DNA from: Paludibacteraceae bacterium | GTDB taxonomy: Bacteria > Bacteroidota > Bacteroidia > Bacteroidales > Paludibacteraceae | Length of the DNA stretch: 64,000 nt | Assembly: GCA_051870915.1 (NCBI GenBank) | Contig: JBJECI010000024.1 | Location: 1,423-65,422 of the forward strand | Direction: 5' to 3' | In this document: positions 1 through 64,000 of the stretch, one piece after another | Numbering within the stretch: the first letter of the stretch is position 1 | How the letters are laid out: every line of letters starts with the position of its first letter | Notes under the pieces: generated by a model | What the model was told of the DNA's origin: nothing | The model's database searches: none | The model's input: the letters and a program-made list of their open reading frames with translations, nothing else | Made by a program: the position numbers and the translations under genes

Positions 1-70
1 ATCTAAAGAAACTATTTAGTCTTTAATCCTTAATCTTTCAGTGAGCGAAGCGAACGGTCCTTAATCTAAT

Positions 71-1174
71 ATGCAACATTTTCTTGATTATATTGCCATT
101 GAGCGGCACTATTCGCCGAAGACGGTCAGCGCTTATCACGATGACCTGCGGGATTTCTGCCGCTTCCTCGGCGTGGAGCCTGAGCAATATGACCCGAAGA
201 TGGTGGACGAGGAGGATGTGAAAGCATGGATGATGCACATGCTCGACGAGCAGAAACAGTCCGTCCGCAGCGTCAAACGGCGGCTATCCAGCCTGCGGTC
301 GTTCTATAAGTACTTGTTGCGTATAGGGCGCGTGGAGAAAGACATCACGCAGCGCGTCATCGCCCCTAAAGCCGACAAGCCGTTGCCCGTCTTCTTCCGC
401 GAGAGCGAGATGGAGCAAGCCACGGAGATGGACTTCGCCGCCGATGATTTCTGCGCTGCCCGCGACTGCCTCATCATCGAACTGCTCTACCAAACGGGCA
501 TGCGTCGCGCGGAGTTATGCCACCTCATGCCCGCCGACATTGACCTCACGCAGAAGCAGATACGCGTGTTCGGCAAACGCCGCAAAGAGCGCGTCATCCC
601 CATCGGCGACACCCTCGCCACCCAGATACAGACCTACCTCGGGTTTCGAGAGGAGTTAGGAGTACAGAGTATTGGAGGTGCGGTCTCCTGGCCGCACCAA
701 AAAGACTTTCAAGGAGGTGCGGTCTCCAGGCCGCACCAAGGAGACTTTCAAGGAGGTGCGGTCTCCAGGCCGCACCAAGAGAGCGAAATGGATACCATGG
801 TGCGGCTCCCGAATAATCGGGATAACACTTCCAACCGCACCTCCATGAGCACCGCAGCCCTTCCCCTCCTACTGAAGCAGACCCGCAAGGAGGAGATAAA
901 GCCCCTGACGGAGAACGATATCTACCGTATCGTGCGCTCGCGCATGGGCGAGGTCAGCTCCCTCAAGAAACACTCCCCACACGTGCTGCGACATACCTTC
1001 GCCACCACCATGCTCAACCACGGCGCAGATATCCGCACCATACAAACTCTGCTCGGACACGCCTCTCTCAGCACCACGCAGGTATATACCCACACCACCT
1101 TCGAGCAAGTGCAGAAAGCCTATCAACACGCCCACCCGAGAGCGAAAAAACAAGAAGACCCAAAGACCCTCTAA
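71..1174 (+). CDS. Tyrosine site-specific recombinase, XerC/XerD family, with an internal repeat-derived insertion
   Basis: 367-aa ORF. N-terminal core-binding motif IERHYSPKTVSAYHDDLRDFCRFL. Catalytic-domain motifs TGMRRAEL, HVLRHTFATTML and LLGHASLSTTQVYTH. Nt ~655-870 encode non-conserved filler that includes three 39-nt tandem units. Confidence 0.88.
   Translation: MQHFLDYIAIERHYSPKTVSAYHDDLRDFCRFLGVEPEQYDPKMVDEEDVKAWMMHMLDEQKQSVRSVKRRLSSLRSFYKYLLRIGRVEKDITQRVIAPKADKPLPVFFRESEMEQATEMDFAADDFCAARDCLIIELLYQTGMRRAELCHLMPADIDLTQKQIRVFGKRRKERVIPIGDTLATQIQTYLGFREELGVQSIGGAVSWPHQKDFQGGAVSRPHQGDFQGGAVSRPHQESEMDTMVRLPNNRDNTSNRTSMSTAALPLLLKQTRKEEIKPLTENDIYRIVRSRMGEVSSLKKHSPHVLRHTFATTMLNHGADIRTIQTLLGHASLSTTQVYTHTTFEQVQKAYQHAHPRAKKQEDPKTL
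674..790. repeat. Three tandem 39-nt units, each carrying an HP-A hairpin, inside the XerC/D-like CDS
   Basis: HP-A copies at 674-698, 713-737 and 752-776, period exactly 39 nt. Translated as GGAVSWPHQKDFQ / GGAVSRPHQGDFQ / GGAVSRPHQ. Confidence 0.95.
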
Positions 1175-1175
1175 A

Positions 1176-1258
1176 TCTCCCTTAAAGGGAGACTTATATA
1201 AATAACTATTGTTTAACTTTAACTAACTTCCCAAATCTCTCCCCCTTTAAGGGGGAGA
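1176..1258. repeat. Two TCTCCC(CC)TTTAAGGG(GG)AGA hairpins between the recombinase gene and hpf
   Basis: Hairpins at 1176-1192 and 1238-1258. The same motif occurs inside the MBOAT CDS at 60466-60500. Confidence 0.85.
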
Positions 1259-1276
1259 CGGAGGGGGTCCTTTATT

Positions 1277-1564
1277 ATGAAACTCAACACCCAAGCCGTC
1301 AATTTTGACATCGCTGACCGTCTGTCAGCCCACATCGAGAAGAAAACCCGTCGTTATGAGAAACTGTTACCCGAGGCTGCCGAGATGGAGATTCGCCTGA
1401 CCGTCATCAAGCGCGAGACCAACCTCAACAAAGAGGCAACCATCCGCGTGCGCGGTATCGGCAACGAACTCTTTGCGGAGAAAGTGTGCGACACCTTCGA
1501 GCAGGCGGTGGACGAGGCACTGGATGCACTCGACCGCCAGATAGAGAAGCATAATGCGAAATAA
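1277..1564 (+). CDS. hpf: Ribosome hibernation promoting factor / RaiA (short form)
   Basis: 95-aa ORF starting MKLNTQAVNFDIADRLSAHIEKKTRRYEKLL. Size and sequence are typical of the HPF/RaiA family. Confidence 0.85.
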   Translation: MKLNTQAVNFDIADRLSAHIEKKTRRYEKLLPEAAEMEIRLTVIKRETNLNKEATIRVRGIGNELFAEKVCDTFEQAVDEALDALDRQIEKHNAK

Positions 1565-1640
1565 GCCCCTGCCCTCTTTTTTCACCAAACGCCATCGGGA
1601 ACGCGGGCACCTCGCCCGCCGTTCCCTTTGGGGCAGCACA

Positions 1641-4334
1641 ATGCGTCCGGCATTGTGCATCGGCTTTTTGGCATGCTGCCTTGCGCTCTCTGCCGGCGAG
1701 GTGATACTCGTGGGCGATGTGCTGAACGAGGCAACGGGCGAGCCTATCCCCAACGTGCACCTCTACCTGCAAGGCACGCAGCAAGGGACGGTCACCAACG
1801 ATGAGGGCAGTTTCTGCCTGAAAGCCGACATCGACCGCAAGCGGCGGCTCATCATCTCCGCCGTCGGCTACCACACCCAGCGCTACGACATCGAGCCGAA
1901 CACCATGGCGGGCATGCAGGTGCTGCTGCGCGAGAAGACAAACCTCTTGGCGGAGGTGGTCGCCCTTCCGGGAGAGAACCCCGCCATCCCCCTCATTGCC
2001 CAAGTGCGCGCCCATCGCCCAGAGAACGACAGGACGTTACAGAGCCAAGACTATCGTCCGGGTGCGCAGGCGTCCCCGCCTGCTGTAAAGGAGGTGCGGT
2101 CTCCAGGCCGCACCATAGGATGCCCGGGTGTGCAGGCGTCCCCGCCTGCTGATTTCAAGATTCACCCATCGGACGCCGAGCAGACATGGCTCGCCTCTAC
2201 CGAACTGTATATCAGCCATATCGGCAAGCGGCAACTGCAACGCCATCTATGGAAGAGCCTGCGGGCGGGCTTGCTCACCACGGATGACTCCACTTTCCTC
2301 CTGCCCCTCTATCGCTCCACCCAACCCGTGCATCTCATCGGCAAGGGCATGCGCCCCGCGGGCGAGAAACAGGAGCAAGCACTCATCCTCTCCGCCTCCG
2401 ACTACTCCGTCCTGCTCACCCCGCCGCAGAACCTCAATTTCTACCTCAACACCCTTGACATCCTCGGCGAAAGTTTCCTCTCACCGCTCGCTTCCTCCGG
2501 CAACACCTACTATCACTATTACCTCGCCGACTCCGTGGCAGGCGCGTACTTGGTGCATTTCCGCACGAAGAACCCTTTCTATGCCACCTTCAACGGCGAG
2601 ATGTGGATAGACTCAGCCACCTACGCCGTGCGGTCGGTCTATGCCGAGGTGCCGACGCAGAGTCGCGTGAACTACCTGAGCCAACTGCAGATACGCCAGC
2701 AGTTCGCCCCCGACCACAGCCTCAGCCGTGAGCAGATAAGTGTCCTGCTCGACTTCGCCGTCAAGACCGACACCACCCACCTCTTCCCCACCGTACTGCT
2801 GAGGACGGAGGTAAGGGATGAAAGATTAAGGACGCAGGATGAAAGACTAAATAGTTCTGTGGATAATGGAGGTGCGGTCTCCATGCCGCCCCAAGGAGAC
2901 TTTCAAGGAGGTGCGGTCTCCATGCCGCACCAAGAAGGAACTGCGGTCTACAACAACTCCCCCGCCCCGCTTGCGGGGAGGGGGCAGGGGGCGGGGAACG
3001 ACTGCAATAATGGAGGTGCGGTCTCAGAGACGAATGTAATAAGTCCTTCATCCTTCATCCTTCATCCTTCATCCGAATTAGATTCCCTCCCCCTCATCCG
3101 CGTGGCGAAGTTCGCGGCGACGGTGCTCACCACGGGCTATATCCCTACGGGCACGTGCATAGACATCGGCAACATCCGCGAGATACTCGACTTCGGCGAG
3201 AGCGAGTTTGTGCACCTCGGGTTGCCGTTGCGCACCAACGAGCGGCTGTGGAAGAACGTGTCCTTAGAAGCCGCAGCGGGCTACGGCTTCCACGACCAAC
3301 GCTGGAAAGGGCTCGGGAAGATAAGTATCAACCTGCCCACGCAGCGGCGCAACATCCTGCGCTTGGAATACCAAGACCATTATATCGCCACCGAGGTGGA
3401 CGGTATGTATCCCTACTACCACGAGAACTTCTTCGGCAAGCGGCAGTTTGACTTCACCTCGTTCCTCTTCCGCAACCTCTACACCAACCGGCAAGCCGTG
3501 AACACCTATTCGCGGCAACGTGAGTTCCGCATAGAGACAGAGAACGACTGGAGCGACCTGCTGGAGACCCGCCTATACGCCCATGTCGGCAGGTGGGACC
3601 CGTGGTACACGGCGCAAGCCGCCAACAACCTCGCGCCCGGCATCCTCGCCACCGCCCCCTATCGCTATCAGTCCATTGGCACCGTCTTCCGCCTGAGTTG
3701 GGGCGAGCGCAAGGTGGACGGCTATTTCCTGCGCCGCTATGTCCACAGCCAATACCCCACCCTCTTCCTCTCCGCCGAGGCAGGAAGCGTACAGGATGTA
3801 GGATTAAGGACACAGGATAAAGGACTTATTAGTGTCGACTCTGGGGAAGCGGGCACCTATTCCCTGTATGCCAAACTGCAAGTGCTCGTCAAGCAGCGGG
3901 CGCGGTTGGGCATGGGCGGCACCCTCGATTGGGCGTTCTCCGCGGGCTATATCTTCGGCGAGGTGCCCTACCCCATGCGCCACCATTTCGAGGGCAACCA
4001 GTCGTATGCCTTCGACCCCTACCGCTTCACGCTGATGAACAACCTGCAATACAGCGCCCGCGGCTGGCTCTCGCTCCACGCGCTCTGGGACGGGCAGGGC
4101 GTGCTCTTCAACCTTATCCCGGGCATACGCTACTGTCGCCTGCACGAACTCGTGGACTTCAAACTCGCGTGGGGCGACGGCGAGTTGCTCCATAGTCCCT
4201 ACACCGAGGTGGGTGTCGGCATTGGCAATATCTTCCGCGTGGGCGAGGTGTATGCCGTCTGGCGGCTCACCCACCGCCAAGACCTCACCGCCCCCACATG
4301 GGGCATCCGCTTCCGATTCAAATTGGGGTTGTGA
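1641..4334 (+). CDS. DUF5686-like protein with N-terminal carboxypeptidase-regulatory-like domain, heavily interrupted by repeats
   Basis: The ORF opens at 1554. The in-frame ATG at 1641 gives a signal-like MRPALCIGFLACCLALSAG. CarbopepD_reg-like segment VILVGDVLNEATGEPIPNVHLYLQGTQQGTVTNDEGSFCL..ISAVGYH, followed by a long beta-rich C-terminal region. Repeat insertions lie at 2058-2151, 2811-3074 and 3792-3843. Confidence 0.7.
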   Translation: MRPALCIGFLACCLALSAGEVILVGDVLNEATGEPIPNVHLYLQGTQQGTVTNDEGSFCLKADIDRKRRLIISAVGYHTQRYDIEPNTMAGMQVLLREKTNLLAEVVALPGENPAIPLIAQVRAHRPENDRTLQSQDYRPGAQASPPAVKEVRSPGRTIGCPGVQASPPADFKIHPSDAEQTWLASTELYISHIGKRQLQRHLWKSLRAGLLTTDDSTFLLPLYRSTQPVHLIGKGMRPAGEKQEQALILSASDYSVLLTPPQNLNFYLNTLDILGESFLSPLASSGNTYYHYYLADSVAGAYLVHFRTKNPFYATFNGEMWIDSATYAVRSVYAEVPTQSRVNYLSQLQIRQQFAPDHSLSREQISVLLDFAVKTDTTHLFPTVLLRTEVRDERLRTQDERLNSSVDNGGAVSMPPQGDFQGGAVSMPHQEGTAVYNNSPAPLAGRGQGAGNDCNNGGAVSETNVISPSSFILHPSSELDSLPLIRVAKFAATVLTTGYIPTGTCIDIGNIREILDFGESEFVHLGLPLRTNERLWKNVSLEAAAGYGFHDQRWKGLGKISINLPTQRRNILRLEYQDHYIATEVDGMYPYYHENFFGKRQFDFTSFLFRNLYTNRQAVNTYSRQREFRIETENDWSDLLETRLYAHVGRWDPWYTAQAANNLAPGILATAPYRYQSIGTVFRLSWGERKVDGYFLRRYVHSQYPTLFLSAEAGSVQDVGLRTQDKGLISVDSGEAGTYSLYAKLQVLVKQRARLGMGGTLDWAFSAGYIFGEVPYPMRHHFEGNQSYAFDPYRFTLMNNLQYSARGWLSLHALWDGQGVLFNLIPGIRYCRLHELVDFKLAWGDGELLHSPYTEVGVGIGNIFRVGEVYAVWRLTHRQDLTAPTWGIRFRFKLGL
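2058..2151. repeat. HP-C / HP-A / HP-C composite inside the DUF5686-like CDS
   Basis: CCGGGTG(C/T)GCAGGCGTCCCCGCCTGCTG at 2058-2085 and 2123-2151, flanking HP-A at 2090-2114. Translated as PGAQASPPAVKEVRSPGRTIGCPGVQASPPA. Confidence 0.9.
2811..3074. repeat. 264-nt composite insertion: MB left arm, 2 HP-A units (39-nt period), GD-like G/C hairpin, half HP-A, MB right arm
   Basis: MB arm at 2811-2860. HP-A at 2868-2892 and 2907-2931. CTCCCCCGCCCCGCTTGCGGGGAGGGGGCAGGGGGCGGGG at ~2957-2996. Half HP-A at 3012-3025. GTAATAAGTCCTTCATCCTTCATCC... runs to 3074. The reading frame stays open. Confidence 0.9.
3792..3843. repeat. MB left arm plus core start inside the DUF5686-like CDS
   Basis: CAGGATGTAGGATTAAGGACACAGGATAAAGGACTTATTAGTGTCGACTCTG, translated as QDVGLRTQDKGLISVDS. 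Confidence 0.85.
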
Positions 4335-4354
4335 TTATTTCTATATCTGATGAG

Positions 4355-4466
4355 TTATGTCGCCCCTTCCCGACAAGTCGGGATAAATCTCGGCTTGTAT
4401 GTAGGGGTTCGACGCATTCGTGGGGGCGAGCCCCTACGCTGGTTTCTGTCGCCCCTTCGGGGCTTA
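4355..4466. repeat. Small hairpin modules (GTCGCCCCTTCGGGGC type and CCCGACAAGTCGGG type)
   Basis: TATGTCGCCCCTTC..CCCGACAAGTCGGG at 4356-4383 and GTCGCCCCTTCGGGGC at 4448-4463. Related copies at 33307-33392, 19269-19283 and 32208-32222. Confidence 0.8.
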
Positions 4467-4523
4467 AAGGGAAGGCACAATCGGGAAGAAAAGGCATATT
4501 CTCTGCATTTTTTACCCCAAATG

Positions 4524-4555
4524 CTTGCATATTTCGTTAAAAAGCAGTACCTTTG
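4524..4555 (+). promoter_or_regulatory. Bacteroidota sigma-A-type promoter for the candidate sRNA
   Basis: cTTG at 4524-4527 and TACCTTTG at 4548-4555, spacing 20 nt. Shared extended context TTGCATAT..AAAAAGCAGTACCTTTGCA. Confidence 0.7.
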
Positions 4556-4561
4556 CACCCG

Positions 4562-4778
4562 CAGTTGATTAGTGGGAGTACATATTTTTATTAAAAGCGT
4601 TATAAGCCTCACTTGATTCTTTGAAAACTGGACACTTTCAAGAATTTTATGTATTCAAGCACAGGTTTATGCACGCTCACGTGTTAGCGTGGGTTTTCTG
4701 TGCGTAAGTTTGAATACATAAGGTAGTCCAGAACCTCAAAGAATCAAATGAAGCGAAACGAAAGTTCACGCTTTTTTT
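4562..4778 (+). ncRNA. Candidate ~215-nt structured sRNA (long imperfect hairpin; 6S-like architecture is only a hypothesis)
   Basis: Strong promoter at 4524-4555. Hairpin 4613-4747 with perfect helices TTGATTCTTTGA/TCAAAGAATCAA (4613-4624 with 4736-4747), CTGGAC/GTCCAG and TTATGTATTCAA/TTGAATACATAA (4647-4658 with 4709-4720), apex CACGCT..AGCGTG. A small hairpin plus T7 tract lies at 4751-4778. Confidence 0.45.
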
Positions 4779-4875
4779 GTGTCTCTATGCTACCCCTACG
4801 CCCCCTTCGGCGGACTAAAATAGCAAAAACCAAAACAATACAATATATACACAAACTATTAACAATTAACGTTTT

Positions 4876-7800
4876 ATGAAAAAGTTATCTAGTTTTCTAT
4901 GCATGGTGCTATGTAGCATAGCCCTGCATGCGAATGTCGTAAGCGGCACCTGCGGCGACAACCTCACGTGGTCTTACGACACCGAGACCCAAGCCCTCAC
5001 CATTGAAGGCACAGGAGACATGACAAACTATGTCAGTGAAGATTATTGGGAACCCGGTGGTGAACAAACGTTCACTGTGGCTCCGTGGTATTCTGTACGC
5101 AGTAACATCACTTCCCTCACCCTCCCCGATGGACTGACATCGATTGGCACTTACGCTTTCTATAAATGTACGAACCTCACTTCGGTAACAATTCCCAACA
5201 CGGTAACCTGCATTTGGGATTATGCCTTTAGCAATTGCCCCTTGAATACCATCTCCATCCCGAATAGTGTAACCACGATTGGTTCTGGTGCTTTTTATGA
5301 TAATATAGCGGTAAATTCCGTCACAATCGGTAATGGTATAAGTGAAATAGGATATGCAGCCTTTGGTGCTGAGTCTAGTTGGTGGTTACAAGAATTTAAC
5401 CAATTAACCAAAACAATCTACACGGGAGACCTCGCAGGGTGGTGCGCCATTCGTTTTGCAGGAGATTACGCAAACCCTGCTGCACGTTCTAAAAATCTGT
5501 ATATTAACGATGAATTGGTTACGGATGTGGCTATCCCATCTAATGTAACCAAGATTGGAGACTATGCCTTTTGCAATAACATGTCACTCCATACGATAAC
5601 CATTCCCAATGGCGTAGATAGTATCGGAGCAGCGGCATTCTATGGCTGTGAATGGATAACGAAGTTAGCCCTTCCTGAAAGCCTCAAATCCATTGGAAAT
5701 TCGGCTTTTTATGGTTGCTATATAGACTCTGTAACGATCCCTTCGCAAATTAAGACCATCGAAAGTTATGCATTTTCCTATTGCCCTGTGCTTCGGTATG
5801 TAAATATCCCCGAAGGCGTAACAACGATTAACAGTGATGCTTTTTGGAATAGCAATAACCTGACCTCTATCACCATCCCTTCCACCGTTACCGAAATCGG
5901 AAACAATGCTTTCAACCGTTGCCTGCAAGTGTATCTCAAAGGTACTGTTCCGCCCACGATAACGGACGAAACCTTTAACTCCGAAGCCTCAATCGCTGTC
6001 CCCTGCTCCGCGATGAGTGCCTACAATGCAGCAGATGTATGGCAGTATATGAACCTCTACGGACTATCCTACCCGCTGGATTTGTCGGCAACAGAAGGCG
6101 GATACGCAAGAATCCTATTTTCCGATTGCGACAACAGCACCATAACCATCAATGCCATAGCCAACAATAATTACGAATACAAGTTCTCCCAATGGAGCGA
6201 TGGCAATACCGACAATCCACGCACACTTACCCTTACCGAAGACACTACACTCACTGCGGAATTTACCGCGGTGCCTTACCACAAAGTAGAACTGAAAGGG
6301 TATTCGCTCGATGGGAGTTATCAGCATGTGAATGACGAAGGAACGGATATTGATGAAGAATGGTTCCGCGGTAACAAGACCATCTCTGTATTGGATGGTT
6401 TACAAGTTACCATAAGCGAAAGCGGCAGTTGCGGCAATTGGCTCGGGTGGAGCGATGGTAATATGGAGAAATCGAACCGCGTTATTACCATTACTTCCGA
6501 CACCGTTATCGAATCACTGTTTGATGCCGAATCGTACAATGTAAGCATTACTGCAGGTTGGGGCGGCTACTTAGATGATGGCAATTTTGAAGGAAAAATA
6601 TACGAATGCGATAATTACATTCGCCGAGAAGCCTATCCTAACGATGGTTACTATTTTGTAGGGTGGAGCAATGGAGAAACAGACACCTATCTGCGCTTGA
6701 ATGTTTATTCCGATACCACCGTAGTAGCACGCTTCGCCGAGATTGTTCCGGCAACGGTGGTAGCCGCTCCGACAGCTGCATGTGCTTCTATGGGTACGGT
6801 GACCGGCGGTGGTGCATATAATACCGGCGACTATGTAACGATTACCGCTGTTCCCAACGAGGGCTACCATTTCGTAGAGTGGTCAGACGGTAATGGAATA
6901 CCCGAACGTACTTTCCGACTTATCTCCGACACCACCTTATACGCTACTTTCGCAGCAGGGGACTTCGGTGGCAAGTGCGGTAAGAACCTCTTTTGGAATT
7001 GGTACAATGGTAGGCTCGTTATCACGGGTACCGGAGCCATGGACTTGAAAAACTATCCTGCATGGAAGTTGTATAGCGATATGCAAATCACGTCCTTATC
7101 TCTGCCCGAGGGTATCACAACGATTAGTGCCGAGGCATTCTATCGCCAGCCGCTCACCACGGTAATCCTCCCTGCCAGCGTAGAATGGGTAGGCAGTGAT
7201 GCTTTTGCTAACAACGATAAACTATTGCATTTCGAATACCAAGGAAACAACATTAAGGCTGAGGGTAGCTCCTTGTACGGCTGTAGGAATCTGCAATACT
7301 TCCGCGGCAATATAGACTTGGGCGGTTACCATTATGTAGATACACTTATCATCTCCAATGGTAGGGCAGGCGAAGGATTAGAAGGGATTCGATATATTGA
7401 TTTGACCAATGCAGATAATACCAGTACGGAAGGGTTCTTTTTTACTGCTTATCATGAGGGAGAGGGAATCCCTGCTACTCGTACCCTTTACTTACCTACT
7501 GTGCTGACAGAGATAATGGATTTGGCATTCGTAGATCTGCGTTATCTCAAGGAAATCACAATCCCTGCCGGAGTAACGTATATCGGTGCGGGGGCTTTTG
7601 AAGACTGCCGCTCCATAGAGAGTGTAGTCTTTGCGGGCAACAATGTGAAGACCATTGGTGATTGGGCGTTCTACAACTGCCACAACTTGCGCAACATCAC
7701 ACTGCCCGAAGGAGTGGAAGAATTAGGTACCGCCGCTTTCTATGAATGTACGCACCTCAACGAGTTGACCATCCCCTCTACCATGAAGAAGATTGCTGAC

Positions 7801-8115
7801 AACGGCTTCGCAGGTTGCGAGAGGATGCAAACGATGTATGTCAACGCCCTCGTGCCGCCGACCATCGAGGCAAAGACCTTCGAGGACGTGGACCGTGCAA
7901 CGCCTGTCTTCGTACCGCGCGGCACGATGGAACGCTATCAGGCAGACCAATACTGGAGCGAGTTCTTCAACATGGCAGAGTACGACGCGCCGACGGGTAA
8001 CCTCAACGCCTCCACCAACGAGGCAAACGGCTTGCGCAAGGTAGTCCGCGACGGGCAAGTGCTGATTATTCGCGGAGATGAGGTGTACACTGTCTTAGGC
8101 GAGAAGATTCAATAA
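4876..8115 (+). CDS. Surface leucine-rich-repeat protein (BspA-like) with Listeria-Bacteroides repeat domains and a T9SS C-terminal sorting domain
   Basis: 1079-aa ORF with signal peptide MKKLSSFLCMVLCSIALHA. Two blocks of ~24-26-aa LRRs (IPNSVTTIGSGAFY, IPNGVDSIGAAAFYGC, IPAGVTYIGAGAFEDC). Four central units of the form YxFxxWSDGN....T.T..F. The C-terminal tail VVRDGQVLIIRGDEVYTVLGEKIQ resembles Por/T9SS CTDs. Confidence 0.85.
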   Translation: MKKLSSFLCMVLCSIALHANVVSGTCGDNLTWSYDTETQALTIEGTGDMTNYVSEDYWEPGGEQTFTVAPWYSVRSNITSLTLPDGLTSIGTYAFYKCTNLTSVTIPNTVTCIWDYAFSNCPLNTISIPNSVTTIGSGAFYDNIAVNSVTIGNGISEIGYAAFGAESSWWLQEFNQLTKTIYTGDLAGWCAIRFAGDYANPAARSKNLYINDELVTDVAIPSNVTKIGDYAFCNNMSLHTITIPNGVDSIGAAAFYGCEWITKLALPESLKSIGNSAFYGCYIDSVTIPSQIKTIESYAFSYCPVLRYVNIPEGVTTINSDAFWNSNNLTSITIPSTVTEIGNNAFNRCLQVYLKGTVPPTITDETFNSEASIAVPCSAMSAYNAADVWQYMNLYGLSYPLDLSATEGGYARILFSDCDNSTITINAIANNNYEYKFSQWSDGNTDNPRTLTLTEDTTLTAEFTAVPYHKVELKGYSLDGSYQHVNDEGTDIDEEWFRGNKTISVLDGLQVTISESGSCGNWLGWSDGNMEKSNRVITITSDTVIESLFDAESYNVSITAGWGGYLDDGNFEGKIYECDNYIRREAYPNDGYYFVGWSNGETDTYLRLNVYSDTTVVARFAEIVPATVVAAPTAACASMGTVTGGGAYNTGDYVTITAVPNEGYHFVEWSDGNGIPERTFRLISDTTLYATFAAGDFGGKCGKNLFWNWYNGRLVITGTGAMDLKNYPAWKLYSDMQITSLSLPEGITTISAEAFYRQPLTTVILPASVEWVGSDAFANNDKLLHFEYQGNNIKAEGSSLYGCRNLQYFRGNIDLGGYHYVDTLIISNGRAGEGLEGIRYIDLTNADNTSTEGFFFTAYHEGEGIPATRTLYLPTVLTEIMDLAFVDLRYLKEITIPAGVTYIGAGAFEDCRSIESVVFAGNNVKTIGDWAFYNCHNLRNITLPEGVEELGTAAFYECTHLNELTIPSTMKKIADNGFAGCERMQTMYVNALVPPTIEAKTFEDVDRATPVFVPRGTMERYQADQYWSEFFNMAEYDAPTGNLNASTNEANGLRKVVRDGQVLIIRGDEVYTVLGEKIQ

Positions 8116-8148
8116 GATTCAATAAGCGGACCATTCTGCAAGCGACAA

Positions 8149-8192
8149 CGAGGCTGTCTAACCGGTTGAGTTTGGCAGCCTCGTTTGTTTTT
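8149..8192 (+). terminator. Intrinsic terminator after the LRR gene
   Basis: Stem CGAGGCTGTC..GGCAGCCTCG followed by TTTGTTTTT. Confidence 0.7.
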
Positions 8193-8355
8193 GGAAAAAG
8201 ACCCTCTAAGTCTCTCAAAATCAAAGATTTTTCGGGAACCTCGGAAAGGGAGACTTTTTAGAAGCAGACAGGGATGCCTGCGCACCCTGACAATGACCGA
8301 TTTTTCGGACGACTAAAAATCTTATATCGAACTCATGTTATTTAGTATGCTTTGC

Positions 8356-8545
8356 AACTCCCCCGCCTCCCTCTTAGGGGGGGGGGGGGGGAGGGGAGGA
8401 GGACTCGGCATTCAGCCGCACTATAACATTCAAAAACTGAGACTATTAAGTCTTTTATCCTTTATCCCCCTTTGCGGCTGTAGTGCCGAACGTACCATCC
8501 CGCCCCCTGACCCCCTCCCCTCCTTTCAGGAGAGGCGGGGGAGTT
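8356..8545. repeat. Inverted pair of GD elements; the left copy carries a G15 homopolymer
   Basis: Left copy at 8356-8421 with a G run at 8377-8391. Right copy, reverse-complemented, at 8471-8545. Other GD copies at 35806-35880, 35923-35994, 43551-43625 and 62231-62303. Confidence 0.9.
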
Positions 8546-8630
8546 AGAGCTACATTCGTCTGTTTTGGATGAAAGATAACAAGGATGAAAGACTTATTAC
8601 ATTCGTTCACTTATATCGAACTCACGTTAT

Positions 8631-9911
8631 TTAGTCTTTCTTGAAGAACTGGGTGTAGCCGGAGAGGTAGCGGTGGACGGCGGAGGAGAGGGGTCCGTAG
8701 TACTCGCCGCCGCTAGCGTTGGCGTGTCCGCCGCCGTTGAAGAGTTCGGCGGCAAGGATATTCACCGGTCGGTCGCCCTGCGAGCGCAACGAAATCTTCA
8801 CCTTGGTCTTGCAACCGCCGTGCGCCGCCTGCTCCTCGGGCGTTGCCTTGTCCTCACGCATGAAGCAGGAATAGTAGATGTCCTTGCTCTGCAGCGGCAT
8901 GTTCACGATTCCCTCGGCATCGCCCGATTGGAAGTTGTACTTGTATAACTCCTTGCGGCTCAAGTAGATAAGCGCCATGTGGTATTCGGGGAAGACACGC
9001 AACTTCTGGTTCAAGCAGTAGCCCACCAGCCGCATACGGTCCACGGAGTACTGGTTGAAGACATTGTTGTAAATCGCGTCCTTATCCACTCCCCATTCTA
9101 TCAGCCTTGCCACAATCCGATAGAGTTCGGGGTTGCGGGAGTTGTAGGAGAAATTGCCCGTATCGGTCATCAGGCCGGTGTAGATGCAGGTGGGGATAGA
9201 GGACTCACCCCAACCCTCCCTAAAATCACCCCGCTGCGCGTCGCTTGCGGGGGCCCCGAAAAGGGAGGGAGTTTGTTCCGCAGGCGAGACGTACCCGACC
9301 TGTCGGGATGTGCCACCTGCGCCCCCAGTATCCTCCGCTGTGATGAGTTCGTAAACCAACTGGCAGGTGGCAGGCGCTTCGGGGACGGACACCACCACGT
9401 CCGCGAAATCGGACGGGTGCAGGTGGTGGTCAATCAAGATGATTTTAGATTTACGATTTACGGAATTACGATTTACGATTGTTTCCGCGGGCGAGGAAGT
9501 CTCTGTGGTGCGGCCTTGAGACCGCACCTCCTTGAATGCGTCTTCTGCCCGCGACATAGTCGGGATGCCCGCGGCTTTGAGCAGCGCCGGAGCCAGTGCG
9601 CCTACGCGCTTCGGCTCGTTGAAGTCGGTGCAGATAATCAAGTCCGCTTCCGCCACGCGCCTCTCCGCCTCCTCGCGCTGCCGCTCGTGCACCAAGCACT
9701 TGTCCGCCTCGGGCAACCACATCAAGAAATCGGGTGCCGCCGTGGGCAAGACGACCGTCAGCGACTGCAAGTCGGGACGGCGGCAACGCAGCCAGTGGTA
9801 CATCGCCAGCGCACTGCCCATCGCGTCCCCGTCGGGCGACATGTGGGTGGTTATCACCACATTGGTTGCCTCGCTGACCAAACGGTATATTTCTTCAAAC
9901 TCAGTTCGCAT
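8631..9911 (-). CDS. nrnA: DHH/DHHA1 family phosphoesterase (NrnA-like oligoribonuclease / pAp phosphatase) with two repeat insertions
   Basis: The ORF extends to 10136, but homology-like sequence starts at the ATG at 9911 (MRTEFEEIYRLVSEATNVVITTHMSPDGDAMGSALAMYHW, a DHH motif region). Other motifs are IILIDHH, and GGGHANASGG for DHHA1. Insertions lie at ~9196-9335 and ~9444-9555. Confidence 0.8.
   Translation of the reverse strand: MRTEFEEIYRLVSEATNVVITTHMSPDGDAMGSALAMYHWLRCRRPDLQSLTVVLPTAAPDFLMWLPEADKCLVHERQREEAERRVAEADLIICTDFNEPKRVGALAPALLKAAGIPTMSRAEDAFKEVRSQGRTTETSSPAETIVNRNSVNRKSKIILIDHHLHPSDFADVVVSVPEAPATCQLVYELITAEDTGGAGGTSRQVGYVSPAEQTPSLFGAPASDAQRGDFREGWGESSIPTCIYTGLMTDTGNFSYNSRNPELYRIVARLIEWGVDKDAIYNNVFNQYSVDRMRLVGYCLNQKLRVFPEYHMALIYLSRKELYKYNFQSGDAEGIVNMPLQSKDIYYSCFMREDKATPEEQAAHGGCKTKVKISLRSQGDRPVNILAAELFNGGGHANASGGEYYGPLSSAVHRYLSGYTQFFKKD
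9201..9274. repeat. GG element inside nrnA, read on the opposite strand to the coaE copy
   Basis: GGACTCACCCCAACCCTCCCTAAAATCACCCCGCTGCGCGTCGCTTGCGGGGGCCCCGAAAAGGGAGGGAGTTT is ~85 percent identical by eye to 62744-62816 in the same plus-strand orientation. Confidence 0.85.
9444..9531. repeat. TTTACGAT word repeats plus a reverse-oriented HP-A inside nrnA
   Basis: TTTAGATTTACGATTTACGGAATTACGATTTACGATT at 9444-9480. GGTGCGGCCTTGAGACCGCACCTCC at 9507-9531. Translated on the minus strand as KEVRSQGRTTE...VNRNSVNRKSK. Confidence 0.9.
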
Positions 9912-9914
9912 AAA

Positions 9915-10095
9915 ATAAACTTCGTGTATGGAACTCCGCTTCGCTCCGTGTAAGAAACTTCGTGTAAGGAACTTCGTGTAGAAACTTCGCTTCGCACTGT
10001 GTACAGCGCGAAGCGCTTTCTTACAGCCCCGTAGGGGCATTCTACATTTACTTTCTTTACAGCCTCGAAGAGGCTTTCTTACACGCAGTTCCTTG
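9915..10095. repeat. Word repeats (CTTCGTGTA / TTTCTTACA) filling the nrnA leader
   Basis: CTTCGTGTATGG, ACTTCGTGTAAGG, ACTTCGTGTAGAA, GCTTTCTTACAG (twice) and GCTTTCTTACAC. Palindrome GCGCGAAGCGC. Confidence 0.8.
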
Positions 10096-10105
10096 AAAAT
10101 CTTTG

Positions 10106-10137
10106 CAAAAGTACATTTTTTTTTTGATATATGCAAA
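10106..10137 (-). promoter_or_regulatory. Promoter for nrnA
   Basis: On the minus strand, TTTG (plus 10134-10137) and TACTTTTG (plus 10106-10113), spacing 20 nt. Implies a leader of ~185 nt. Confidence 0.6.
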
Positions 10138-10153
10138 AAAATACGTATCTTTG
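10123..10153 (+). promoter_or_regulatory. Promoter for pyrH (divergent from and overlapping the nrnA promoter)
   Basis: TTTG at 10123-10126 and TATCTTTG at 10146-10153, spacing 19 nt. ATG at 10175. Confidence 0.65.
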
Positions 10154-10174
10154 CGCAAAAATTGCAATAGAACT

Positions 10175-10879
10175 ATGTACAAACGCATCTTACTGAAACT
10201 ATCGGGCGAGAGCCTTATGGGCGCGAAGGGCTATGGCATTGACGAGCAACGCCTTGCCGCCTACGCCCGCCAAATCAAAGAGATAGCCGACCTCGGTGTG
10301 CAGATAGGTATCGTCATCGGCGGCGGCAACATCTTCCGCGGGTTGAGCGGCAGTCAGAAAGGGTTCGACCGCGTGAAAGGCGACCAGATGGGTATGCTCG
10401 CCACGGTCATCAACTCGCTCGCCTTGCAGTCGGCGCTGGAAGCCATCGGGCAGAAAGTGCGTGTGCTGACCTCCGTGCGCATGGAGCCTATCGGCGACTT
10501 CTACAACAAAGCCAAAGCGCTGCGCTTGTTTGAGAAAGGCAACGTGGTGATTGTCGCCGGCGGCACCTCCAACCCCTATTTCACCACCGACACGGCGTCG
10601 GCGCTGCGTGCCATCGAGTTGGAAGCCGACATCATGTTCAAAGGTACGCGCGTGGACGGGATATATACCGCCGACCCGGAGAAAGACCCCAATGCACAGA
10701 AGTTCAGCGAGATAACCTACCAAGACATCCTCTCCAAGGGGCTGCGTATCATGGACTTGACCGCCATCACGATGTGCATGGAGAACAAAATGCCCATCTA
10801 CGTCTTCGACATGGACACCGAAGGCAACCTGCTCAAAGTGATACAGGGCGAGGAGATTGGGACGCTGGTTACTCCGTGA
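10175..10879 (+). CDS. pyrH: UMP kinase
   Basis: The ATG at 10175 gives MYKRILLKLSGESLMG. Motifs GIVIGGGNIFRG and VVIVAGGTSNPYFTTDTASALRA. Confidence 0.95.
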   Translation: MYKRILLKLSGESLMGAKGYGIDEQRLAAYARQIKEIADLGVQIGIVIGGGNIFRGLSGSQKGFDRVKGDQMGMLATVINSLALQSALEAIGQKVRVLTSVRMEPIGDFYNKAKALRLFEKGNVVIVAGGTSNPYFTTDTASALRAIELEADIMFKGTRVDGIYTADPEKDPNAQKFSEITYQDILSKGLRIMDLTAITMCMENKMPIYVFDMDTEGNLLKVIQGEEIGTLVTP

Positions 10880-11015
10880 TAATTATGAATTAAGAATTAA
10901 GAATTATGAGTGCCTATGCTCTGAAAAACAAGCAGACAACGACCTCATAATTCATAATTCATAATTCATAATTAACAACGCCCTCATAATTCATAACTCA
11001 TAATTCATAATTAAC
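10879..11015. repeat. W repeat: inverted AATTATG / CATAATT heptamer arrays filling the pyrH-frr gap
   Basis: Left arm ATAATTATGAATTAAGAATTAAGAATTATGAG. Right arms CTCATAATTCATAATTCATAATTCATAATT, twice. Confidence 0.9.
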
Positions 11016-11016
11016 A

Positions 11017-11577
11017 ATGATTGAAGTTAGCAAAATCCAAGCAGACGCGGAAGAGTTGATGCAGTCTGCTATCCTGTTCCTCGATGACGCGTTGGCACAT
11101 ATCCGTGCCGGCAAAGCCAGTGCCCGCATACTCGACCCCATCCGTGTGGACTACTACGGTGCACCGTCGCCGCTGGCGAATGTCTCCACCATCACCACGC
11201 CCGATGCACGCACCATCCAGATTCAGCCGTGGGAGAAGAAGATGCTCGGCGAGATAGAGCGCGCCATCATCAACTCCAACCTCGGCTTGGCCCCCAACAA
11301 CAACGGCGAGTGCATCCGTCTTATCCTCCCGCCGCTGACCGAGGAACGCCGTCAGCAACTGGCGAAGCAGTGTAAGGCAGAGGCGGAGAACGCGAAGGTG
11401 TCGGTGCGCAACGCCCGCCGCGACGCTATCGAGACCCTCAAGAAGCAAGTGAAAGAAGGTCTGCCCGAGGACGCACAGAAAGACGCAGAGGAGAAAGTGC
11501 AGAAACTGCACGATAAGTACATCAAGCAGATTGACGACCTCTACGCCAAGAAAGAGAAAGAGATAATGACGGTGTGA
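11017..11577 (+). CDS. frr: Ribosome recycling factor
   Basis: 186-aa ORF with typical Frr sequence (ILDPIRVDYYGAPSPLANVSTITTPDARTIQIQPWEK..LPPLTEERRQQLAK). pyrH-frr synteny. Confidence 0.95.
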   Translation: MIEVSKIQADAEELMQSAILFLDDALAHIRAGKASARILDPIRVDYYGAPSPLANVSTITTPDARTIQIQPWEKKMLGEIERAIINSNLGLAPNNNGECIRLILPPLTEERRQQLAKQCKAEAENAKVSVRNARRDAIETLKKQVKEGLPEDAQKDAEEKVQKLHDKYIKQIDDLYAKKEKEIMTV

Positions 11578-11728
11578 TTAGGACAAAGGATGAAGGACAC
11601 AGGATGAAAGACTTATTACATTCGTCTCTGAGGTTTCAAAGTCGGAACTATTTAGTCCTTCATCCTGTGTCCTTTATCCTTCATCAAAAGTAATAAGTCT
11701 TTCATCCTGTGTCCTTTATCCTTCATCC
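11578..11728. repeat. Full-length MB element plus an extra right arm (frr-rsgA gap); my reference copy
   Basis: Left arm GGATGAAGGACACAGGATGAAAGACTTATTAC at 11588-11619. Core ATTCGTCTCTGAGGTTTCAAAGTCGGAACTATTTA. Right arm GTCCTTCATCCTGTGTCCTTTATCCTTCATC to 11685. Second right arm at 11690-11728. Confidence 0.92.
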
Positions 11729-11731
11729 ACT

Positions 11732-12655
11732 ATGGGTCTTGTCATCAAATCCACAGGTAGCAGTTACCTTGTTTATTTCCCGAACGGAGATACCCTTGAT
11801 TGCCATATCAAGGGTAATTTCCGTATCAAGGGTATCCGCTCGACCAACCCCGTTGCCGTGGGCGACCATGTGGAGGTGCAGACCCTTGCCGACGGCACCA
11901 ACTGGATTACAGCCGTCTGCGAGCGCAAGAACTACATCATCCGCCGCTCCACCAACCTCAGCAAAGAGTCGCATATCATCGCCGCCAACCTCGACCAAGT
12001 GGCGCTCCTCGTTACCGTCAACCACCCCGTTACCTCTACCACCTTCATCGACCGCTTCCTTGCTACTTGCGAGGCGTACCGCGTGCCTGCCACGCTCATC
12101 TTCAACAAGATAGACCTCCTCACTCCCGAAGAAGAGCAGGCACTGCAAGACCTGCGCGCGCTCTACGAATCGCTCGGCTACCCCACCCACGCCATCTCGG
12201 CACTCAGCATGTCGGACTTATCGGCAGTTTCCGCTATCTTCACCGACAAAATCACCCTGCTGAGCGGCAATTCGGGCGTGGGCAAGAGCACACTGCTCAA
12301 TGCTATCTTCGGCAAGCCGCTGGCACGCACGGGCGCTATCTCCAACGCCCACAACAAAGGCACTCACACCACCACGTTCTCCGAGATGTACCCCCTGCCC
12401 GACCACAAGGGCTGGATTATCGACACCCCGGGCATCAAGGGCTTCGGCACCATCGACATGCAGAAAGAGGAAGTGGGGCACTACTTCCGCGAAATCTTCC
12501 GCATCGCCCGAGACTGCCGCTACAGCGACTGCACCCACACGGGTGAGCCCGGTTGCGCCGTCTATGAAGCCGCCCTCGACGGGCGTATCGCCCCCAGCCG
12601 CTACGAGTCGTACCTCTCCATGCTCGGCGACTGCACCGAGAGCAAGTATCGGTAG
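11732..12655 (+). CDS. rsgA: Ribosome small-subunit-dependent GTPase A
   Basis: 307-aa ORF. OB-fold N-terminus, circularly permuted GTPase motifs ([21 protein letters not shown]), C-terminal zinc knuckle [16 protein letters not shown]. Confidence 0.92.
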
Positions 12656-12741
12656 ACTAAGTGTTAAAAGTGTATAAAAATTACCCCCCCCCCCGTCTTT
12701 TGAACGAACGTTCGGCATAATTTTTGTACCTTTGCCATCGA

Positions 12742-12873
12742 ATTTAGCTTAACAATTGGATTTGGTTTTTATTGGTTAGCATTCTTGGAGCGGCTAAATG
12801 GTACTCTAAATCGTTTTCTGCTCCGCTGACTGAGAAGGTAAGGCATTGTCGGGAGACAATGCCTGCTTTTTTT
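12742..12873 (+). ncRNA. Candidate ~130-nt sRNA between rsgA and gap
   Basis: -7 box TACCTTTG at 12727-12734. Intrinsic terminator AGGCATTGTC-GGGA-GACAATGCCT plus T7 at 12841-12873. No ORF; internal pairing ATTTAGC/GCTAAAT. Confidence 0.35.
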
Positions 12874-12938
12874 GTACCCGTTATTTTGCAAAACAGAAAT
12901 AGCATAATGTAAAAAATAGCAGAGAAAATCGGTAAATG

Positions 12939-12970
12939 TTTGCAGGTTTCATAGTTTTTTTGTAATTTTG
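12939..12970 (+). promoter_or_regulatory. Promoter for gap
   Basis: TTTG at 12939-12942 and TAATTTTG at 12963-12970, spacing 20 nt. Leader ~155 nt. Confidence 0.65.
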
Positions 12971-13119
12971 CACTCGCTTTTGGGAATAAAACACGAATTG
13001 AGAGGATTTAGTAACATATAATTATCGTGTAATTATTCATTAATTATTTCTTAGTTCTCTCATCGGTTTACAACATAGACAAGAACTATCAAAGGAACTA
13101 TAATAAACAATTCTAATAA

Positions 13120-14142
<1,023 letters not shown>

Positions 14143-14170
14143 TCCTTCATTGATTAGTTGCACAATAAAA

Positions 14171-14205
14171 GAGGCTGCTTAACATCCGTTAGGCAGCCTC
14201 TTTTT
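14171..14205. terminator. Bidirectional intrinsic terminator between convergent gap and trxB
   Basis: AAAA-GAGGCTGCTTAAC-ATCC-GTTAGGCAGCCTC-TTTTT. A and T tracts on both sides. Confidence 0.8.
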
Positions 14206-14228
14206 GTATTATCTGAGAAGATTGGGAG

Positions 14229-15152
14229 TTATCTTGCTTTGAGGTATCGGTCGGCTTCGATGGCGGCCTTGCAGCCGGAGGCGGCAGCGACTACGGCTTG
14301 GCGGTAGTGGGGGTCGGCACAGTCGCCGGCAGCGAAGACACCCGCAATGTTCGTGCGGGGGCTGTCGCCCTGCACCTTGATATAACCCTCCTCATCGCGG
14401 TCGAGGTAGTCGGCAAAGAGGTCGGTGTTGGGTTTGTGTCCGATAGCGAGGAAGAAGCCGTCTATCTCAATATGGCGAATCTCCTCCTCGGGAGTGCCTT
14501 TCTTGTAGATGAGGTCTGCGCCTTTCACTTTGGGTTCACCCGTCAGGCAGAGGGTGTTGTGCTCGAAGAGGACTTCTATCTTGGGATTGGTGAGCACACG
14601 CTGCTGCATGATGTCCGATGCTCGGAGATAGGGTTTGCGGACAATCATATAGACTTTTTTGCAGAGCCCTGCGAGATAGGATGCCTCCTCGCAGGCGGTG
14701 TCTCCGCCGCCCACTACGGCAACGGTCTTGTTGCGATAGAAGAAGCCGTCGCAGGTGGCGCACGCCGACACGCCACGTCCTTTGTACTCCTCCTCGGAGG
14801 GGATACCAAGGAACTTGGCACTTGCACCCGTAGCGATGATGACCGTCTCGGTGTCCATCTCTTTACCATCTTCCAGCCATACCTTCTTGGGGGTGGTGCT
14901 GAAATCCACTTTGGTCACGACACCTTCGACAAACTGTGTGCCGAAGCGTTCTGCTTGGCGGCGGAGGTCGTCCATCATTTGGAAAGGTGCTACGCCCTCG
15001 GGATAACCCGGGAAATTCTCTACTTCGGTGGTGATCATCAACTGCCCGCCCAACTGGGGACCTTCGATGAGCACGGGGGACAAGTTAGCACGTGCGGCAT
15101 AGATAGCCGCTGTATATCCGGCAGGACCGGAACCAATAATTAAACAATCCAT
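14229..15152 (-). CDS. trxB: Thioredoxin-disulfide reductase
   Basis: 307-aa ORF. FAD motif IIGSGPAGYTAAIYAAR, redox-active CATCDG, NADPH motif VVGGGDTACEEA. Confidence 0.95.
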   Translation of the reverse strand: MDCLIIGSGPAGYTAAIYAARANLSPVLIEGPQLGGQLMITTEVENFPGYPEGVAPFQMMDDLRRQAERFGTQFVEGVVTKVDFSTTPKKVWLEDGKEMDTETVIIATGASAKFLGIPSEEEYKGRGVSACATCDGFFYRNKTVAVVGGGDTACEEASYLAGLCKKVYMIVRKPYLRASDIMQQRVLTNPKIEVLFEHNTLCLTGEPKVKGADLIYKKGTPEEEIRHIEIDGFFLAIGHKPNTDLFADYLDRDEEGYIKVQGDSPRTNIAGVFAAGDCADPHYRQAVVAAASGCKAAIEADRYLKAR

Positions 15153-15370
15153 CTTTGGTATTTACGATTTTTATTTTACAAAAACATCCTATAATTGGTA
15201 ACAAAAATGAACGAAAACTCCTTTCTTTCAACAAATATGGTCAAATATTATTCAAATATTATTACTTCGGAGTTATCGGAATAATCTGAGTATTCGGTGT
15301 ATTCTGATTATTGAGGGGGGGGGCTGTTTCGCTTATTCTTTTAGCCCCAACTCGTCGCGGGCGTACTCGG

Positions 15371-16036
15371 TTAGCGGAGGTCGTTGAGGAAGGCATCGGG
15401 TTTGGTGAGAATGAAAGAGGGGAGGTCGGTGGTGTAAGTGGGGTTGGTGAGACGGAGTGTTGTTTGCTGCTTGCCTTCTTTGATAGTGATTTGTTGGGGC
15501 AGCCAGAGAGACATACCTTGCTGTTTCTCTTGGCAAAGTGCAAGCGTGAAACGCTGGATACCTGCGGTTTGGTCGTTAGGGGTTAGGGTGATGGTGATGT
15601 TTGTGGGGGTATTCGCCCCGCCCCCTTGCTTTCTCCCCGCAGGCGGGACGCCTGCGTCCCCCGTGGATGGTTGCTCGGTGATGGTGCAGACTTTGGATAG
15701 GGCTTGGGCGTAGAGGAAGGGGTTGGCTTCCATGAGTTCTTGCTCGGTAGGCGTAGAGAGGGTTAGTTCATCGGTGGTGGCACTATATACATAGAGCGTC
15801 TTGCCATCGTATGCCGCCTCCATGTCGAACATCTCCAGCGTGAAGCGGTCGCCGCGCATAGTGATAGTGCCCGGGTAATTCATCGGCTGCGAAGCACCCT
15901 CGCTGATGGTAATCACGAAATCGGAATGAAGGGTGTTTCCCGAGATGGTTTGCAGGAAAGTGTCGAGGGTGGTTGCTTTGGCAGTAGTAAGCAGACACGA
16001 GAGGCACAAGACAATATATAAAAATAGTTTTTTCAT
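15371..16036 (-). CDS. LolA-like outer-membrane lipoprotein carrier protein with an HP-C/G-rich insertion
   Basis: 221-aa ORF with signal peptide MKKLFLYIVLCLSCLLTTAKA. LolA-like body GTITMRGDRFTLEMFDMEAAYDGKTLYVY. Residues TGDAGVPPAGRKQGGGANTP are encoded by repeat DNA at 15605-15667. Confidence 0.72.
   Translation of the reverse strand: MKKLFLYIVLCLSCLLTTAKATTLDTFLQTISGNTLHSDFVITISEGASQPMNYPGTITMRGDRFTLEMFDMEAAYDGKTLYVYSATTDELTLSTPTEQELMEANPFLYAQALSKVCTITEQPSTGDAGVPPAGRKQGGGANTPTNITITLTPNDQTAGIQRFTLALCQEKQQGMSLWLPQQITIKEGKQQTTLRLTNPTYTTDLPSFILTKPDAFLNDLR
15605..15667. repeat. G-rich segment plus HP-C inside the LolA-like CDS
   Basis: GGGGGTATTCGCCCCGCCCCCTTGC...CGCAGGCGGGACGCCTGCGTCCCC. 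Confidence 0.85.
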
Positions 16037-16046
16037 ATTTTCTTTT

Positions 16047-16071
16047 GGGGCGGCATGGAGACCGCCCCTCC
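16047..16071. repeat. HP-A variant between the LolA-like start and the ftsK stop
   Basis: GGGGCGGCATGGAGACCGCCCCTCC. Confidence 0.75.
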
Positions 16072-16075
16072 TTGG

Positions 16076-18682
16076 TTAGGCGTTGAGGTCTTGGAGGAGT
16101 TTCTCGAGTTGGTCGAGGTCGGTGATGAGCACGTCGCGTCCTTTGGGACCTTTGTTGGGACCTACGATGCCGGCGGCTTCGAGTTGGTCGGAGAGTTTTC
16201 CTGCTCGGTTGTAGCCTATCTCGAAAGCACGTTGGAGACGGGAGGTGGAGCCCTCCTGCTTGCTGACCACGTAGCGCGCCACGTCGGCGAACATCGGGTC
16301 AAGCCGCTTCATGTCCACGCTGCCGGGTGCGAGTGCTTCCTCTGCGCCCTCGGGTACGTACTCGGGCAGTTGGTAGGGCTCGAAATAGCGTTGCTGCTGC
16401 TCGATATGCTCGACCACCGCGTCCACCTCGGGGGTGTCCACGAAGGCGCACTGGATACGGGTTACGTTGCCGTTGGCGGAATAGAGCATATCGCCTCGTC
16501 CGATGAGTTGCTCCGCGCCCTTGGTGTCGAGCACGGTGCGGGAGTCGATGACAGACTGTGTGCGGAGGGCGATACGGGTAGGGATATTCGCCTTGATAAC
16601 ACCCGTAACGATATTTACGGACGGGCGTTGGGTGGCGAGAATCATGTGCATACCAACGGCGCGGGCTTTCTGCGTGATACGGGCGATAGGAGTCTCGACC
16701 TGCTTGCCTGCCTGCATAATGAAATCGCCGTACTCGTCAATGACGATGACGATATAAGGCAGGAACTGGTGGTGGAGGCTGTCTGCCACGAGTTTCTCGG
16801 GATTAAGGCGACGTTTGACGAACTTATCGTTGTAGTCCTCAAGGTTGCGCACTCCGGCATCCATGAGCAGTTTGTAGCGGTTCTCCATCTCGATGACGAG
16901 GGAGTTGAGGGTGTTGATGACCTTGTCGCAGTCGGTGATGATGATGTCTTTCTCTTCGACATCGGGCATAGCGGCGAGGTAGTGGCGGCAGAGGGCTTTG
17001 TAGGGTGTGAACTCTACCATCTTGGGGTCCACGAGCACGAACTTCAACTCCGCGGGGTGCTTCTTGTAGAGCAGGGATGTCAGTATGGCATTGATAGCCA
17101 CGGACTTACCTTGCCCTGTGGCACCTGCGACGAGGAGGTGGGGTGTCTTGGCGAGGTCGAACATAAAGACCTCGTTGGTGATGGTGCGCCCGATAGCCAC
17201 GGGGAGGCGCATCTTCTGCTCGTCTTGGAAGCGCTTGGAGGCGATGACGGAGTGCATGCTGACCACCTGCGGTTTCTCGTTGGGGACCTCGATGCCGACG
17301 GTACCTTTGCCCGGCATGGGGGCGATGATACGGATGCCCGTGGCGGAGAGCGAGAGCATGATGTCATTCTCGAGGTTTTGGATTTTCGCGACGCGGACAC
17401 CTGCTTTCGGCACTATCTCGTAGAGGGTAACCGTAGGTCCGACGGTGGCTTTGATAGACTCTATCTCAATGCCGTAGTTGCGAAGGGTGGTAACGATACG
17501 GGTGCCGTTGGCGCGCTGCTCGTCTTGGTCGATGACGGGCATAGTCTCGTTGTCGTACACTTTGAGCAAGTCAAGCGCGGGGAACTTGAAGTACTCGAGG
17601 TCTTTGCGGGGATCGTAGGGACCGAGTTTGGCAAGGATAGCCTCGGGAGAGTTGTCCTCGGCGAGTTCTACGGGCTTGGTGTCGGTGATTTCTACCTCCT
17701 CGTCGGAGTCGGAGGGGTCGGAGTTATCCGAATCGTCGGAGTTTTCTGAGTTTTCTGAGTTTTCGGAGGAGTCCGCTTGTTCGGCGGGTTCGATGGATGG
17801 GGTGTCGATTGTGAAGGTGATGGTGCCGTCGAGGGTGTCTTCGGCGGGAGTGTCCACGGAGATGTCTATGGTAGAATCCGTAGTTTCTATTGTTTCTATA
17901 GCGTCTATAGAGTCTATAGGGGCTATAGTTTCGATAGGGTCTATAGAATCATCAATGGTTACTTCCGTTTGCTCTGCGGGTTTGGGTTTGCGGCGGAAGA
18001 ATTGCTTGAGGCGAACGAGCAGTCGGCGACAACGGTAGATGAACTGTTTATCTGCTAACACAAAGAATATCAGCAGCGCAACGAGCAAGACGATTATCAT
18101 GCCGACGGGCTGGATATAGGAGTTGAGCCATTGACTGAAGCAAGCGCCGAAAGCGCCACCCCATCGGAAGGTGCCTATGCCAATCATGATTTGCAGGAAG
18201 CCAAGTGCGATTGCGCCCCATAGAAGCCAGAAGGTGGTGCAGACGAAGGCGCGGAGGGGGGACTCGAAACGCACTTTGAGACAATAGAGCCCATAGACCA
18301 CCAGCAGGAGGATGAGCACGATAGAGACGAGTCCGAAAGAGCCGTCGATAAGGAAATCTGCGAGTGCCGCCCCCGGGAGCCCGAGGATGTTGCGTATCTC
18401 GCCGCGGTGCTCGCGGCGGTCGGCGCGGGACATATCGAGCAGCGATTGGTCTGCTGTGCCCGTGAAGAAGAAAGAAATGTAAGCTACTAAAAGGAAGATA
18501 GCTATCGCCAAGAGCACTACGCCCGAGATGACGCGGGTGCGAGGGTCAAGGCAAAAAGCGCGCACTTGCTGCCACCAAGGGGTTTTCTCCACTTGGATTG
18601 TTTGAGAGTCTTCTGCTGAGGTGATGCGTGTACCGAAGCGTGTCGGCATGTCAAGGTCTTTTTTTATGGGTTTACGAGGCAT
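16076..18682 (-). CDS. ftsK: DNA translocase FtsK/SpoIIIE
   Basis: 868-aa ORF. N-terminal TM helices, low-complexity linker, motor domain with Walker A VAGATGQGKSV, and a C-terminal gamma winged-helix (STSRLQRAFEIGYNRAGKLSDQLEAAGIVG). Confidence 0.93.
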   Translation of the reverse strand: MPRKPIKKDLDMPTRFGTRITSAEDSQTIQVEKTPWWQQVRAFCLDPRTRVISGVVLLAIAIFLLVAYISFFFTGTADQSLLDMSRADRREHRGEIRNILGLPGAALADFLIDGSFGLVSIVLILLLVVYGLYCLKVRFESPLRAFVCTTFWLLWGAIALGFLQIMIGIGTFRWGGAFGACFSQWLNSYIQPVGMIIVLLVALLIFFVLADKQFIYRCRRLLVRLKQFFRRKPKPAEQTEVTIDDSIDPIETIAPIDSIDAIETIETTDSTIDISVDTPAEDTLDGTITFTIDTPSIEPAEQADSSENSENSENSDDSDNSDPSDSDEEVEITDTKPVELAEDNSPEAILAKLGPYDPRKDLEYFKFPALDLLKVYDNETMPVIDQDEQRANGTRIVTTLRNYGIEIESIKATVGPTVTLYEIVPKAGVRVAKIQNLENDIMLSLSATGIRIIAPMPGKGTVGIEVPNEKPQVVSMHSVIASKRFQDEQKMRLPVAIGRTITNEVFMFDLAKTPHLLVAGATGQGKSVAINAILTSLLYKKHPAELKFVLVDPKMVEFTPYKALCRHYLAAMPDVEEKDIIITDCDKVINTLNSLVIEMENRYKLLMDAGVRNLEDYNDKFVKRRLNPEKLVADSLHHQFLPYIVIVIDEYGDFIMQAGKQVETPIARITQKARAVGMHMILATQRPSVNIVTGVIKANIPTRIALRTQSVIDSRTVLDTKGAEQLIGRGDMLYSANGNVTRIQCAFVDTPEVDAVVEHIEQQQRYFEPYQLPEYVPEGAEEALAPGSVDMKRLDPMFADVARYVVSKQEGSTSRLQRAFEIGYNRAGKLSDQLEAAGIVGPNKGPKGRDVLITDLDQLEKLLQDLNA
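17691..17950. repeat. Tandem word repeats encoding the FtsK linker
   Basis: GGAGTTTTCTGAGTTTTCTGAGTTTTCGGAG at 17738-17767, encoding SENSENSENS on the minus strand. A CTATAG-type array at 17865-17950 encodes DSIDPIETIAPIDSIDAIETIETTDS. The same CTATAG words occur intergenically at 28474-28524. Confidence 0.88.
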
Positions 18683-18784
18683 AGGCGATTAATTGGTTTC
18701 GAGTTGTAGGTTTCAGGATTCAAGTATTCTTTTTATCGTTTTACCGTCCCGACGAGTCGAGGCGTCCCCAGTGGTTTTACTTTT

Positions 18785-18840
18785 GGTGCGGTCTGGAGAC
18801 CGCACCTCCTTTGGGCAGGCGGGGGCACCTGCATACCCGA
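18785..18840. repeat. Perfect HP-A palindrome plus an HP-C-like hairpin in the ftsK leader
   Basis: GGTGCGGTCTGGAGACCGCACCTCC at 18785-18809 (10-bp perfect stem), followed by GGGCAGGCGGGGGCACCTGCATACCC. Confidence 0.9.
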
Positions 18841-18853
18841 TGGATTTCGTTTG

Positions 18854-18885
18854 CAAAGGTACTGCTTTTTTTTGGAATATGCAAC
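18854..18885 (-). promoter_or_regulatory. Promoter for ftsK
   Basis: Minus strand reads GTTGCATATTCCAAAAAAAAGCAGTACCTTTGCAAA. The -7 box is plus 18854-18861, spacing 20 nt. Leader ~165 nt, containing HP-A. Confidence 0.68.
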
Positions 18886-19204
18886 AGACTGGCTTATAAA
18901 TTTTGCGAAATAGGATTTATACACAAACGACAATAAAGTAGCCTTAGCCTGCTGAAATAGTTTGATAAGCCAATCTAATCTTGAGAATAAACATTTTGTT
19001 TCCGGATAGATAAATTTAATGCCAAAATGACATTGTAAACTAACACACTTTTTTATCGGAACATAGTAAGGGTTGAGTAAGGACCTTATAAGGGTCTTAG
19101 CGAGGTTTGAACGAACTGTTTAATTGTGTCAAAATGTTACGTTTTTAACACAAAAACCATCATTCTGATTATTTTGTTTATATCCCATTTGTGAGTTACA
19201 AAAC

Positions 19205-19375
19205 AGACGAAGGTAACTCCGGCTTCCCCGCCTCTCTTCGTTTATCCCGATGCTTGCATCTATGTTTATCCCGACATGTCGGGATTTTATCGGGGACTGT
19301 CGGGAAAAGGAGAGGAGGGGGTCGGGCGCGGGTAAGGTACACTCGACATCCAGCCGCAGAGGAAAATAAACGAAC
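19205..19375. repeat. Degenerate GD / CCCGAC-hairpin composite
   Basis: GACGAAGGTAACTCCGGCTTCCCCGCCTCTC, TCCCGACATGTCGGGA and GGAGAGGAGGGGGTCGGGCGCGGGTAAGGTACACTCGACATCCAGCCGCAGAGG parallel 43535-43625. Confidence 0.75.
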
Positions 19376-19431
19376 CGCTATGGTGTAATCGTACAATTTT
19401 TGTGGAAAAATGTGCATTTTGCTAAATAGAT

Positions 19432-19462
19432 TTTGCAGTTTCAAAAAAAAGCACTAACTTTG
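19432..19462 (+). promoter_or_regulatory. Promoter for the rseC-like/rnfBCDGEA operon
   Basis: TTTG at 19432-19435 and TAACTTTG at 19455-19462, spacing 19 nt. ATG at 19487. Confidence 0.68.
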
Positions 19463-19486
19463 TGCGCTTTTTGGAATATATTGTTT

Positions 19487-19897
19487 ATGGACGAACCTAT
19501 ACGACATGAGGGCATCGTACTCGCCGTGAAAGACGGGAAAGCACTGGTGGAGATAGTGCAGACGAGTGCTTGCAGCGCTTGCAAGGCGCGCAGTATGTGC
19601 ATGTCCGCCGAGAGCCAAGAGAAGCGTATCGATGCCGTGATGACCGAGCCGCTGCACGCCGGAGACCGCGTGGAGGTGATGGTTACAGAGCGTCTCGCGT
19701 GGAAAGCGGTGCTGCTGGCGTACATACTGCCGTTCGTGGTGATGATGGCGGTGATTGGATTGCTGAACCTGTGGATAGAGAGCGAGGCAATCGTGGGGAC
19801 AGTGGCGCTGTGTGCTATCGCGCTGTACTACATCGTGCTGTCGTTCTTCCGAGGCCGCTTGCAGAAAGAGTTCTCCTTCACCGCAAGAAAACTCTGA
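19487..19897 (+). CDS. RseC/MucC-family (SoxR-reducing-system type) small membrane protein preceding rnf
   Basis: The ATG at 19487 gives MDEPIRHEGIVLAVKDGKALVEIVQTSACSACKARSMC, followed by two TM helices. It sits directly upstream of rnfB. Confidence 0.75.
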   Translation: MDEPIRHEGIVLAVKDGKALVEIVQTSACSACKARSMCMSAESQEKRIDAVMTEPLHAGDRVEVMVTERLAWKAVLLAYILPFVVMMAVIGLLNLWIESEAIVGTVALCAIALYYIVLSFFRGRLQKEFSFTARKL

Positions 19898-19945
19898 CCA
19901 CTGACCACTGACCACTAACCACTAACCACTGACAACTAATCAACA
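19895..19945. repeat. W repeat: TGACCAC/TAACCAC heptamers between rseC-like and rnfB
   Basis: TGACCACTGACCACTGACCACTAACCACTAACCACTGACAACTAATCAAC, starting at the stop codon. Confidence 0.9.
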
Positions 19946-19957
19946 AAAACATATATC

Positions 19958-20944
19958 ATGAATTTAATCTTTATTTCTTTGGCCGTTTTGGGCGTAACGG
20001 GATTGGTAGCCGCCGTGCTGCTGTACCTGATTGCCCAAAAGTTCAAGGTAGAAGAAGACCCCCGTATCGATGAGGTGCAGGAAGTGCTCCCGGGTGCTAA
20101 CTGCGGCGGCTGCGGTTTCGCAGGCTGCCGTGCGTTGGCGGAGGCATGCGTGAAAGCCGACTCGCTGGATGGTCTTTCCTGCCCTGTTGGCGGTGCACCC
20201 ACGATGACGAAAGTGGGTGAAATCTTAGGAATGGCAGCCCCCGTAACGGAGCCTAAAGTGGCGGTAGTACGCTGCAACGGCACCTGCGCGGCGCGTCCTA
20301 AGACGAGTGAGTATAACGGCGAGCGCCACTGCGACATCATGCACAGCCTGTATGGTGGCGAGGCAGACTGCCGCTTCGGCTGCTTGGGTTGCGGCGACTG
20401 CACCCGTGCCTGCCAGTTCGGCGCACTGTCGATGGACCCCGAGACAGGGCTGCCCGTGGTGGACGAAGAGAAATGTACCGCCTGCGGCAAGTGCGTTCAA
20501 GCCTGCCCGCGCCACCTGATTGAGTTGCGCAAGAAAGGACCGAAGAACCGCCGCATGGTCGTGCTCTGCCGCAACGAAGACAAGGGCGCCATCACCCGCA
20601 AGGTATGCCACAACGGCTGTATCGGCTGTGGCAAGTGCGCAAAGGAATGTCCGTTCGACGCTATCGTAGTGGAGAACAACGTGGCATATATTGATTTCGA
20701 GAAGTGCCGTCTGTGCCGCAAGTGCGAGGCGGTTTGTCCCACGGGTGCCATCCACGCCGTGAACTTCCCGCCGCGCCCGCAGAAGCCGGCAGAGCCCGCT
20801 ACCAAGCCTGCTGCACCTGCAGCGCCTAAGGCAGCGCAACCCGCAGCACCCGCGGCTGAAACCGTGAAGGCAGACGCACCGAAGGCTGAGGCACCGAAGA
20901 CAGAGCCAGCAGCACAAAATGTAGAAAAGGAGGTAAAAGCATGA
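19958..20944 (+). CDS. rnfB: Rnf electron-transport complex subunit B (Fe-S) with Ala/Pro-rich C-terminal tail
   Basis: 328-aa ORF with N-terminal TM helix. Motif CGGCGFAGC and several CxxCxxCxxxCP ferredoxin motifs. The last ~60 aa (PPRPQKPAEPATKPAAPAAPKAAQPAAPAAETVKADAPKAEAPK) are low complexity. Confidence 0.9.
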   Translation: MNLIFISLAVLGVTGLVAAVLLYLIAQKFKVEEDPRIDEVQEVLPGANCGGCGFAGCRALAEACVKADSLDGLSCPVGGAPTMTKVGEILGMAAPVTEPKVAVVRCNGTCAARPKTSEYNGERHCDIMHSLYGGEADCRFGCLGCGDCTRACQFGALSMDPETGLPVVDEEKCTACGKCVQACPRHLIELRKKGPKNRRMVVLCRNEDKGAITRKVCHNGCIGCGKCAKECPFDAIVVENNVAYIDFEKCRLCRKCEAVCPTGAIHAVNFPPRPQKPAEPATKPAAPAAPKAAQPAAPAAETVKADAPKAEAPKTEPAAQNVEKEVKA

Positions 20945-22284
20945 GTACGTTTCGTATAGGTGGAGTTCATCCACAGGAGAATAAAGAGTTTTCGGCGCAC
21001 AAGCCCATCGTGGATTGCCCGCTGCCGAAGAAAGCGACCGTCCTGCTCGCGCAGCACATCGGTGCACCCGCAGTGCCCATAGTGGAGAAAGGCGACAAAG
21101 TGCTGGTGGGACAGTTGATTGCCAAGGCTAACGGTTTCGTCAGTTCCAACGTATGCTCGCCCGTGAGCGGCACGGTGGCGAAGATTGACTCTATCGTGGA
21201 CGCAACGGGCTTCCGCGCACCCGCCATCATGATTGACGTGGAGGGCGACGAGTGGCTGCCCGAGATAGACCGCACGCCCGACATCAAGCGCGAGTGCACG
21301 CTCGAGCCCAAGGAAATCGTGGACAAGATTGCCGCTGCGGGCATCGTAGGTCTCGGCGGCGCATGCTTCCCCACGCAGGTAAAGTTGCTGCCGCCCCCGG
21401 GCAAGAAAGCCGAAGTGCTGATTGTCAACGGCGTAGAGTGCGAACCCTACTTGACCAACGACCACCAACTGATGCTCGAGCACGGCGAGGAAATCATGAT
21501 TGGTATCCAAATCGTGATGAAAGCCCTCGGTATCCACCGCGCCATCATCGGTATTGAGAAGAACAAGCCCGACGCCATCAAGCACATGCAGGACTTGGCA
21601 AGCAAGATGTTGGGCGTAGAGGTAAAACCGCTGAAGGTGAAGTACCCGCAAGGCGGTGAGAAACAGTTGATTGACGCTTGTATCCGTCGCCAAGTACCCA
21701 GCGGCGCGCTGCCCATCGAGGTGGGTGCCGTGGTGGACAACGTGGCTACGCTGTACGCCGTCTATGAGGCAGTGCAGAAGAACAAACCGCTGATTGACCG
21801 CGTGATGACCGTAACGGGCAAGCACATGGAGAAACCGGGTAACTACCGCGTGCGCTTCGGTACGCCGATTACGGAAATCATCGACTTCGCAGGCGGCATA
21901 CCCGACCACTCGGGGCGTATCATCGCCGGCGGTCCGATGATGGGACGCGCCATCTCCAACCTTGCGGCAATGCCTGCCAACAAACGTCTTTCCGCACTGC
22001 TCTTCATGCCGGAGAACGAGAGTCGTCGCCACGAGCCGACCAACTGCATCCGCTGCGCGAAGTGCGTGGACGCCTGCCCGATGGGCTTGGAACCCTACCT
22101 GCTCGCACAACTCAGTGCACGACAAGACTGGGACACCATGGAGAAGCACGACGTGATGGATTGTATCGATTGCGGCTGCTGCCTCTTCACCTGCCCCAGC
22201 CATCGACCCTTGCTCGACTACATCCGTTTAGGCAAAGGCAAAGTAGGTGCCAACATCCGCGCTCGACAAGCGGCAAAGAAGTAA
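20941..22284 (+). CDS. rnfC: Rnf complex subunit C
   Basis: 447-aa ORF. Motifs CIRCAKCVDACP and CIDCGCCLFTCP, plus an NADH/FMN-binding region GLGGACFPTQVK. There is a 4-nt ATGA overlap with rnfB. Confidence 0.94.
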   Translation: MSTFRIGGVHPQENKEFSAHKPIVDCPLPKKATVLLAQHIGAPAVPIVEKGDKVLVGQLIAKANGFVSSNVCSPVSGTVAKIDSIVDATGFRAPAIMIDVEGDEWLPEIDRTPDIKRECTLEPKEIVDKIAAAGIVGLGGACFPTQVKLLPPPGKKAEVLIVNGVECEPYLTNDHQLMLEHGEEIMIGIQIVMKALGIHRAIIGIEKNKPDAIKHMQDLASKMLGVEVKPLKVKYPQGGEKQLIDACIRRQVPSGALPIEVGAVVDNVATLYAVYEAVQKNKPLIDRVMTVTGKHMEKPGNYRVRFGTPITEIIDFAGGIPDHSGRIIAGGPMMGRAISNLAAMPANKRLSALLFMPENESRRHEPTNCIRCAKCVDACPMGLEPYLLAQLSARQDWDTMEKHDVMDCIDCGCCLFTCPSHRPLLDYIRLGKGKVGANIRARQAAKK

Positions 22285-22298
22285 AACAGACCGTTGAT

Positions 22299-22413
22299 GG
22301 ATAAAAGACCGCTTCGCTAAAAGATAAAGGATAAAAGACCTATTAGTCCCGACGCAGAAAACTCATAGACGAATGTTGTCAGTCTTTCATCCATCATCCT
22401 TCATCCTTAATCC
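22299..22413. repeat. MB element filling the rnfC-rnfD junction
   Basis: GGATAAAAGACC..AAGATAAAGGATAAAAGACCTATTAGTCCCGACGCAGAAAACTCATAGACGAATGTTGTCAGTCTTTCATCCATCATCCTTCATCCTTAATCC. Confidence 0.88.
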
Positions 22414-22424
22414 TAACAAGAAAT

Positions 22425-23423
22425 ATGCAAAAGTTAATTGTATCTCCGGCACCGCACGTACACAACAACGATAGTGTTCGGAAAAATATGCTCCTTGTCA
22501 TACTGGCTCTGCTGCCGGCATACGTGATGTCGGTCATTGAGTTCGGTTTGGGGGCTTTGATTACTGCGGCAATCAGCGTGGCAGCCTGCGTGCTGTTTGA
22601 GTGGCTGATTACGAAGTTCCTGCTCCGCGAGACTCCTATGATAGGAGACTTCTCGGCAGTATTGACAGGTCTGCTGCTGGCATTCAACCTGCCGAGCAAC
22701 CTGCCTTGGTGGATAGTGTTGATTGGTGCCTTGGTAGCCATCGGCGTTGGTAAGATGTCGTTCGGCGGACTGGGGCAGAACCCCTTCAACCCCGCGCTGG
22801 TAGGACGTGTGTTCCTGCTCATTTCTTTCCCCGTACAGATGACCACATGGCCGCGCCCGCTGGGCTTTGCAGGCAGTTATGTGGACGCAGAGACTGGTGC
22901 CACCCCGCTGGCATTGCTCAAGCAGGCAGTGAAAGCAGGCGATGCCTCCGTGGTGAGCCAACTGCCCGACCTATGGGATGCCTTCCTCGGCGTGATGGGC
23001 GGCTCGCTCGGTGAGGTCAGCGCATTGCTCCTGCTTATCGGCGGACTCTTCCTTATTATCACGCGCGTGATAACATGGCATATCCCCGTCAGCATACTGG
23101 CTACGGTAACGCTGTTCGCTGCCGTTACAGGCTGGTGCGGCGCACTGCCCGAAGGACTCACCACCTGCCAATATATCGCGATGACGCTCTGCACGGGTGG
23201 TATCATGCTCGGTGCCTTCTTCATGGCTACGGACTACGTTACCTCGCCCATGACCGCTTGGGGAAAAATCATCTTCGGCGTGGGTATCGGTGTGATTGTG
23301 ATGGTGATTCGTACTTGGGGCGCTTACCCCGAAGGTATGTCGTTTGCCATTCTGATTATGAACGCTTGCGTTCCGTTGTTGAACCATATTCGCCCGAAAC
23401 GCTTCGGCGAGAAAAAGAAATAA
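22425..23423 (+). CDS. rnfD: Rnf complex subunit D
   Basis: 332-aa polytopic membrane ORF of the NqrB/RnfD family (GLGQNPFNPALVGRVFL, ETGATPL). Confidence 0.93.
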   Translation: MQKLIVSPAPHVHNNDSVRKNMLLVILALLPAYVMSVIEFGLGALITAAISVAACVLFEWLITKFLLRETPMIGDFSAVLTGLLLAFNLPSNLPWWIVLIGALVAIGVGKMSFGGLGQNPFNPALVGRVFLLISFPVQMTTWPRPLGFAGSYVDAETGATPLALLKQAVKAGDASVVSQLPDLWDAFLGVMGGSLGEVSALLLLIGGLFLIITRVITWHIPVSILATVTLFAAVTGWCGALPEGLTTCQYIAMTLCTGGIMLGAFFMATDYVTSPMTAWGKIIFGVGIGVIVMVIRTWGAYPEGMSFAILIMNACVPLLNHIRPKRFGEKKK

Positions 23424-23436
23424 GGAGGATACAACT

Positions 23437-24252
23437 ATGGCAAAGTTAAAGAGTTCACTTCGAAATATGATATTGTCGCTGACGCTTATTGCGTTGGTGG
23501 CAGCAGCAATGTTGTCGGGAATCTATTTGCTGACAAAGGAAAGCATTGAGAAACAGAAAGCAGAGAAGCAATTGGCCGCCATCAGTGCCGTCCTTCCTGC
23601 ACACGACCGTATAGCCGACCCCGAGACCATGCAGGGGCTGATTGTGCACAAAGCCTACACGGGCGACACCTTTGCAGGGGCTGCCGTGGAGACCGAGTCA
23701 AACGGCTTCGGCGGCAAAATCCGCCTGATGGTGGGCTTCGACAACGACAGCCACATCACGGGCTACGAGGTGCTGGAGCAGACCGAGACCCCGGGATTGG
23801 GTACGCATATCGTTGAGTGGTTTAAGAACGCCGACAAGGCAGGGCAGAACATCATCGGGCGTAAGGCAACGGGCGCGATGACCGTGAGCAAAGACGGCGG
23901 CGACGTGGACGCTATCACGGCAGCCACCATCTCCAGCCGCGCTTTCTTGGAAGCCGTAAACAAAGCATACGAGGCATACACCGAGGGTGAAGTGCAGGCT
24001 GCGTCTGGCGCCAGCCGGCAGGCAGAGCCGAAAGTGTCGGAAAGCACCGGGGACGCAGGCGTCTCGCCTGCGGTGGCAGCAGAGCAGAACCCCGAGCAGC
24101 AGACTACTTGCGAGTGCGGCAAACCCATTGAGGAGTGCTGCAAAACCAAGGGCACACCCTGCGAAGGCAACTGCGGCAACTGCAAACACAATGGTGAGCA
24201 TAAGTGCAAACACGATGGTGAGCACCACTGCAAACACAACTGCAAGAAGTAA
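23437..24252 (+). CDS. rnfG: Rnf complex subunit G (FMN-binding) with an atypical ~90-aa C-terminal extension
   Basis: 271-aa ORF with an N-terminal TM anchor and FMN_bind region (GGKIRLMVGF, ETPGLG, VDAITAATISSRA). The tail from ~23981 contains an HP-C copy (GDAGVSPAV) and a Cys/His-rich end. Confidence 0.88.
   Translation: MAKLKSSLRNMILSLTLIALVAAAMLSGIYLLTKESIEKQKAEKQLAAISAVLPAHDRIADPETMQGLIVHKAYTGDTFAGAAVETESNGFGGKIRLMVGFDNDSHITGYEVLEQTETPGLGTHIVEWFKNADKAGQNIIGRKATGAMTVSKDGGDVDAITAATISSRAFLEAVNKAYEAYTEGEVQAASGASRQAEPKVSESTGDAGVSPAVAAEQNPEQQTTCECGKPIEECCKTKGTPCEGNCGNCKHNGEHKCKHDGEHHCKHNCKK
24049..24073. repeat. HP-C copy inside the rnfG tail
   Basis: GGGGACGCAGGCGTCTCGCCTGCGG, translated GDAGVSPAV. 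The same peptide is encoded in the MBOAT CDS at 61711-61735. Confidence 0.9.
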
Positions 24253-24254
24253 AT

Positions 24255-24345
24255 GAGGACTAAAGACCGCGCTCCGCGCTGACAGATAGTCGGACAACGA
24301 AGTGGTCGGACAGTGAAACGGTCAGACAGCGTAGCGGTCAAAAAA
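24255..24345. repeat. GCGC hairpin plus GGTCGGACA word repeats in the rnfG-rnfE junction
   Basis: AGACCGCGCTCCGCGCTGAC, then TAGTCGGACAACGAAGTGGTCGGACAGTGAAACGGTCAGACAGCGTAGCGGTCA. Related to 62196-62220 and 62385-62395. Confidence 0.8.
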
Positions 24346-24356
24346 TCTAACAAATT

Positions 24357-24941
24357 ATGAATAAGGCATTAAAAACACTAACCAATGGCATTCTGCGCGA
24401 GAACCCTACCTTTGCTCTCGTGCTGGGTATGTGCCCCACGCTGGCTACTACCACCTCTGCCATCAACGGTATGTCGATGGGGCTTGCCACCACGGCGGTG
24501 CTCATCTGCTCGAATATCGTTATCTCTCTCCTGAAGAACCTGATTCCCGATAAGGTGCGTATCCCTGCTTTCATTGTGGTGATTGCATCGTTCGTAACCA
24601 TGGTGCAACTGCTTGTGCAGGCGTATCTGCCCGCTATCTACGATGCACTGGGTCTGTTCATCCCGCTGATTGTGGTGAACTGTATCGTGCTGGGTCGTGC
24701 AGAGGCGTTTGCAGCGAAGAACAACGTGGGTCTTTCTGCTCTGGACGGCATCGGCATGGGTCTCGGCTTCACGCTGGCGCTGACTATCCTCGGCGCTATC
24801 CGCGAACTGCTGGGCACGGGTAAGATTTTCGATTTCGCTATCTTCCCCGAGAACTACGGCATGCTCGTCTTCGTCCTCGCCCCCGGCGCCTTCATCGCAT
24901 TGGCATACGTAATGGCATTAGTTAACAAACTGAAAAAATAA
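24357..24941 (+). CDS. rnfE: Rnf complex subunit E
   Basis: 194-aa polytopic ORF of the RnfE/NqrD family (NPTFALVLGMCPTLATT, GLFIPLIVVNCIVLGRAEAFA). Confidence 0.93.
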   Translation: MNKALKTLTNGILRENPTFALVLGMCPTLATTTSAINGMSMGLATTAVLICSNIVISLLKNLIPDKVRIPAFIVVIASFVTMVQLLVQAYLPAIYDALGLFIPLIVVNCIVLGRAEAFAAKNNVGLSALDGIGMGLGFTLALTILGAIRELLGTGKIFDFAIFPENYGMLVFVLAPGAFIALAYVMALVNKLKK

Positions 24942-25053
24942 GGACTTAGGATAAAGGATTAAGGACACAGGATAAAAGACTAAATAGTATTGACTCTGAA
25001 AATTCATAGACGAATGTAATAAGTCCTTCATCTTTCATCCTTCATCCTTTATC
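24941..25053. repeat. MB element filling the rnfE-rnfA junction
   Basis: AAGGACTTAGGATAAAGGATTAAGGACACAGGATAAAAGACTAAATAGTATTGACTCTGAAAATTCATAGACGAATGTAATAAGTCCTTCATCTTTCATCCTTCATCCTTTATC. Confidence 0.9.
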
Positions 25054-25069
25054 TACAAACAACACAACT

Positions 25070-25675
25070 ATGGTTTACCTATTGATATTTATTAGCGCTA
25101 TCCTTGTAAACAATGTAGTGCTGTCGCAGTTCTTGGGTATCTGCCCATTCTTGGGTGTTAGTAAGAAGATTGATACTGCGCTGGGTATGGGCGCTGCCGT
25201 TACCTTCGTCATGGCATTGGCAACCCTGCTGACCTACCTGCTGCAGATGTTGCTCAATCAATTCGGCTTGGGCTTCCTGCAAACCATTGTCTTCATCCTT
25301 GTGATTGCCGCATTGGTGCAGATGATTGAGATTGTGCTCAAGAAAATCAGCCCCGCGCTGTATCAGGCATTGGGTGTGTTCCTGCCCCTTATCACCACCA
25401 ACTGCTGTATCCTCGGTGTGGCTATCATCGTGGCAACGCCCGAGATGTTGGCAAACAAACTCCCCGGTGGTGCCGACCCGAGTCTCTGGACGGGTCTTTG
25501 GTATGCAGTATGCACCGCCCTCGGCTTCGCCCTCGCCTTGGTGCTGTTCGCAGGTATCCGCGAGCAGTTGTCGATGAACAAAGTGCCGAAAGCAATGGAA
25601 GGCACGCCTATCGCACTCCTCACCGCAGGTTTGCTCGCCATGGCATTCATGGGCTTCAGCGGAGTAGTCGGTTAG
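25070..25675 (+). CDS. rnfA: Rnf complex subunit A
   Basis: 201-aa polytopic ORF of the RnfA/NqrE family (NNVVLSQFLGICPFLGVS, GVFLPLITTNCCILGVA). Confidence 0.93.
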   Translation: MVYLLIFISAILVNNVVLSQFLGICPFLGVSKKIDTALGMGAAVTFVMALATLLTYLLQMLLNQFGLGFLQTIVFILVIAALVQMIEIVLKKISPALYQALGVFLPLITTNCCILGVAIIVATPEMLANKLPGGADPSLWTGLWYAVCTALGFALALVLFAGIREQLSMNKVPKAMEGTPIALLTAGLLAMAFMGFSGVVG

Positions 25676-25689
25676 ACTAAAGAACCATG

Positions 25690-25749
25690 AACAAAGAGCA
25701 AGGACTAAATGCACGCTACAAAACTATTTAGTCTTTGTTCTTTGTTTTT
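25690..25749 (+). terminator. Terminator at the end of the rnf operon, formed by an MB-variant repeat
   Basis: 21-bp stem AACAAAGAGCAAGGACTAAAT / ATTTAGTCTTTGTTCTTTGTT with 2 mismatches, followed by TTTTT. Confidence 0.7.
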
Positions 25750-25769
25750 AATAGTATCATACATAATTT

Positions 25770-26510
25770 ATGACTTTCCATCGTATCTTCGTTTTGCTGC
25801 TGGCGGGTGTATGCTCGTTGGCAGCCGCTCATGCCCAATGGCGGCTGGGCGTAACCGCGGGGGCTGACCTTAACTGCTACACGCAGGAGAACACCTACGC
25901 CTACGACCGCGTGCTCACCCCCGGCTGGGGCGGCACTATGGGTATCACCGCACAGTACAACTTCCTCGACTGGCTCGGCTTGCGGCTTGACTGGACCATG
26001 GCGCAGCGCAACTACACCTCCCGCTTCTATCTCCGCGAGTGGACAGACCTCAACGGAGATACACAGCACGAGCAGTACCGCTACACCAATACCTACCACC
26101 TCCTGCCGCTCACCCTCAACTTCTCTTTCGGCGGCGAACACGTGCGCGGCTATGCCGACATAGGCGGCTACGCAGGGCATTGGACTTCGGGCAAATACAC
26201 CGCACAGATGCAGGATGAGTACCACAGGCAATGGCTGGAAGACCTGCAAACATTAGGCTTTGACAACTATGTGGTAGAAGAGCCGTATGCTTTCGACAAG
26301 CGCCGCGACCGCCGTTTCGATGCCGGCCTCGTGGGACGCATCGGCATCACCTACACCACCCCCGTCCGCCTCTTCCTCGCCCTCGAAGGCGTCTGCTACT
26401 ACGGTCTGGTCAACAACCACCTCACCGGCTCCGACCACTACCAACAGCCCGGCTACCACACCACCGCCACCCTGCAAATCGCTATCGGATATGTCTTCCC
26501 GCAAAAATAA
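25770..26510 (+). CDS. Outer-membrane beta-barrel (porin-family) protein
   Basis: 246-aa ORF with signal peptide MTFHRIFVLLLAGVCSLAAAHA. Alternating aromatic/Gly-rich beta-strand pattern and a C-terminal aromatic strand (ATLQIAIGYVF). Confidence 0.65.
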   Translation: MTFHRIFVLLLAGVCSLAAAHAQWRLGVTAGADLNCYTQENTYAYDRVLTPGWGGTMGITAQYNFLDWLGLRLDWTMAQRNYTSRFYLREWTDLNGDTQHEQYRYTNTYHLLPLTLNFSFGGEHVRGYADIGGYAGHWTSGKYTAQMQDEYHRQWLEDLQTLGFDNYVVEEPYAFDKRRDRRFDAGLVGRIGITYTTPVRLFLALEGVCYYGLVNNHLTGSDHYQQPGYHTTATLQIAIGYVFPQK

Positions 26511-26522
26511 TACTTTACCACT

Positions 26523-27776
26523 ATGAAAAAAAATTACATTTACGTCCTTTTGGCACTCACGGCACTCCTCTCCGCCTGCCGCGACCACACATCGGAAATA
26601 TACAACCCCGGTAGTTTCTCTACGCAATACAAGTTCTCCGAGTCGTACGAGAAATTGTTCTACGGCTTATGGCAGGGCATAGACCCATCGTACATATTCT
26701 GGGATATTGATACCGTGGACTGGGATGCCCGCTGGGAGACCGTCCGCCCTATGGCTCAGCAGTTAGACCTCAAAGACAGCGTGTCCTATTGGGATGTTGA
26801 GGATGCTCTCCGCACTATGGCACATGGAATGATAGATTTTCACATGGCAATAGGCGTATGGAACAAGACCATCCAACATTATGTCTTTTATTCCCCCGGG
26901 AATGATGTGAACAATAGCCGCGCGGATTACCATCCTGCAACCGATTCGGAGACTATGCAAGAGACGCTCGAAATCATGGATAATCAAGACAAAATCCGCG
27001 TGAAGAATATGCATTATAGTTATCTTGACGGCACAGAGTATCTGTCCGCCATCATCAACGACAGCATTCCTTACCTGCGCTTCTCGAGTTTCAGCATCAC
27101 TACTGCGAAAGACCAATTCGGCGACACCACGGCACTACATGCATTCTTCAAGAACGCTAAGTCCTTACACCAACAAGGCAAACTCAAAGCCCTCATCATC
27201 GACTGTCGGGACAACGGTGGCGGAATCGTAGATGATGTGAACTATCTCTTCGGCTATTACATCTCCGAGGAAAAAGTCTTCAAGCGCCAGCGCAACAAGA
27301 CAGGGCTCGGGCATTACGACTTCGGCGCATGGCAGGAGTTTAGCGTTATCCCGCAAACCAACAACTCTTATTATTTAGGAGACCTTGGAGATATTCCCAT
27401 CGTTTATCTGCAAAACATGAATTCCGTCAGTATGTCGGAGGTGAGCGCGAATCTTGTTTCTTCGTTGCCGAATGGTGTAACCGTTGGCGAACGCACTTAT
27501 GGCGGCACAGGCTGCCTTATGTCCGGTTTGTACGATTACACGTGGACGGGTCCGTTCAATTACAATTTCGAGGGAATAGCGAACAAGGAGTTATACTTTG
27601 CCTACACCTGTACCTACCAAGTGGAGTTGCCTGCACCCGACGGTACTTTCCGCTCCTTGGAGGGCTACGGACACACGCCCGACATTGAGTGCCCCTTGGA
27701 TACAAAAGCATTCTTCGACGACGGCATTGACAACCAACTCCTCCGCGCACTTGATTATATCTACCAAGGTAAATAA
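26523..27776 (+). CDS. S41-family peptidase-like lipoprotein
   Basis: 417-aa ORF. Lipoprotein signal with lipobox (LTALLSAC). S41 motif region KALIIDCRDNGGGIVDD and NSVSMSEV. Confidence 0.72.
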   Translation: MKKNYIYVLLALTALLSACRDHTSEIYNPGSFSTQYKFSESYEKLFYGLWQGIDPSYIFWDIDTVDWDARWETVRPMAQQLDLKDSVSYWDVEDALRTMAHGMIDFHMAIGVWNKTIQHYVFYSPGNDVNNSRADYHPATDSETMQETLEIMDNQDKIRVKNMHYSYLDGTEYLSAIINDSIPYLRFSSFSITTAKDQFGDTTALHAFFKNAKSLHQQGKLKALIIDCRDNGGGIVDDVNYLFGYYISEEKVFKRQRNKTGLGHYDFGAWQEFSVIPQTNNSYYLGDLGDIPIVYLQNMNSVSMSEVSANLVSSLPNGVTVGERTYGGTGCLMSGLYDYTWTGPFNYNFEGIANKELYFAYTCTYQVELPAPDGTFRSLEGYGHTPDIECPLDTKAFFDDGIDNQLLRALDYIYQGK

Positions 27777-27819
27777 ATAAGGAATATACATTTGCAAGTT
27801 TTTATTTAATATATCGGCT

Positions 27820-28479
27820 ATGATGGAAAAGAAACGATTAGTAGCCCCGTCGGTGTTGTCCGCCGATTTTGGAAATCTTCGGAGCGAGATGGAGATGATC
27901 AACCGCAGCGAGGCAGATTGGCTGCATGTGGATGTGATGGACGGGGTCTTTGTACCCAACATCTCCTTTGGGTTCCCGCTGATGAAGCCGATGCGGGCGT
28001 ACTGCACCAAGCCGCTGGATGTGCACCTGATGATTGTGCATCCGGAGAAGTACGTGGAGCGCTTCTGCGATGCGGGGGCATGGAGTGTCGGATTTCACTT
28101 AGAGGCAGTGGACGACCCAATGCCCGCGCTGGAACTTATCCGCGCCAAAGGGGTGCGCACCTGCCTGACTATCAACCCCGATATTGACGTAAAACGCTTG
28201 CTGCCGTATTTAGACCAAGTGGATATGGTGTTGCTGATGTCGGTATATGCCGGCTTCGGCGGGCAGTCGTTCATCCCCGAGACGATGGATAAGATACGGT
28301 TCGTGCGCGAGGAGATAGACCGCCGCGGGCTGAAGACGCTGATAGAGGTGGACGGCGGAGTGAACACCAAGAACGCCGCCGCTATCTACGAGGCAGGCGC
28401 TGATGTGCTGGTAGCCGGTAGCGCGGTGTTCTGCGCCAAAGACCCCGAAAAAGCAGTGAGATTGATAAAAGGGATATAG
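27820..28479 (+). CDS. rpe: Ribulose-phosphate 3-epimerase
   Basis: 219-aa ORF with motifs PSVLSADFGNL, HVDVMDGVFVPN and IEVDGGV. Confidence 0.94.
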   Translation: MMEKKRLVAPSVLSADFGNLRSEMEMINRSEADWLHVDVMDGVFVPNISFGFPLMKPMRAYCTKPLDVHLMIVHPEKYVERFCDAGAWSVGFHLEAVDDPMPALELIRAKGVRTCLTINPDIDVKRLLPYLDQVDMVLLMSVYAGFGGQSFIPETMDKIRFVREEIDRRGLKTLIEVDGGVNTKNAAAIYEAGADVLVAGSAVFCAKDPEKAVRLIKGI

Positions 28480-28524
28480 CGGCTATAGCGGTTATAGTTG
28501 CTATAGTTACTATAGAGGCTATAG
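28474..28524. repeat. W repeat: CTATAG-type words between rpe and comEC
   Basis: ATATAGCGGCTATAGCGGTTATAGTTGCTATAGTTACTATAGAGGCTATAG. Confidence 0.9.
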
Positions 28525-28533
28525 AAAAGAACT

Positions 28534-29994
28534 ATGAAGAGTATGGCGCAGTATCCTATGCTGTATCTGCTGGTGCCTTTGGTGGCAGGGATATTGGTCT
28601 GCTACTGTACGGGAAAGCCTATTAACCTGCTGCAAGACACGGAGGCGGACTACTTAGATTCAACGCAAGTGTTTGTGGCGGTGGTGCGGGATTATCCTCG
28701 GGAATGCAAGCGGACCGTGCGCTGCGAGGCGGAGGTGCTGCATCGAAAAGATAGCATAGGATGGGTGTCGGCGCAAGGGAAAGTCTATCTTTATATGATG
28801 CCCGACAGCATAGACAAAAAGCGGAATAAAGAGGCACTGATGGGTTTGAGGATAGGCGACACGCTGACAGTTCGCACTTGTATTCGGCGCGGCGGGAAAT
28901 TAGGGGATTTTGACTATGGGATGTATCTGCGGCGGCAAGGAATTGTGGGGACGGGAATGGTTTGGAAGGGGAATTGGCGGTTGATATCCACTGCCAAAAG
29001 CAAAGGAAGTCCTCACACACTCGGTAGTATCGCGCGGAAAGTGCAGCGAAAGTTGTACAAACGATATGGAGAGTTGGGCATCACGGGGGCAGAGCAAGCC
29101 ACCTTGGGTGCCTTGACCTTAGGCTACAAAGAGGACTTAGACCCTGCTCTCAAGCAAGCCTTTCAGCGGTCGGGAGCCGCACATATATTAGCCGTAAGCG
29201 GCTTGCATACGGGGCTTATCTATGCGGTGTTGCTGAGCCTGCTGACGATAGGCGGACGCCGGAGACCGCTGTATGAAAACAAGATAGGGCGTCGAGCGTT
29301 GTCGCTGACGGTGATTATCACGATGTGGGGCTATGCCTTCCTAACGGGACTAACCCCGTCCGTAGTGCGCAGCGTGGTGATGATAAGTGTGGTGGAAGTA
29401 GGGCGGATGCTGTATCGGCAGGGGAATACGCTGAACTGTGTGCTGTTTGCCGCGTGGGCGATATTGTTGGTGCGCCCGTTGGATTTGTTCTCCGTGAGTT
29501 TTCAGTTGAGTTTTGCCGCGGTACTCGCCATTGTGTTGCTTGCGCCGAATCTCTCCTCCTTAGGAGGACTTCAGCGGGGCTGGCGAGGCGCGTTGCAAAA
29601 GGCAGGGAGTTATGTGATAGGACTGTTGGTGGTGTCGCTGGCAGCGCAGATAGGGACGTTGCCACTGAGCCTTTACTACTTCGGACAATGCTCCAATTAT
29701 TTTCTCTTTACCAACTTGCTGGTGTTGCCCTTGGCGGGCGTAATCGTGGTGATGGGCTTCGGCAGTCTGATGTTGGGCGGCATCCCCGTGGCGGGCTATT
29801 GGTTAGCGCAAGCCACTAAGGGCGTGGTATGGTTGCTGAATCACGCTGTGCAGTGGATAGAGTCGCTGCCCGGGGCTTATACGGAAAAATCCATATCCTT
29901 GCTTGCCGTGATAGGGCTGTATGCAGGAATCGCGGCAGGCTGCGTAGTCATACAATTAGCATTAAATAGCAAGAAACTGACTACTGACAACTAA
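28534..29994 (+). CDS. ComEC/Rec2-family competence membrane protein (no beta-lactamase domain)
   Basis: 486-aa polytopic ORF. Competence-domain motif FQRSGAAHILAVSGLHTG. Confidence 0.85.
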   Translation: MKSMAQYPMLYLLVPLVAGILVCYCTGKPINLLQDTEADYLDSTQVFVAVVRDYPRECKRTVRCEAEVLHRKDSIGWVSAQGKVYLYMMPDSIDKKRNKEALMGLRIGDTLTVRTCIRRGGKLGDFDYGMYLRRQGIVGTGMVWKGNWRLISTAKSKGSPHTLGSIARKVQRKLYKRYGELGITGAEQATLGALTLGYKEDLDPALKQAFQRSGAAHILAVSGLHTGLIYAVLLSLLTIGGRRRPLYENKIGRRALSLTVIITMWGYAFLTGLTPSVVRSVVMISVVEVGRMLYRQGNTLNCVLFAAWAILLVRPLDLFSVSFQLSFAAVLAIVLLAPNLSSLGGLQRGWRGALQKAGSYVIGLLVVSLAAQIGTLPLSLYYFGQCSNYFLFTNLLVLPLAGVIVVMGFGSLMLGGIPVAGYWLAQATKGVVWLLNHAVQWIESLPGAYTEKSISLLAVIGLYAGIAAGCVVIQLALNSKKLTTDN

Positions 29995-30037
29995 TTAGTC
30001 TTTTATCCTTCATCCTTTATCCTTCATCCTTCATCCT
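29995..30037. repeat. MB right arm filling the comEC-xseA gap
   Basis: TTAGTCTTTTATCCTTCATCCTTTATCCTTCATCCTTCATCC. Confidence 0.85.
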
Positions 30038-30038
30038 T

Positions 30039-31193
30039 ATGAAAACTTATTCGTTAGCAGAGTTTTGTGCTCAGATAAGCGATGCGTTAGACAGGTCTTT
30101 TCCAGAGACCTATTGGGTGCGTTGTGAGATAGCGTCGTTGTCGGAGAAGAACGGGCATCTGTATATGGACTTGGTGGAGAAAGGGCAACGCGGGTTGTTC
30201 GTGGCTCGTCAGCGCGCCACATGCTGGAACGGCAGGCAGCAGATGCTTCGTGCGTATTTCGAGCAGGAGACGGGTAACCGCTTGCAGGTGGGGATGCAGG
30301 TGCTATTAGAGGTAGAGGTGCGTTTTCATGCGGTGTATGGGCTGAGCCTTGATGTGCAGAATATCGACCCGCAGTACACCTTGGGCGATTTGGCTCGTCA
30401 GCGGCAAGAGACGATTGCCCGCCTACAAGAGGAGGGCATCTTCGATATGCAGCGTATGCTCTCGTTGCCTACGCTGACGCGGCGGCTGGCAGTGGTTTCA
30501 GCGGGCGATGCCGCAGGCTACGGCGACTTCGTCCACCAGTTGGAGGAGTCGGATTATCGTTTCTCGCCTACCCTCTTCCCTGCTGCCATGCAAGGCGACC
30601 GCGCGGCGCAGTCTATCGTGAGTGCATTAGATGCCATCGCAGCGGTTGAAGAAGAGTTTGACGCGGTGGTGATCATCCGCGGCGGCGGAGCCAGTTCGGA
30701 CTTGACATGCTTTGACGACTACACGCTGGCAGCCCACTGCGCGCAGTTCCCGCTACCTATCCTTGCCGGCATAGGGCACACGCGGGATGTGAGCATCGTG
30801 GATATGGTGGCTTATCAGTCGCTGAAGACGCCGACGGCGGTAGCGGCGTTCTTGGTGGAGCGTATGGATGAGCAGGCAGCGCGCATCGAGCAATGGCAGC
30901 AGCGGCTTCAGAAGACGGCACTGCGGCAAATACTTCTACGGCAACACCGCGTGGAGCAGGCGGAGCAACGACTGACGAACAGCCTGCGGATGATGGTGCT
31001 TAGGCAGAATAGCCGTATCGCGATGCTCGGGCAACGGATAGAGACCGTCAATCCCGAGCGTATCTATCGACTAGGCTACAGCCTGCTGCGCAAAGAGGGG
31101 AACGTGGTGAAAAGTGCCCACGGACTTCAAAGCGGCGACCTGCTCACCGCCGAGTTGACAGACGGTACCATAACAGTAACCGTAACGGAATAA
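30039..31193 (+). CDS. xseA: Exodeoxyribonuclease VII large subunit
   Basis: 384-aa ORF. N-terminal OB fold (YWVRCEIASLSEKNGHLYMDLVE) and catalytic region with IIRGGGASSDL. Confidence 0.92.
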   Translation: MKTYSLAEFCAQISDALDRSFPETYWVRCEIASLSEKNGHLYMDLVEKGQRGLFVARQRATCWNGRQQMLRAYFEQETGNRLQVGMQVLLEVEVRFHAVYGLSLDVQNIDPQYTLGDLARQRQETIARLQEEGIFDMQRMLSLPTLTRRLAVVSAGDAAGYGDFVHQLEESDYRFSPTLFPAAMQGDRAAQSIVSALDAIAAVEEEFDAVVIIRGGGASSDLTCFDDYTLAAHCAQFPLPILAGIGHTRDVSIVDMVAYQSLKTPTAVAAFLVERMDEQAARIEQWQQRLQKTALRQILLRQHRVEQAEQRLTNSLRMMVLRQNSRIAMLGQRIETVNPERIYRLGYSLLRKEGNVVKSAHGLQSGDLLTAELTDGTITVTVTE

Positions 31194-31204
31194 ACAAGGC
31201 ATTT

Positions 31205-31232
31205 TCGTCTTTCATCCTTTATCCTTAATCCT
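31205..31232. repeat. MB right arm after xseA
   Basis: TCGTCTTTCATCCTTTATCCTTAATCC. Confidence 0.8.
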
Positions 31233-31237
31233 AATTT

Positions 31238-32104
31238 ATGCAGTTTTTGACGCGACAACAGGGAATTGGTATATTGGCGTTGGTGATATTGGTTGCCGCG
31301 CTGGAGTTGGTGGTACATTGGTTGCCATCCCGTCCTTCGGCGGTGAATGAAGGTATGCTTCGTGCAGCCGAGGACTCGCTCAAGCAGACGCATCCTTACT
31401 ACCGCTACCAACACGACACGGTGGCTATTCACCTCTGCTTGTTCGATCCCAACACTGCAGATTCGGCGACCTTGGTTGGACTGGGACTTGCCCCGTGGCA
31501 GGCACGCAACATGCTGCGCTATCGCGCGAAAGGCGGGGTCTATCGGCGGGCAGATGACTTGCGGAAGTTATACGGCATGACGGATAGTATGTATGCCACG
31601 CTGATGCCGTATATTCAAATCGACTCCTCGCGTTTTGCCGTAGCCTCCGACAGCCTGCCTGCGTTTGTCGCAAGACAAACAAAGCGCGACACGGTGGTGG
31701 AACTCAACAGTGCGGACTCCGCATCGCTGCAAGCCATTCGCGGGATAGGGGCAGCCACCGCGCGGGTTATCATACGCTATAGAGAGGAGTTGGGCGGATA
31801 TGTAGATACCGCGCAACTGAGGGAGATAAACGACTACTATAACTATGTGTATTGGGATATTCCTTGGGACAGCATCCTGCCACATGTGCGCGTATGCACG
31901 GACTCGGTGCGGTTGCTGCGGGTGAACAGCCTGTCGGTGCGGCGACTGGCAGCACATCCCTACCTGCGTTTTGAGGATGCGAAAGCCATCTACACGCTGC
32001 GCCGCAACCGCTTTACGCTGGATAGCATCGGCGACCTCAAAGCCATCCCCACCCTACCCGACTCGGTGATAGAGAAGATAGCGCCGTATCTATCGTTTGA
32101 ATAG
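31238..32104 (+). CDS. Helix-hairpin-helix domain protein (ComEA-like DNA binding)
   Basis: 288-aa ORF with N-terminal TM helix. Repeated HhH units (NTADSATLVGLGLAPWQARNMLRYR; NSADSASLQAIRGIGAATARVIIRYR). Confidence 0.75.
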   Translation: MQFLTRQQGIGILALVILVAALELVVHWLPSRPSAVNEGMLRAAEDSLKQTHPYYRYQHDTVAIHLCLFDPNTADSATLVGLGLAPWQARNMLRYRAKGGVYRRADDLRKLYGMTDSMYATLMPYIQIDSSRFAVASDSLPAFVARQTKRDTVVELNSADSASLQAIRGIGAATARVIIRYREELGGYVDTAQLREINDYYNYVYWDIPWDSILPHVRVCTDSVRLLRVNSLSVRRLAAHPYLRFEDAKAIYTLRRNRFTLDSIGDLKAIPTLPDSVIEKIAPYLSFE

Positions 32105-32252
32105 GACGAAGGATAAAGGATGAAGGATGAAAGACTTGATAGTTTCGACTCTGAGAACTCATAGACGAAAGATATAAGTCTTTTATCCTTTGTCTTTCCC
32201 GATGAATCGGGATGCAAGCCTTAGTGAAACGCAGTGAGCGGTCTTTCATCCT
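32105..32252. repeat. MB element with a nested CCCGATGAATCGGG hairpin
   Basis: GACGAAGGATAAAGGATGAAGGATGAAAGACTTGATAGTTTCGACTCTGAGAACTCATAGACGAAAGATATAAGTCTTTTATCC...GGTCTTTCATCC. Confidence 0.88.
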
Positions 32253-33185
32253 TTATGCGCAGTAGTAGAGGATGTAGGAGGCGAGGAGAAGGAGGATGTA
32301 GAGAAGGAAGGTGATGCCGCGGGCGAGGGATTGGTTTTGGCGGAAGAAGAAGACCGCGGTCGCCGTGGGGAGGAAGAAGAGGTAGAGGAGCATCAGCAAG
32401 GACTGTTGCCCCGAACTATCTCGGTCGATGCGCACTGTGGCGACAATACAGAGCACGTAATGGAAGACCACGAAGGCAGCATACAGCACCGCCAAAGCGA
32501 TGGCGATAGGGTGTGAAGCGGCGGGGGCGAGGGAAGTAGCGGGAGAGGAGAGCGTAGAGAGGGAGGTTGTTGCGGGAAGCCCGATAAGCGTCTGCCAATC
32601 GGGGAGAGAGCAAAGATGCGCATAGGGACATGATATGCCGCCCACATATATCGCCAAGGCGAGGTATAGGAGGAAGAGCGCGATAGCGATAAGCGAAGCA
32701 AGCATCGTGCGCAGGTGCATGGCTTTGAGCAAGACATACGCCAGCCAAACAAGGGGGACCATCACGATGGCGACAGGCTCGAAGAGGGAGGCGATGAGGG
32801 CAAACGCGGTGGCGAGGAAGCAGTCGTGGGCGGTATCATCCTCCCGATAGGCTCTGTGGAGAATCTGCACGAGAATCATCGTGAGCACCACAGCGGCTTG
32901 CAGTTGCCAGCGCGTGTGGATAGCAGGGAAGGCAGTGGTGGTGATGAGATAGAGAAAGACGGGCAGTAAATCGCGATAGCGCACCACGCCTGTAGCACGT
33001 GTCAGGAAGAAGACGGTGTAGGCATTGACGAGCATGAGCGCGAAGGTGAAGTAGAGCGGGAAGACAGTAGCGAACGAAGAGTAGTCGCAAGCAACGAAGT
33101 CTGGTATCCATCCGCATAAGACCACCACCGATAGCGCAATGGCTATCGGAAGAGGGATGCGGGATATGGAATTAACAATTAACAA
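32253..33185 (-). CDS. Polytopic integral membrane protein of unknown function (start uncertain)
   Basis: 310-aa ORF with about 8 hydrophobic helices. The only start at the 5' end is TTG, inside a TTAACAA word repeat, so the true start may be downstream. No motif recognised. Confidence 0.55.
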   Translation of the reverse strand: MLIVNSISRIPLPIAIALSVVVLCGWIPDFVACDYSSFATVFPLYFTFALMLVNAYTVFFLTRATGVVRYRDLLPVFLYLITTTAFPAIHTRWQLQAAVVLTMILVQILHRAYREDDTAHDCFLATAFALIASLFEPVAIVMVPLVWLAYVLLKAMHLRTMLASLIAIALFLLYLALAIYVGGISCPYAHLCSLPDWQTLIGLPATTSLSTLSSPATSLAPAASHPIAIALAVLYAAFVVFHYVLCIVATVRIDRDSSGQQSLLMLLYLFFLPTATAVFFFRQNQSLARGITFLLYILLLLASYILYYCA

Positions 33186-33480
33186 TTAACAATTAACATG
33201 CGTTGCGGGACGTTTTAACATATAATTATCATATAATTAACCATTAATTCGCGTTGAAAAATTAAGCAATGATACACATGTTGACCCAACGATTCAAAAT
33301 TGAGTTATGTCGCCCTTACAGGGCTTGCATTGTGGATGCCACTTTCCACGTAGGGACAAGTCCCTACGCTATTATATGTCGCCCCTTCGGGGCTATCGTT
33401 TGATAAATATTTTGGGTCAACTCGTATATCATTACCAAAAATTATATGAATAATTACACGATAATTACATGTTAAACAAT
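33172..33480. repeat. W repeats (TTAACAA; TAATTAT words) plus GTCGCCCCTTCGGGGC-type hairpins
   Basis: TTAACAATTAACAATTAACAATTAACA at 33172-33197. ACATATAATTATCATATAATTAACCATTAATT. Hairpin modules at 33307-33392. ATGAATAATTACACGATAATTACATGTTAA. Confidence 0.85.
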
Positions 33481-33498
33481 CTCTCTTGATGAATGACT

Positions 33499-35589
33499 TT
33501 AGAATCCTTTGCGTTGGAGGTAGAACTTGGGGTTGGCGGGTTTGCCGCGGAACTCGAGGTAGAGTTCCTGCGCGTCGCGTGTGCCCCCCTGCTCGAGCAG
33601 GTGGCGGAAGCGGCGAGCCACCTCGGGGCAGAAGATATCGCCCGTCTCGGCAAAGGCGGCGAAGGCATCGGCATCGAGCACTGCCGCCCACGTGTAACTG
33701 TAATAGCCTGCCTCGTAGCCCGTGGTGAAGATATGGTTGTAGAAAGTGGAGCGGTAGCGGGTGATGATTTCGGGAATCATGCCCATCTTCGCCATCGACG
33801 CTGCCTCGAAGGCATCCACATCCAGTCCCTCGGCGGAGGTGAGTTCGTGGTAGTCCATGTCGAGGATAGAAGCAGAGAGCAACTCGGCGGTAACGAATCC
33901 TTGGTTGAAGGTGCCTGCGCGGTTGATTTTCGCGATGAGGCTGTCGGGCATGACCTCGCCCGTTTGGTAGTGGAAAGCATAAGTCTTCATCACCTCGGGG
34001 CGGTAGCAGTAGTTCTCCATGAACTGCGAGGGCAGTTCCACGAAGTCGCGCGGGGTGTTGGTGCCTGCGAGCGATTTGTAAGTCGCCTTGGAGAGCAGTC
34101 CGTGCAGCGCGTGTCCGAACTCGTGGAAGAGGGTCTCCACGTCGTCCATGCTCAGCAGGGAGGGGTTGCCTTGGGTGGGTTTGTTGAAGTTGCCGACGTT
34201 GATGATGACGGGGCGGTGGTCAACGCCCTCGGCATCCACATACTGGTGGCAGATATCGTTCATCCATGCGCCCGGGCGCTTGCCTGCGCGGGGGAAATAG
34301 TCGGTGTAGAGGATACCGATGAGCGAGCCGTCGGCATCGGTTACCTTGAACACCTCCACCTCGGGGTTATAGACGGGCATGCCTTCCAGTTGCTCGAACT
34401 GCAAACCGTAGAGGGTGGTAGCGAGTTGGAAGACGCCGCGGCGCACGTTGCTCAACTCGAAATAGGGCTTGAGTTCCTCCTCGTCGAGGTCGTACTGCTC
34501 TTTGCGCAGTTTCTCGGCGTAGTACCACCAGTCCCAAGGTTGCAGTTTCTCGCCGGGCAGGTCTTTGTCCATGAGTGCCTGCAAGGCAGCCGCTTCGCGT
34601 TTCGCCGCCGCGATGGAGGGTGCCCAGACGGATTGGAGGAAGGTATCTACGGTCTTGGAGTCCTTTGCCATGCAGTCGGCAAGGATATAGTCGGCGGGGT
34701 TCCGGTAGCCGAAGAGTTGCGCTTTCTCGATACGCAGCGCCATGGTCTTTTGGATAACGGCTTTGTTGTCGAACTCATTGTTGTGGTTGCCGCGCGTAGT
34801 GTATGCCATCAGCAGTTCTTCGCGCAGTCGGCGGTTTTGGCAGTACTGGAGTACGGGAGTGAAGGAGGTGCGCTTGGGTGTGAAGAGCCATGCATCGGGT
34901 CTTCCTGCCGCAGCGGCTTCCTCTTTGGCAGCGGCTTTGGCGCTCTCGGGCAGCCCTGCGAGTTCACTCTCATCGGTAACGAAGAGTTGGTAAGCGTTGG
35001 TCTCCGCCACCACGTTGTTGCCGAACTGCAAAGAGAGCAAGCCCAACTCTTTGTTGATTTCTTTGAGTCGCTCTTTCTTGTCCTCGGGCAGGTTAGCCCC
35101 GTTCTGCGCAAAACTCTTGTAGGTCTGCTCGGTGAGGCGCATTTGCTCGGGAGTCAGCCCCAAAGTCTCGCGGGCGTCATAGACGGCTTTCACGCGTTGG
35201 AAAAGCGAATCGTTGAGGATGATGCCGTCGGAGAGTTCGGAGAGCATAGGCGTAACCTCCTCGGCGATGGCGTTCATCTCATCGTTGCCGTCGGCATCGA
35301 GGATGTTGAAGAACACGCCCGTTACGCGGTCGAGAAGCGCACCCGTGCGGTCGAGGGCAGCGATGGTGTTCTCGAAGGTGGGGGCATCGGGGTTAGCAAC
35401 GATAGCGGCGATTTCCGCTTTGTTTTCGGCAATGGCTTTCTCGAAGGCGGGCATGTAGTGCTCCGTCTTCACTTTGTCGAAAGCCGGCACGCCGTAGGGC
35501 GTGTTTTGCTCCGTCAGGAGCGGGTTTTCCGTGTTGGTGCAAGCCATAAGGGCGATGAGCGCGAGGCTCAGTATAAACAGTTTTTTCAT
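33499..35589 (-). CDS. dcp: M3-family peptidyl-dipeptidase (Dcp-like) lipoprotein
   Basis: The ATG at 35589 gives lipoprotein signal MKKLFILSLALIALMACTN. Zinc motif HEFGHALH. Length and sequence are typical of M3A peptidases. Confidence 0.92.
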   Translation of the reverse strand: MKKLFILSLALIALMACTNTENPLLTEQNTPYGVPAFDKVKTEHYMPAFEKAIAENKAEIAAIVANPDAPTFENTIAALDRTGALLDRVTGVFFNILDADGNDEMNAIAEEVTPMLSELSDGIILNDSLFQRVKAVYDARETLGLTPEQMRLTEQTYKSFAQNGANLPEDKKERLKEINKELGLLSLQFGNNVVAETNAYQLFVTDESELAGLPESAKAAAKEEAAAAGRPDAWLFTPKRTSFTPVLQYCQNRRLREELLMAYTTRGNHNNEFDNKAVIQKTMALRIEKAQLFGYRNPADYILADCMAKDSKTVDTFLQSVWAPSIAAAKREAAALQALMDKDLPGEKLQPWDWWYYAEKLRKEQYDLDEEELKPYFELSNVRRGVFQLATTLYGLQFEQLEGMPVYNPEVEVFKVTDADGSLIGILYTDYFPRAGKRPGAWMNDICHQYVDAEGVDHRPVIINVGNFNKPTQGNPSLLSMDDVETLFHEFGHALHGLLSKATYKSLAGTNTPRDFVELPSQFMENYCYRPEVMKTYAFHYQTGEVMPDSLIAKINRAGTFNQGFVTAELLSASILDMDYHELTSAEGLDVDAFEAASMAKMGMIPEIITRYRSTFYNHIFTTGYEAGYYSYTWAAVLDADAFAAFAETGDIFCPEVARRFRHLLEQGGTRDAQELYLEFRGKPANPKFYLQRKGF

Positions 35590-35607
35590 ATGCTTTGAAA
35601 TTTTGTG

Positions 35608-35639
35608 CAAAGATACAAAAAAAAATCGGGTTTTGCAAG
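35608..35639 (-). promoter_or_regulatory. Promoter for dcp
   Basis: Minus strand has CTTG (plus 35636-35639) and TATCTTTG (plus 35608-35615), spacing 20 nt. ATG at 35589. Confidence 0.62.
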
Positions 35640-35660
35640 GATTTTCCAAAAAAAATATAT

Positions 35661-35790
35661 TCTCCGTTAATGCCCGTTAATTATCCATTAATTTCTCGTT
35701 CACTTCTCCGTTAATGCCCGTTAATTATCCATTAATCTCTCGTTTTATTACTCCATTAAAGTCCATTAAAGTACCATTAACTCCTTCATA
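35661..35790. repeat. 44-nt tandem duplication and CCATTAA word repeats
   Basis: TCTCCGTTAATGCCCGTTAATTATCCATTAAT at 35661-35692 and again at 35705-35736, followed by CTCCATTAAAGTCCATTAAAGTACCATTAAC. Confidence 0.9.
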
Positions 35791-35805
35791 GTCGAAGGTT
35801 GCTCC

Positions 35806-35994
35806 GGCTCCCCCGCCTCTCCTGAAAGGAGGGGAGGGGGTCAGGGGGCGGGATGGTACACTCGGCTCAAGCCGCAAAAGAGGATGAAGGGACTTGTTAC
35901 TTCGGCTTATGAAAAGTCATCGTGCGGCATGAAGCCGAGTACTCCTCCCGCCCCCGTACCCCCTCCCCCCTCTGCGAGGGAGGCGGGGGAGGGG
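35806..35994. repeat. Inverted pair of GD elements
   Basis: Left copy at 35806-35880 (GGCTCCCCCGCCTCTCCTGAAAGGAGGGGAGGGGGTCAGGGGGCGGGATGGTACACTCGGCTCAAGCCGCAAAAG). Right copy, inverted and diverged, at 35923-35994. Confidence 0.88.
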
Positions 35995-36112
35995 CTACGC
36001 ATAGTCAAATGACTTTTTAACATGTAATTATCGTGTAATTAACCATTAATTTTTTTCTTTGTGTTCGCTGTGCAATTATACGAATAATTACACGATAATT
36101 ACATGTTAGAAA

Positions 36113-36403
36113 CTAATTAGCAGCGTCCACGCGCCAAGCGTGGCAGGAGGTGAACCATTTGCCGCTGGCTTTCGACTGATTGACGCGGGGCTCGAAGAAC
36201 ACCCGCACTTTCGTGCCCTCCGCGAGGGCGAAGTTTCGCGCCGTGTCGCCTTTGAGCGTGGCGCAGATACCTTTCGGAAACTCCTCTTGCGTCTGCACGA
36301 CTACATCGCGGTAACACTGCATAGATGCTTGATTGTTGGGCTGCGTAGAACCCTGCTTCTCTTCTAAGTTGCTCACGGCAACTATCATTCCTACAAATTC
36401 CAT
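36113..36403 (-). CDS. DUF3127-like small protein
   Basis: 96-aa ORF starting MEFVGMIVAVSNLEEKQGSTQ, with FPKGICATLKGDTARNF and GKWFTSCHAWRV. It resembles the Bacteroidota DUF3127 family. Assignment is from memory of the family, not a search. Confidence 0.65.
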   Translation of the reverse strand: MEFVGMIVAVSNLEEKQGSTQPNNQASMQCYRDVVVQTQEEFPKGICATLKGDTARNFALAEGTKVRVFFEPRVNQSKASGKWFTSCHAWRVDAAN

Positions 36404-36469
36404 GATTTTAGTTGATAAGTTGATTAGTTAATAAGTTGATTAGATTTCAGCGCGCTTTGAAATTCGGTG

Positions 36470-36477
36470 CAAAGGTA
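36470..36477 (-). promoter_or_regulatory. -7 box for the DUF3127-like gene (no clear -33)
   Basis: Minus-strand TACCTTTG at plus 36470-36477, ~65 nt upstream of the start at 36403. Confidence 0.45.
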
Positions 36478-36544
36478 CGGCTTTTGCGATAGAAATAATG
36501 AAGAAAAATACTACAAAGAATGTAGCAAAATACTACAAAATACA

Positions 36545-36963
36545 TTTGCCACATTTTCCACTTTTGCCACATAAAAAAAGAGCAACCCCACACACATATA
36601 TTAAATTATTATATATATAATATATAATAATTAGATAACCCCCCTCTAACTCCCCAATTTTAATCTTTTTTCACCAAAAAGAGGGGGTACTTTTGGCGAA
36701 AAGTACCCCGTTTTTGACCCACCTTAGGTCTCGGTTAGGTCTCGGCAAAGCCCTTATAGTAAGAGAGCATAAAAAGTAAATGTGGCAAACGTGTCAAATG
36801 TTACATGTGGCATATCACAAATATCACAAATGACACATTTGCCACATAATTTTTTAGTATTCATTTGCATATATCAGAAAAAAGCAGTAATTTTGCTTGC
36901 GAGGATTTTTAATCCATTAAAAACCATATCATATATCTAACAATTCAAGATATGTGTGGCACA
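36545..36963. other. Cluster of six TTTGCCACA-like 9-mers around an AT-rich tract
   Basis: TTTGCCACA at 36545-36553, 36563-36571 and 36838-36846. Reverse TGTGGCAAA at 36781-36789, TGTGGCATA at 36806-36814 and TGTGGCACA at 36955-36963. (TA)-rich tract at ~36591-36640. Bidirectional hairpin GGGGTACTTTT..AAAAGTACCCC at 36684-36709. 11-nt tandem TTAGGTCTCGG x2 at 36724-36745. Confidence 0.85.
36864..36895 (+). promoter_or_regulatory. Promoter for the methyltransferase / adenosyltransferase genes
   Basis: TTTG at 36864-36867 and TAATTTTG at 36888-36895, spacing 20 nt. Context TTTGCATATATCAGAAAAAAGCAGTAATTTTG. Confidence 0.65.
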
Positions 36964-36992
36964 ACAACGAAATACACCATTTGGAAGTTTAT

Positions 36993-37805
36993 ATGTCAAT
37001 CAGCACTATATCAGCCATCATGTTCCGCTTTTTAGGATATTGCAGACATTATCTCTGTGGGTACCACTCCGGCGGCGAAGGGATACACTCTCCTTATCTT
37101 TTCTACCTTGTTCGCATGGTTTCACGCGAAGAAAACAGTTATTACGTATGGCGCGATATCGAACAGCAGCGTTCTCGCTTACTGGGCGATAGGCGCACTA
37201 TTTATGTGTCGGACTACGGGACGGGGCGTGATAGGGCTCCGCAGAGACTCGTTTGCGATATAGCACGACGCTGCTTGGAAAGCCCCAAGATGGGACAATT
37301 ATTCTTTCGCTGGTTAGTGTTTTTATCCCATAATAGCCACCGTCCTCTTCAGGTAGTGGAGTTGGGGACCTCGTTTGGCATCACGACATCGTATCTCTCG
37401 TCAGCCCATTCCGATAATCAGATAACCACTTTCGAGGGTTGTCCCGATACAGCACAGATAGCGCGCGAGGTGTGGCATTCCTTAGGGCTGAGCAATATCC
37501 GTTTGGTGGAGGGAAACATTGACGACACACTCTTGCCGAACCTCCCCTCAAGCGTGGATTTTGCATTTGTAGATGCCAATCACACAGAGTCTGCTACGCT
37601 ACGTTATGTGAAGGCACTATTGCCGCACGTAGAAGCGAAGAGTATTGTTGTGATAGATGATATACACTATTCGGCAGAAATGGAGCACGCATGGCAGATA
37701 TTGAAAGCATTGCCACAGGTTACCACTACTATGGATTTTTATCATGCAGGCGCACTCTTTTTCGATCCGCATTATTTGAAGAAGCATTATCGGATGCGCC
37801 CCTAA
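36993..37805 (+). CDS. Class I SAM-dependent (O-)methyltransferase
   Basis: The ORF opens with GTG at 36954 and the first ATG is at 36993. SAM motif VVELGTSFGITTSYL and FAFVDANH typical of O-methyltransferase family 3-like proteins. Confidence 0.75.
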   Translation: MSISTISAIMFRFLGYCRHYLCGYHSGGEGIHSPYLFYLVRMVSREENSYYVWRDIEQQRSRLLGDRRTIYVSDYGTGRDRAPQRLVCDIARRCLESPKMGQLFFRWLVFLSHNSHRPLQVVELGTSFGITTSYLSSAHSDNQITTFEGCPDTAQIAREVWHSLGLSNIRLVEGNIDDTLLPNLPSSVDFAFVDANHTESATLRYVKALLPHVEAKSIVVIDDIHYSAEMEHAWQILKALPQVTTTMDFYHAGALFFDPHYLKKHYRMRP

Positions 37806-37823
37806 CTTATAACTCCATACTTT

Positions 37824-38405
37824 ATGGCTATTTATACCAAAACCGGCGACCGAGGCGAGACCTCGTTAGCCAACCAAAATCGCGTGTCGAAAGCCTCCCC
37901 ACGTTTGGATGCCTATGGCACAGCCGATGAGTTGAATGCATGGGTAGGGATGCTTCGGGCACAATGTGCCAAATCGGTAGCAGGCACACATACTATCGTA
38001 CCCGAACTATCTATCGATGCAATGCTCCAATGGGTACAAAACCGCCTCTTTAATGCAGGGGCAGCTTTGAGCATGGCAGAGGGAGAATGGATTACAGAAA
38101 AAGATGTACGGCAATTGGAGCAGTGGATAGACCACATGCAGAGTATCCTGCCTCCGCTGCGCTGTTTCATCCTTCCTGCCGGCAGCGAACCTATCGCCAC
38201 CTCACATATATGCCGCACTGTCACACGACGACTGGAGCGATTGGTGGTCGCTTTGCAAGAAAACGAAGAGAGAGAGCATGACGAAGAAATCCTTTTGCGC
38301 TATATCAATCGACTGAGCGACTATTTCTTCATCCTTTCGCGGTACATAGGATACTTGTCCGATATAGAAGATGTGCCGTGGTGCAAGGACGATGGCGAGA
38401 AATAA
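37824..38405 (+). CDS. ATP:cob(I)alamin adenosyltransferase, PduO type
   Basis: 193-aa ORF. Motif IYTKTGDRGETSL and typical helical-bundle sequence (GTADELNAWVGML, FILPAG). Confidence 0.88.
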   Translation: MAIYTKTGDRGETSLANQNRVSKASPRLDAYGTADELNAWVGMLRAQCAKSVAGTHTIVPELSIDAMLQWVQNRLFNAGAALSMAEGEWITEKDVRQLEQWIDHMQSILPPLRCFILPAGSEPIATSHICRTVTRRLERLVVALQENEEREHDEEILLRYINRLSDYFFILSRYIGYLSDIEDVPWCKDDGEK

Positions 38406-38422
38406 GCAAACAATTACATGGA

Positions 38423-38950
38423 CTACTCTTTATACCACGAAGCGTACATGGCGTAGTTGTGGGCGATTTTGCGGTTGATTTCGTTGGTCTGCTCGGGGTC
38501 GGCTTTCTTGATGAACTTCGCCGGCACTCCGCCCCACACCTCGTAGGCGCCGATTTTCGTGCCTTTGAGCACCAGCGCGCCTGCCGCCACGATGGCACCT
38601 TCGCCCACCTCCACATCGTCCAGCAGCGTGGAACCCATGCCGATGAGGGCATAGTCGCGGATATGGGCACCGTGGATGGTTACGTTGTGCCCCACCGAGA
38701 CGTAGTCGCCAATCTCAATGGTGGATTTTTGGTAGAGCGTGTGGAGGACAGAGCCGTCTTGGATATTGCAGTGGTTGCCGATAGTGATGGTGTTGACATC
38801 CCCGCGGAGCACGGCGTTGAACCAGAGGGTGGTGCCTTCGCCGATGGAAACATCGCCCACCACGGTGGCATTCTCCATCATGATGACGCTGTCCGCAATA
38901 CGGGGAGTAAGCACCTCCCCGTTGCGGTTGATAGTCTTGATAAGAGGCAT
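38423..38950 (-). CDS. Gamma carbonic anhydrase family (hexapeptide-repeat) protein
   Basis: The ATG at 38950 gives MPLIKTINRNGEV. Left-handed beta-helix repeats and VLRGDVNTITIGNHCNIQDGSVLH. Confidence 0.88.
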   Translation of the reverse strand: MPLIKTINRNGEVLTPRIADSVIMMENATVVGDVSIGEGTTLWFNAVLRGDVNTITIGNHCNIQDGSVLHTLYQKSTIEIGDYVSVGHNVTIHGAHIRDYALIGMGSTLLDDVEVGEGAIVAAGALVLKGTKIGAYEVWGGVPAKFIKKADPEQTNEINRKIAHNYAMYASWYKE

Positions 38951-38958
38951 AGTCAAAA

Positions 38959-39065
38959 TTAACAATTAACAATTAATAATTAACATGCATTGTTGCTGAA
39001 AAAGTAAGAACACATTGTGTGCCTACTATTCAGAGCACGAGCATGTTAATTGTTAATTGTTAATT
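38959..39065. repeat. W element: inverted TTAACAATT arrays around the core TATTCAGAGCA
   Basis: Left arm at 38959-38988 (TTAACAATTAACAATTAATAATTAACATGC). Core at 39027-39037. Right arm at 39041-39065 (GCATGTTAATTGTTAATTGTTAATT). Confidence 0.9.
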
Positions 39066-39072
39066 AAGAAAC

Positions 39073-39822
39073 TTATCTTGCGTTGATGATAGCGAGGAAT
39101 TTCTCTGCTACGAGGGCTGCGCCGCCGATGAGTCCGCCGTCCACGTCGGGGTTCGCAAAGAGTTCTGCCGCGTTCTTCTCGTTGCAGGAGCCGCCGTAGA
39201 GGATGGTGGTGTCGTCTGCCACCTGTGCGCCGTATTTCTCAGCCACGAGCGAGCGGATATAGGCGTGAATCTCCTGTGCCTGTGCGGGGGTAGCGGTCAA
39301 GCCGGTGCCGATAGCCCAAACGGGTTCGTAAGCCAGCGTGATATGGCTCCACTCCTCGGCGGTGAGGTTGAAGACAGAACCTTCGAGTTGTGCTTTCACT
39401 ACCTCGTTCTGCTTGCCAGCCTCGCGCTCCTCTTTCACCTCGCCGATGCAGAAGATAACCTCCAAGCCGTTTGCCAGCGCGAGTTGCACTTTCTCGCGGA
39501 GGATGGCATAGTCCTCGTGGTAGTACGCACGACGCTCCGAGTGCCCGAGGATGCAGTACTCTGCACCGGTGGACTTCACCATAGCGGCGCTGACCTCACC
39601 CGTGTAGGCACCTTTCTCTTTGTCGGCGCAGTTCTCCGCTGCCACCTTGATGGGCGAGTCTTTGAGCAACTCTGCCACGGTAGCGAGGTGGATAAACGGC
39701 GTGCCGATAACAACAGCACATGCAGGGTTCTTCACTTGTTCTTTCAGTTCGGTAGCCAATGCTACCCCTTCTTGCAGGGTCTTGTTCATCTTCCAGTTGC
39801 CTGCAACCATTTTTGTACGCAT
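39073..39822 (-). CDS. tpiA: Triose-phosphate isomerase
   Basis: The ATG at 39822 gives [13 protein letters not shown]. Motifs ILGHSERR and [11 protein letters not shown]. Confidence 0.95.
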
Positions 39823-39841
39823 AAGAGTTTTATTATTTATT

Positions 39842-39872
39842 GGACAATTTGACAATTTACTATTTTACAATT
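39842..39872. repeat. W repeat: GACAATTT words upstream of tpiA
   Basis: GGACAATTTGACAATTTACTATTTTACAATT, the reverse complement of words at 62306-62345. Confidence 0.8.
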
Positions 39873-39883
39873 ATCGAGGAGGG

Positions 39884-40993
39884 TCATCTTAAGTTGTATT
39901 TGTCCATCACCGTGCCGTTTTGCAGGACGATGACTCCCGGGTTGGCGCGGACGATGGTCTTGAGCGTTACGCCGTCGCAGGTGAGGACGCACTCTTTCGG
40001 CGATATATCGCCCATATCGGCGAAGAACGCCTCGATAGTCTGTTCATCGGAGCCGGTGAGGATATAGAACGGCAGGTCGTTGGTGCGGCATTGCTCGTAG
40101 AGCGCCTGCACTTTGGGCAGTTGGGCGCAGTCGGTCTTGTCGAGGTCGTACATCACCACCAGCGTAACGGGCTCTTCGCTCTCCAAGATGTCAAAAGTGA
40201 GGTCTTCGAAGTCGCTGTTGAGCAACTCGAAGTCGTGGATAGCAGGCTCGTAGCCCTTCTGCACCAGCACGGATTTCTGGTTGACAAACGTCCAAGTGGA
40301 GTCGCCTTTGGGGTAGTTGTCGAGGGTGAACTCCTGCTGCACGCCGTCTTTCTCGTAGATGAACGTAACGGCGTACTCGTCGTGAGGCGCATCGTTGGGC
40401 ACCTCCATCAGCGCGGGGAGGTTGTTGCCTATCTTGTAGGGGCGGAAGTCTATGAAGGGCAGGTGGGTAAGCGAGTAACCCATCACGCCCGCCATGGCGG
40501 CTAAGGCGAGAATGAAGAACGTCAATTCTGCCCACCATGTGAAGGTCTGGCGGATATAACGCTTGGTCAGCAAGAGCGTTATTACCAGCGCGAGGAGCAC
40601 GATGTTCTTCCAGAAAGTCGCCCAGTTGCTCAGTTTGATGGCGTCGCCGAAGCAACCGCAGTCGGTTACAGGGTTCTCTAATGCGATATAGAGCGTCAGC
40701 GGGGTCATCACCAGCATGAACAGCAGCGCCAACCACGAGGTGATGTTCGTGCGGACATTGCAGAGCAGGCACACGCCCAGCGCGAACTCAAAGGTAATCA
40801 TCACGATGGCCACCGTCATAGCCAGCGGCATCATGTCCACGAACACCCCGCCGAAGGCTGTCAGATAGTCTTCTATCTTGTAGGTCGTCCCCAGCGGGTC
40901 AATGGCTTTCACAAAGCCCGAGAAGATAAACGTGAGTCCGAGGAGCGTGCGGCAGATACTGCCGAGGATATGGAGGGGTTTACTCTGTTTCAT
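39884..40993 (-). CDS. DoxX/MauE-type membrane domain fused to a thioredoxin-like domain (BT_3928-like family)
   Basis: 369-aa ORF. N-terminal 4-TM region (LLGLTFIFSGFVKAIDPLG, CGCFGD) and a soluble C-terminal domain. The conserved DUF1599/tpiA neighbourhood is known from Bacteroides. Confidence 0.78.
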   Translation of the reverse strand: MKQSKPLHILGSICRTLLGLTFIFSGFVKAIDPLGTTYKIEDYLTAFGGVFVDMMPLAMTVAIVMITFEFALGVCLLCNVRTNITSWLALLFMLVMTPLTLYIALENPVTDCGCFGDAIKLSNWATFWKNIVLLALVITLLLTKRYIRQTFTWWAELTFFILALAAMAGVMGYSLTHLPFIDFRPYKIGNNLPALMEVPNDAPHDEYAVTFIYEKDGVQQEFTLDNYPKGDSTWTFVNQKSVLVQKGYEPAIHDFELLNSDFEDLTFDILESEEPVTLVVMYDLDKTDCAQLPKVQALYEQCRTNDLPFYILTGSDEQTIEAFFADMGDISPKECVLTCDGVTLKTIVRANPGVIVLQNGTVMDKYNLR

Positions 40994-41519
40994 GTTGTTT
41001 AATCAGATAAAAGATAGCATAGTTAATCATATCGAAATAGTTGCCGTCGGCACCTTCGGAGCAGAGCGTCCGGTTGTCGTTGGCGGCAATCTGTTTGTTG
41101 CGGTTGATTTTGGTGAGGATGATGTCGGTGAGGCTGGAAGGGAACATGTCGCGCCACGCCTCGCCGTAGTCGTGGTTCTTGCGTATCATTAGGGCTTTGG
41201 CATCGCCGATGTACTTGTCGTAGAGTGAGATAGCCCGCTCGCGGGTCATATCCACCGAGTCGGCATAGCCCTCGAAGAGTTGGATAAGCCCGATAACGGA
41301 GTAGTTGACAATCGCCATCATCTCGCCTTCCACGCTCTCGCCCACCATGTTCACACCCGTCTGCTCTATCTCGCGGACGCGCTTGGCTTTGATGAAGAGT
41401 TGGTCGTTCACCGTCTGCGGACGCATAATCCGCCAACTCGGACCGTAGTCCTTCATCTTTAACTCGTATATATGGCGGCACTCCGCCACCACTGCATCGT
41501 ATTCTTCTATCGTGCGCAT
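40980..41519 (-). CDS. DUF1599 domain protein
   Basis: 179-aa ORF with a duplicated motif (KMKDYGPSWRIMR and KNHDYGEAWRDM) typical of DUF1599. Confidence 0.78.
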   Translation of the reverse strand: MRTIEEYDAVVAECRHIYELKMKDYGPSWRIMRPQTVNDQLFIKAKRVREIEQTGVNMVGESVEGEMMAIVNYSVIGLIQLFEGYADSVDMTRERAISLYDKYIGDAKALMIRKNHDYGEAWRDMFPSSLTDIILTKINRNKQIAANDNRTLCSEGADGNYFDMINYAIFYLIKQHETE

Positions 41520-41521
41520 TT

Positions 41522-41604
41522 TGAATTATAAGGGCGTTGCGGATTATAAATTATGCAATACAGAGCATGCGCGCTCATAATTCATAATTCATAATTCTTA
41601 ATTA
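41522..41604. repeat. W element with CATAATT arm between the DUF1599 gene and ruvA
   Basis: TGAATTATAAGGGCGTTGCGGATTATAAATTATGCAATACAGAGCATGCGCGCTCATAATTCATAATTCATAATTCTTAATT. Confidence 0.85.
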
Positions 41605-41607
41605 AAA

Positions 41608-42225
41608 TCATAGCATTTTTAGGGCGAGTTTGATTACTTTCTCCACGGGCAGCGTGGGGTCTTCGCGGAGGATTTTATCCACCACTTTTCCGCTGGCGGC
41701 GGCTTGGAACCCGAGCATGGTGAGTGCGCCGACGGCTTCTTCCTTCACCTCCATGGCGGGCGAAGACATATCGGGCAACTCCATGTCGGCAACGGGCATC
41801 GCACCGTCCTCCAACTCCACTTTCAGCACTTTGTCTTTCAAATCCACTATCACGCGCTGCGCTGTCTTCGGACCCAGGCCCTTCACCTGCGCGAGGGCTT
41901 TGGCATTGCCCGTGGCGATGATTTGCCGCACCTCGGAGGCGGAGAACGCCGAGAGAATCATGCGGGCGGTGTTCGCACCTATGCCGCTGACCGTCATCAG
42001 CATGTCGAAGAGCGCACGCTCGCCTTTGGAGGGGAAACCGAAGAGGTCGTGGGTGTCTTCGCGGATAATCTCGGTGGTGTAGAGTCGGCACTCCTGCTGC
42101 TCTTTCCCCACCAGCAGCGAATAGGCGGGCAGGGTGATGTTGATACCATAACCCACGCCGGCGGCTTCTACCACCGCAAGCGTAGGTGTCAGTTCGGAAA
42201 GTATGCCTTTGATATAGTCTATCAT
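41608..42225 (-). CDS. ruvA: Holliday junction branch migration complex subunit RuvA
   Basis: 205-aa ORF starting MIDYIKGILSELTPTLAVVEAAGVGYGINI. HhH motifs VSGIGANTARMILS and VKGLGPKTAQRVIVDLK. Confidence 0.93.
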   Translation of the reverse strand: MIDYIKGILSELTPTLAVVEAAGVGYGINITLPAYSLLVGKEQQECRLYTTEIIREDTHDLFGFPSKGERALFDMLMTVSGIGANTARMILSAFSASEVRQIIATGNAKALAQVKGLGPKTAQRVIVDLKDKVLKVELEDGAMPVADMELPDMSSPAMEVKEEAVGALTMLGFQAAASGKVVDKILREDPTLPVEKVIKLALKML

Positions 42226-42244
42226 AGTTTGCCTTTTTGGGGCG

Positions 42245-42276
42245 CAAAATTACGGTTTTTTCGCGATATATGCAAG
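42245..42276 (-). promoter_or_regulatory. Promoter for ruvA
   Basis: Minus strand reads CTTGCATATATCGCGAAAAAACCGTAATTTTG. The -7 box is plus 42245-42252, spacing 20 nt. Confidence 0.62.
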
Positions 42277-42301
42277 TTTTTCGCCTAAAAACCTGCTTTT
42301 T

Positions 42302-42333
42302 TTTGCTTATATCAAAAAATAGTCGTACCTTTG
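42302..42333 (+). promoter_or_regulatory. Promoter for the CNNM-family gene
   Basis: TTTG at 42302-42305 and TACCTTTG at 42326-42333, spacing 20 nt. ATG at 42351. Confidence 0.68.
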
Positions 42334-42350
42334 TGCGCTATTTCGATATT

Positions 42351-43430
42351 ATGGGCTTACTTTTATTATTCTTATTGTTGGCGATTGGGGTGTCTTTCTT
42401 GTGCTCGACGCTGGAGTCGGTACTGATGACCACCACGCTGAGTTTCATCACCATGCGCGAAGATGAGGGGTATGCGCCCGCCACGCTGATGAAGAAATAC
42501 AAGACCGAGACCGAGAAACCCCTCGCTGCCATACTCTCCCTCAACACCATTGCGAACACCATAGGCTCTGCCGGCGTCGGGCGGCAGGCTACTATCTTGT
42601 TCGGCTCCGAGTGGTTCGGACTGGTGAGTATCATCGTTACCTTGCTCATCCTCGTTTTCGCCGAGATAGTGCCGAAGACCATCGGCACCACCTACTGGAA
42701 GTCGCTCATGGGCTTCACCGCGAACACCATACGGCTGCTTATCTTCGTGATGTACCCCTTTGTCCTTCTTATTCAGTTGATTACACTTCTCTTCAAGCAC
42801 GAAGACGAAGAGGCGACGGTCAGCCGCGAGGAGGTTATCGCCATGGTCAACGTGGGCGAGGAAGAGGGCGTGATAGAGAAAGACGAGAACAAGATGATTA
42901 CCAACATGATGCGACTCGACTCCATCAAGGCGGCGGACGTGATGACGCCCCGCGTGGTAGCCAAGACCGCACCCGAGCAGATGACCATCAAGGAATACTA
43001 CGACTCCGATGAGTACGACCATTTCTCCCGCATACCCGTCTATAACGAGAACGCACCCGAGTACATCACGGGCTATATCCTGCGCGACGACGCCCTCGAA
43101 GACCTCGCGGAGGACAACTTCCAAGTAACCCTCGGCTCCATCAAACGCACCTTGCCTTCCTTTGACGAGAACATGTCCCTCAGCGACATCTTCGATGCCA
43201 TGCTCAAGCAGAAGTCGCAGATTGCGCTCATCATCGATGAGTACGGCTGCTTCCAGGGTATCCTCACCTTGGAGGACATCATCGAGACCATCTTCGGACT
43301 CGAGATAGTGGACGAGAGCGACGAGTACGTGGACATGCAGCAGTACGCCCGCGAACGCTGGCAACAACGCCAGAAGAAGTACATGAAGATAATAAAGAGT
43401 CAAGAACAAGGAGCCAAGAACCAAGACTAA
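42351..43430 (+). CDS. CNNM/DUF21-CBS family membrane protein (hemolysin-like)
   Basis: The ATG at 42351 gives MGLLLLFLLLAIGVSFLCSTLESVLM. DUF21 TM region followed by a CBS pair. The C-terminal KSQEQGAKNQD comes from an MB-variant repeat. Confidence 0.87.
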   Translation: MGLLLLFLLLAIGVSFLCSTLESVLMTTTLSFITMREDEGYAPATLMKKYKTETEKPLAAILSLNTIANTIGSAGVGRQATILFGSEWFGLVSIIVTLLILVFAEIVPKTIGTTYWKSLMGFTANTIRLLIFVMYPFVLLIQLITLLFKHEDEEATVSREEVIAMVNVGEEEGVIEKDENKMITNMMRLDSIKAADVMTPRVVAKTAPEQMTIKEYYDSDEYDHFSRIPVYNENAPEYITGYILRDDALEDLAEDNFQVTLGSIKRTLPSFDENMSLSDIFDAMLKQKSQIALIIDEYGCFQGILTLEDIIETIFGLEIVDESDEYVDMQQYARERWQQRQKKYMKIIKSQEQGAKNQD

Positions 43431-43688
43431 TAGTTTATTGGATTAAGGATGAAGGACATAAGACAAAAGACTAAATAGTATTGGCTCTAAAACTCACAAT
43501 AAAAGACTAAATAGTATTGACTCTGAAAACTCACAGACGAAGGTAACTTTAACTCCCCCGCCTCTCCTAAAAGGAGGGGAGGGGGTAAGGGGGCGGGAAG
43601 GTACATTCGGCATCAAGCCGCAAAGAGAATAAATAAACTTAAACCACGCATAAAAACAAACAAATGTAAATAGTCCTTCATCCTCATT
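43396..43688. repeat. MB-variant tail of the CNNM CDS, then MB left arms, a GD element and an MB right arm
   Basis: AGAGTCAAGAACAAGGAGCCAAGAACCAAGAC is coding. GGATTAAGGATGAAGGACATAAGACAAAAGACTAAATAGTATTGGCTCTAAAACTCAC has a duplicated core. GD at 43551-43625. TAGTCCTTCATCCTC at ~43670. Confidence 0.85.
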
Positions 43689-44153
43689 ATGCGACTCAAA
43701 AGCGACGTAAATATAAAGAACAAACGGGCGAGTTTCGATTACCTGATTCTCGACCGCTACACCGCGGGCATCGTGCTCTACGGGACGGAAATCAAGTCCA
43801 TCCGCGAGGGCAAGGCGAGCCTTGCCGACACCTACTGCCAGTTCGAAGGCAATGAACTGTGGGTCAAGCAGATGCACATCGCCGAGTACCGTTTCGGCAG
43901 TTATGCCAACCACGAGGCGAAGCGCGACCGCAAACTGCTGCTCCAACGCAAGGAGTTGCGCAAACTGGCGAAACTCGCCAAGGACACGGGCAAGACCATC
44001 ATCCCCCTGCGCCTCTTCATCAACGACCGCGGACTCGCGAAGATGGAAATCGCCCTCTGCCAAGGCAAGCACACCTACGACAAGCGACAAGCCCTCCGCG
44101 AAGCAGACGACAAACGCGAAATGAGGCAAGTTGCAAAAAGTACATTCCGATGA
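43689..44153 (+). CDS. smpB: SsrA-binding protein
   Basis: 154-aa ORF with motif [29 protein letters not shown] and a basic C-terminal tail. Confidence 0.95.
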
Positions 44154-44188
44154 TTATGCACAAACAAACTATCAATCAATATTATACC

Positions 44189-46879
44189 ATGAACGTAAGT
44201 TTTCAAATCAACTACCGCGCGGAGTACGGACAGAGCCTCTGCGTTATTGAGACCAAATCATCCATCCTCGGCTGGACGGAGGAGCATCCGCTGATGCTCA
44301 ACTGCCACGGGCAGGACTTTTGGACAGTGAGCCTTCCTATCAGCGATTTTGCGGGGGAGGTGCAGTATAAATACGCTATCCGCCTGCAAAACGGCGGGTT
44401 TATCTATGAGGCGGGCGAGCCGCGGAGGTTAGCGCTGAATACCAATGACAAGAAGTTGGTGGTGCGCGACCAATGGCAAGTGGACGACTACGAGAAAGCC
44501 TTTATGACCACGGCTTTCAAGGAGGCGTTGTTTAGGAGGGATAAAGGATTAAGGACACAGGATGAAAGACTGAATAGCGGCGACTCTACATTACCCCGCC
44601 CCCTTACCCCCTCCCCGCAAGCGGGGCGGGGGAGTGCGCCCGCGTCCCCAGTGAAGGGCAATGTGCGGTTTAGTATTGTGGCGCCGCAGGTGTTGCCTAC
44701 ACAGGGGGTTGCCATCGTGGGAAACATACCCGAGTTGGGCAACTGGAATGCAGACGACAAGGTGGCGATGTGCGACTGCGAGTTCCCGCTGTGGCAAGTG
44801 GCGATACAGGCTGCGGCAGACCAAGTGATAGAGTACAAATACGTGGTGTATGACCTGCACTCGGGCAAGGTGGTGGATATGGAATGGGGCGAGAACCGCG
44901 TGGTATGGGGTCTGCAAGAGAACATGGTGATATGCCAGAACGACCGCACTTTCCGCCGCACGCAACCTCGCTTCAAAGGTGCGGGCGTGGCAGTGCCGGT
45001 GTTCTCGCTGCGCACGGAGGACGGCTTCGGTATAGGCGAGTTCCAAGACCTGAAGAAACTGGCGGACTGGGCAGCGAAGACGGGTCAGAAGATGATACAG
45101 ACGTTGCCTATCAACGACACCACGCTGACGCACACCAACCGCGACTCGTATCCGTACAACGCCGTGAGCGTGTTTGCGTTGCACCCGATATACATCAACA
45201 TCGAGAAGATGGGCAGGCTGACGCCCGCGCAGAAGAAGAAATACGACGCGACGAAGGCAGAGTTCAACGCGAAAGCGATAGCCGACTACCAGTGCGTATA
45301 TGACGAGAAGATGAAGTACTTCAAGTCGCTCTTCAAGCGCGACAAAGAGGCGCTGTTCAGCAGCGAGGAATACAAATCGTTTTGGGCGAAGAACGAAGAA
45401 TGGCTGGAGCCGTATGCTGCTTTCTTGGCAAAGCGCGACAAGGAGCCGAAGGAGTTGTACTACTACCTGCAGTTCCACGCGGACAAGCAGTTGGCAGACG
45501 CAGTGGCTTACGCCCACTCGATAGGCGTGGCGATGAAGGGCGATATCCCCATCGGCATCTCGCCTGACTCCGTGGACGCATATATCCACCCCGAGTTGTT
45601 CAACCTTGATGCCTCCGCGGGTGCACCGCCCGATGACTTCTCCATCAGCGGTCAGAACTGGGGTTTCCCGACATACAACTGGGACGAGATGGCGAAAGAC
45701 GGTTTCCTCTGGTGGCGCAAGCGTTTCCAGAAGATGCAAGACTATTTCGACGCTTACCGCATAGACCATATCTTGGGCTTCTTCCGTATATGGCAGATGC
45801 GCAAGTGCGATGTATGGGGACTGTGCGGCCACTTCGTGCCGGCACTACCCTACTCCGCGCAAGACCTATGGAACATGGGCGTGTGCCTTGACGTGGACCG
45901 TATGGTGAAGCCGTATATCCGCGCGAACTTCCTCGGCGACGTGTTCGGCTACGACACGGAGATAGCCAAAGAGCGATTCCTGCGCACCAACGACGGGTAT
46001 GTGTATTACTTCCCCGAGGAGTTTGACACGCAGGTGAAGGTGGAGAACTACTTTAACCACCTGATAGCCGATGACGCGGCGCGTCAGGCGGCAGGGCTGA
46101 GCAAGGAGCAATGCGAGAACCTGCGCAACGGCATGATTTACCTGCACTGCGAGGTGCTGTTCGTGCAAGACCAGCGCAATCCGGAGATGCTGCACCCGCG
46201 TATCAGCATCTATCAGAGCCACTCGTTCAACGAGTTGTACGACGACCAGAAGCGCGTGCTGATGGATATCTACAACGACTATTTCTTCCGTCGCCACACC
46301 GATTTCTGGTGGCAGAGCGCGATGCGGAAGTTGCCGACGCTCATCAACGCGACGCACATGCTCTGCTGCGGCGAGGACTTGGGTATGGTGCCCGCCTGCG
46401 TGCCCGACGTGATGCACCGGTTGCAGATACTGAGCCTCGAGATTCAGCGCATGCCGAAGGACCCGACGGTGGACTTTGCGCACCCCGCCAACGCGCCTTA
46501 CCTGAGCGTATGCACCACGGGTACGCACGACACGAACCCACTGCGCGCATGGTGGGAGGAAGACCGCGCGGTAACGCAGAAGTTCTACAACGAGCAGATG
46601 GGCTGGTGGGGCGAAGCGCCGCAGGTGATGACGCCGGAGATAGCCGAGTTCATCGTGAACCAGCACATGTACTCGCCCGCGATGTGGGTGATTCTGCCGC
46701 TGCAAGACTGGCTGGCGATAGACGAGAAAGTGCGGCTGGCAGACGCGCATGCCGAGCGTATCAACGTGCCCGCAAACCCGCACCACTTCTGGAACTACCG
46801 CATGCACCTGACCGTGGAACAGTTGCTCAAAGAAGACGCATTCAACGAGCATGTGAAACGGCTTACTGCCGTTCGTTAA
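44189..46879 (+). CDS. malQ: 4-alpha-glucanotransferase (GH77) with N-terminal CBM20-like domains and a repeat insertion
   Basis: The ORF opens upstream, overlapping smpB. Homolog-like sequence starts at MNVSFQINYRAEYGQSL (ATG 44189; an alternative ATG at 44150 overlaps the smpB stop). GH77 motifs YRIDHILGFFRIW and CGEDLGMVP. A foreign segment lies at 44537-44655. Confidence 0.9.
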   Translation: MNVSFQINYRAEYGQSLCVIETKSSILGWTEEHPLMLNCHGQDFWTVSLPISDFAGEVQYKYAIRLQNGGFIYEAGEPRRLALNTNDKKLVVRDQWQVDDYEKAFMTTAFKEALFRRDKGLRTQDERLNSGDSTLPRPLTPSPQAGRGSAPASPVKGNVRFSIVAPQVLPTQGVAIVGNIPELGNWNADDKVAMCDCEFPLWQVAIQAAADQVIEYKYVVYDLHSGKVVDMEWGENRVVWGLQENMVICQNDRTFRRTQPRFKGAGVAVPVFSLRTEDGFGIGEFQDLKKLADWAAKTGQKMIQTLPINDTTLTHTNRDSYPYNAVSVFALHPIYINIEKMGRLTPAQKKKYDATKAEFNAKAIADYQCVYDEKMKYFKSLFKRDKEALFSSEEYKSFWAKNEEWLEPYAAFLAKRDKEPKELYYYLQFHADKQLADAVAYAHSIGVAMKGDIPIGISPDSVDAYIHPELFNLDASAGAPPDDFSISGQNWGFPTYNWDEMAKDGFLWWRKRFQKMQDYFDAYRIDHILGFFRIWQMRKCDVWGLCGHFVPALPYSAQDLWNMGVCLDVDRMVKPYIRANFLGDVFGYDTEIAKERFLRTNDGYVYYFPEEFDTQVKVENYFNHLIADDAARQAAGLSKEQCENLRNGMIYLHCEVLFVQDQRNPEMLHPRISIYQSHSFNELYDDQKRVLMDIYNDYFFRRHTDFWWQSAMRKLPTLINATHMLCCGEDLGMVPACVPDVMHRLQILSLEIQRMPKDPTVDFAHPANAPYLSVCTTGTHDTNPLRAWWEEDRAVTQKFYNEQMGWWGEAPQVMTPEIAEFIVNQHMYSPAMWVILPLQDWLAIDEKVRLADAHAERINVPANPHHFWNYRMHLTVEQLLKEDAFNEHVKRLTAVR
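44537..44655. repeat. MB left arm plus GD-like G/C hairpin inside malQ
   Basis: AGGGATAAAGGATTAAGGACACAGGATGAAAGACTGAATAGCGGCGACTCTACATTACCCCGCCCCCTTACCCCCTCCCCGCAAGCGGGGCGGGGGAG, translated RDKGLRTQDERLNSGDSTLPRPLTPSPQAGRGS. Confidence 0.9.
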
Positions 46880-46980
46880 TTATGAATTATGAATTATGAA
46901 TTATGAGTGCATTGTATGCCAAACATCGGGCATGGCGCTCATAATTCATAATGAACATGGGCACTCATAATTCATAATAG
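46877..46980. repeat. W element (AATTATG / CATAATT arms) after malQ, including the left 23-nt direct repeat
   Basis: TAATTATGAATTATGAATTATGAATTATGAGTGC...GCGCTCATAATTCATAAT. CATGGGCACTCATAATTCATAAT at 46956-46978. Confidence 0.9.
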
Positions 46981-46988
46981 GCATAGGT

Positions 46989-47351
46989 ATGAAATTGGAG
47001 AATGTTTTATTAGACAAGAGCAAGAATTTCGCTATTCGTATCATAGGTCTATACAAATATCTCACACAAAATCCGGATGTTTCCAAACGAGAGTTTGTAT
47101 TATCCAAGCAGATATTGAAAAGCGGCACGAGTATAGGGGCAAACGCTCGCGAATCAAGGAGAGCACAAAGCACCGCCGACTTCATATCCAAATTAAGCAT
47201 AGCGGAGAAAGAAGCAGACGAAACAAGTTATTGGTTAGAACTTCTATATGCTACCGACTATATCAACCAAGAAATATACGATAGTTTGTATGCAGATTGC
47301 GAAGAACTGATAAAGTTATTAGCATCCATCATAAAAACAATAAGAAAATGA
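46989..47351 (+). CDS. Four-helix-bundle protein (23S rRNA intervening-sequence protein / Avd-like family)
   Basis: 120-aa ORF with motifs LSKQILKSGTSIGANARES and KLSIAEKEADETSYWLELL, which are characteristic of this family. AT-rich relative to neighbours. Confidence 0.8.
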   Translation: MKLENVLLDKSKNFAIRIIGLYKYLTQNPDVSKREFVLSKQILKSGTSIGANARESRRAQSTADFISKLSIAEKEADETSYWLELLYATDYINQEIYDSLYADCEELIKLLASIIKTIRK

Positions 47352-47428
47352 ATTGTGTCAGCCGCATGGTACTCGTATTATTCAGAGCATGGGCACTCAT
47401 AATTCATAATTCATAATTCATAATTATA
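47352..47428. repeat. W element before glyQS, including the right 23-nt direct repeat and the core TATTCAGAGCA
   Basis: Core at 47379-47389. CATGGGCACTCATAATTCATAAT at 47388-47410, then TCATAATTCATAATTATAAT running up to the ATG. Confidence 0.9.
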
Positions 47429-47430
47429 AT

Positions 47431-48981
47431 ATGGCTACGCAAGAAGAAACATTTAAGAAACTGGTGGCGCACTGCAAAGAGTACGGTTTTGTATTTCCGA
47501 GCAGCGACATCTACGACGGATTGGGCGCCGTGTATGACTATGGTCAGAACGGCGTGGAACTGAAGAACAACATCAAGAAATACTGGTGGGACTCGATGAC
47601 CCTGCTGCACGAGAACATCGTGGGTATTGATGCGGCTATCTTCATGCACCCGACGGTATGGAAAGCGAGCGGGCACGTGGATGCCTTCAACGACCCGCTG
47701 ATAGACAACCGCGACTCGAAGAAACGCTATCGCGCCGATGTGCTGATAGAAGACCAGATAGCGAAAATCGAGGAGAAGATAGAGAAAGAGTTGGCAAAGG
47801 CGCGCAAGCGCTTCGGCGAGAACTTCGACGAGGAACTCTACAAGCAGACCAACGAGCGCGTGCGTGAGCACGTGGAGCACCGCAACACACTGCATGAGCG
47901 CTACGCCAAAGCGATGAACGACAACGACTTGGCGGAGTTGAAGCAAATCATCCTCGACGAGGAGATTGTATGCCCCATCAGCGGTACGCGCAACTGGACG
48001 GACGTGCGGCAGTTTAACCTGATGTTCCAGACGGAGATGGGCTCCACGGCAGACGGTGCGATGAAGATTTACCTGCGCCCCGAGACGGCACAAGGTATCT
48101 TCGTGAACTTCCTGAACGTGCAGAAGACGGGACGCATGAAGATTCCGTTCGGTATCGCACAGATTGGTAAGGCATTCCGCAACGAGATAGTGGCGCGTCA
48201 GTTCGTGTTCCGTATGCGCGAGTTCGAGCAGATGGAGATGCAGTTCTTCGTTCGCCCGGGCGAGGAGTTGAAGTGGTTTGAGCACTGGAAGCAGTTCCGT
48301 CTGCGCTGGCACAAAGCGCTCGGGCTCGGCGATGAGAAATACCGCTTCCACGACCACGAGAAACTGGCGCACTATGCGAATGCGGCAACGGACATCGAGT
48401 TTGAAATGCCGTTCGGCTTCAAGGAGGTGGAGGGTATCCACAGCCGCACCAACTTCGACCTGTCGCAGCATGCGAAATACAGCGGCAAGAAGATGGAGTA
48501 CTTCGACCCCGAGTTGAACCAGAGTTACACGCCCTACGTCATTGAAACCTCTATCGGCGTGGACCGTATGTTCCTGTCGGTGATGTGCGCTGCCTACAAA
48601 GAAGAGACGCTGGAAGGCGGAGACACGCGCGTGGTGCTGAACCTGCCGCCCGTGCTCGCACCCGTGAAGGCATGCGTGATGCCGCTGGTGAAGAAAGACG
48701 GACTGCCCGAGAAAGCCCGCGAGATACAAGAGATGTTGAAGTTCGACTTCCACACCAACTACGACGAGAAGGACTCTATCGGCAAGCGCTACCGCCGTCA
48801 GGACGCTATAGGCACGCCGTTCTGCATCACTGTGGACCACGACACGCTGACCGACAACTGCGTTACCGTGCGCTACCGCGACACGATGCAACAAGAGCGC
48901 GTGAAGATAGACGACCTGCACGCACTGATTCAGAAAGCCGTTGACCCGAAGGTGCTGTATCGGAAGATTGTAGCAGGATAA
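47431..48981 (+). CDS. glyQS: Glycine--tRNA ligase (homodimeric type)
   Basis: 516-aa ORF. Class II motifs (GKAFRNEIVARQFVFRMREFEQMEMQFF) and anticodon-binding C-terminus. Confidence 0.95.
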   Translation: MATQEETFKKLVAHCKEYGFVFPSSDIYDGLGAVYDYGQNGVELKNNIKKYWWDSMTLLHENIVGIDAAIFMHPTVWKASGHVDAFNDPLIDNRDSKKRYRADVLIEDQIAKIEEKIEKELAKARKRFGENFDEELYKQTNERVREHVEHRNTLHERYAKAMNDNDLAELKQIILDEEIVCPISGTRNWTDVRQFNLMFQTEMGSTADGAMKIYLRPETAQGIFVNFLNVQKTGRMKIPFGIAQIGKAFRNEIVARQFVFRMREFEQMEMQFFVRPGEELKWFEHWKQFRLRWHKALGLGDEKYRFHDHEKLAHYANAATDIEFEMPFGFKEVEGIHSRTNFDLSQHAKYSGKKMEYFDPELNQSYTPYVIETSIGVDRMFLSVMCAAYKEETLEGGDTRVVLNLPPVLAPVKACVMPLVKKDGLPEKAREIQEMLKFDFHTNYDEKDSIGKRYRRQDAIGTPFCITVDHDTLTDNCVTVRYRDTMQQERVKIDDLHALIQKAVDPKVLYRKIVAG

Positions 48982-49022
48982 GCCGTCCCCCACTGCGACA
49001 CATACTGACATATCCAAAGAAC

Positions 49023-49060
49023 AAAACAACCGACTGCCCTTTCGAGCAGTCGGTTGTTTT
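49023..49060. terminator. Bidirectional terminator between convergent glyQS and the phosphorylase gene
   Basis: AAAACAACCGACTGC-CCTTTCGA-GCAGTCGGTTGTTTT. Confidence 0.8.
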
Positions 49061-49103
49061 GTATAAGTTCGTTCAAGACGAATCCCTTGATAGCCCCAAT
49101 AGA

Positions 49104-51662
49104 TTAAATCCAGCGGACGTAGCAGAAGTCCATGCGGTGGGGCAGGAGGTCGTTCTGCGGGTACATACGCAATCCGAACTTCATGCCGCCGGCATAGTCG
49201 AACTGATAGGTCGTCTCGAAGAAGAGGTGTGTACCCTCTGCCTTGACGAGTTTCAGCGGCTCTACCTCGTACAACTTGTCGTTGTTGTGGAGCGAGGTGC
49301 GGATAGCCACGAGTTCTACGCCAAGCCCCTTGTCGTTGAGTGCGTGGGTGTCGAGTTCTACCGCTACGCGCACTTTCTCGCCGACGTTGGGTTGCGACAT
49401 GTCGGGCATCTCTACCTTCACTACCTCAATCTCGTCCCAGTGGGCAGCCATGTTCTCTTTCCAAGCAGCGATGTCCTTTGCGGTAGCGTAGTGGTTAGCC
49501 GCGAGCAGGGCATGGCGCTTTGCCAACTTGTTGTAGAACTTGTTGAAGTAGTCGTCCATCATGCGCTTGGTCGTGAAGCGCGGGGTGATTTTGGTAACCG
49601 AGTTCTTGATGGTCTGTACCCACTCCGGCGAGTAGCCTTTGGAGTTCTTGGCATAGTACATCGGGATAATCTCGTTCTCCAACATCTGGTAGATGGTAGC
49701 GGCGTCGAGTTGGTCTTGGTGCGCTTGGTTCTCGTAGGTGCGCTTCTCGGTGAGTGCCCATCCTGCGCCTTTCACGTAACCTTCGTACCACCAGCCGTCG
49801 AGGACGGAGAAGTTCAACACACCGTTCATCTGTGCCTTCTCGCCGGAGGTACCGGAAGCCTCGAGCGGACGGGTCGGGGTGTTGAGCCAGATGTCCACAC
49901 CGCTGATGAGGCGTTTAGCGAGGCGCATATCGTAGTTCTCGAGGAAGATAATCTTGCCAAGGAACTGCGGCATACGGCTGATTTCGATGATACGACGGAT
50001 AAGTCCCTGTCCGCCGCCGTCTGCGGGGTGCGCCTTACCGGTGAAGAGGAACTGCACGGGATAACGCGGGTTGTTGACAATCTTGTCCAGACGCTCGAGG
50101 TCGGTGAAGAGCAGGTGAGCACGCTTGTAGGTAGCGAAACGGCGACCGAAGCCGATGATGAGGTTCTCCGCCTTCATCTCATTGAGCGCGCGCACGATAC
50201 GTGCGGGGTCGCCTTGGCTCTTCATCCAGTCTTCTTGGAACTTCTCCTTGATATAGTCTATCAACTTGTTTTTCAAGTTCATACGGGTAGCCCAAATCTC
50301 CTCGTCGGGGATGTCGTTATAGGCTTTCCACATCTCGAGGTTCGACTGGTCGTTAATCCACTCTGCGGGGAAGGTACGCTCGTACACCTCTTTCCACTGG
50401 CTGGCAGCCCATGTAGGCATGTGCACGCCGTTGGTAACGTAGTCCACGTGCAGTTCCTCGGGGTAGTAGCCGGGCCATACGGGCGAGAACATCTTCTTGC
50501 TGACCTCGCCGTGGAGCCAACTTACGCCGTTTGCCTCTTGGCAGGTGTTGAGCGCGAAGACCGACATGGAGAACTTCTCGTTGTTGTCGTCGGGGTTGGT
50601 GCGGCCCAGACCGATGAGGTCGTGCCACTCGATGCCCAACTTGCCGGCGTACTCGTTCATATACTTATAGAACAGCCCCTCCTCGAAGTAGTCGTGTCCT
50701 GCGGGCACGGGGGTGTGGCAGGTGTAGAGACCGCTCGCGCGCACCACTTCCTTGGCTTGGTTGAAGGTCAAGCCCTCGCCCTGCACGAGGTCCACCATGC
50801 GCTGCAAGCCCATGAGGGCAGCGTGTCCCTCGTTGCAGTGGTAAACATCTTTCTTGATGCCGAGTTTGTTCAGCGCGAGCATACCGCCGATACCGAGCAT
50901 AATCTCCTGCTTGATACGGTTCTCCCAGTCGCCGCCGTAGAGTTGGTGGGTGATTTGGCGGTCCCACTCGGAGTTTAACTCGTTGTCAGTGTCGAGGAGC
51001 AGCAGGTTGATACGTCCTACTGCCACTTTCCACAGGTATGCGTGCACGGTGCGTCCGGGGTAGGGCACGTCCACAATCATAGGGCTGCCGTCCGCCTCTT
51101 TCATCTGCGTGATGGGCAGGTTGCTGAAGTTCTGCGCCTCGTAGTTGGCAATCTGCTGTCCTTCGGGCGAGAGGGTCTGTGTGAAATAGCCGTAGCGATA
51201 GAGGAAGCCTATGGCGGTCATGTCCACATTGCAGTCGGATGCCTCTTTCAGGTAGTCGCCGGCAAGCACGCCTAAACCGCCCGAGTAGATTTTGAGCACG
51301 TGGCTCAAGCCGTACTCCATGGAGAAATAAGCGATGGAGGGCTTCTTCTTGTCGCGCGGTGCGTCCATGTAGCGACGGAAGTCGGCATACACCTTGTCCA
51401 GTTGCTCCATGAAGGCTTTGTCGTTGCTCAGTTCCTGCATGCGCTCATAACTGATGGTGTTAATCAGCATGATGGGGTTAGACTGCGCACGGTGCCATGC
51501 CTCGTTGTCAATTTGACGGAAGAGGTTCTTCCCTTCCGAGTTCCACACCCACCAAAGGTTATAGGCGAGTTCCTGCAATTTGTCAAGGTTTGCGGGCAAC
51601 TTAGCACGCACGTTCACCTCTTTCCACTGAGGTTGATTCACATTACTTACTTTAACGTTCAT
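49104..51662 (-). CDS. glgP: Alpha-glucan family phosphorylase (GT35)
   Basis: 852-aa ORF. Motifs AYFSMEYGL and GGLGVLAGD, and PLP-lysine region EASGTSGEKAQMNG. Confidence 0.92.
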   Translation of the reverse strand: MNVKVSNVNQPQWKEVNVRAKLPANLDKLQELAYNLWWVWNSEGKNLFRQIDNEAWHRAQSNPIMLINTISYERMQELSNDKAFMEQLDKVYADFRRYMDAPRDKKKPSIAYFSMEYGLSHVLKIYSGGLGVLAGDYLKEASDCNVDMTAIGFLYRYGYFTQTLSPEGQQIANYEAQNFSNLPITQMKEADGSPMIVDVPYPGRTVHAYLWKVAVGRINLLLLDTDNELNSEWDRQITHQLYGGDWENRIKQEIMLGIGGMLALNKLGIKKDVYHCNEGHAALMGLQRMVDLVQGEGLTFNQAKEVVRASGLYTCHTPVPAGHDYFEEGLFYKYMNEYAGKLGIEWHDLIGLGRTNPDDNNEKFSMSVFALNTCQEANGVSWLHGEVSKKMFSPVWPGYYPEELHVDYVTNGVHMPTWAASQWKEVYERTFPAEWINDQSNLEMWKAYNDIPDEEIWATRMNLKNKLIDYIKEKFQEDWMKSQGDPARIVRALNEMKAENLIIGFGRRFATYKRAHLLFTDLERLDKIVNNPRYPVQFLFTGKAHPADGGGQGLIRRIIEISRMPQFLGKIIFLENYDMRLAKRLISGVDIWLNTPTRPLEASGTSGEKAQMNGVLNFSVLDGWWYEGYVKGAGWALTEKRTYENQAHQDQLDAATIYQMLENEIIPMYYAKNSKGYSPEWVQTIKNSVTKITPRFTTKRMMDDYFNKFYNKLAKRHALLAANHYATAKDIAAWKENMAAHWDEIEVVKVEMPDMSQPNVGEKVRVAVELDTHALNDKGLGVELVAIRTSLHNNDKLYEVEPLKLVKAEGTHLFFETTYQFDYAGGMKFGLRMYPQNDLLPHRMDFCYVRWI

Positions 51663-51695
51663 GTTTACTATAATGTTGGTTTATATTCTGTTTTT

Positions 51696-51930
51696 AAGAT
51701 AAAGGATGAAAGACACAGGATGAAGGACTAAAAAGTCTCAAAGGAGGTGCGGTCTCCAGGCCGCACCATAGGTGATGCAATGCCCACTGGGTACGCAGGT
51801 GGTACATACCGACTTGTCGTGTGCGTCCCCGCCTGCGGTTTTCAAGGAGGTGCGGTCTCCTGACCGCACACTAATAGACGAAGGTAATAAGTCTTTTGTC
51901 CTTTATCCTTCATCTTTTATCCTTAAATCC
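51696..51930. repeat. Nested composite: MB left arm, HP-A, HP-C-like, HP-A, MB core and right arm (in the phosphorylase leader)
   Basis: MB arm at 51696-51739. HP-A at 51743-51767. GTGCGTCCCCGCCTGCGG at ~51820-51838. HP-A at 51846-51870. CTAATAGACGAAGGTAATAAGTCTTTTGTCCTTTATCCTTCATCTTTTATCCTTAAATCC runs to 51930. Confidence 0.9.
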
Positions 51931-51945
51931 ACACAAAAGCGGCTG

Positions 51946-51977
51946 CAAAGGTACGGAAAAAAATTGAGATATACAAA
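51946..51977 (-). promoter_or_regulatory. Promoter for the glucan phosphorylase gene
   Basis: Minus strand has TTTG (plus 51974-51977) and TACCTTTG (plus 51946-51953), spacing 20 nt. Implies a ~275-nt leader made of repeats. Confidence 0.62.
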
Positions 51978-52013
51978 TAAATGGACAAAAAATCATAAAA
52001 ATGCAATAACGGA

Positions 52014-52045
52014 TTTGCATAATTGAAAAAAAAGCAGTACCTTTG
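52014..52045 (+). promoter_or_regulatory. Promoter for tRNA-Ser
   Basis: TTTG at 52014-52017 and TACCTTTG at 52038-52045, spacing 20 nt. ~115-nt leader. Confidence 0.68.
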
Positions 52046-52111
52046 CAGCCGATTTTGGAGAGAGGATGGGTGAGATGATTAGGATTCAGGAATTGTCTTT
52101 GTTTATTTGTT

Positions 52112-52163
52112 CTCAGAGTCGAGACTATTTAGTCTTTTATCCTGTGTCCTTCATCCTTTATCC
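52112..52163. repeat. MB core and right arm in the tRNA-Ser leader
   Basis: CTCAGAGTCGAGACTATTTAGTCTTTTATCCTGTGTCCTTCATCCTTTATCC ends 6 nt before the tRNA. Confidence 0.88.
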
Positions 52164-52168
52164 AAATA

Positions 52169-52253
52169 GGAAAGATGGCAGAGTGGTCGATTGCGGCGGT
52201 CTTGAAAACCGTTGACCTTCACGGGTCCGGGGGTTCGAATCCCTCTCTTTCCG
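52169..52253 (+). tRNA. tRNA-Ser (anticodon UGA)
   Basis: 85 nt. Acceptor GGAAAGA/TCTTTCC, anticodon stem-loop GCGGT-CTTGAAA-ACCGT, long variable arm, T-loop GGTTCGAATCC. Confidence 0.93.
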
Positions 52254-52267
52254 CAGAGAATGAAAAC

Positions 52268-52302
52268 AGAGGCTGTCTAACAATTCAAGTTAGGCAGCCT
52301 CT
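52268..52302 (+). terminator. Hairpin after tRNA-Ser (weak T tract)
   Basis: AGAGGCTGTCTAAC-AATTCAA-GTTAGGCAGCCTCT, then TGTTAAT. Confidence 0.5.
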
Positions 52303-52396
52303 TGTTAATAAACGTGAAGCCCATACAAGATGATTCGGATTTTTTACCTTCACTTTATTTCCTTCCATAAATCTACCATTCCCCAGCAGGCTTACT

Positions 52397-52442
52397 CGGT
52401 ATCTGATCGGTTTCTGATCGGTATCTGACCGGTATCTGACCG
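52397..52442. repeat. Four tandem 11-nt units
   Basis: CGGTATCTGAT CGGTTTCTGAT CGGTATCTGAC CGGTATCTGAC CG. Confidence 0.92.
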
Positions 52443-52736
52443 ATTCAAAGACGAAACTATACCGTGTCAAAACCGACTCTTTCTAACGAAGACATCCCCA
52501 TACCCATGAGCATCCCTTTGCACTTTGTTAACGTTTTTACCCTCCCTAAACACATAATACAACTTGCTATTCCAGATAATTGTCCATTTTTTGCATCACC
52601 ATACCCGACCATACTACCCCCATCAATAGCAGATTTTATCGGAACATTATCGGAACATTATTGAGTCTGTATAAGGACTGTAACCTGCCGACAACTATTG
52701 TCCAAAACACATATACGCCATTCCCCTATCGCATAC

Positions 52737-52769
52737 AAAAAAACTGCCTAACGTCATCCGTTAAGCAGT
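52737..52769 (-). terminator. Terminator after tRNA-Arg
   Basis: Minus strand reads ACTGCTTAAC-GGATGAC-GTTAGGCAGT followed by TTTTTT. Confidence 0.7.
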
Positions 52770-52784
52770 CTCTTTCCATTTTCG

Positions 52785-52858
52785 TGATCCGTGCAGGATT
52801 CAAACCTGCAACCCCCACATCCGTAGTGTGGTACTCTATTCAGTTGAGCTAACGGACC
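52785..52858 (-). tRNA. tRNA-Arg (anticodon ACG)
   Basis: Reverse complement is GGTCCGTTAGCTCAACTGAATAGAGTACCACACTACGGATGTGGGGGTTGCAGGTTTGAATCCTGCACGGATCA. Anticodon loop CTACGGA; T-loop GTTTGAATC. Confidence 0.9.
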
Positions 52859-52916
52859 CCGCTTTTGTACTACCCCTCCCGCTTTAGCGAGAAAAAGCAC
52901 TATCGGTTGAGTTAGG

Positions 52917-52990
52917 CGGTGCGGACGAGACTCGAACTCGCGACCTACGGCGTGACAGGCCGGTATTCTAACCAACTGAACTACCGCACC
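52917..52990 (-). tRNA. tRNA-Asp (anticodon GUC)
   Basis: Reverse complement is GGTGCGGTAGTTCAGTTGGTTAGAATACCGGCCTGTCACGCCGTAGGTCGCGAGTTCGAGTCTCGTCCGCACCG. Anticodon loop CTGTCAC. Confidence 0.92.
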
Positions 52991-53040
52991 ATTTCTCTCG
53001 TGCTTTGTTCAACCGATAGGCTCTTTTTCAAAAGCGAGTG

Positions 53041-53072
53041 CAAAAGTACTGCTTTTTTTTGACATGACCAAA
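53041..53072 (-). promoter_or_regulatory. Promoter for the tRNA-Asp/tRNA-Arg transcription unit
   Basis: Minus strand has TTTG (plus 53069-53072) and TACTTTTG (plus 53041-53048), spacing 20 nt. Confidence 0.65.
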
Positions 53073-53365
53073 TTTTTTGTAGAAAAAATGAAAAAAAAAA
53101 TGCAAATACATATTTTTCTACACAATTCTAACCCTTTTATCCTCCTTTGAAAAACCTTTCTACCTTGTTTCTATTGCCTTACTCACTATGTCGATATGCA
53201 ACAAAGTCAGAACACCTACCGCAGTTACATATAATTTCATTGAGACATTATCGGAATACAACAGAGATTAAAAGCCGAAGTATCAACTATTACCTCATCT
53301 ACTACCCTGCAAAAAACGGATAATTCCACAGAGAATTAGGTTTTATAGATAAAACGCCGCTTTAA

Positions 53366-53397
53366 TTTGTATATGTAAAAAAAAAGTTGTACCTTTG
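53366..53397 (+). promoter_or_regulatory. Promoter for dxs-trkA
   Basis: TTTG at 53366-53369 and TACCTTTG at 53390-53397, spacing 20 nt. Confidence 0.68.
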
Positions 53398-53451
53398 CGG
53401 GCTGTTATATGGTCTAACCAATTATAGAAATAGGTTCTAACACCCTGCATA

Positions 53452-55506
53452 ATGAAGTACTTGGATAGGATAAATAGTCCTGCGGACTTGAGGCAGTTGC
53501 CGGTGGCGGCGTTGCCGGAGGTGTGCGCGGAGGTGCGGCAGTTCATCATCGAGGAGTTGAGCCACAATCCCGGGCATTTAGGCTCGTCCTTAGGCGCGAT
53601 AGAGTTGACGGTGGCGCTGCACTATGTGTTCGACACGCCCGACGACCGCATCGTATGGGATGTGGGGCATCAGGCATACGCGCACAAGATACTGACCGGC
53701 AGGCGGGAGCGTTTTCATACCAATCGGCAGTTCAAGGGACTGGCACCTTTCCCGACGCCGTTAGAGAGCGAATACGACACGTGCGTATGCGGGCACGCAA
53801 GTAACTCTATATCGGTGGCGCTCGGGATGGATATCGGGGGGAAAGTGGTTAGTGAGGAACAGGAAAACAACGGGAGTTCTACCGCAGGCGAGACGCCTTC
53901 GTCCCCGGTGAAGAGGAAGCATGTGGTGGCGGTGATAGGCGATGGGGCGATGACGGGCGGACTGGCGTTTGAGGGGCTGAACAACACCTCGATGCGGAAG
54001 AATGACCTGCTGATAGTGCTCAACGACAACAACATGGCGATAGACCCGCTGAAAGGCGGCTTCACACAGTATCTGCTCGACATCACCACCAGCTCGTTCT
54101 ACAACCGCTGGCGCTGGCGACTGTATCAGTTGGCTGTGCGGCTGCACCTGATGGACGAAGAGAAGAAGCAGCAGGTGATGCGGCGGCATAACAACCTGAA
54201 AAGCATCCTCACCAAGCAGCCGAACAACATCTTCCAAGCGATGAACATCCGCTATTTCGGTCCGGCAGACGGGCACGATGTGGTGGACTTGGTGCGTATC
54301 CTGCGCGAGATAAAGAACCACAAGGGTCCGAAAGTGCTGCATATCATCACGAAGAAAGGCAAGGGTTACGCCCCCGCGGAGCAAGACCAGACGACATGGC
54401 ATGCGCCCGGGGAGTTCTGCGTGGAGACGGGCGAGCGCAAGGCAGACCATGCTGCGAAAGCAGGAGTGCCGCCGCTGTGGCAGGAGGTGTTCGGCGAGGA
54501 GTTGCTGGCGATGGCGCGGGAAGACGCGCGCGTGGTGGGCGTTACGCCCGCGATGCCGTCGGGCTGCTCGATGAGTATCATGCAGAGAGTGTTCCCCGAT
54601 AGGGTGTTCGATGTGGGGATAGCCGAGGGGCACGCGGTTACGTTCTCTGCCGGCATGGCGAAAGAGGGCGCGGTGGTGTTCTGCAATATCTATTCCTCGT
54701 TCCTGCAACGCGCCTACGACAATATCATCCACGACGTGGCGATAGCGCAGTTGCCTGTCATTCTGTGCATTGACCGCGCGGGGATAGTGGGCAACGACGG
54801 TGCGACCCACCACGGTTTGTTCGACCTCGCATACATTAGACCGATACCTCACCTCGCTATCTGCGCCCCGCGGACGGCAGGCGACCTGCGGGCGATGATG
54901 CGCCTTGCACCGACCTTAGGCAGACCCGTGGCGATACGCTACCCGAGGGGGAGGAGCGTGGAGGATGTCCTTGGAGAGCAAGGAGCCGAGAACCAAGAAC
55001 CAAGACCGATATGCGTTGGTAAGGGAGTGTGCCTGCGGGAAGGCACGGATATGGCAGTGTTGAGTATCGGTGCGATAGGCAACACCGTGGCGGAAGCGAT
55101 AGATTTGTTGGAACAAAGAGCCAAGAGCCAAGAACAAGGACTAAATAGTGCCGATGCTGAAAACTCAGAGACGAGTGTAATAAGTCCTTCATCCTGCGTC
55201 CTTTATCCTTTATCCAAAATCGCCCATTACGACATGCGGTGGCTCAAGCCCTTAGACGAAGACCTGCTACGGGAAGTGGGCGAGCGATTTAGGACCATCG
55301 TAACCGTGGAGGACGGCGTGATAGACGGCGGACTGGGCAGCGCGGTGCTGGAGTGGATGGCTGACCACGGCTTCACCCCCCGCGTCATCCGATTGGGCGT
55401 GCGCGACCAATTTGTAGAGCACGGCAGCACGCAGGAGTTGTATCATCTGTTGAAATTAGATAAAGAAGGAATATGCGAATCGTTATTGCAGGCGCTGGAG
55501 AAGTAG
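53452..55506 (+). CDS. dxs: 1-deoxy-D-xylulose-5-phosphate synthase with three repeat-derived insertions
   Basis: 684-aa ORF. Motifs [31 protein letters not shown] (TPP binding) and [17 protein letters not shown]. Extra segments at ~53842-53923, ~54974-55006 and 55111-55215 are absent from the E. coli Dxs layout as I recall it. Confidence 0.93.
53884..53906. repeat. Reverse-oriented HP-C inside dxs
   Basis: GCAGGCGAGACGCCTTCGTCCCC is the reverse complement of GGGGACGAAGGCGTCTCGCCTGC. It lies within the extra segment [25 protein letters not shown]. Confidence 0.85.
54974..55006. repeat. MB-variant (CAAGAAC words) inside dxs
   Basis: GAGAGCAAGGAGCCGAGAACCAAGAACCAAGAC. Compare the CNNM tail at 43396-43427. 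Confidence 0.75.
55111..55215. repeat. Near-complete MB element (105 nt) inside dxs
   Basis: GAACAAAGAGCCAAGAGCCAAGAACAAGGACTAAATAGTGCCGATGCTGAAAACTCAGAGACGAGTGTAATAAGTCCTTCATCCTGCGTCCTTTATCCTTTATCC, translated [35 protein letters not shown]. Confidence 0.92.
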
Positions 55507-56807
55507 GCACTCACCTTGCCAAACTGCTCTCGCGCGAAGATATGGAAATCAGTCTGTTGGATGCCAAGGCAGAACGCTTAGGCGATTTGGATGCCAACTA
55601 CGACCTGCTCACGAAGGTGGGCAGTCCTACTTCGATACACGACCTCAGGGATGTGGGCGTGGGCGATGCAGACCTCTTCATCGCCGTAACCCCCTCGGAG
55701 TCGGAGAACATCACGGCGTGCCTGATAGCCAATCAGTTAGGCGTGAAGAAGACCCTCGCGCGGATAGACAACTACGAGTATCTCATCCCCGAAAACAAGC
55801 GTATCTTCGAGCAGATGGGGCTCAACCACCTTATCTACCCCGAGGTGCTGGCGGCGCACGAGATAGAGGAAGCACTGAAAGTCAATTGGTTGCGCTATCA
55901 TATCACGCTCTGCGACGGGGCATTGGAACTCTGTGTAGTCAAGGTGCGCGAGGGAGCGCAGGTGCTGGGCAAGAAATTCCTGTCGGGCTTCTTCGGACAC
56001 GGGTTGTATCGCGTGGTGGCTATCAAACGCGGGCAAGACACCATCATCCCGCGCGGCAACGACGAGATAATGGCGGGCGACATGGTCTATGCCGTCTGCA
56101 CGCGCGAGAACATGAAAGCACTCCGCGAGCATACCGGCAAGCAGAAACGCGAGATAAAGAACATCATTGTCTATGGCGCTTCGCGTATCGCGCAAAAAGC
56201 CGTTCAGGAACTGCCGGAGGGCATGAGTATCAAGATACTGGAAGCCAACCGCGACCTCTGCTACCATATCTCCGATAAGGTGAATAACGCACTGATTATC
56301 AACGCAGACGGTAGCGATATGAACTCGCTCAAAGAGGAGGGCATACAAGATGCGGACGCGTTCATCGCGGTAACCGACCGCAGCGAGGCGAATATCTTTG
56401 CCTGCTTGGCGGCGAAGCGGTTTGGGGTGAAGAAGACCATCGCGGAGGTGGAGAACATCGATTATATCCCCATGGCAGAGGCGTTGGATATTGGTACGGT
56501 GCTCAACAAGAAGACCATCACCGCGGCGTATATCTACCAGATGTTGCTCGACGCGAGTGTACTCAACGTGCGCAACCTGACGAGCGCGGACGCGGAGATA
56601 GTGGAATTTGTCGCCGCCGAGGGCAACCGTATCACCAAGCACAAGATACGTGAGTTAGACCTGCCCGAGGAGGTGAATATCGGGGCTATCGTCCGCGCAG
56701 GCGAAGGCATACTCGTGAACGGCGAGACGCTGATACTCCCCGGCGACCACGTGGTGGTCTTCTGCAAGCAGCAAGCCATACGGCAGATGGAGAAGTTCTT
56801 TAGATAA
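55473..56807 (+). CDS. trkA: Trk potassium uptake system NAD-binding subunit TrkA
   Basis: 444-aa ORF. Two RCK units, each with a Rossmann motif ([19 protein letters not shown]; [13 protein letters not shown]). The start overlaps the dxs 3' end by 34 nt. Confidence 0.92.
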
Positions 56808-56916
56808 TTTGTAAATTTGAAAATTTGAAAATTGCCATGCGGGATAAATGGAACAATTTGAAAATGCATTGCGAAACTAATCATTTTCAAATTTTCAAAT
56901 TCTTAATTTTCAAATT
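56807..56916. repeat. W element: inverted AAATTTG / CAAATTT arrays between trkA and trkH
   Basis: Left arm AATTTGTAAATTTGAAAATTTGAAAATT. Right arm TCATTTTCAAATTTTCAAATTCTTAATTTTCAAATT. Confidence 0.9.
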
Positions 56917-56923
56917 CTGACAC

Positions 56924-58426
56924 ATGACTCGTACATTCAATAGGAAGATAGTAGTGAAGACGCTGGGCGCGCTGTTGTGCCTCGAGGCGTTGTTCATGCT
57001 GATACCGATGTTCACCTCGCTGGCGTACCGCGAGCCGGACTTCGAGGCATGGCTGGTGAGTACGGCTATCACCCTGCTCGCGGGCTTGCTCGGGCTGCTG
57101 ATAGGCAGGCGGGCGGAGCGCAAGGTGGCAGAGCGCGAGGGATACGCCATCGTGGCGCTGGTGTGGATAGTCTATTCCATCTTCGGCGTGTTGCCGTATT
57201 GGTTGAGTGGCGCGTTCTCTTCCTTCACCGACTGCTGGTTCGAGACCATGTCGGGCTTCACCACCACGGGTGCCACCATAGCGAGCGACGTGGAGAGCCT
57301 GACGCACGGCGTGCTCCTCTGGCGCAGCCTCAGCCAGTGGATGGGCGGCATGGGTATCATCGTGCTCTCGGTGGCTATACTCCCGATGTTCGGCTTGGGC
57401 GGCATGCAGTTATACGCCGCGGAAGTTACGGGTGTCAGTTACGAGAAACTGTCGCCGCGTATCGCCGACACGGCGAAGCACATGTGGGGACTCTATATCG
57501 TGATGACCTTGGCGGAGACTGGCCTGCTCTATCTCTTCGGCATGAGTGGTTTCGATGCCGTGTGCCACTCGCTCTCCACCATCTCCACGGGCGGTTTCTC
57601 CACGCGCAACGAATCGGTAATCAACGACGGAGCGGCTATCCAATACACCATTGCCGTCTTCATGTTCCTGTCGGGTATCAACTTCACCTACCTCATCCAC
57701 GCCCTGCGCGGCAAGCCCGGCAAACTCTTCCGCGACGAGGAGACGCGCTGGTACGCCGGAGCGGTGGCGGTATGCACGCTGGTGCTGGCAACGGGACTTT
57801 TCATCCACTATATGTTCCGCGAGGGCTACCCCAATGAGTTCGCCGGCGACGGTGTGTGGTGGCAGGCGCTGGAGACCTCTCTGCGCAAGGGTTTCTTCAT
57901 GGTTACCACGGCGATGACCAGTAGCGGTTTTGCCGCGTCGGACTACATGAGTTGGCCCAAACTGCTGTGGGTATTGGTGTTCTTCATGATGTTCACGGGA
58001 GCCAGTTCGGGCTCTACTGCGGGCGGTATCAAGTGGGTTCGCTTGGGTATCTTCGCCAAGTCGGCACTGGTGGAGTTGCAGAGGCGTATCCATCCTAACG
58101 CCATCATCCCCGTGCGCTTCAACGGGCGAGCGGTCAGCGAGCAGACCATCAGCAACGTGATGGCGTTCCTCTTCTTCTACTTGATTATCATCGTGCTGAC
58201 GGTGATTGTCTTCTGCGCTACAGGGGTCGCTTTCGATGAGGCAATAGGCACTGCCGTCTCGGCGATGGGTAATGTGGGTGTCAGCATCGGGCAGTTCGGA
58301 CCTCTGGGCAGTTATGCCGACTTCCCCACCGTAGCGAAATGGACGATGACCTTCGTGATGTTGATTGGTCGTCTGGAAATCTTCACCGTGCTCCTGCTCT
58401 TCACGAAAGCGCTGTGGAAGAAATAG
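56924..58426 (+). CDS. trkH: TrkH-family potassium transporter membrane subunit
   Basis: 500-aa polytopic ORF with selectivity-filter-like MSGFTTTGAT and STGGFST motifs. Confidence 0.9.
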   Translation: MTRTFNRKIVVKTLGALLCLEALFMLIPMFTSLAYREPDFEAWLVSTAITLLAGLLGLLIGRRAERKVAEREGYAIVALVWIVYSIFGVLPYWLSGAFSSFTDCWFETMSGFTTTGATIASDVESLTHGVLLWRSLSQWMGGMGIIVLSVAILPMFGLGGMQLYAAEVTGVSYEKLSPRIADTAKHMWGLYIVMTLAETGLLYLFGMSGFDAVCHSLSTISTGGFSTRNESVINDGAAIQYTIAVFMFLSGINFTYLIHALRGKPGKLFRDEETRWYAGAVAVCTLVLATGLFIHYMFREGYPNEFAGDGVWWQALETSLRKGFFMVTTAMTSSGFAASDYMSWPKLLWVLVFFMMFTGASSGSTAGGIKWVRLGIFAKSALVELQRRIHPNAIIPVRFNGRAVSEQTISNVMAFLFFYLIIIVLTVIVFCATGVAFDEAIGTAVSAMGNVGVSIGQFGPLGSYADFPTVAKWTMTFVMLIGRLEIFTVLLLFTKALWKK

Positions 58427-58432
58427 GGTGAT

Positions 58433-58538
58433 CAAGTTTCAGGTTTCAAGTCTCAGGTTTCAGGTTTCAAGTTTCAGGTTTCAAGTTTCAAGTTTCAGGT
58501 TTCAAGTTTCAAGTTTCAAGTTTCAAGTTTCAAGTTTT
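58433..58538. repeat. W repeat: about 15 tandem GTTTCAA/GTTTCAG heptamers between trkH and the SGNH gene
   Basis: CAAGTTTCAGGTTTCAAGTCTCAGGTTTCAGGTTTCAAGTTTCAGG...GTTTCAAGTTTCAAGTTTTAGG. Confidence 0.95.
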
Positions 58539-58546
58539 AGGTATAG

Positions 58547-60094
58547 GTGAAGCCCTCTCGTATCGCGATATTGATTTGGTGTGCCATCGCCCTGTTAGGG
58601 GTGATGTGTCTTGTATTGCCCGAGCGTATGCAGATAGGTCCACTCACCCTCCGATGGACGACCCTCAACAAAGTGCTGGGCAGTCAGGATGAAGGATTTC
58701 CTTTGGATGAAGGATTAAGGATGAAGGATGAAGGACTTGATAGTACAGCCTTTATGGAGGTGCGGTCTCCAGGCCGCACCCAATACAATGCAGACTTAGA
58801 ACCGAATGGTGCGGCCGGGAGACCGCACCTCCTTGACACCTCAGAGACGAAGGTAATAAGTCCTTCATCCTGTGTCCTTCCTCCTTTATCCCAAGAAAGT
58901 CCTTCATCCTGCGTCCTTCATCCTTCATCTGTGGAGGAGGAGGTGCAAGGCGATTCCGATGTCTTGACCGCCTTCCGTCAAGGCTTGGCGGAGGCGGATA
59001 GGCGGACAGTGCGCGTGGTGCACTACGGCGACTCGCAGATAGAGGAAGACCGCATGACGCAGACCCTGCGCCGCCGATTGCAAGCCGTCTATGGCGGCGG
59101 AGGAGTGGGCATGCTCCCCTTGCAGCAGACCATCCCCACGCGCACCATCAAGCAGACCCTCACCGTCAACGGCATCCGACAGACCACGCAGCAGGGACCC
59201 CGCCGCCACTTGGTCTATGGACCGAAGGCGCAACGCCGCGACAACGGTTTGTACGGTCCCATGGGACAGGTGGCGCTCCTCGGCGACACCACTCTCCAAC
59301 GGCAAGACAGCGCAGTCTTGCATGTAGAGCCGATGGGGAAGAAACCCTATTCCGAGACCTATTTTAACCGCGCGCGCGTATGGGCGGCAGGCGACTTCCG
59401 CTGCTACGTGAATGGGCAACCAATACCCACAGGAGGTGCGGTCTCCAGGCCGCACCATGAAGGGGATAGGCTTACTTTGGTGCGGTCTGGAGACCGCACC
59501 TCCTATGTGCTCGCGGACAGCACCACTTCCTGCGACCTTGCGCTGGTGGGCTGCGGCGAGGTCTATGCCGTCTCCCTCGAGACGGAGAGAGGTGTTATCG
59601 TGGACAACATCCCCATGCGCGGCTGCACAGGCACTATCTTCACCGACATCGACAGCACGCAGTTGGCTACCTTCTACCGAGAGACCAATACCCGACTGAT
59701 TATCATGCAGTTCGGTGGTAATGCCATCCCCTTCAACGAGCAGCCGACCACCATCGCGGGCACGGTGCAAAGCCTGCGCAAGCAGGTGCGCTACCTGCGC
59801 CGATGTGCGCCCGAGGCAAGTATCTTGTTTGTAGGACCCGGGGATATGCTGACGCAGATTGACGGCGAGACAACGACCTACCCGCTGCTGCCCTACATGG
59901 ACCGACTGCTCAGGAAGATGGCGGCGGAGGAGCACATCGCCTATTTCAGCCTCTATGAGATGATGGGCGGCAAAGACAGCATGCTGCGCTGGCAGAAAAA
60001 CGGCTGGGCAGGCAGCGACGGAGTCCACTTCACCCGCCGCGGCGCCGAGATAGCAGGAGAAAAACTATCAGAATACATCATGAAGAATTTGTAA
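58547..60094 (+). CDS. SGNH/GDSL-type hydrolase or acyltransferase partner protein, N-terminal region filled with repeats
   Basis: 515-aa ORF with GTG start and an N-terminal TM helix. SGNH blocks VVHYGDSQIEED, MQFGGNA and DGVHFTRRGAEI. Repeat DNA lies at 58686-58929 and 59432-59503. Confidence 0.72.
   Translation: MKPSRIAILIWCAIALLGVMCLVLPERMQIGPLTLRWTTLNKVLGSQDEGFPLDEGLRMKDEGLDSTAFMEVRSPGRTQYNADLEPNGAAGRPHLLDTSETKVISPSSCVLPPLSQESPSSCVLHPSSVEEEVQGDSDVLTAFRQGLAEADRRTVRVVHYGDSQIEEDRMTQTLRRRLQAVYGGGGVGMLPLQQTIPTRTIKQTLTVNGIRQTTQQGPRRHLVYGPKAQRRDNGLYGPMGQVALLGDTTLQRQDSAVLHVEPMGKKPYSETYFNRARVWAAGDFRCYVNGQPIPTGGAVSRPHHEGDRLTLVRSGDRTSYVLADSTTSCDLALVGCGEVYAVSLETERGVIVDNIPMRGCTGTIFTDIDSTQLATFYRETNTRLIIMQFGGNAIPFNEQPTTIAGTVQSLRKQVRYLRRCAPEASILFVGPGDMLTQIDGETTTYPLLPYMDRLLRKMAAEEHIAYFSLYEMMGGKDSMLRWQKNGWAGSDGVHFTRRGAEIAGEKLSEYIMKNL
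58686..58929. repeat. Composite in the SGNH CDS: MB left arms, forward HP-A, reverse HP-A, MB core and two right arms
   Basis: GGATGAAGGATT..GGATGAAGGATTAAGGATGAAGGATGAAGGACTTGATAGT. HP-A at 58756-58780 (read as EVRSPGRT) and 58808-58832 (read as GAAGRPHLL). GACGAAGGTAATAAGTCCTTCATCCTGTGTCC...GTCCTTCATCCTGCGTCCTTCATCCTTCATC. Confidence 0.92.
59432..59503. repeat. Forward plus reverse HP-A pair inside the SGNH CDS
   Basis: HP-A at 59432-59456 (GGAVSRPHH) and 59479-59503 (VRSGDRTS). Confidence 0.92.
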
Positions 60095-60180
60095 ATTTGA
60101 AAATTTGAAAATTTGAAAATTATTACCTTTGCTCTGAATAGTTGGCATACAATGCCCTCATAATTCATAATTCATAATTA
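60088..60180. repeat. W element with non-matching arms (AAATTTG left, CATAATT right) and reverse core TGCTCTGAATA
   Basis: TTTGTAAATTTGAAAATTTGAAAATTTGAAAATT. Core at 60130-60140. CCCTCATAATTCATAATTCATAATT. Confidence 0.9.
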
Positions 60181-60183
60181 GTA

Positions 60184-62193
60184 TTGTCTTTCCTTCACCA
60201 CATATTCGCTTTTGACAGCAACTCGCCGTTGCTCTTCACCCAGTTCTACTTCTGGGCGTTCTTTGCGATTGTCTATTCTGTCTTCGCACTGATAGTCCGC
60301 AAACAGACGAGTGCCCGTCTGCACCTGCGCAACGTCTTCCTGCTCTTCGTATCGTGGTTCTTCTACTACAAAACGAGCGGGCTCTTCCTGCTGATATTGG
60401 CGTTCGTAACCCTATCCGACTGGCTCATCGCCAAAGGAATATACCGTGCACGATATGCAACACCAAACTCTCCCCCTTTAAGGGGGAGTCGGAGAGGGTC
60501 TTTCCTCCTAATCTTATCCGTAGTGATAGACTTAGGACTATTGGCGTACTTCAAGTATGCTTACTTCTTCACCAACATGGTGAACGACCTGTTTGGGTGC
60601 TCCTTCGAGGTGTTCGATGTCTTTGCCTACGTAGGCAACGGCTTTCGGACGACAGGGCAGTTCGACGTGGAGAGTATCGTGCTGCCCGTAGGTATCAGTT
60701 TCTACATCTTCCAAGTCATCTCCTACACGGCGGACATCTATCGGGGAAAGATAAAGCCTGTGAGCAACCTGCTCGACTTCGGCTTCTACGTATCCTTCTT
60801 CCCACAGTTGGTGGCAGGTCCGATAGTCCGCGCCGAGGAGTTCATCCCCCAGTTGTACAAGCCTTTCCACCTGAGCAGGCGACAGTTCGGGATGGCGGTC
60901 TTTTGGATACTCAACGGACTGACGAAGAAAATCATACTGAGCGACTACTTGGCAGTGAACTTCATAGACCGCGTGTTTGATAACCCGCTGCTGTTCAGTG
61001 GCTTTGAGAACCTCTTTGCGCTCTTTGCCTACTCGCTGCAAGTCTATGCCGACTTCTCCGGCTACACGGATATAGCCATCGGCGTGGCGATGTTAATGGG
61101 CTTCTACCTGCCCAAGAACTTCAACTCTCCCTACAAAGCACAGAACCCGCAGGAGTTTTGGCGCAGATGGCATATGTCGCTCTCGCGCTGGTTGAAGAAC
61201 TACCTCTATATCCCGCTGGGCGGCAACCGCAATGCCACCTTCGGCACGTATTTCTGGATAGCACTCATTGCCCTCATCGCCTTGGTGCTGACAGGCTCGT
61301 GGGCAGCAACGGCGGTGATAGCCGCAGTGGCGGTAGTCGTAGCGCTGGTAGCGTACTTCCGACCCGCTCACCGCAAACTGCTCTACGCCAACCTCAACTC
61401 GTTCATCACCATGCTGCTCGGAGGACTATGGCACGGAGCCAGTTGGAACTTCATGATTTGGGGAGGACTGAACGGTATAGGGATGATAGTCAATAAGTTC
61501 TGGCGCACGATGGGGTGGAACCTTCGGCTTATCCTGCTGACAGCGCTGACCTTCTCCCTCATGCTCGCCGACCACTTCACCCACCTGCCCGCCATTCGGG
61601 TCTTCACCGTCTGGGCACTCATCGTCTGGGCAGGGACGATGGTACGATACATGCGACGAATCTTCTTGGATAAAGGATTCAGGATAAAGGATAAAGGACT
61701 AAATAGTACTGGGGACGCGGGCGTCTCGCCCGCGGTAGAAAAGCATTATACCGAGAACTCAAATCCAAAGGTAATAAGTCCTTCATCTTGTGTCCTTTAT
61801 CCTTCATCCTTCATCTCCAAAGCGTGGGCTGTGTTGCAGACCTTTACGTTCATCACCTTCACACGTCTGTTCTTCCGCTCGGGCTCGAACCTCGACCCTG
61901 CTACCGCCAACCAAGTGGCGTGGGAGACGGCAACCAACATGATGAACCAGATAGGCGGAGCATGGGATAGCAGTATCATCCCTGCGTTCATGCGAGAGTA
62001 TTGGGCAGTGGTAGTGCTGTTTGTGCTGGGTATGGTGATACACTGGCTGCCCGACAAGTGGAAGCAGTGGTATCGTCTGCGCTTTGCCTCCCTGCCGCTG
62101 TGGGCAATGCTGCTCGCGGTAGCCGCGGTAGTGTTCATCGTCTATCAGTTCATCACAGCAGATATGCAACCGTTCATCTATTTCCAATTCTAA
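60184..62193 (+). CDS. MBOAT-family O-acyltransferase (AlgI/PatA-like) with two repeat insertions
   Basis: 669-aa polytopic ORF with TTG start. MBOAT motifs FWRRWHMSLSRWLKNYLYIPLGGN and GLWHGASWNF. Insertions lie at 60466-60500 and 61669-61815. Confidence 0.88.
   Translation: MSFLHHIFAFDSNSPLLFTQFYFWAFFAIVYSVFALIVRKQTSARLHLRNVFLLFVSWFFYYKTSGLFLLILAFVTLSDWLIAKGIYRARYATPNSPPLRGSRRGSFLLILSVVIDLGLLAYFKYAYFFTNMVNDLFGCSFEVFDVFAYVGNGFRTTGQFDVESIVLPVGISFYIFQVISYTADIYRGKIKPVSNLLDFGFYVSFFPQLVAGPIVRAEEFIPQLYKPFHLSRRQFGMAVFWILNGLTKKIILSDYLAVNFIDRVFDNPLLFSGFENLFALFAYSLQVYADFSGYTDIAIGVAMLMGFYLPKNFNSPYKAQNPQEFWRRWHMSLSRWLKNYLYIPLGGNRNATFGTYFWIALIALIALVLTGSWAATAVIAAVAVVVALVAYFRPAHRKLLYANLNSFITMLLGGLWHGASWNFMIWGGLNGIGMIVNKFWRTMGWNLRLILLTALTFSLMLADHFTHLPAIRVFTVWALIVWAGTMVRYMRRIFLDKGFRIKDKGLNSTGDAGVSPAVEKHYTENSNPKVISPSSCVLYPSSFISKAWAVLQTFTFITFTRLFFRSGSNLDPATANQVAWETATNMMNQIGGAWDSSIIPAFMREYWAVVVLFVLGMVIHWLPDKWKQWYRLRFASLPLWAMLLAVAAVVFIVYQFITADMQPFIYFQF
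60466..60500. repeat. CTCCCCCTTTAAGGGGGAG hairpin inside the MBOAT CDS
   Basis: AACTCTCCCCCTTTAAGGGGGAGTCGGAGAGGGTC, translated NSPPLRGSRRGS. Compare 1238-1258. Confidence 0.88.
61669..61815. repeat. 147-nt MB element with a nested HP-C inside the MBOAT CDS
   Basis: GATAAAGGATTCAGGATAAAGGATAAAGGACTAAATAGTACT, HP-C at 61711-61735, then ...AAAGGTAATAAGTCCTTCATCTTGTGTCCTTTATCCTTCATCCTTCATC. Translated [49 protein letters not shown]. Confidence 0.92.
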
Positions 62194-62195
62194 TC

Positions 62196-62432
62196 AGCAG
62201 ACCGCGCTTCGCGCTGTCCGGGTGCAGCCAAACTCCCCCGCCTCTCCTGAAAGGAGGGGAGGGGGTAAGGGGGCGGGATGGTACATTCGGCAACAGCCGC
62301 AAAAAAGCAAATTGTAAAATAGTAAATGGTCAAATAGTCAAATACTGTCTGGGGGACGTCCCGACTGTGTCGCGGACAGCAAAGCGGTCGGACAATAAAA
62401 TGGTCAAATAGTAAATTGTCAAATTGTCAAAT
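62196..62432. repeat. GCGC hairpin, GD element and GTCAAAT word repeats between the MBOAT gene and coaE
   Basis: AGACCGCGCTTCGCGCTGTC. GD at 62231-62303. CAAATTGTAAAATAGTAAATGGTCAAATAGTCAAAT and GGTCAAATAGTAAATTGTCAAATTGTCAAAT. Confidence 0.88.
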
Positions 62433-62439
62433 AAAAGAC

Positions 62440-63147
62440 ATGTTAATCGGTATCACAGGCGGAATAGGAAGTGGCAAGTCCAGGATAGCGCAGGCACTGC
62501 GCAGTCGGGGCTATGCCGTGTACGATACAGATACAGAGGCGAAGCGGATTATCGTGGAGAATCCGATGGTGCGTTCGCAGGTAGAGATGCTCTTCGGCTC
62601 GCAGGTGTTCGAGGGGGATGTCTATCGGACGCAGTTAGTAGCCAAGCAGGTCTTCCACCACCCCGACTTGTTGGCGGAACTGAACCATATCGTCCACCCC
62701 GCCGTTGCCTTCCACCTCAAGCAATGGGCAAAAGAGCAGAAGGGGACCCACCCCAGCCCTCCCCAAAGTTACCCCACTGCGCGTTGCTTGCAGGGACCCC
62801 AAGAGGGAGGGAGGTTAGAGACTACACCCATATGTTTCGTAGAATCGGCTATCTTGTTTGCAAGCGGCTTGGACCAACTCTGCGACAAGATAGTGGTGGT
62901 AACCGCGCCGGAAGCGTTGCGCATTGAGCGTACCATACAGCGTGATTACCGCGGGGAGCGGACGGCGGAGAACATCGCCAAAGTGAAGCAGCGGATTGCC
63001 GCACAAACAGAAGAAGAGTCTGCCATGCGCCGCTGCCAAGACACCAGCCTCAATAAACATAATTTCATACTCACACTCATTAACGATGGTGCACTCTCCA
63101 TAGAAGAACTGACGAATGAGATTATTCGCTCTGCTTACAAAATGTAA
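62440..63147 (+). CDS. coaE: Dephospho-CoA kinase with a repeat insertion
   Basis: The ATG at 62440 gives MLIGITGGIGSGKS (P-loop). The body is typical of CoaE. The segment GTHPSPPQSYPTARCLQGPQEGGRLE (62744-62816) interrupts it. Confidence 0.88.
   Translation: MLIGITGGIGSGKSRIAQALRSRGYAVYDTDTEAKRIIVENPMVRSQVEMLFGSQVFEGDVYRTQLVAKQVFHHPDLLAELNHIVHPAVAFHLKQWAKEQKGTHPSPPQSYPTARCLQGPQEGGRLETTPICFVESAILFASGLDQLCDKIVVVTAPEALRIERTIQRDYRGERTAENIAKVKQRIAAQTEEESAMRRCQDTSLNKHNFILTLINDGALSIEELTNEIIRSAYKM
62744..62816. repeat. GG element inside coaE
   Basis: GGACCCACCCCAGCCCTCCCCAAAGTTACCCCACTGCGCGTTGCTTGCAGGGACCCCAAGAGGGAGGGAGGTT, an imperfect palindrome and homolog of 9201-9274. Confidence 0.88.
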
Positions 63148-63198
63148 GTAGCCTTAGGGAATATCAACAGCTATTCAAGGACAGAAAGATATGCCTCA

Positions 63199-63230
63199 TT
63201 TGCATATTTCGGAAAAAAGTAGTACCTTTG
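63199..63230 (+). promoter_or_regulatory. Promoter for the PBP4-like gene
   Basis: TTTG at 63199-63202 and TACCTTTG at 63223-63230, spacing 20 nt. Context TTTGCATATTTCGGAAAAAAGTAGTACCTTTG. Confidence 0.68.
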
Positions 63231-63284
63231 CAAGCGAAATAGATAAACATTATTTTAATTTCAAAGAGAAACCGTATAAAGATT

Positions 63285-64000
63285 GTGCATATATTATTGA
63301 GCATATTGCTGTCGGTGGGCGTGCTATTGGAGAACCCGCTGACAGAGCAGGCGAACATCAGCGTGCTGGTGAAGAACATCGACACGCAGGAGACGATAGA
63401 CAGTTACCGCGAAGAGAACGTGGTGCCCCCCGCATCGGTAATGAAACTGCTGACTACGGGCGCGGCATTGGAGTTATTAGGCGCGGATTTCCGCTTCGTA
63501 ACCACGCTGGAGACCTCCGCGCCTATAGAAGACGGGGTGCTGAAAGGCGACCTATATATCAAAGGCTCGTGCGACCCCTCGTTGGGTCTGCTCCTCGGCA
63601 GGGGGCGCGGCAACGGCTCTGTCCCGAATACCACCACCGCCTTCCTTGCCAAATGGGCGAAAGCCGTGATGGACGCGGGGATACGGAGGATAGAAGGGCG
63701 CGTGGTGGCAGACATGACGCTGCTGGACGGAGACGTGGTGAACCCCGCATGGCTCTGGGAAGACGCGGGCAACTACTACGCCCCGGGCGTGTTCGGTATC
63801 AACTACTTGGGCAACAGCCTGAATATCGTACTCAAGAGCGGCGAGGTAGGCAGCGTGGCGGAGGTAACGCGCATAGAGCCTTACTACCCCGACCTGCAAC
63901 TGATTAACCATATCCGCTGCACGCAAATCACCTACGACGGCGCATTCGTACACGGGCTGCCGTACAGCAAAGAGCGTTACCTGACGGGCTCTATCCCCTC
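63285..64000 (+). CDS. dacB: D-alanyl-D-alanine carboxypeptidase/endopeptidase (PBP4 family), 5' part, runs off the window
   Basis: This frame is not in the ORF track because it has no stop before the window end. My translation from GTG 63285 is HILLSILLSVGVLLENPLTEQANISVLVKNIDTQETIDSYREENVVPPASVMKLLTTGAALELLG...GDLYIKGSCDPSLG, with an SxxK motif (SVMK). The start codon is uncertain. Confidence 0.8.
   Translation, partial: MHILLSILLSVGVLLENPLTEQANISVLVKNIDTQETIDSYREENVVPPASVMKLLTTGAALELLGADFRFVTTLETSAPIEDGVLKGDLYIKGSCDPSLGLLLGRGRGNGSVPNTTTAFLAKWAKAVMDAGIRRIEGRVVADMTLLDGDVVNPAWLWEDAGNYYAPGVFGINYLGNSLNIVLKSGEVGSVAEVTRIEPYYPDLQLINHIRCTQITYDGAFVHGLPYSKERYLTGSIP

Follow-up and report, generated by a model that had tools for sequence, protein, structure and literature searches.

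Rickettsia palindromic elements (RPEs; Ogata et al. 2000; summarised in PMC10969869 and PMC3733652) are palindromic repeats that occur in intergenic DNA and also in-frame within conserved housekeeping genes, whose ORFs stay intact. They form several families per genome, and the protein fold accommodates their inserts. Beyond Rickettsia, in-frame palindromic repeats have been described as intragenic REPs in Opitutus, Thauera and Xanthomonas (PMC3733652) and as QMITEs in Coxiella (PMC5896051). Intragenic REP dimers code for 20-30 aa, and clusters for 43-82 aa, in Opitutus, Thauera, Rickettsia and Xanthomonas (PMC3733652).

Here we analyse a 64-kb stretch of DNA (the window) with ~46 genes from an uncultured human-gut member of the Paludibacteraceae (Bacteroidales). 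Hairpin repeats crowding its intergenic DNA also sit in-frame inside housekeeping genes, probably adding floppy loops to the proteins. The phenomenon is known from Rickettsia and has apparently not been reported before for the phylum Bacteroidota. About one in five genes of the window (~10 of roughly 46) carry in-gene hairpin repeats in unbroken frames; the first count published for RPE integrations across the entire R. conorii genome was 44 (PMC10969869). The closest known cases are RPEs, intragenic REPs and the small dispersed repeats of cyanobacteria.

Comparison with known repeat systems

The window repeats share with RPEs the intergenic and in-frame locations, the intact hosts, the fold-compatible inserts and the coexistence of several families. 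The taxa are unrelated, and the likeness described here is one of features. Most units in the window are also much smaller (25-45 nt) and are nested in each other and in a heptamer-armed palindrome, and site content varies between congeneric genomes of the clade.

Like the REP/BIME/REPIN elements associated with RAYT transposases (PMC3116915), the window repeats are 20-40-nt imperfect palindromes with many copies and mosaic clusters, inverted doublets folding into long hairpins (F2 pairs of the SGNH hydrolase gene) and insertion into or beside existing repeats. Family F4 has a CGTC adjoining its stem, as in GTAG- or CGTC-tagged REPs (PMC3733652). In contrast to REPs, which are by definition mainly extragenic, F2 is mostly intragenic (11/15 copies) and carries neither a GTAG nor a CGTC tag. 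REPs lack heptamer-repeat arms, and no RAYT was present in the DNA examined.

Bacterial MITEs (Coxiella QMITE1/2, PMC5896051; ERIC/RU, PMC2759123; P. gingivalis, PMC10969869) are likewise non-autonomous and have inverted ends, and some give in-frame fusions or C-terminal extensions, comparable to the F1 left arm at gene ends. BrickBuilt of P. gingivalis, the sole Bacteroidota MITE with a location given in PMC10969869, is reported to be strictly intergenic. 'MITE-like', the term used in the preliminary description, fits the window repeats only loosely. They have no recognisable parent IS, target-site duplications were absent from the five cleanest junctions, and the units are mostly REP-like hairpins of 25-40 nt within a heptamer-armed palindrome.

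In cyanobacteria, small dispersed repeats (SDR) reportedly sit within tandem heptamer repeats (STRR), an observation said to go back to Elhai et al. in 2008. These 21-27-nt hairpin units are said to lie in tandem heptamers and to be nested in their own copies, with hairpin-keeping compensatory changes, copies within genes and no known transposase. All these traits recur in the window, in another phylum and with other sequences. In the window, the heptamer arrays serve as both arms of a palindrome, and the emphasis lies on many in-frame copies in core enzymes.

Hairpin families form nested mosaics

Dispersed repeats make up 6.7% of the window. F2, a 25-nt hairpin (GGAGGTGCGGTCTCCAGGCCGCACC), is present in 15 copies, the F1 core in 8, and F3 and F4 (GGGGACGCGGGCGTCTCGCCCGCGG) in 4 each, against 0 expected in 100 shuffles in every case. 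Small GC-rich hairpins, REP-like and ~25-45 nt long, make up F2, F3/F3b, F4 and other families. The ~110-nt F1 is a palindrome with a GACTAAATAG core between arms of imperfect 7-nt tandem repeats, (GGATGAA)n...(TTCATCC)n. The elements are nested mosaics, and small GC-rich hairpins often occupy the centre of F1 (6/15 F2 copies). Our reference intergenic F1 copy (24931..25063, +) fills the rnfE-rnfA spacer, folds with -29.3 kcal/mol (z -3.2) and has stops in all six frames. Other intergenic copies or clusters are located at 8337-8606, 11572-11732, 22307-22422, 32095-32218, 35786-36055, 43385-43690, 51694-51931, 52095-52167 and 62205-62436. A gene for a PF05635 'rRNA intervening-sequence protein' lies inside a related AT-rich palindrome.

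F2 copies are almost identical to each other and number 15 in the 64-kb window versus 6 in the ~140 kb of nine congeneric contigs scanned, both of which are signs of recent activity. F4 stems vary in a compensatory manner (GCGGGCG/CGCCCGC versus GCAGGCG/CGCCTGC). The hairpin itself is thus kept, suggesting that it is what gets recognised.

The same repeats lie in-frame within ten genes

Eleven ORFs had been singled out in the preliminary description as hosts of repeat segments. All encode the proteins named there and are open, with no internal stop in any host gene, and the recurrent low-complexity peptides are present in their translations as stated. In the raw ORF list, starts were over-extended for NrnA, MalQ, CoaE and DUF5686, which leaves the proposed sites unaffected. 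Ten of the eleven proved to be hosts. The FtsK linker (17691..17950, -) matches no other window sequence and was therefore struck from the list; it consists of its own 6- to 9-nt low-complexity micro-repeats and differs from relatives only by 6-, 9- and 27-nt indels.

As had been proposed, BLAST gave significant matches elsewhere in the window, intergenic copies among them, for the segments in Xer (655-870), DUF5686 (three), NrnA (9444-9555), MalQ, Dxs (55111-55215), SGNH (two) and MBOAT (two). Dxs 54974-55006 matches a heptamer array weakly. The segments in LolA, RnfG and Dxs 53842-53923 match in-gene F4 copies alone; F4 has no intergenic copy in the window, and relatives contain at least two. 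The claim of near-identity to window repeats failed for NrnA 9196-9335 and CoaE 62744-62816, which gave no BLAST match in the window except for 14 nt of F4 in the NrnA insert. Both are insertions, the former relative to a solved homologue and the latter relative to a solved homologue and congeneric relatives, and by inspection both consist of nested or diverged hairpins of related types.

For DNA alignments, we used nine contigs from congeneric metagenome-assembled genomes (L-numbered), which are ~84-92% identical to the window in DNA and 80-99% in protein. Clean presence/absence was found among these congeners for 171 nt in Xer, 57 in LolA, 39 and 75 in Dxs and 36 in MBOAT, and at the protein level also for Dxs, DUF5686 and MalQ. 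The segments are missing from more distant orthologues, which are 50-81% identical.

The insert in the Xer tyrosine recombinase (687..857, +; 171 nt, 57 codons) comprises three tandem 39-nt F2 units, followed by an inverted F2 with a small hairpin in its loop; F2 copies of this region lie at 674, 713 and 752. It is missing in L008 and L009 (90-92% identical), where the empty site reads AATGGAGGTGC and then CTCTTCCC, so that the first 8-9 nt of F2 are already there. Relative to PDB 9i5v, the window protein has 81 aa here versus 14.

DUF5686 has three sites. The first (2058..2162, +) consists of an F4-like hairpin, F2 (2090-2114) and a second F4-like hairpin; it is missing in orthologues at 54-73% identity and variable among close ones. 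The second (2811..3080, +) is a single F1 palindrome with two F2 units, F3b and a partial F2 at its centre, adding ~88 aa. Each close relative has different repeat cargo there, and distant ones have only a short loop. The third (3792..3846, +), an F1 left half made of a heptamer array and GACTTATTAG, has 13 BLAST matches in the window. It is common to the clade, longer in some relatives and missing at ≤73% identity.

In the 426-aa NrnA, insert A (9444..9584, -; aa 110-156) contains F2 at 9507-9531 and spans 46 aa against 6 in PDB 4py9. Insert B (9191..9341, -; aa 191-241; 50 aa against 14) is made up of an F4 copy split by a CCCGAC..GTCGGG hairpin, then a CCCTCCC..GGGAGGG hairpin with inner cargo. 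In the AF2 model (pLDDT 87.6), the sole low-confidence stretches are inserts A (49-72) and B (43-48). Both fall in loops between conserved secondary-structure elements, and superposition of the model core on the nanoRNase of Bacteroides fragilis (3w5w) gives a target-normalised TM-score of 0.92.

The 57-nt LolA insert (15612..15668, -), F4 (15637-15661) with a G-rich tail, is a clean gap in L006 and L007. RnfG carries F4 (24045..24074, +) in its C-terminal tail, which varies in all relatives (the nearest is 74% identical); this copy is 96-97% identical to those in LolA and Dxs. In DPE2-type MalQ, the F1 left half, F3b and half of F4 (44537..44655, +) lie in the linker between two CBM20 domains. 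The insert is missing in species at 72-81% identity, and its cargo differs per congeneric species (L010-L016).

Site 1 of Dxs (53867..53905, +), a 39-nt insert carrying a reversed F4, is present in the window, L004 and L005, the last with 132 nt more nested. It is missing in L001 and L003, in which a 21-nt-period array stands instead, and is a gap versus PDB DXS. Site 2 (54968..55006, +) is an in-frame heptamer array of the AAGAACC type; L001 and L003 have a GGATGAA-type array at the same place, and orthologues at 80% identity a shorter one. The Dxs model is poor (pLDDT 50.6) and falls below 50 at aa 506-516, that is, at site 2. Site 3 (55109..55218, +) is an F1 palindrome in the domain II-III linker. 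Its 75-nt centre and right arm are missing in L003, L004 is 30 nt longer (one F2), and the insert is wholly missing at 80% identity; aligned to the PDB structure, it has 40 aa versus 8. An extra Dxs site is filled in L004 and L005 only.

The SGNH hydrolase N-terminal region (58685..58930, +) is an F1 palindrome with a central inverted F2 pair (58756-58832; RNA fold -54.3 kcal/mol, z -9.5) and an extra right-arm copy, and is hypervariable across five genomes. A second, REPIN-like inverted F2 pair (59416..59503, +) gives a net gain of 57 nt in the window only and folds into a 27-bp stem (-62.8 kcal/mol, z -10.4). MBOAT site 1 (60463..60503, +) is a small hairpin, CTCTCCCCCTTTAAGGGGGAG..GGAGAGGG, with a 94% match to intergenic 1237-1269; it is present in the window, L001 and L003 and missing in L004 and L005. 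Site 2 (61663..61821, +; -52.3 kcal/mol, z -5.8) is an F1 palindrome with a central 36-nt F4 insert (61709-61744) found in the window and L001 only. CoaE has a hot spot at 62737..62816 (+), filled by a CCCTCCCC..GGGAGGGAGG hairpin with 36-nt inner cargo (26 aa against 0 in PDB 1jjv). Its content differs in each genome, and L001 has a GGATGAA heptamer array.

One could suppose that the segments are native, lineage-specific low-complexity linkers which evolved in place and resemble intergenic repeats in composition only. This holds for the FtsK linker, and the RnfG tails and the MalQ linker are indeed variable in all relatives. However, in-gene segments are 90-100% identical to intergenic copies over 25-76 nt, with 0 such copies expected by chance, presence and absence are sharp between near-identical genes, and the same units recur in unrelated proteins. 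A native origin is thus refuted for 10/11 hosts, and we regard it as highly improbable overall.

Probable filtering of coding copies by frame, stops and fold

Dispersed repeats cover 29.9% of intergenic versus 2.7% of coding DNA, an 11-fold coding depletion, and 35% of repeat bases in the window lie within CDS. GC-rich hairpins are stop-free in 5/6 frames and AT-rich heptamer arms in 0/6; the latter were never found in CDS in the window census. All well-resolved coding indels have lengths divisible by three, extending what had been read by eye for several inserts, compared with 20/43 intergenic indels. Hosts are under purifying selection and are not pseudogenes: dN/dS is 0.05-0.42, and catalytic columns are invariant. 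Inserts correspond to gaps versus solved structures in Dxs, Xer, CoaE and NrnA.

All genomes compared are metagenome assemblies, and repeats often break or confuse these. The segments could thus be assembly or binning artefacts, or could be excised from the transcript or the protein as introns, IVS or inteins are, a thought also raised by the PF05635 gene. Against this, the same inserts recur in independent assemblies (MBOAT 36 nt in the window and L001; Dxs 39 nt in the window, L004 and L005), and one insert-bearing Dxs protein is coded identically in an NCBI MAG and a Logan assembly. Removal would also leave no constraint towards multiples of three or stop-free frames, and the translations contain no intein-like junction residues. 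Artefact or removal therefore has very little probability. Judging purely from frame conservation, the inserts are likely to be translated.

In-gene copies might alternatively be kept as useful, either as regulatory RNA hairpins (RNase III or attenuation sites) or as function-adding loops. Structures within mRNA are very stable (-54 to -63 kcal/mol), 10/15 F2 copies are sense within CDS with 2 more pointing the same way as flanking genes, and some inserts are common to several species (MBOAT 60463-60503, DUF5686 site 3). Yet the hosts are functionally unrelated, same-site content differs in close genomes (CoaE, DUF5686 site 2, MalQ), repeats are depleted in coding DNA and the inserts are predicted to be disordered. 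We therefore consider usefulness improbable.

Proposed spread of the repeats

The interpretation offered in the preliminary description, in-frame insertion of intergenic repeats akin to RPEs, withstood the comparisons with orthologues, independent assemblies and host integrity. We propose, with fair assurance, that these are selfish copy-and-paste hairpin repeats, sieved by selection so that those left in genes keep the frame, have no stops and lie in tolerant loops. The genus-level clade carries several families of these non-coding elements, which would multiply into intergenic and coding DNA alike. Landing would favour existing repeats or their edges, palindrome centres above all, giving rise to nested mosaics. 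Selection would purge most coding insertions; survivors would have a net length divisible by three, a stop-free frame and a site in termini, inter-domain linkers or surface loops. They would be translated as disordered extra loops, which would explain the recurrent peptides. Insertion rather than deletion is probably the main direction of change, with the direction of each event inferred from few genomes.

Our leading guess for the agent of mobility is a trans-acting hairpin-recognising enzyme of the RAYT or IS200/IS605 HUH type, which agrees with the tight conservation of the 25-mers and the missing target duplications. Alternatively, no dedicated enzyme may be involved, and replication slippage, template switching guided by microhomology and gene conversion among existing hairpins might spread the repeats, with tolerant loops acting as sinks. 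In line with this, the window has no transposase, RAYT or IS200-like gene, and two window-specific F2 insertion sites already hold 8-10 nt resembling an F2 end when empty. Edges of inserted units vary (F4 inserts measure 33, 36, 39 and 57 nt), and multi-unit blocks are shared between sites, such as a tandem F2 dimer common to Xer and DUF5686 (96% identical over 68 nt). Some nested blocks are flanked by direct repeats, and heptamer type switches from GGATGAA to AAGAGCC between genomes at the same length and position, without tracking flank similarity. The variable flanks, shared blocks and pre-existing F2 ends are no harder to reconcile with recombination or template switching than with precise transposition. 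However, insertions also arose de novo at repeat-free sites lacking obvious homology (LolA 57 nt; the extra Dxs site in L004 and L005), F2 shows a lineage-specific burst of near-identical 25-mers, and the compensatory F4 changes suggest recognition of the hairpin. Spread entirely without an enzyme is thus possible but rather unlikely, and for some events at least, the main alternative is template switching guided by microhomology.

The families are confined to one clade, as they were not found in loci of 73 other Paludibacteraceae species. At gene ends, the F1 left arm provides stop codons or read-through tails. Other genes of relatives carry the same repeat peptides, namely those for LigA, RNase R, NIF3 and TatD.

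Genomic setting and repeat families

The window derives from an uncultured member of the Paludibacteraceae (Bacteroidales): its best protein matches come from MAGs labelled as this family, and at the DNA level its nearest relatives are MAGs from the human gut. According to Pfam, almost every ORF belongs to a common housekeeping family, among them Xer, RaiA, PyrH, RRF, RsgA, GAPDH, TrxR, LolA, FtsK, the Rnf operon, Rpe, ComEC, XseA, TIM, RuvA, MalQ, ProRS, GlgP, Dxs, TrkAH, an SGNH hydrolase, MBOAT and CoaE. The same assignment of the window's ORFs found no transposase gene. As comparison DNA we used loci of congeneric MAGs spanning dxs to coaE (L001 and L003-L005), ftsK and lolA (L006, L007) or xer and DUF5686 (L008, L009), together with malQ loci from 80 species (L010-L089).

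Self-comparison reveals dozens of repeat families in the window. F1 is a palindrome of ~110 nt that is able to form a hairpin. Its left arm consists of imperfect heptamers (GGATGAA, GGATTAA, GGACACA) followed by GACTAAATAGT and a short centre, after which come a ACTATTTAGTC-like sequence and the complementary right arm, (TTCATCC)n. The arms, which are complementary even in the GGACACA variant unit, constitute terminal inverted repeats, and half elements also occur. F2 (GGAGGTGCGGTCTCCAGGCCGCACC) is a 25-nt hairpin, found at times as 39-nt tandem units or inverted pairs; two inverted doublets, at 58756/58808 and 59432/59479, each form one long hairpin. F3 and F3b are hairpins of the CCCCGCC...GGCGGGG type. 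F4 (GGGGACGCGGGCGTCTCGCCCGCGG) exists in two stem variants differing by one compensatory pair; on inspection for the tetranucleotide tags GTAG and CGTC, CGTC was seen beside the F4 stem and neither tag on F2 or F3. The window further contains AT-rich heptamer or octamer arrays (AATTCAT, AATTAAC, AATTTGAA, TTTCAAG).

Copy numbers greatly exceed chance: F2, the F1 core, F4 and F3 give 15, 8, 4 and 4 matches in the window versus none in any of the shuffles. F4 reaches five copies if a more diverged F4-like one in the 5' leader of DUF5686 (1597-1621) is counted. Eleven of the 15 F2 copies and all four F4 matches are located in CDSs. At the RNA level, the MBOAT copy of F1 folds at -52.3 kcal/mol (z -5.8) and the inverted F2 pairs in the SGNH gene at -62.8 and -54.3 kcal/mol (z about -10); an intergenic F1 copy folds at -29.3 kcal/mol (z -3.2). 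No Rfam family matches any of the repeats, F2 has no match in viral contigs, and a scan for strong hairpins inside other genes gave no clear missed inserts. Separately, an Rfam match to Acido-Lenti-1 RNA at 33349-33394 exceeds the gathering score (46.2 bits).

In-frame insertions in conserved genes

In a preliminary description, eleven CDSs were proposed to hold in-frame copies of repeats that also lie between genes. For ten of these, in-frame insertion of repeats is real and well supported. We compared each proposed segment with the rest of the window by BLAST. Near-identity to repeats, intergenic partners included, was recovered for Xer, all three DUF5686 sites (2058-2162, 2811-3080 and 3792-3846), NrnA 9444-9555, MalQ, Dxs 55111-55215, and both segments in each of SGNH and MBOAT. 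The segments in LolA, RnfG and Dxs 53842-53923, all of them F4, match nothing but other in-gene copies by BLAST. NrnA 9196-9335 (like the other NrnA insert, on the minus strand) and the CoaE segment have no BLAST match, and their repeat character emerged from folding and inspection instead. The former contains nested hairpins, with an F4 split by another small hairpin and then a nested CCCTCCC..GGGAGGG hairpin, and the latter a CCCTCCC..GGGAGGG-type hairpin with inner cargo. The FtsK segment (17691-17950) was wrongly included. It has no BLAST match, contains 6- and 9-nt micro-repeats of its own, and differs in length by only 6-27 nt among relatives, so we dropped it as an ordinary linker.

Between genomes, the proposed sites show sharp presence or absence of inserts despite flanks that are ~84-92% identical at the DNA level. 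Three inserts are found in the window only: 171 nt in Xer (687-857; a Xer peptide predicted here is GGAVSRPHQGDFQGGAVSR), 57 nt in LolA (15612-15668) and an additional 57 nt in SGNH (59416-59496). In protein alignments, Dxs orthologues that are 92-96% identical range from 642 to 759 aa. The 39-nt Dxs insert at 53867-53905 occurs in three of five genomes, and L005 carries a further 132 nt nested at this site. After 55044 the window has an empty site, where L004 carries 33 nt and L005 carries 96 nt. At 55143-55217, 75 nt are absent in L003, and L004 has 30 nt more (an F2). In MBOAT, a 36-nt F4 sits in the F1 centre in two of five genomes (61709-61744), and at CoaE 62737-62800 each genome has different content, which in L001 is a plain heptamer array. 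The repeat cargo of DUF5686 site 2 and of the MalQ CBM20-CBM20 linker likewise differs in each congener, whose counterparts of 50-81% identity have only short sequence at both sites. One malQ locus, L069, has a best protein segment that is 99% identical (DNA 93.5%) and begins downstream of the MalQ insert. The F4 copy of RnfG is part of the C-terminal tail, a region variable in every relative, the nearest metagenome relative being 74% identical. Beyond this copy, RnfG of the window carries a Cys/His-rich extension of ~45 aa (24075-24252; …CECGKPIEECCKTKGTPCEGNCGNCKHNGEHKCKHDGEHHCKHNCKK), which is absent in the 74%-identical relatives, whose proteins stop earlier.

F1-F4 are present in the close clade (L001-L016), and none was found in the loci of 73 other species, bar stray matches in two loci. 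The same peptide modules recur in other genes of the relatives, namely LigA, RNase R, an Exo_endo_phos protein, DUF6913, NIF3 and TatD. At L001 6127-8286 and 1250-2737, L005 4775-6835 and 6840-7448, and L007 7120-7173 and 16725-16749, LigA, RNase R, DUF6913, NIF3 and TatD contain peptides such as VVSLVRPGDRTS, DAGVSPAV and VRSPGRT, or in-gene F2 or F4; SDSEAVGQQSGRTAKRS is another module of these genes.

Integrity and structure of the host proteins

The possibility that the hosts are pseudogenes is contradicted by three observations: none of the host genes has an internal stop across the compared genomes, dN/dS ranges from 0.05 to 0.42, and catalytic columns are invariant in protein alignments. 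All well-resolved length differences in coding DNA are multiples of three, compared with 20 of 43 in intergenic DNA. At fragmented hot spots the indels must also sum to multiples of three, since every ORF is open. In F2, F3b and F4, five of the six reading frames contain no stop. The left arm of F1 has a single open frame, read as DEGLRTQDERLNS, and the right arm has two. Every frame of the AT-rich arms is closed by stops, and these arms never occur within genes. Repeat coverage is 29.9% for intergenic versus 2.7% for coding DNA, with 35% of repeat bases located in genes. Together with the openness of the frames, this coverage is the pattern expected of fairly indiscriminate insertion followed by selection. 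Judging by their stop-free frames and lengths divisible by three, the inserts are presumably transcribed and translated.

Mapping onto solved structures places extra residues exactly at the proposed sites in NrnA (46 residues in the window versus 6 in the structure, and 50 versus 14), Xer (81 versus 14), CoaE (26 versus 0) and Dxs (about 18 extra, and 40 versus 8). The AlphaFold model of NrnA (pLDDT 87.6, pTM 0.83) has low confidence only in two stretches, residues ~115-155 and ~195-237. These correspond to the inserts, and both lie between conserved helices or strands. The model matches 3w5w, the nanoRNase of B. fragilis (target-normalised TM-score 0.92), so the modelled fold is complete and the ~85 extra residues lie outside it. 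The AF2 model of Dxs, based on a 54-sequence alignment, is poor (pLDDT 50.6) and informative in its C-terminal half alone, where the low-confidence stretches 506-516 and 563-586 are the inserts. In MalQ the insert forms part of the linker between two CBM20 domains. The NrnA model, the structure gaps in Dxs, Xer and CoaE, and the MalQ linker thus all place the inserts at fold-compatible sites.

Inteins and introns were considered and rejected, as there is no Rfam intron match and the ends of the inserts are variable and not intein-like. Within 71-1564, the Xer protein has its best solved-structure match in the 401-aa chain 9i5v, deposited as 'RaiA'; a separate RaiA/HPF gene (1277-1564) is located just downstream of xer in the window and in relatives.

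Nesting, turnover and possible routes of spread

The repeats are nested. F2 pairs, F3b and F4 lie inside F1 centres at DUF5686 site 2, in SGNH, in MBOAT and in the intergenic stretch 51694-51931; F3 follows GACGAAGGTAA of the F1 centre, and F3b adjoins F4. F1 centres hold six of the 15 F2 copies, yet make up less than 1% of the window. The window's 64 kb contain 15 F2 copies, compared with 6 in ~140 kb from the nine congeneric contigs scanned, and this much higher abundance, combined with the near-identity of the copies, suggests a recent F2 burst. The repeat families are dispersed and recently active, with insertion and deletion polymorphism at sites that tolerate additional residues and with survivors filtered by frame.

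As one way in which the repeats may move, an enzyme of the RAYT or IS200/IS605 type, recognising hairpins and acting on the repeats in trans, would be consistent with the tight conservation of the 25-mers, the compensatory changes in the F4 stem, the inverted doublets, the appearance of new sites without earlier homology and the F2 burst in one lineage. It would also fit the absence of target-site duplications: none was found at the Xer, LolA, MBOAT-F4, Dxs-F4 or SGNH inserts, and the L004 F2 insert has at most an ambiguous 3-nt TGA. No RAYT or Y1 transposase was found in the window, and none of the genes called in related loci bears such a Pfam label, nor does the DNA of either contain a parent IS with the repeats' ends. 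Alternatively, the repeats may be moved by template switching or gene conversion in place of such an enzyme. Variable insert boundaries point in this direction, as do multi-unit blocks common to different sites, an empty Xer site that already reads GGAGGTGC, and an empty SGNH site that resembles the other F2 end. The arms also alternate, without change of length, between a GGATGAA and an AAGAGCC type, and this does not track the similarity of the flanks. We weakly favour spread by the trans-acting enzyme, with recombination reshaping the copies.

Heptamer arrays

The change of heptamer flavour, from GGATGAA/GGATTAA to AAGAGCC/AAGAACC, is seen at window 55109-55146 versus L001 11435-11470 and at window 54980-55006 versus L001, at the same position in both genomes. 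Owing to this switch, the two arms of the window's Dxs copy are no longer complementary. A DGR-like, adenine-specific mutagenesis was dismissed as its cause because on inspection the differences are not adenine-specific.

Heptamer arrays built from other units are common across Paludibacteraceae, also within genes. Arrays of CCTTTCA, CAGCCTT and GGTTACG occupy one loop of an orthologous membrane protein in three species. AGTCGAA arrays occur in MalQ of distant species, and in L080 the array lies in the same CBM20 linker that holds GGATGAA in the close clade. In-frame arrays of other units were located at L047 2675-2711, L074 2582-2613, L088 2707-2745, L049 3255-3284, L056 3288-3317 and 3596-3626, and L080 1445-1476. 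Repeated independent retention at tolerant loops is the parsimonious reading. A less likely, though more far-reaching, idea is a process common to all Paludibacteraceae that seeds 7-nt arrays together with small hairpins into DNA, including the DNA that encodes loops of essential proteins. Arrays of different units in the same loop of distant orthologues, and the swap of flavour at constant length between close genomes, point towards it. The driver might be a hairpin-targeting enzyme or an RNA-templated step, and seeding would have to be fast enough to create protein-length polymorphism among co-existing gut strains. Such a process would be akin to what is seen in heterocystous cyanobacteria with their STRR/SDR system.

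Upstream of the SGNH gene, the window contains ~18 tandem TTTCAAG/TTTCAGG heptamers (58418-58549); at the same place the relatives have an 11-nt array, (ACGTAGGATAT)n.

Comparison with known systems

The preliminary description likened the insertions to Rickettsia palindromic elements (RPEs), and this analogy is apt. RPEs are hairpin palindromes of roughly 100-150 bp, compared with ~110 nt for F1, and they too reside in frame in conserved genes with intact ORFs, in loops or linkers. Homology to RPE-1 to RPE-10 is unlikely, given the different phylum. F2 and F4 share with REPs the 20-40-nt imperfect palindrome and the high copy number; REPs, however, are mainly extragenic, whereas F2 (11 of 15) and F4 are mostly found in CDSs here. 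The F2 inverted doublets that form a long hairpin recall REPINs. The arms of F1 correspond to the terminal inverted repeats of MITEs, but no target-site duplication was found at the five inserts named above.

Elhai et al. reportedly described, in 2008, cyanobacterial small dispersed repeats (SDRs) embedded in tandem heptamers. In that system, ~25-nt hairpins are nested in tandem heptamers (STRRs) and show compensatory stem changes, as do the repeats of the window. By analogy of build, it is the closest architectural parallel, albeit from a subgroup of Nostocales and not from Paludibacteraceae.

Rickettsia, with its RPEs, is an established case of palindromic repeats lying in frame, and their frequency there is described as unusual (PMC10969869). 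REP dimers or clusters within genes, encoding 20-82 aa, are reported for Opitutus, Thauera, Rickettsia and Xanthomonas, and CGTC-tagged REPs for Bacteroidetes (PMC3733652). In Coxiella, QMITEs can lengthen an ORF in frame or interrupt it (PMC5896051). For Bacteroidota, a review gives a location for one MITE alone, BrickBuilt of P. gingivalis, reported to be strictly intergenic (PMC10969869). Our literature search, with incomplete coverage and so amounting to absence of evidence, did not find in-frame hairpin repeats in Bacteroidales. The principle is already known; what is new is the taxon, the density, the nested architecture of heptamers plus hairpins, and the strain-level variability.

About a fifth of the window's genes are affected, and if this holds genome-wide, it would be among the densest repeat invasions of core genes in a free-living bacterium. 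The host family is common in gut and rumen and belongs to a phylum for which we found no such description. Repeat peptides also matter for the annotation and comparison of MAGs, since they make proteins longer, divide domain matches and break assemblies. The variation of inserts among congeneric genomes may be useful for strain typing, and the insert sites offer protein engineering a natural map of tolerant loops in Dxs, CoaE, NrnA and XerD. Beside the cyanobacteria, the window provides a second independent system in which hairpins and heptamers spread without an obvious transposase.

Intergenic elements and spacers

Synteny with close relatives is lost at repeat-rich spacers, at ~51.7-53.4 kb of the window and past 63.1 kb. 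Upstream of dxs, DHDPS is directly adjoining in the relatives, whereas in the window this place is taken by GlgP, three tRNA genes and clusters of repeats; here tRNA-Ser adjoins an F1 right half (52095-52167).

Between MalQ and ProRS lies a gene for a PF05635 '23S rRNA intervening-sequence protein' (46989-47351), a four-helix bundle that we take to be Avd-like. The gene is situated inside AT-rich heptamer-armed palindromes (46877-47430) and is directly flanked, before and after, by the 22-nt CATGGGCACTCATAATTCATAAT. Arms of this element occur without cargo at 10879-11020, 41558-41608 and 60134-60184, and the two arrangements may represent a 'full' and an 'empty' element.

F1 palindromes fill spacers of the Rnf operon between rnfC and rnfD (22307-22422) and between rnfE and rnfA (24931-25063). 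In the latter, the left arm contains the upstream stop codon, and only a few bases separate the right arm from the next start codon. This placement, and the position within an operon, make it unlikely that these palindromes are strong terminators. Ordinary terminator-like hairpins are found elsewhere, for example at 14167-14204 and 49021-49062.

A repeated box, TTGCATATTTCG..AAAAAGCAGTACCTTTGCA, is located upstream of genes at 4525-4569, 36865-36909, 42303-42347, 52015-52059 and 63200-63244. It looks like a conserved promoter of the Bacteroidetes type (TTG ... TAnnTTTG) and not like a mobile repeat. In view of this box, the ORF called at 63191 appears to be over-extended.

Follow-up and report, generated by a model that had tools for sequence, protein, structure and literature searches.

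A single stretch of 64 kb of DNA, which we call the window, raises the question of what a short hairpin, HP-A, is doing at so many places, several of them inside genes that appear to be intact. We believe HP-A is very probably a REP family, often arranged as REPIN doublets; that is, a non-autonomous mobile element of single-stranded DNA that is copied by one cognate HUH/Y1 RAYT. We call it a REP family because a dedicated RAYT transposase is present elsewhere in the genome.

The hairpin and its copies

The core of HP-A is a 22-nt hairpin, GGTGCGGTCTCCAGGCCGCACC. The unit around it is ~34-36 nt long and comprises the 5' leader (T)CAAGGA, a stem of 9 bp in which one position is T-G, a loop of 4 nt and a weak tail, ATAG. 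The leader is conserved, and the AAGGA within it, on the 5' side of the stem, is the strongest tag. The 3' tail consensus reaches 40-70% per base and reads CTAT on the opposite strand. The classical GTAG (or CGTC) at the foot of the stem is absent from the HP-A consensus, and the conserved tag is on the stem's other side. A related REP in G063 does have GTAG. Compensated changes in the stem are found in a 4-copy subfamily and in one further copy.

The preliminary description of this DNA listed 16 copies, and when the window was re-examined every named position was occupied (Table 1). The half-site GGTGCGGTCT, at one mismatch or fewer, occurs 29 times in the window versus 4.4 +/- 2.3 times in dinucleotide-preserving shuffles, and none of 100 such shuffles reached 29. 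The list should be extended by one reverse copy, that at 799-849, which forms a REPIN with the three forward copies in XerC; a sister lineage has HP-A at the same place in its unexpanded form. The half-site matches at 42964 and 43048 read as ordinary coding sequence, and no partner arm was seen for the one-mismatch matches at 4280 and 21267. The 39-nt period and the identical spacer AAGGAGACTTTCAA had been described correctly for XerC and the DUF5686 gene. So had the placement of twelve copies inside CDSs: XerC has three, the DUF5686/CarboxypepD_reg gene and the GDSL-like hydrolase four each, and the DHH/DHHA1 gene one. Those at 16047, 18785, 51743 and 51846 lie between genes or at the 5' edge of one. 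The copy at 2090 is nested, since copies of a second REP family (GCAGGCGTCCCCGCCTGC) flank it on both sides. The idea that HP-A is always nested in a second repeat was rejected, as it is true for only ~12% of copies.

Table 1. HP-A copies and REPINs in the 64-kb window
Feature	Position	Strand	Remarks
HP-A copy 1, XerC 39-nt tandem array	674..698	+	loop variant TCTCCTGG; read GGAVSWPH
HP-A copy 2, XerC	713..737	+	exact core; read GGAVSRPH
HP-A copy 3, XerC	752..776	+	exact core
HP-A, XerC, loop expanded to 29 nt	799..849	-	REPIN partner of forward XerC copies
HP-A singleton, DUF5686/CarboxypepD_reg gene	2090..2114	+	read EVRSPGRT
HP-A degenerate, first of 39-nt tandem pair, DUF5686 gene	2868..2892	+	
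HP-A, second of 39-nt pair, DUF5686 gene	2907..2931	+	loop variant TCTCCATG
HP-A 5' half copy, fused to right arm of "word-repeat" element	3012..3027	+	
HP-A singleton, minus-strand DHH/DHHA1 (NrnA-like) gene	9507..9536	-	read EVRSQGRT
HP-A variant, gene 5' edge	16047..16075	-	compensated stem GGGGCGG/CCGCCCC; member of 4-copy subfamily
HP-A intergenic, perfect stem	18785..18814	-	
HP-A intergenic, leader upstream of minus-strand gene ending 51662	51743..51767	+	
HP-A degenerate, intergenic, same leader as 51743 copy	51846..51870	+	
REPIN, GDSL-like hydrolase	58756..58837		forward 58756-58780, reverse 58808-58837
REPIN, GDSL-like hydrolase	59432..59508		forward 59432-59456, reverse 59479-59508

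The genome, a fragmented assembly of 137 contigs, contains 238 HP-A loci at four errors or fewer, 181 of them exact. Counted by mismatches there are 241 at one or fewer and 262 at two or fewer, while the same pattern read backwards, our control, has 0. A copy number of about 240-260 against 0 makes this a genuine high-copy family, and the genome density is ~1 per 10 kb. Inverted neighbours 44-80 nt apart come in one arrangement, 22 being forward-then-reverse and 0 reverse-then-forward, and this is the REPIN architecture. The earlier suggestion that forward and reverse copies pair into larger structures is right in that the pairs are real units; the one at 59432-59503 is predicted to fold as a single long hairpin (dG -36 kcal/mol as DNA, -63 as RNA). 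Singletons are more numerous than doublets. The spacing of direct neighbours is a multiple of 3 in 25 of 26 cases, and the tandem arrays probably arose by slippage or by insertion beside existing copies. Singleton orientation relative to local GC skew gives only a weak trend (odds ratio 0.45, p = 0.07), and we claim no replication-strand bias.

Relatives and the cognate transposase

A scan of the full genus found HP-A in 9 congener species and did not find it in 257 of 266. It is not strictly species-specific, a possibility we rejected: the first 60 relatives have none, yet the full scan turned up these carriers. An exact-pattern scan of viral contigs gave no match. Between our genome and the sister lineage, at ~80-93% DNA identity, some HP-A sites are shared and each lineage has private copies. 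Indels of 78, 21 and 9 nt, each divisible by 3, separate the two lineages at the XerC site. These alignments indicate that HP-A has been gained and lost since the split from the sister lineage. It is the scattered presence among congeners and the distribution of shared and private sites, rather than direct transposition events, that point to mobility. No exact target site, duplication or excision footprint is readable in alignments of filled and empty sites (congeners and sister lineage), and no boundaries could be placed, given the divergence of the empty sites and the frequent mixing of inserts with other repeat families. A MITE of a DDE transposon is not borne out by the same alignments, which show no terminal inverted repeats and no fixed target-site duplication; HP-A is one hairpin.

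There are three Y1_Tnp matches in the genome, and HP-A flanks only the one on contig C112, with nine copies within ~1.2 kb either side. The best NCBIfam match of this RAYT is REP-associated tyrosine transposase (REP_Tyr_transpos) at 61.8 bits, below the curated cut-off of 80; Pfam Y1_Tnp gives 43-48 bits with a cut-off of 23. Its motifs are NHVH, WQ and YIQHNP (compare the subclass table of PMC6006769). The orthologue in congener G240 is 85% identical and has five HP-A copies, on both sides, and the pairing of RAYT and REP is found in these two species. The repeats around a second RAYT (on C85, and also in G151) belong to a different REP family, with no HP-A beside it. In other Bacteroidales MAGs, more distant RAYT homologues each have hairpins of their own around them, and in 3 of 4 cases (L054, L057 and L058; L064 is the one without) these hairpins have an AGGAG(G) leader. 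The true IS200-like TnpA of this genome, on C115, has an unrelated tandem hairpin repeat of 48 nt on its flanks. By analogy with TnpA-REP and the IS200/IS605 enzymes, we infer that the RAYT would recognise the folded hairpin together with the adjacent tag on single-stranded DNA, cut there and rejoin the ends.

It could instead be argued that HP-A is moved by something else, for instance a DDE transposase or the second RAYT, or that it spreads only by recombination and slippage; its presence around the C112 RAYT would then follow from HP-A landing everywhere. The C112-type RAYT was not detected in seven of the nine HP-A-bearing congeners, including G151 with its 85 copies. The gene may have been lost from them or may lie unassembled among repeats, and an enzyme other than the C112-type RAYT could be moving HP-A. 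That HP-A inserts nearly everywhere, and that its tandem arrays indicate slippage-like growth, also fit this argument. We nevertheless think it unlikely. The copies around the RAYT far exceed the genome density, G240 keeps the flanking, and in two species the second RAYT is accompanied by a distinct REP family of its own. Random recombination leaves the single arrangement of inverted pairs unexplained, and neither terminal inverted repeats nor fixed target duplications are seen.

Copies inside genes

By definition REPs lie outside genes, and copies within genes tend to be regarded as rare curiosities. HP-A affects more than 100 ORFs, and its intragenic share is near random expectation. Called ORFs contain 160 of 238 copies (random positions, 73%), and 86 lie strictly inside coding ORFs (random expectation, 47%). 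The resulting coding fraction of 36-67% is approximate because the gene calls come from a crude codon-usage caller; 16 genes were checked by homology. In these 16, aligned to congener orthologues, 8-60 extra residues fall exactly at HP-A, with conserved flanks and the same frame. XerC, the DUF5686 protein, the GDSL hydrolase and 13 others have such clean inserts. The orthologue alignments indicate that HP-A was inserted in-frame. In the GDSL-like hydrolase the REPIN at 58756 occupies a variable linker after the N-terminal membrane helix, and the one at 59432 is in-frame in the conserved body of the protein (GGAVSRPH...LVRSGDRTS) and is missing from orthologues. At least one third of HP-A copies are in-frame within intact genes and add short peptides to proteins.

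What the preliminary description said of a dispersed hairpin family with many copies in intact CDSs, read in several frames, is borne out. Its figure of at least four frame and orientation combinations was right as to multiple frames and too low as to their number, since all six are seen in CDSs. Its further point, that HP-A appears stop-free in most frames, describes no special property. The 22-nt core is open in 6 of 6 frames; 61% of its shuffles share this, as do 26% of random genomic 22-mers. Shuffles of the 34-nt HP-A with its flanks most often give 4 open frames of 6, and 4 is what HP-A itself has. For the tripled 39-nt unit the figure is 5 of 6, reached by 32% of shuffled units. These controls reject a stop-free design. 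The two rarest frames in CDSs are exactly those that meet TAG or TGA in the consensus flanks, so a selection filter fits and design does not.

We believe insertion would be nearly blind to gene boundaries, and selection would then purge inserts that cause a frameshift, a stop codon or damage to the fold. The surviving genic copies would be in-frame inserts of ~11-12 aa or multiples of this, in variable loops and linkers. Such inserts later expand or contract by whole units (39, 45 or 48 nt), and the host frame is therefore kept. They are probably neutral passengers in their proteins.

A very different argument would have HP-A be a motif selected by the host, as an RNA terminator, mRNA stabiliser, pause hairpin or DNA site for a host protein, with function accounting for the copy number. 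The hairpin is predicted to be stable (dG -16 kcal/mol as RNA), its leader AAGGAGGTG is a perfect Shine-Dalgarno-like sequence, and such roles have been given to REPs in other bacteria (PMC3733652). Function of this kind is hard to reconcile with more than 1/3 of the copies being within genes in all six frames, or with the many congeners that share the gene set and in which HP-A was not found. Intergenic copies have no preference for 3' ends, for orientation, or for convergent, divergent or tandem gene context relative to random, and no Rfam family matches HP-A at the gathering threshold. We regard a host function as very improbable. It is scarcely credible that the copies inside genes are signs of gene decay or faulty assembly and are not translated in working proteins: the assembly is fragmented and repeats are prone to misassembly, but the host ORFs, XerC and other conserved genes included, are full length and colinear with orthologues either side of the insert, an independent metagenome assembly contains the same inserts, the indels between lineages at the XerC site keep the frame, and dN/dS is 0.06-0.12 over the MmeI gene that bears HP-A and the RAYT.

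The cognate RAYT of the REP family has the same habit as its repeats. On C112 it is inserted in-frame in a gene of the MmeI restriction-modification type and lacks a start and a stop codon of its own. Two species have this fusion in common, with a dN/dS of 0.12 for the RAYT and 0.06-0.07 for MmeI, and by this measure the C112-type RAYT is under purifying selection. A congener carries a RAYT at another site of the same MmeI-type gene. Open frames of at least 400 aa contain 29 of 80 RAYT homologues, and host domains could be identified. They include MmeI-type restriction-modification enzymes (the genus of this genome and a Chthoniobacter MAG), a Type ISP enzyme and a SNF2 helicase. In two genomes, a Luteolibacter MAG and a 6.2-Mb chromosome, at least one of them from the Verrucomicrobiota, the RAYT is in the sole leuS. 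One survey dropped long proteins of this sort, labelling them "gene fusions or annotation errors" (PMC6006769). We suggest tentatively, and with somewhat more doubt than belief, that this RAYT clade and its REPs live within ORFs habitually, the transposase being made only as an internal in-frame domain of a host protein and its REPs being translated through in the same way. If so, residence in useful or essential ORFs would give expression and protection from deletion, and the niche would be intein-like but without splicing.

More than 100 genes of this small, gut-type, Bacteroidales-like genome, that of the chromosome-dimer recombinase among them, have been colonised by a REP family whose transposase looks live. 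This implies that bacterial proteins can take up many selfish inserts. Through them close species can readily come to differ in loops and linkers, and the system provides natural "permissive site" maps for many proteins. Such repeats will mislead annotation pipelines and homology searches. A transposase read within host proteins in several phyla would, if confirmed, be a new niche for a mobile element.

Comparison with known systems

The unusual point about HP-A is its genic location. The REP/REPIN-RAYT systems (Nunvar 2010; Bertels & Rainey 2011, PMC3116915; Ton-Hoang 2012; TnpA-REP subclasses 2.4/2.6, PMC6006769) are among the known systems closest to it. Like them, HP-A is a short, clade-restricted palindrome in hundreds of copies, with inverted doublets of one fixed geometry, subfamilies with compensated stems, and one cognate HUH/Y1 gene that it flanks (a REPtron); separate REP families with separate RAYTs in one genome are also common to both. 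Unlike them, it has no clear GTAG and has its AAGGA(GG) tag across the stem. It is not extragenic, with one third to two thirds of copies in ORFs. Its singletons outnumber its doublets, it forms direct in-frame tandem arrays, and its RAYT is read within a host gene.

In-frame palindromes in protein genes are also known from Rickettsia palindromic elements (RPE; Ogata et al. 2000) and from the intragenic GTAG/CGTC REPs of Opitutus terrae, Thauera and others (PMC3733652). These add ~10-80 residues, often as dimers or clusters, and their authors read them as tolerated loop inserts (PMC3733652). In Opitutus terrae, Thauera and the others the REPs are mostly intergenic and intragenic copies exceptional (Di Nocera et al. 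2013, PMC3733652), whereas HP-A is in more than 100 ORFs at a near-random share. The CGTC repeats, including RPE-4 and RPE-6, lack a dedicated transposase (PMC3733652), and HP-A has its RAYT. HP-A is probably unrelated in sequence to the GTAG/CGTC REPs and to RPE-1 through RPE-8, which are restricted to Rickettsiales, and we treat the likeness to RPE as functional only because the host is Bacteroidales-like and HP-A has a RAYT of its own. The chemistry is likely that of IS200/IS605 (IS608, ISDra2), in which a HUH/Y1 enzyme acts on folded single-stranded hairpins; unlike those elements, HP-A is gene-free, and its RAYT has not multiplied alongside it.

Copy number and arrangement of HP-A

HP-A is far too common to be the chance recurrence of a k-mer, which the preliminary description had kept as a possible refutation. 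The half-site GGTGCGGTCT occurs 29 times in the window at up to one mismatch, versus 4.4 +/- 2.3 times in dinucleotide-preserving shuffles. Across the assembly of this genome (2.5 Mb, 137 contigs, 51% G+C, with the window at C24:1423-65422) there are 241 core copies at one mismatch or fewer and 262 at two or fewer, versus 0 for a backwards-read control; the 22-nt core GGTGCGGTCTCCAGGCCGCACC is found at 238 loci with no more than 4 errors, and 181 of these are exact. The oriented consensus is (t)tCAAGGA-core-ATAg, its 5' leader strongly conserved and its 3' tail weakly. Stem changes are compensated in a four-copy subfamily, GGGGCGG/CCGCCCC, which includes the copy at 16047, and again in a single GGTACGG/CCGTACC copy.

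Every copy listed in the preliminary description is there when the window sequence is read directly, and the 39-nt period described for XerC and the DUF5686 gene holds, with a spacer common to both genes. We add one reverse copy in XerC (Table), so the insert in that gene is a REPIN whose forward arm is tripled. Half-site matches at 42964 and 43048 proved on reading to be ordinary coding sequence. Genome-wide, inverted neighbours lie 44-80 nt apart and run forward-then-reverse in 22 cases versus reverse-then-forward in 0; one such doublet folds as a single long hairpin.

Some further observations concern the sequence around the copies. In all of them the leader and the start of the stem make up AAGGAGGTG, which is perfectly Shine-Dalgarno-like, and the reverse strand offers ATGGTG. 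Translation in Bacteroidota-type hosts is generally not led by Shine-Dalgarno sequences. At two places in the window HP-A stands between long inverted arms of short words (GGATGAAGGA... and ...TCCTTCATCC); these elements are composite and nested in coding sequence, and one arm is joined to the half copy at 3012. The window also holds an Rfam match to Acido-Lenti-1 RNA.

Table. Positions of HP-A copies, neighbouring repeats and host-embedded RAYTs (REP-associated Y1/HUH transposases). L numbers are contig regions of this or other genomes.
Feature	Location	Strand or orientation	Remark
HP-A copies in XerC	window 674, 713, 752		39-nt period
HP-A copies in DUF5686 gene	window 2868, 2907		39-nt period
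Added HP-A copy in XerC	window 799-849	reverse	29-nt loop
HP-A doublet	window 59432-59503		single hairpin
AAGGAGGTG, example	window 711-722		
HP-A between short-word arms	window 2800-3070, 58700-58880		
Second-family copies bracketing HP-A at 2090	window 2060-2090, 2122-2150		CCGGGTGCGCAGGCGTCCYCGCCTGCTG
Acido-Lenti-1 RNA match	window 33349-33394	+	46.2 bits, gathering score 37
48-nt tandem hairpin repeat	L001:1040-1300 (contig C115)		GCCCCGAAGGGGC
MmeI-RAYT ORF	C112:785-4726	minus	outside window
RAYT in leuS	L095:1639-4989		6.2-Mb chromosome assembly
RAYT in leuS	L060:1729-5037		Luteolibacter MAG
RAYT fusions in MmeI-type gene within genus	L002, L147, L155		
Other host-embedded RAYTs	L075, L054, L117, L077, L154		

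HP-A inside genes

Using a purpose-built simple codon-usage gene caller, whose calls are approximate, we place 160 of 238 copies (67%) in a chosen ORF versus 73% of random positions, and 86 of 238 (36%) strictly inside one, with at least 50 coding-like codons on each side, versus 47%. About 108 ORFs are affected. The preliminary description had allowed that both copy number and coding fraction might prove no different from chance; copy number departs from it, but the coding fraction comes near the random value. This is ordinary for a k-mer and very unusual for a REP family.

Homology checks of the carriers confirm these predicted genes at the level of sequence. In XerC some 60 extra residues separate the catalytic Arg/Lys region from the HxxR motif, a place where five congeners have about 10. 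Orthologue matches of the DUF5686 protein are broken by two gaps, both at HP-A sites, and the GDSL-like hydrolase has orthologues without either of its two REPINs. A sample of 13 further genes, searched with a chimeric query, carries 8-49 extra residues exactly at HP-A, and their flanks are well conserved and in the same frame. The carriers are not genes broken in other places, the other objection that had been foreseen. All six frame and orientation classes are seen among the 86 strictly internal copies, read as MVRPGDRTS (37 copies), EVRSPGRT (24), GGAVSRPH (10), GAAWRPHL (8), RRCGLQAAP (6) and WCGLETAPP (1). In the two rarest frames the consensus flanks supply a TAG or TGA stop. Of 26 direct-neighbour spacings, 25 are multiples of 3.

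The element had been described as appearing stop-free in most frames; comparison with shuffles shows open frames to be what composition predicts, and we do not regard them as special. Intergenic copies have no orientation bias and no preference for convergent, divergent or tandem gene contexts; the trend of HP-A orientation with GC skew is not significant, and no Rfam family matches HP-A. For these reasons we take HP-A to be selfish DNA that selection has filtered, and neither a designed coding module nor a regulatory hairpin.

RAYTs and the genes that host them

Three proteins of this genome match the Y1_Tnp profile. The one on contig C115 is an IS200-like TnpA of 151 aa that adjoins an unrelated 48-nt tandem hairpin repeat; this repeat starts at the 3' end of the preceding gene and lies directly upstream of TnpA. 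The C85 protein is a RAYT of 199 aa flanked by a second REP family, CCGGGTGCGCAGGCGTCCYCGCCTGCTG. The C112 protein is a RAYT with HP-A clusters on both sides, nine copies in all lying no more than about 1.2 kb away. In NCBIfam it matches REP-associated tyrosine transposase best, at 61.8 bits and under the curated cut-off of 80; it has the motifs NHVH, WQ and YIQHNP and comes close to the TnpA-REP subclasses 2.4 and 2.6 that have been described for Bacteroidetes (PMC6006769). The pairing of RAYT and REP is reproduced in other species. The congener G240 has an 85%-identical orthologue of the C112 RAYT, again flanked by HP-A, and the congener G151 has a C85-type RAYT flanked by the second family, with no HP-A there. 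Four RAYT homologues from other Bacteroidales MAGs, with identities of 55% or less, are flanked by hairpins of their own, with an AGGAG(G) leader at L054, L057 and L058 and none at L064. The taxa of the closest RAYT relatives, and the SusC/RagA, DUF5686 and CarboxypepD_reg proteins of the present genome, suggest that it is Bacteroidales-like. A C112-type RAYT was not detected in 7 of the 9 HP-A-carrying congeners, among them G151, G097, G207 and G226. The mechanism of transposition would, by analogy, be that of TnpA-REP and the IS200/IS605 enzymes.

The second family lies near HP-A in places: its copies bracket the one at 2090, and about 12% of all HP-A copies have a member of the family nearby. 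It too is translated in genes, for example as the peptides AGGDACAPG, TGDAGVSPA and PGAQASPPA (its RAYT loci are L003 and L161).

The C112 RAYT lacks both a start and a stop codon of its own. RAYT and flanking REPs together make up an in-frame insert of about 345 aa within the methyltransferase domain encoded by an MmeI-family gene of 1314 aa. In Pfam this ORF matches MmeI_N, MmeI_hel, MmeI_Mtase (in two pieces), Y1_Tnp, MmeI_TRD and MmeI_C. A matching MmeI-type gene is found in 32 of 100 congeners. When a match covered both of its halves, these usually lay side by side, G062 and G006 being examples, and most of the open frames were about 900-985 aa long. In G240 the fusion is retained at the corresponding site; between the two species dN/dS is 0.12 over the RAYT and 0.06-0.07 over the MmeI portions. 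In the congener G109 a 53%-identical RAYT, flanked by its own REP family, occupies another position in this gene, again in frame, and each of the two sites is occupied by REPs in the other species. The congener G063 has an in-frame RAYT in a Type ISP gene. The G109-type REP, ACGACGCGTCYCGCGTCGT, has about 35-70 copies in G062, an assembly 98% complete in which no RAYT of that family was found; these are either orphans or their RAYT is unassembled.

Such embedding extends across phyla, with 29 of 80 RAYT homologues in open frames of at least 400 aa. The hosts include MmeI-type genes, a SNF2 helicase, a DUF1156 protein, leucyl-tRNA synthetase and a Type ISP enzyme, and in both genomes with an insert-bearing leuS it is the only leuS. 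We found no description of this arrangement in the literature searched; one survey set proteins of such length aside, regarding them as fusions or faulty annotations (PMC6006769).

Turnover and comparison with known systems

Of 266 other species in the genus, 9 were found to carry HP-A, with 1-88 copies each, and the present genome is by far the richest. The search detected none in 24 genomes from other families of the order, and none in viral contigs. Metagenome contigs from sample SAMEA3663036 and one other record also carry it; they belong to a sister lineage with about 80-93% DNA identity. The XerC site, C73:13607, the C26 REPIN and C103 are orthologous between the two lineages, and further copies are private to one or the other, therefore HP-A has been gaining or losing copies since they split. 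In XerC the sister lineage carries a single forward and a single reverse copy. Here the forward unit is triplicated (+78 nt), and a further 21 and 9 nt are found at the loop of the reverse copy and just past it; each of the three indels is a multiple of 3.

REPs and RPEs inside genes are known from earlier work, which read them as inserts tolerated in loops; in those reports most REPs are intergenic, and the intragenic ones form a subset (PMC3733652). HP-A agrees with the REP/RAYT systems in its copy number, REPtron arrangement (a RAYT flanked by its own REPs) and REPIN geometry, but has no GTAG tag and is not an extragenic family. It fits best with the REP/REPIN-RAYT kind, as a member whose behaviour is RPE-like.
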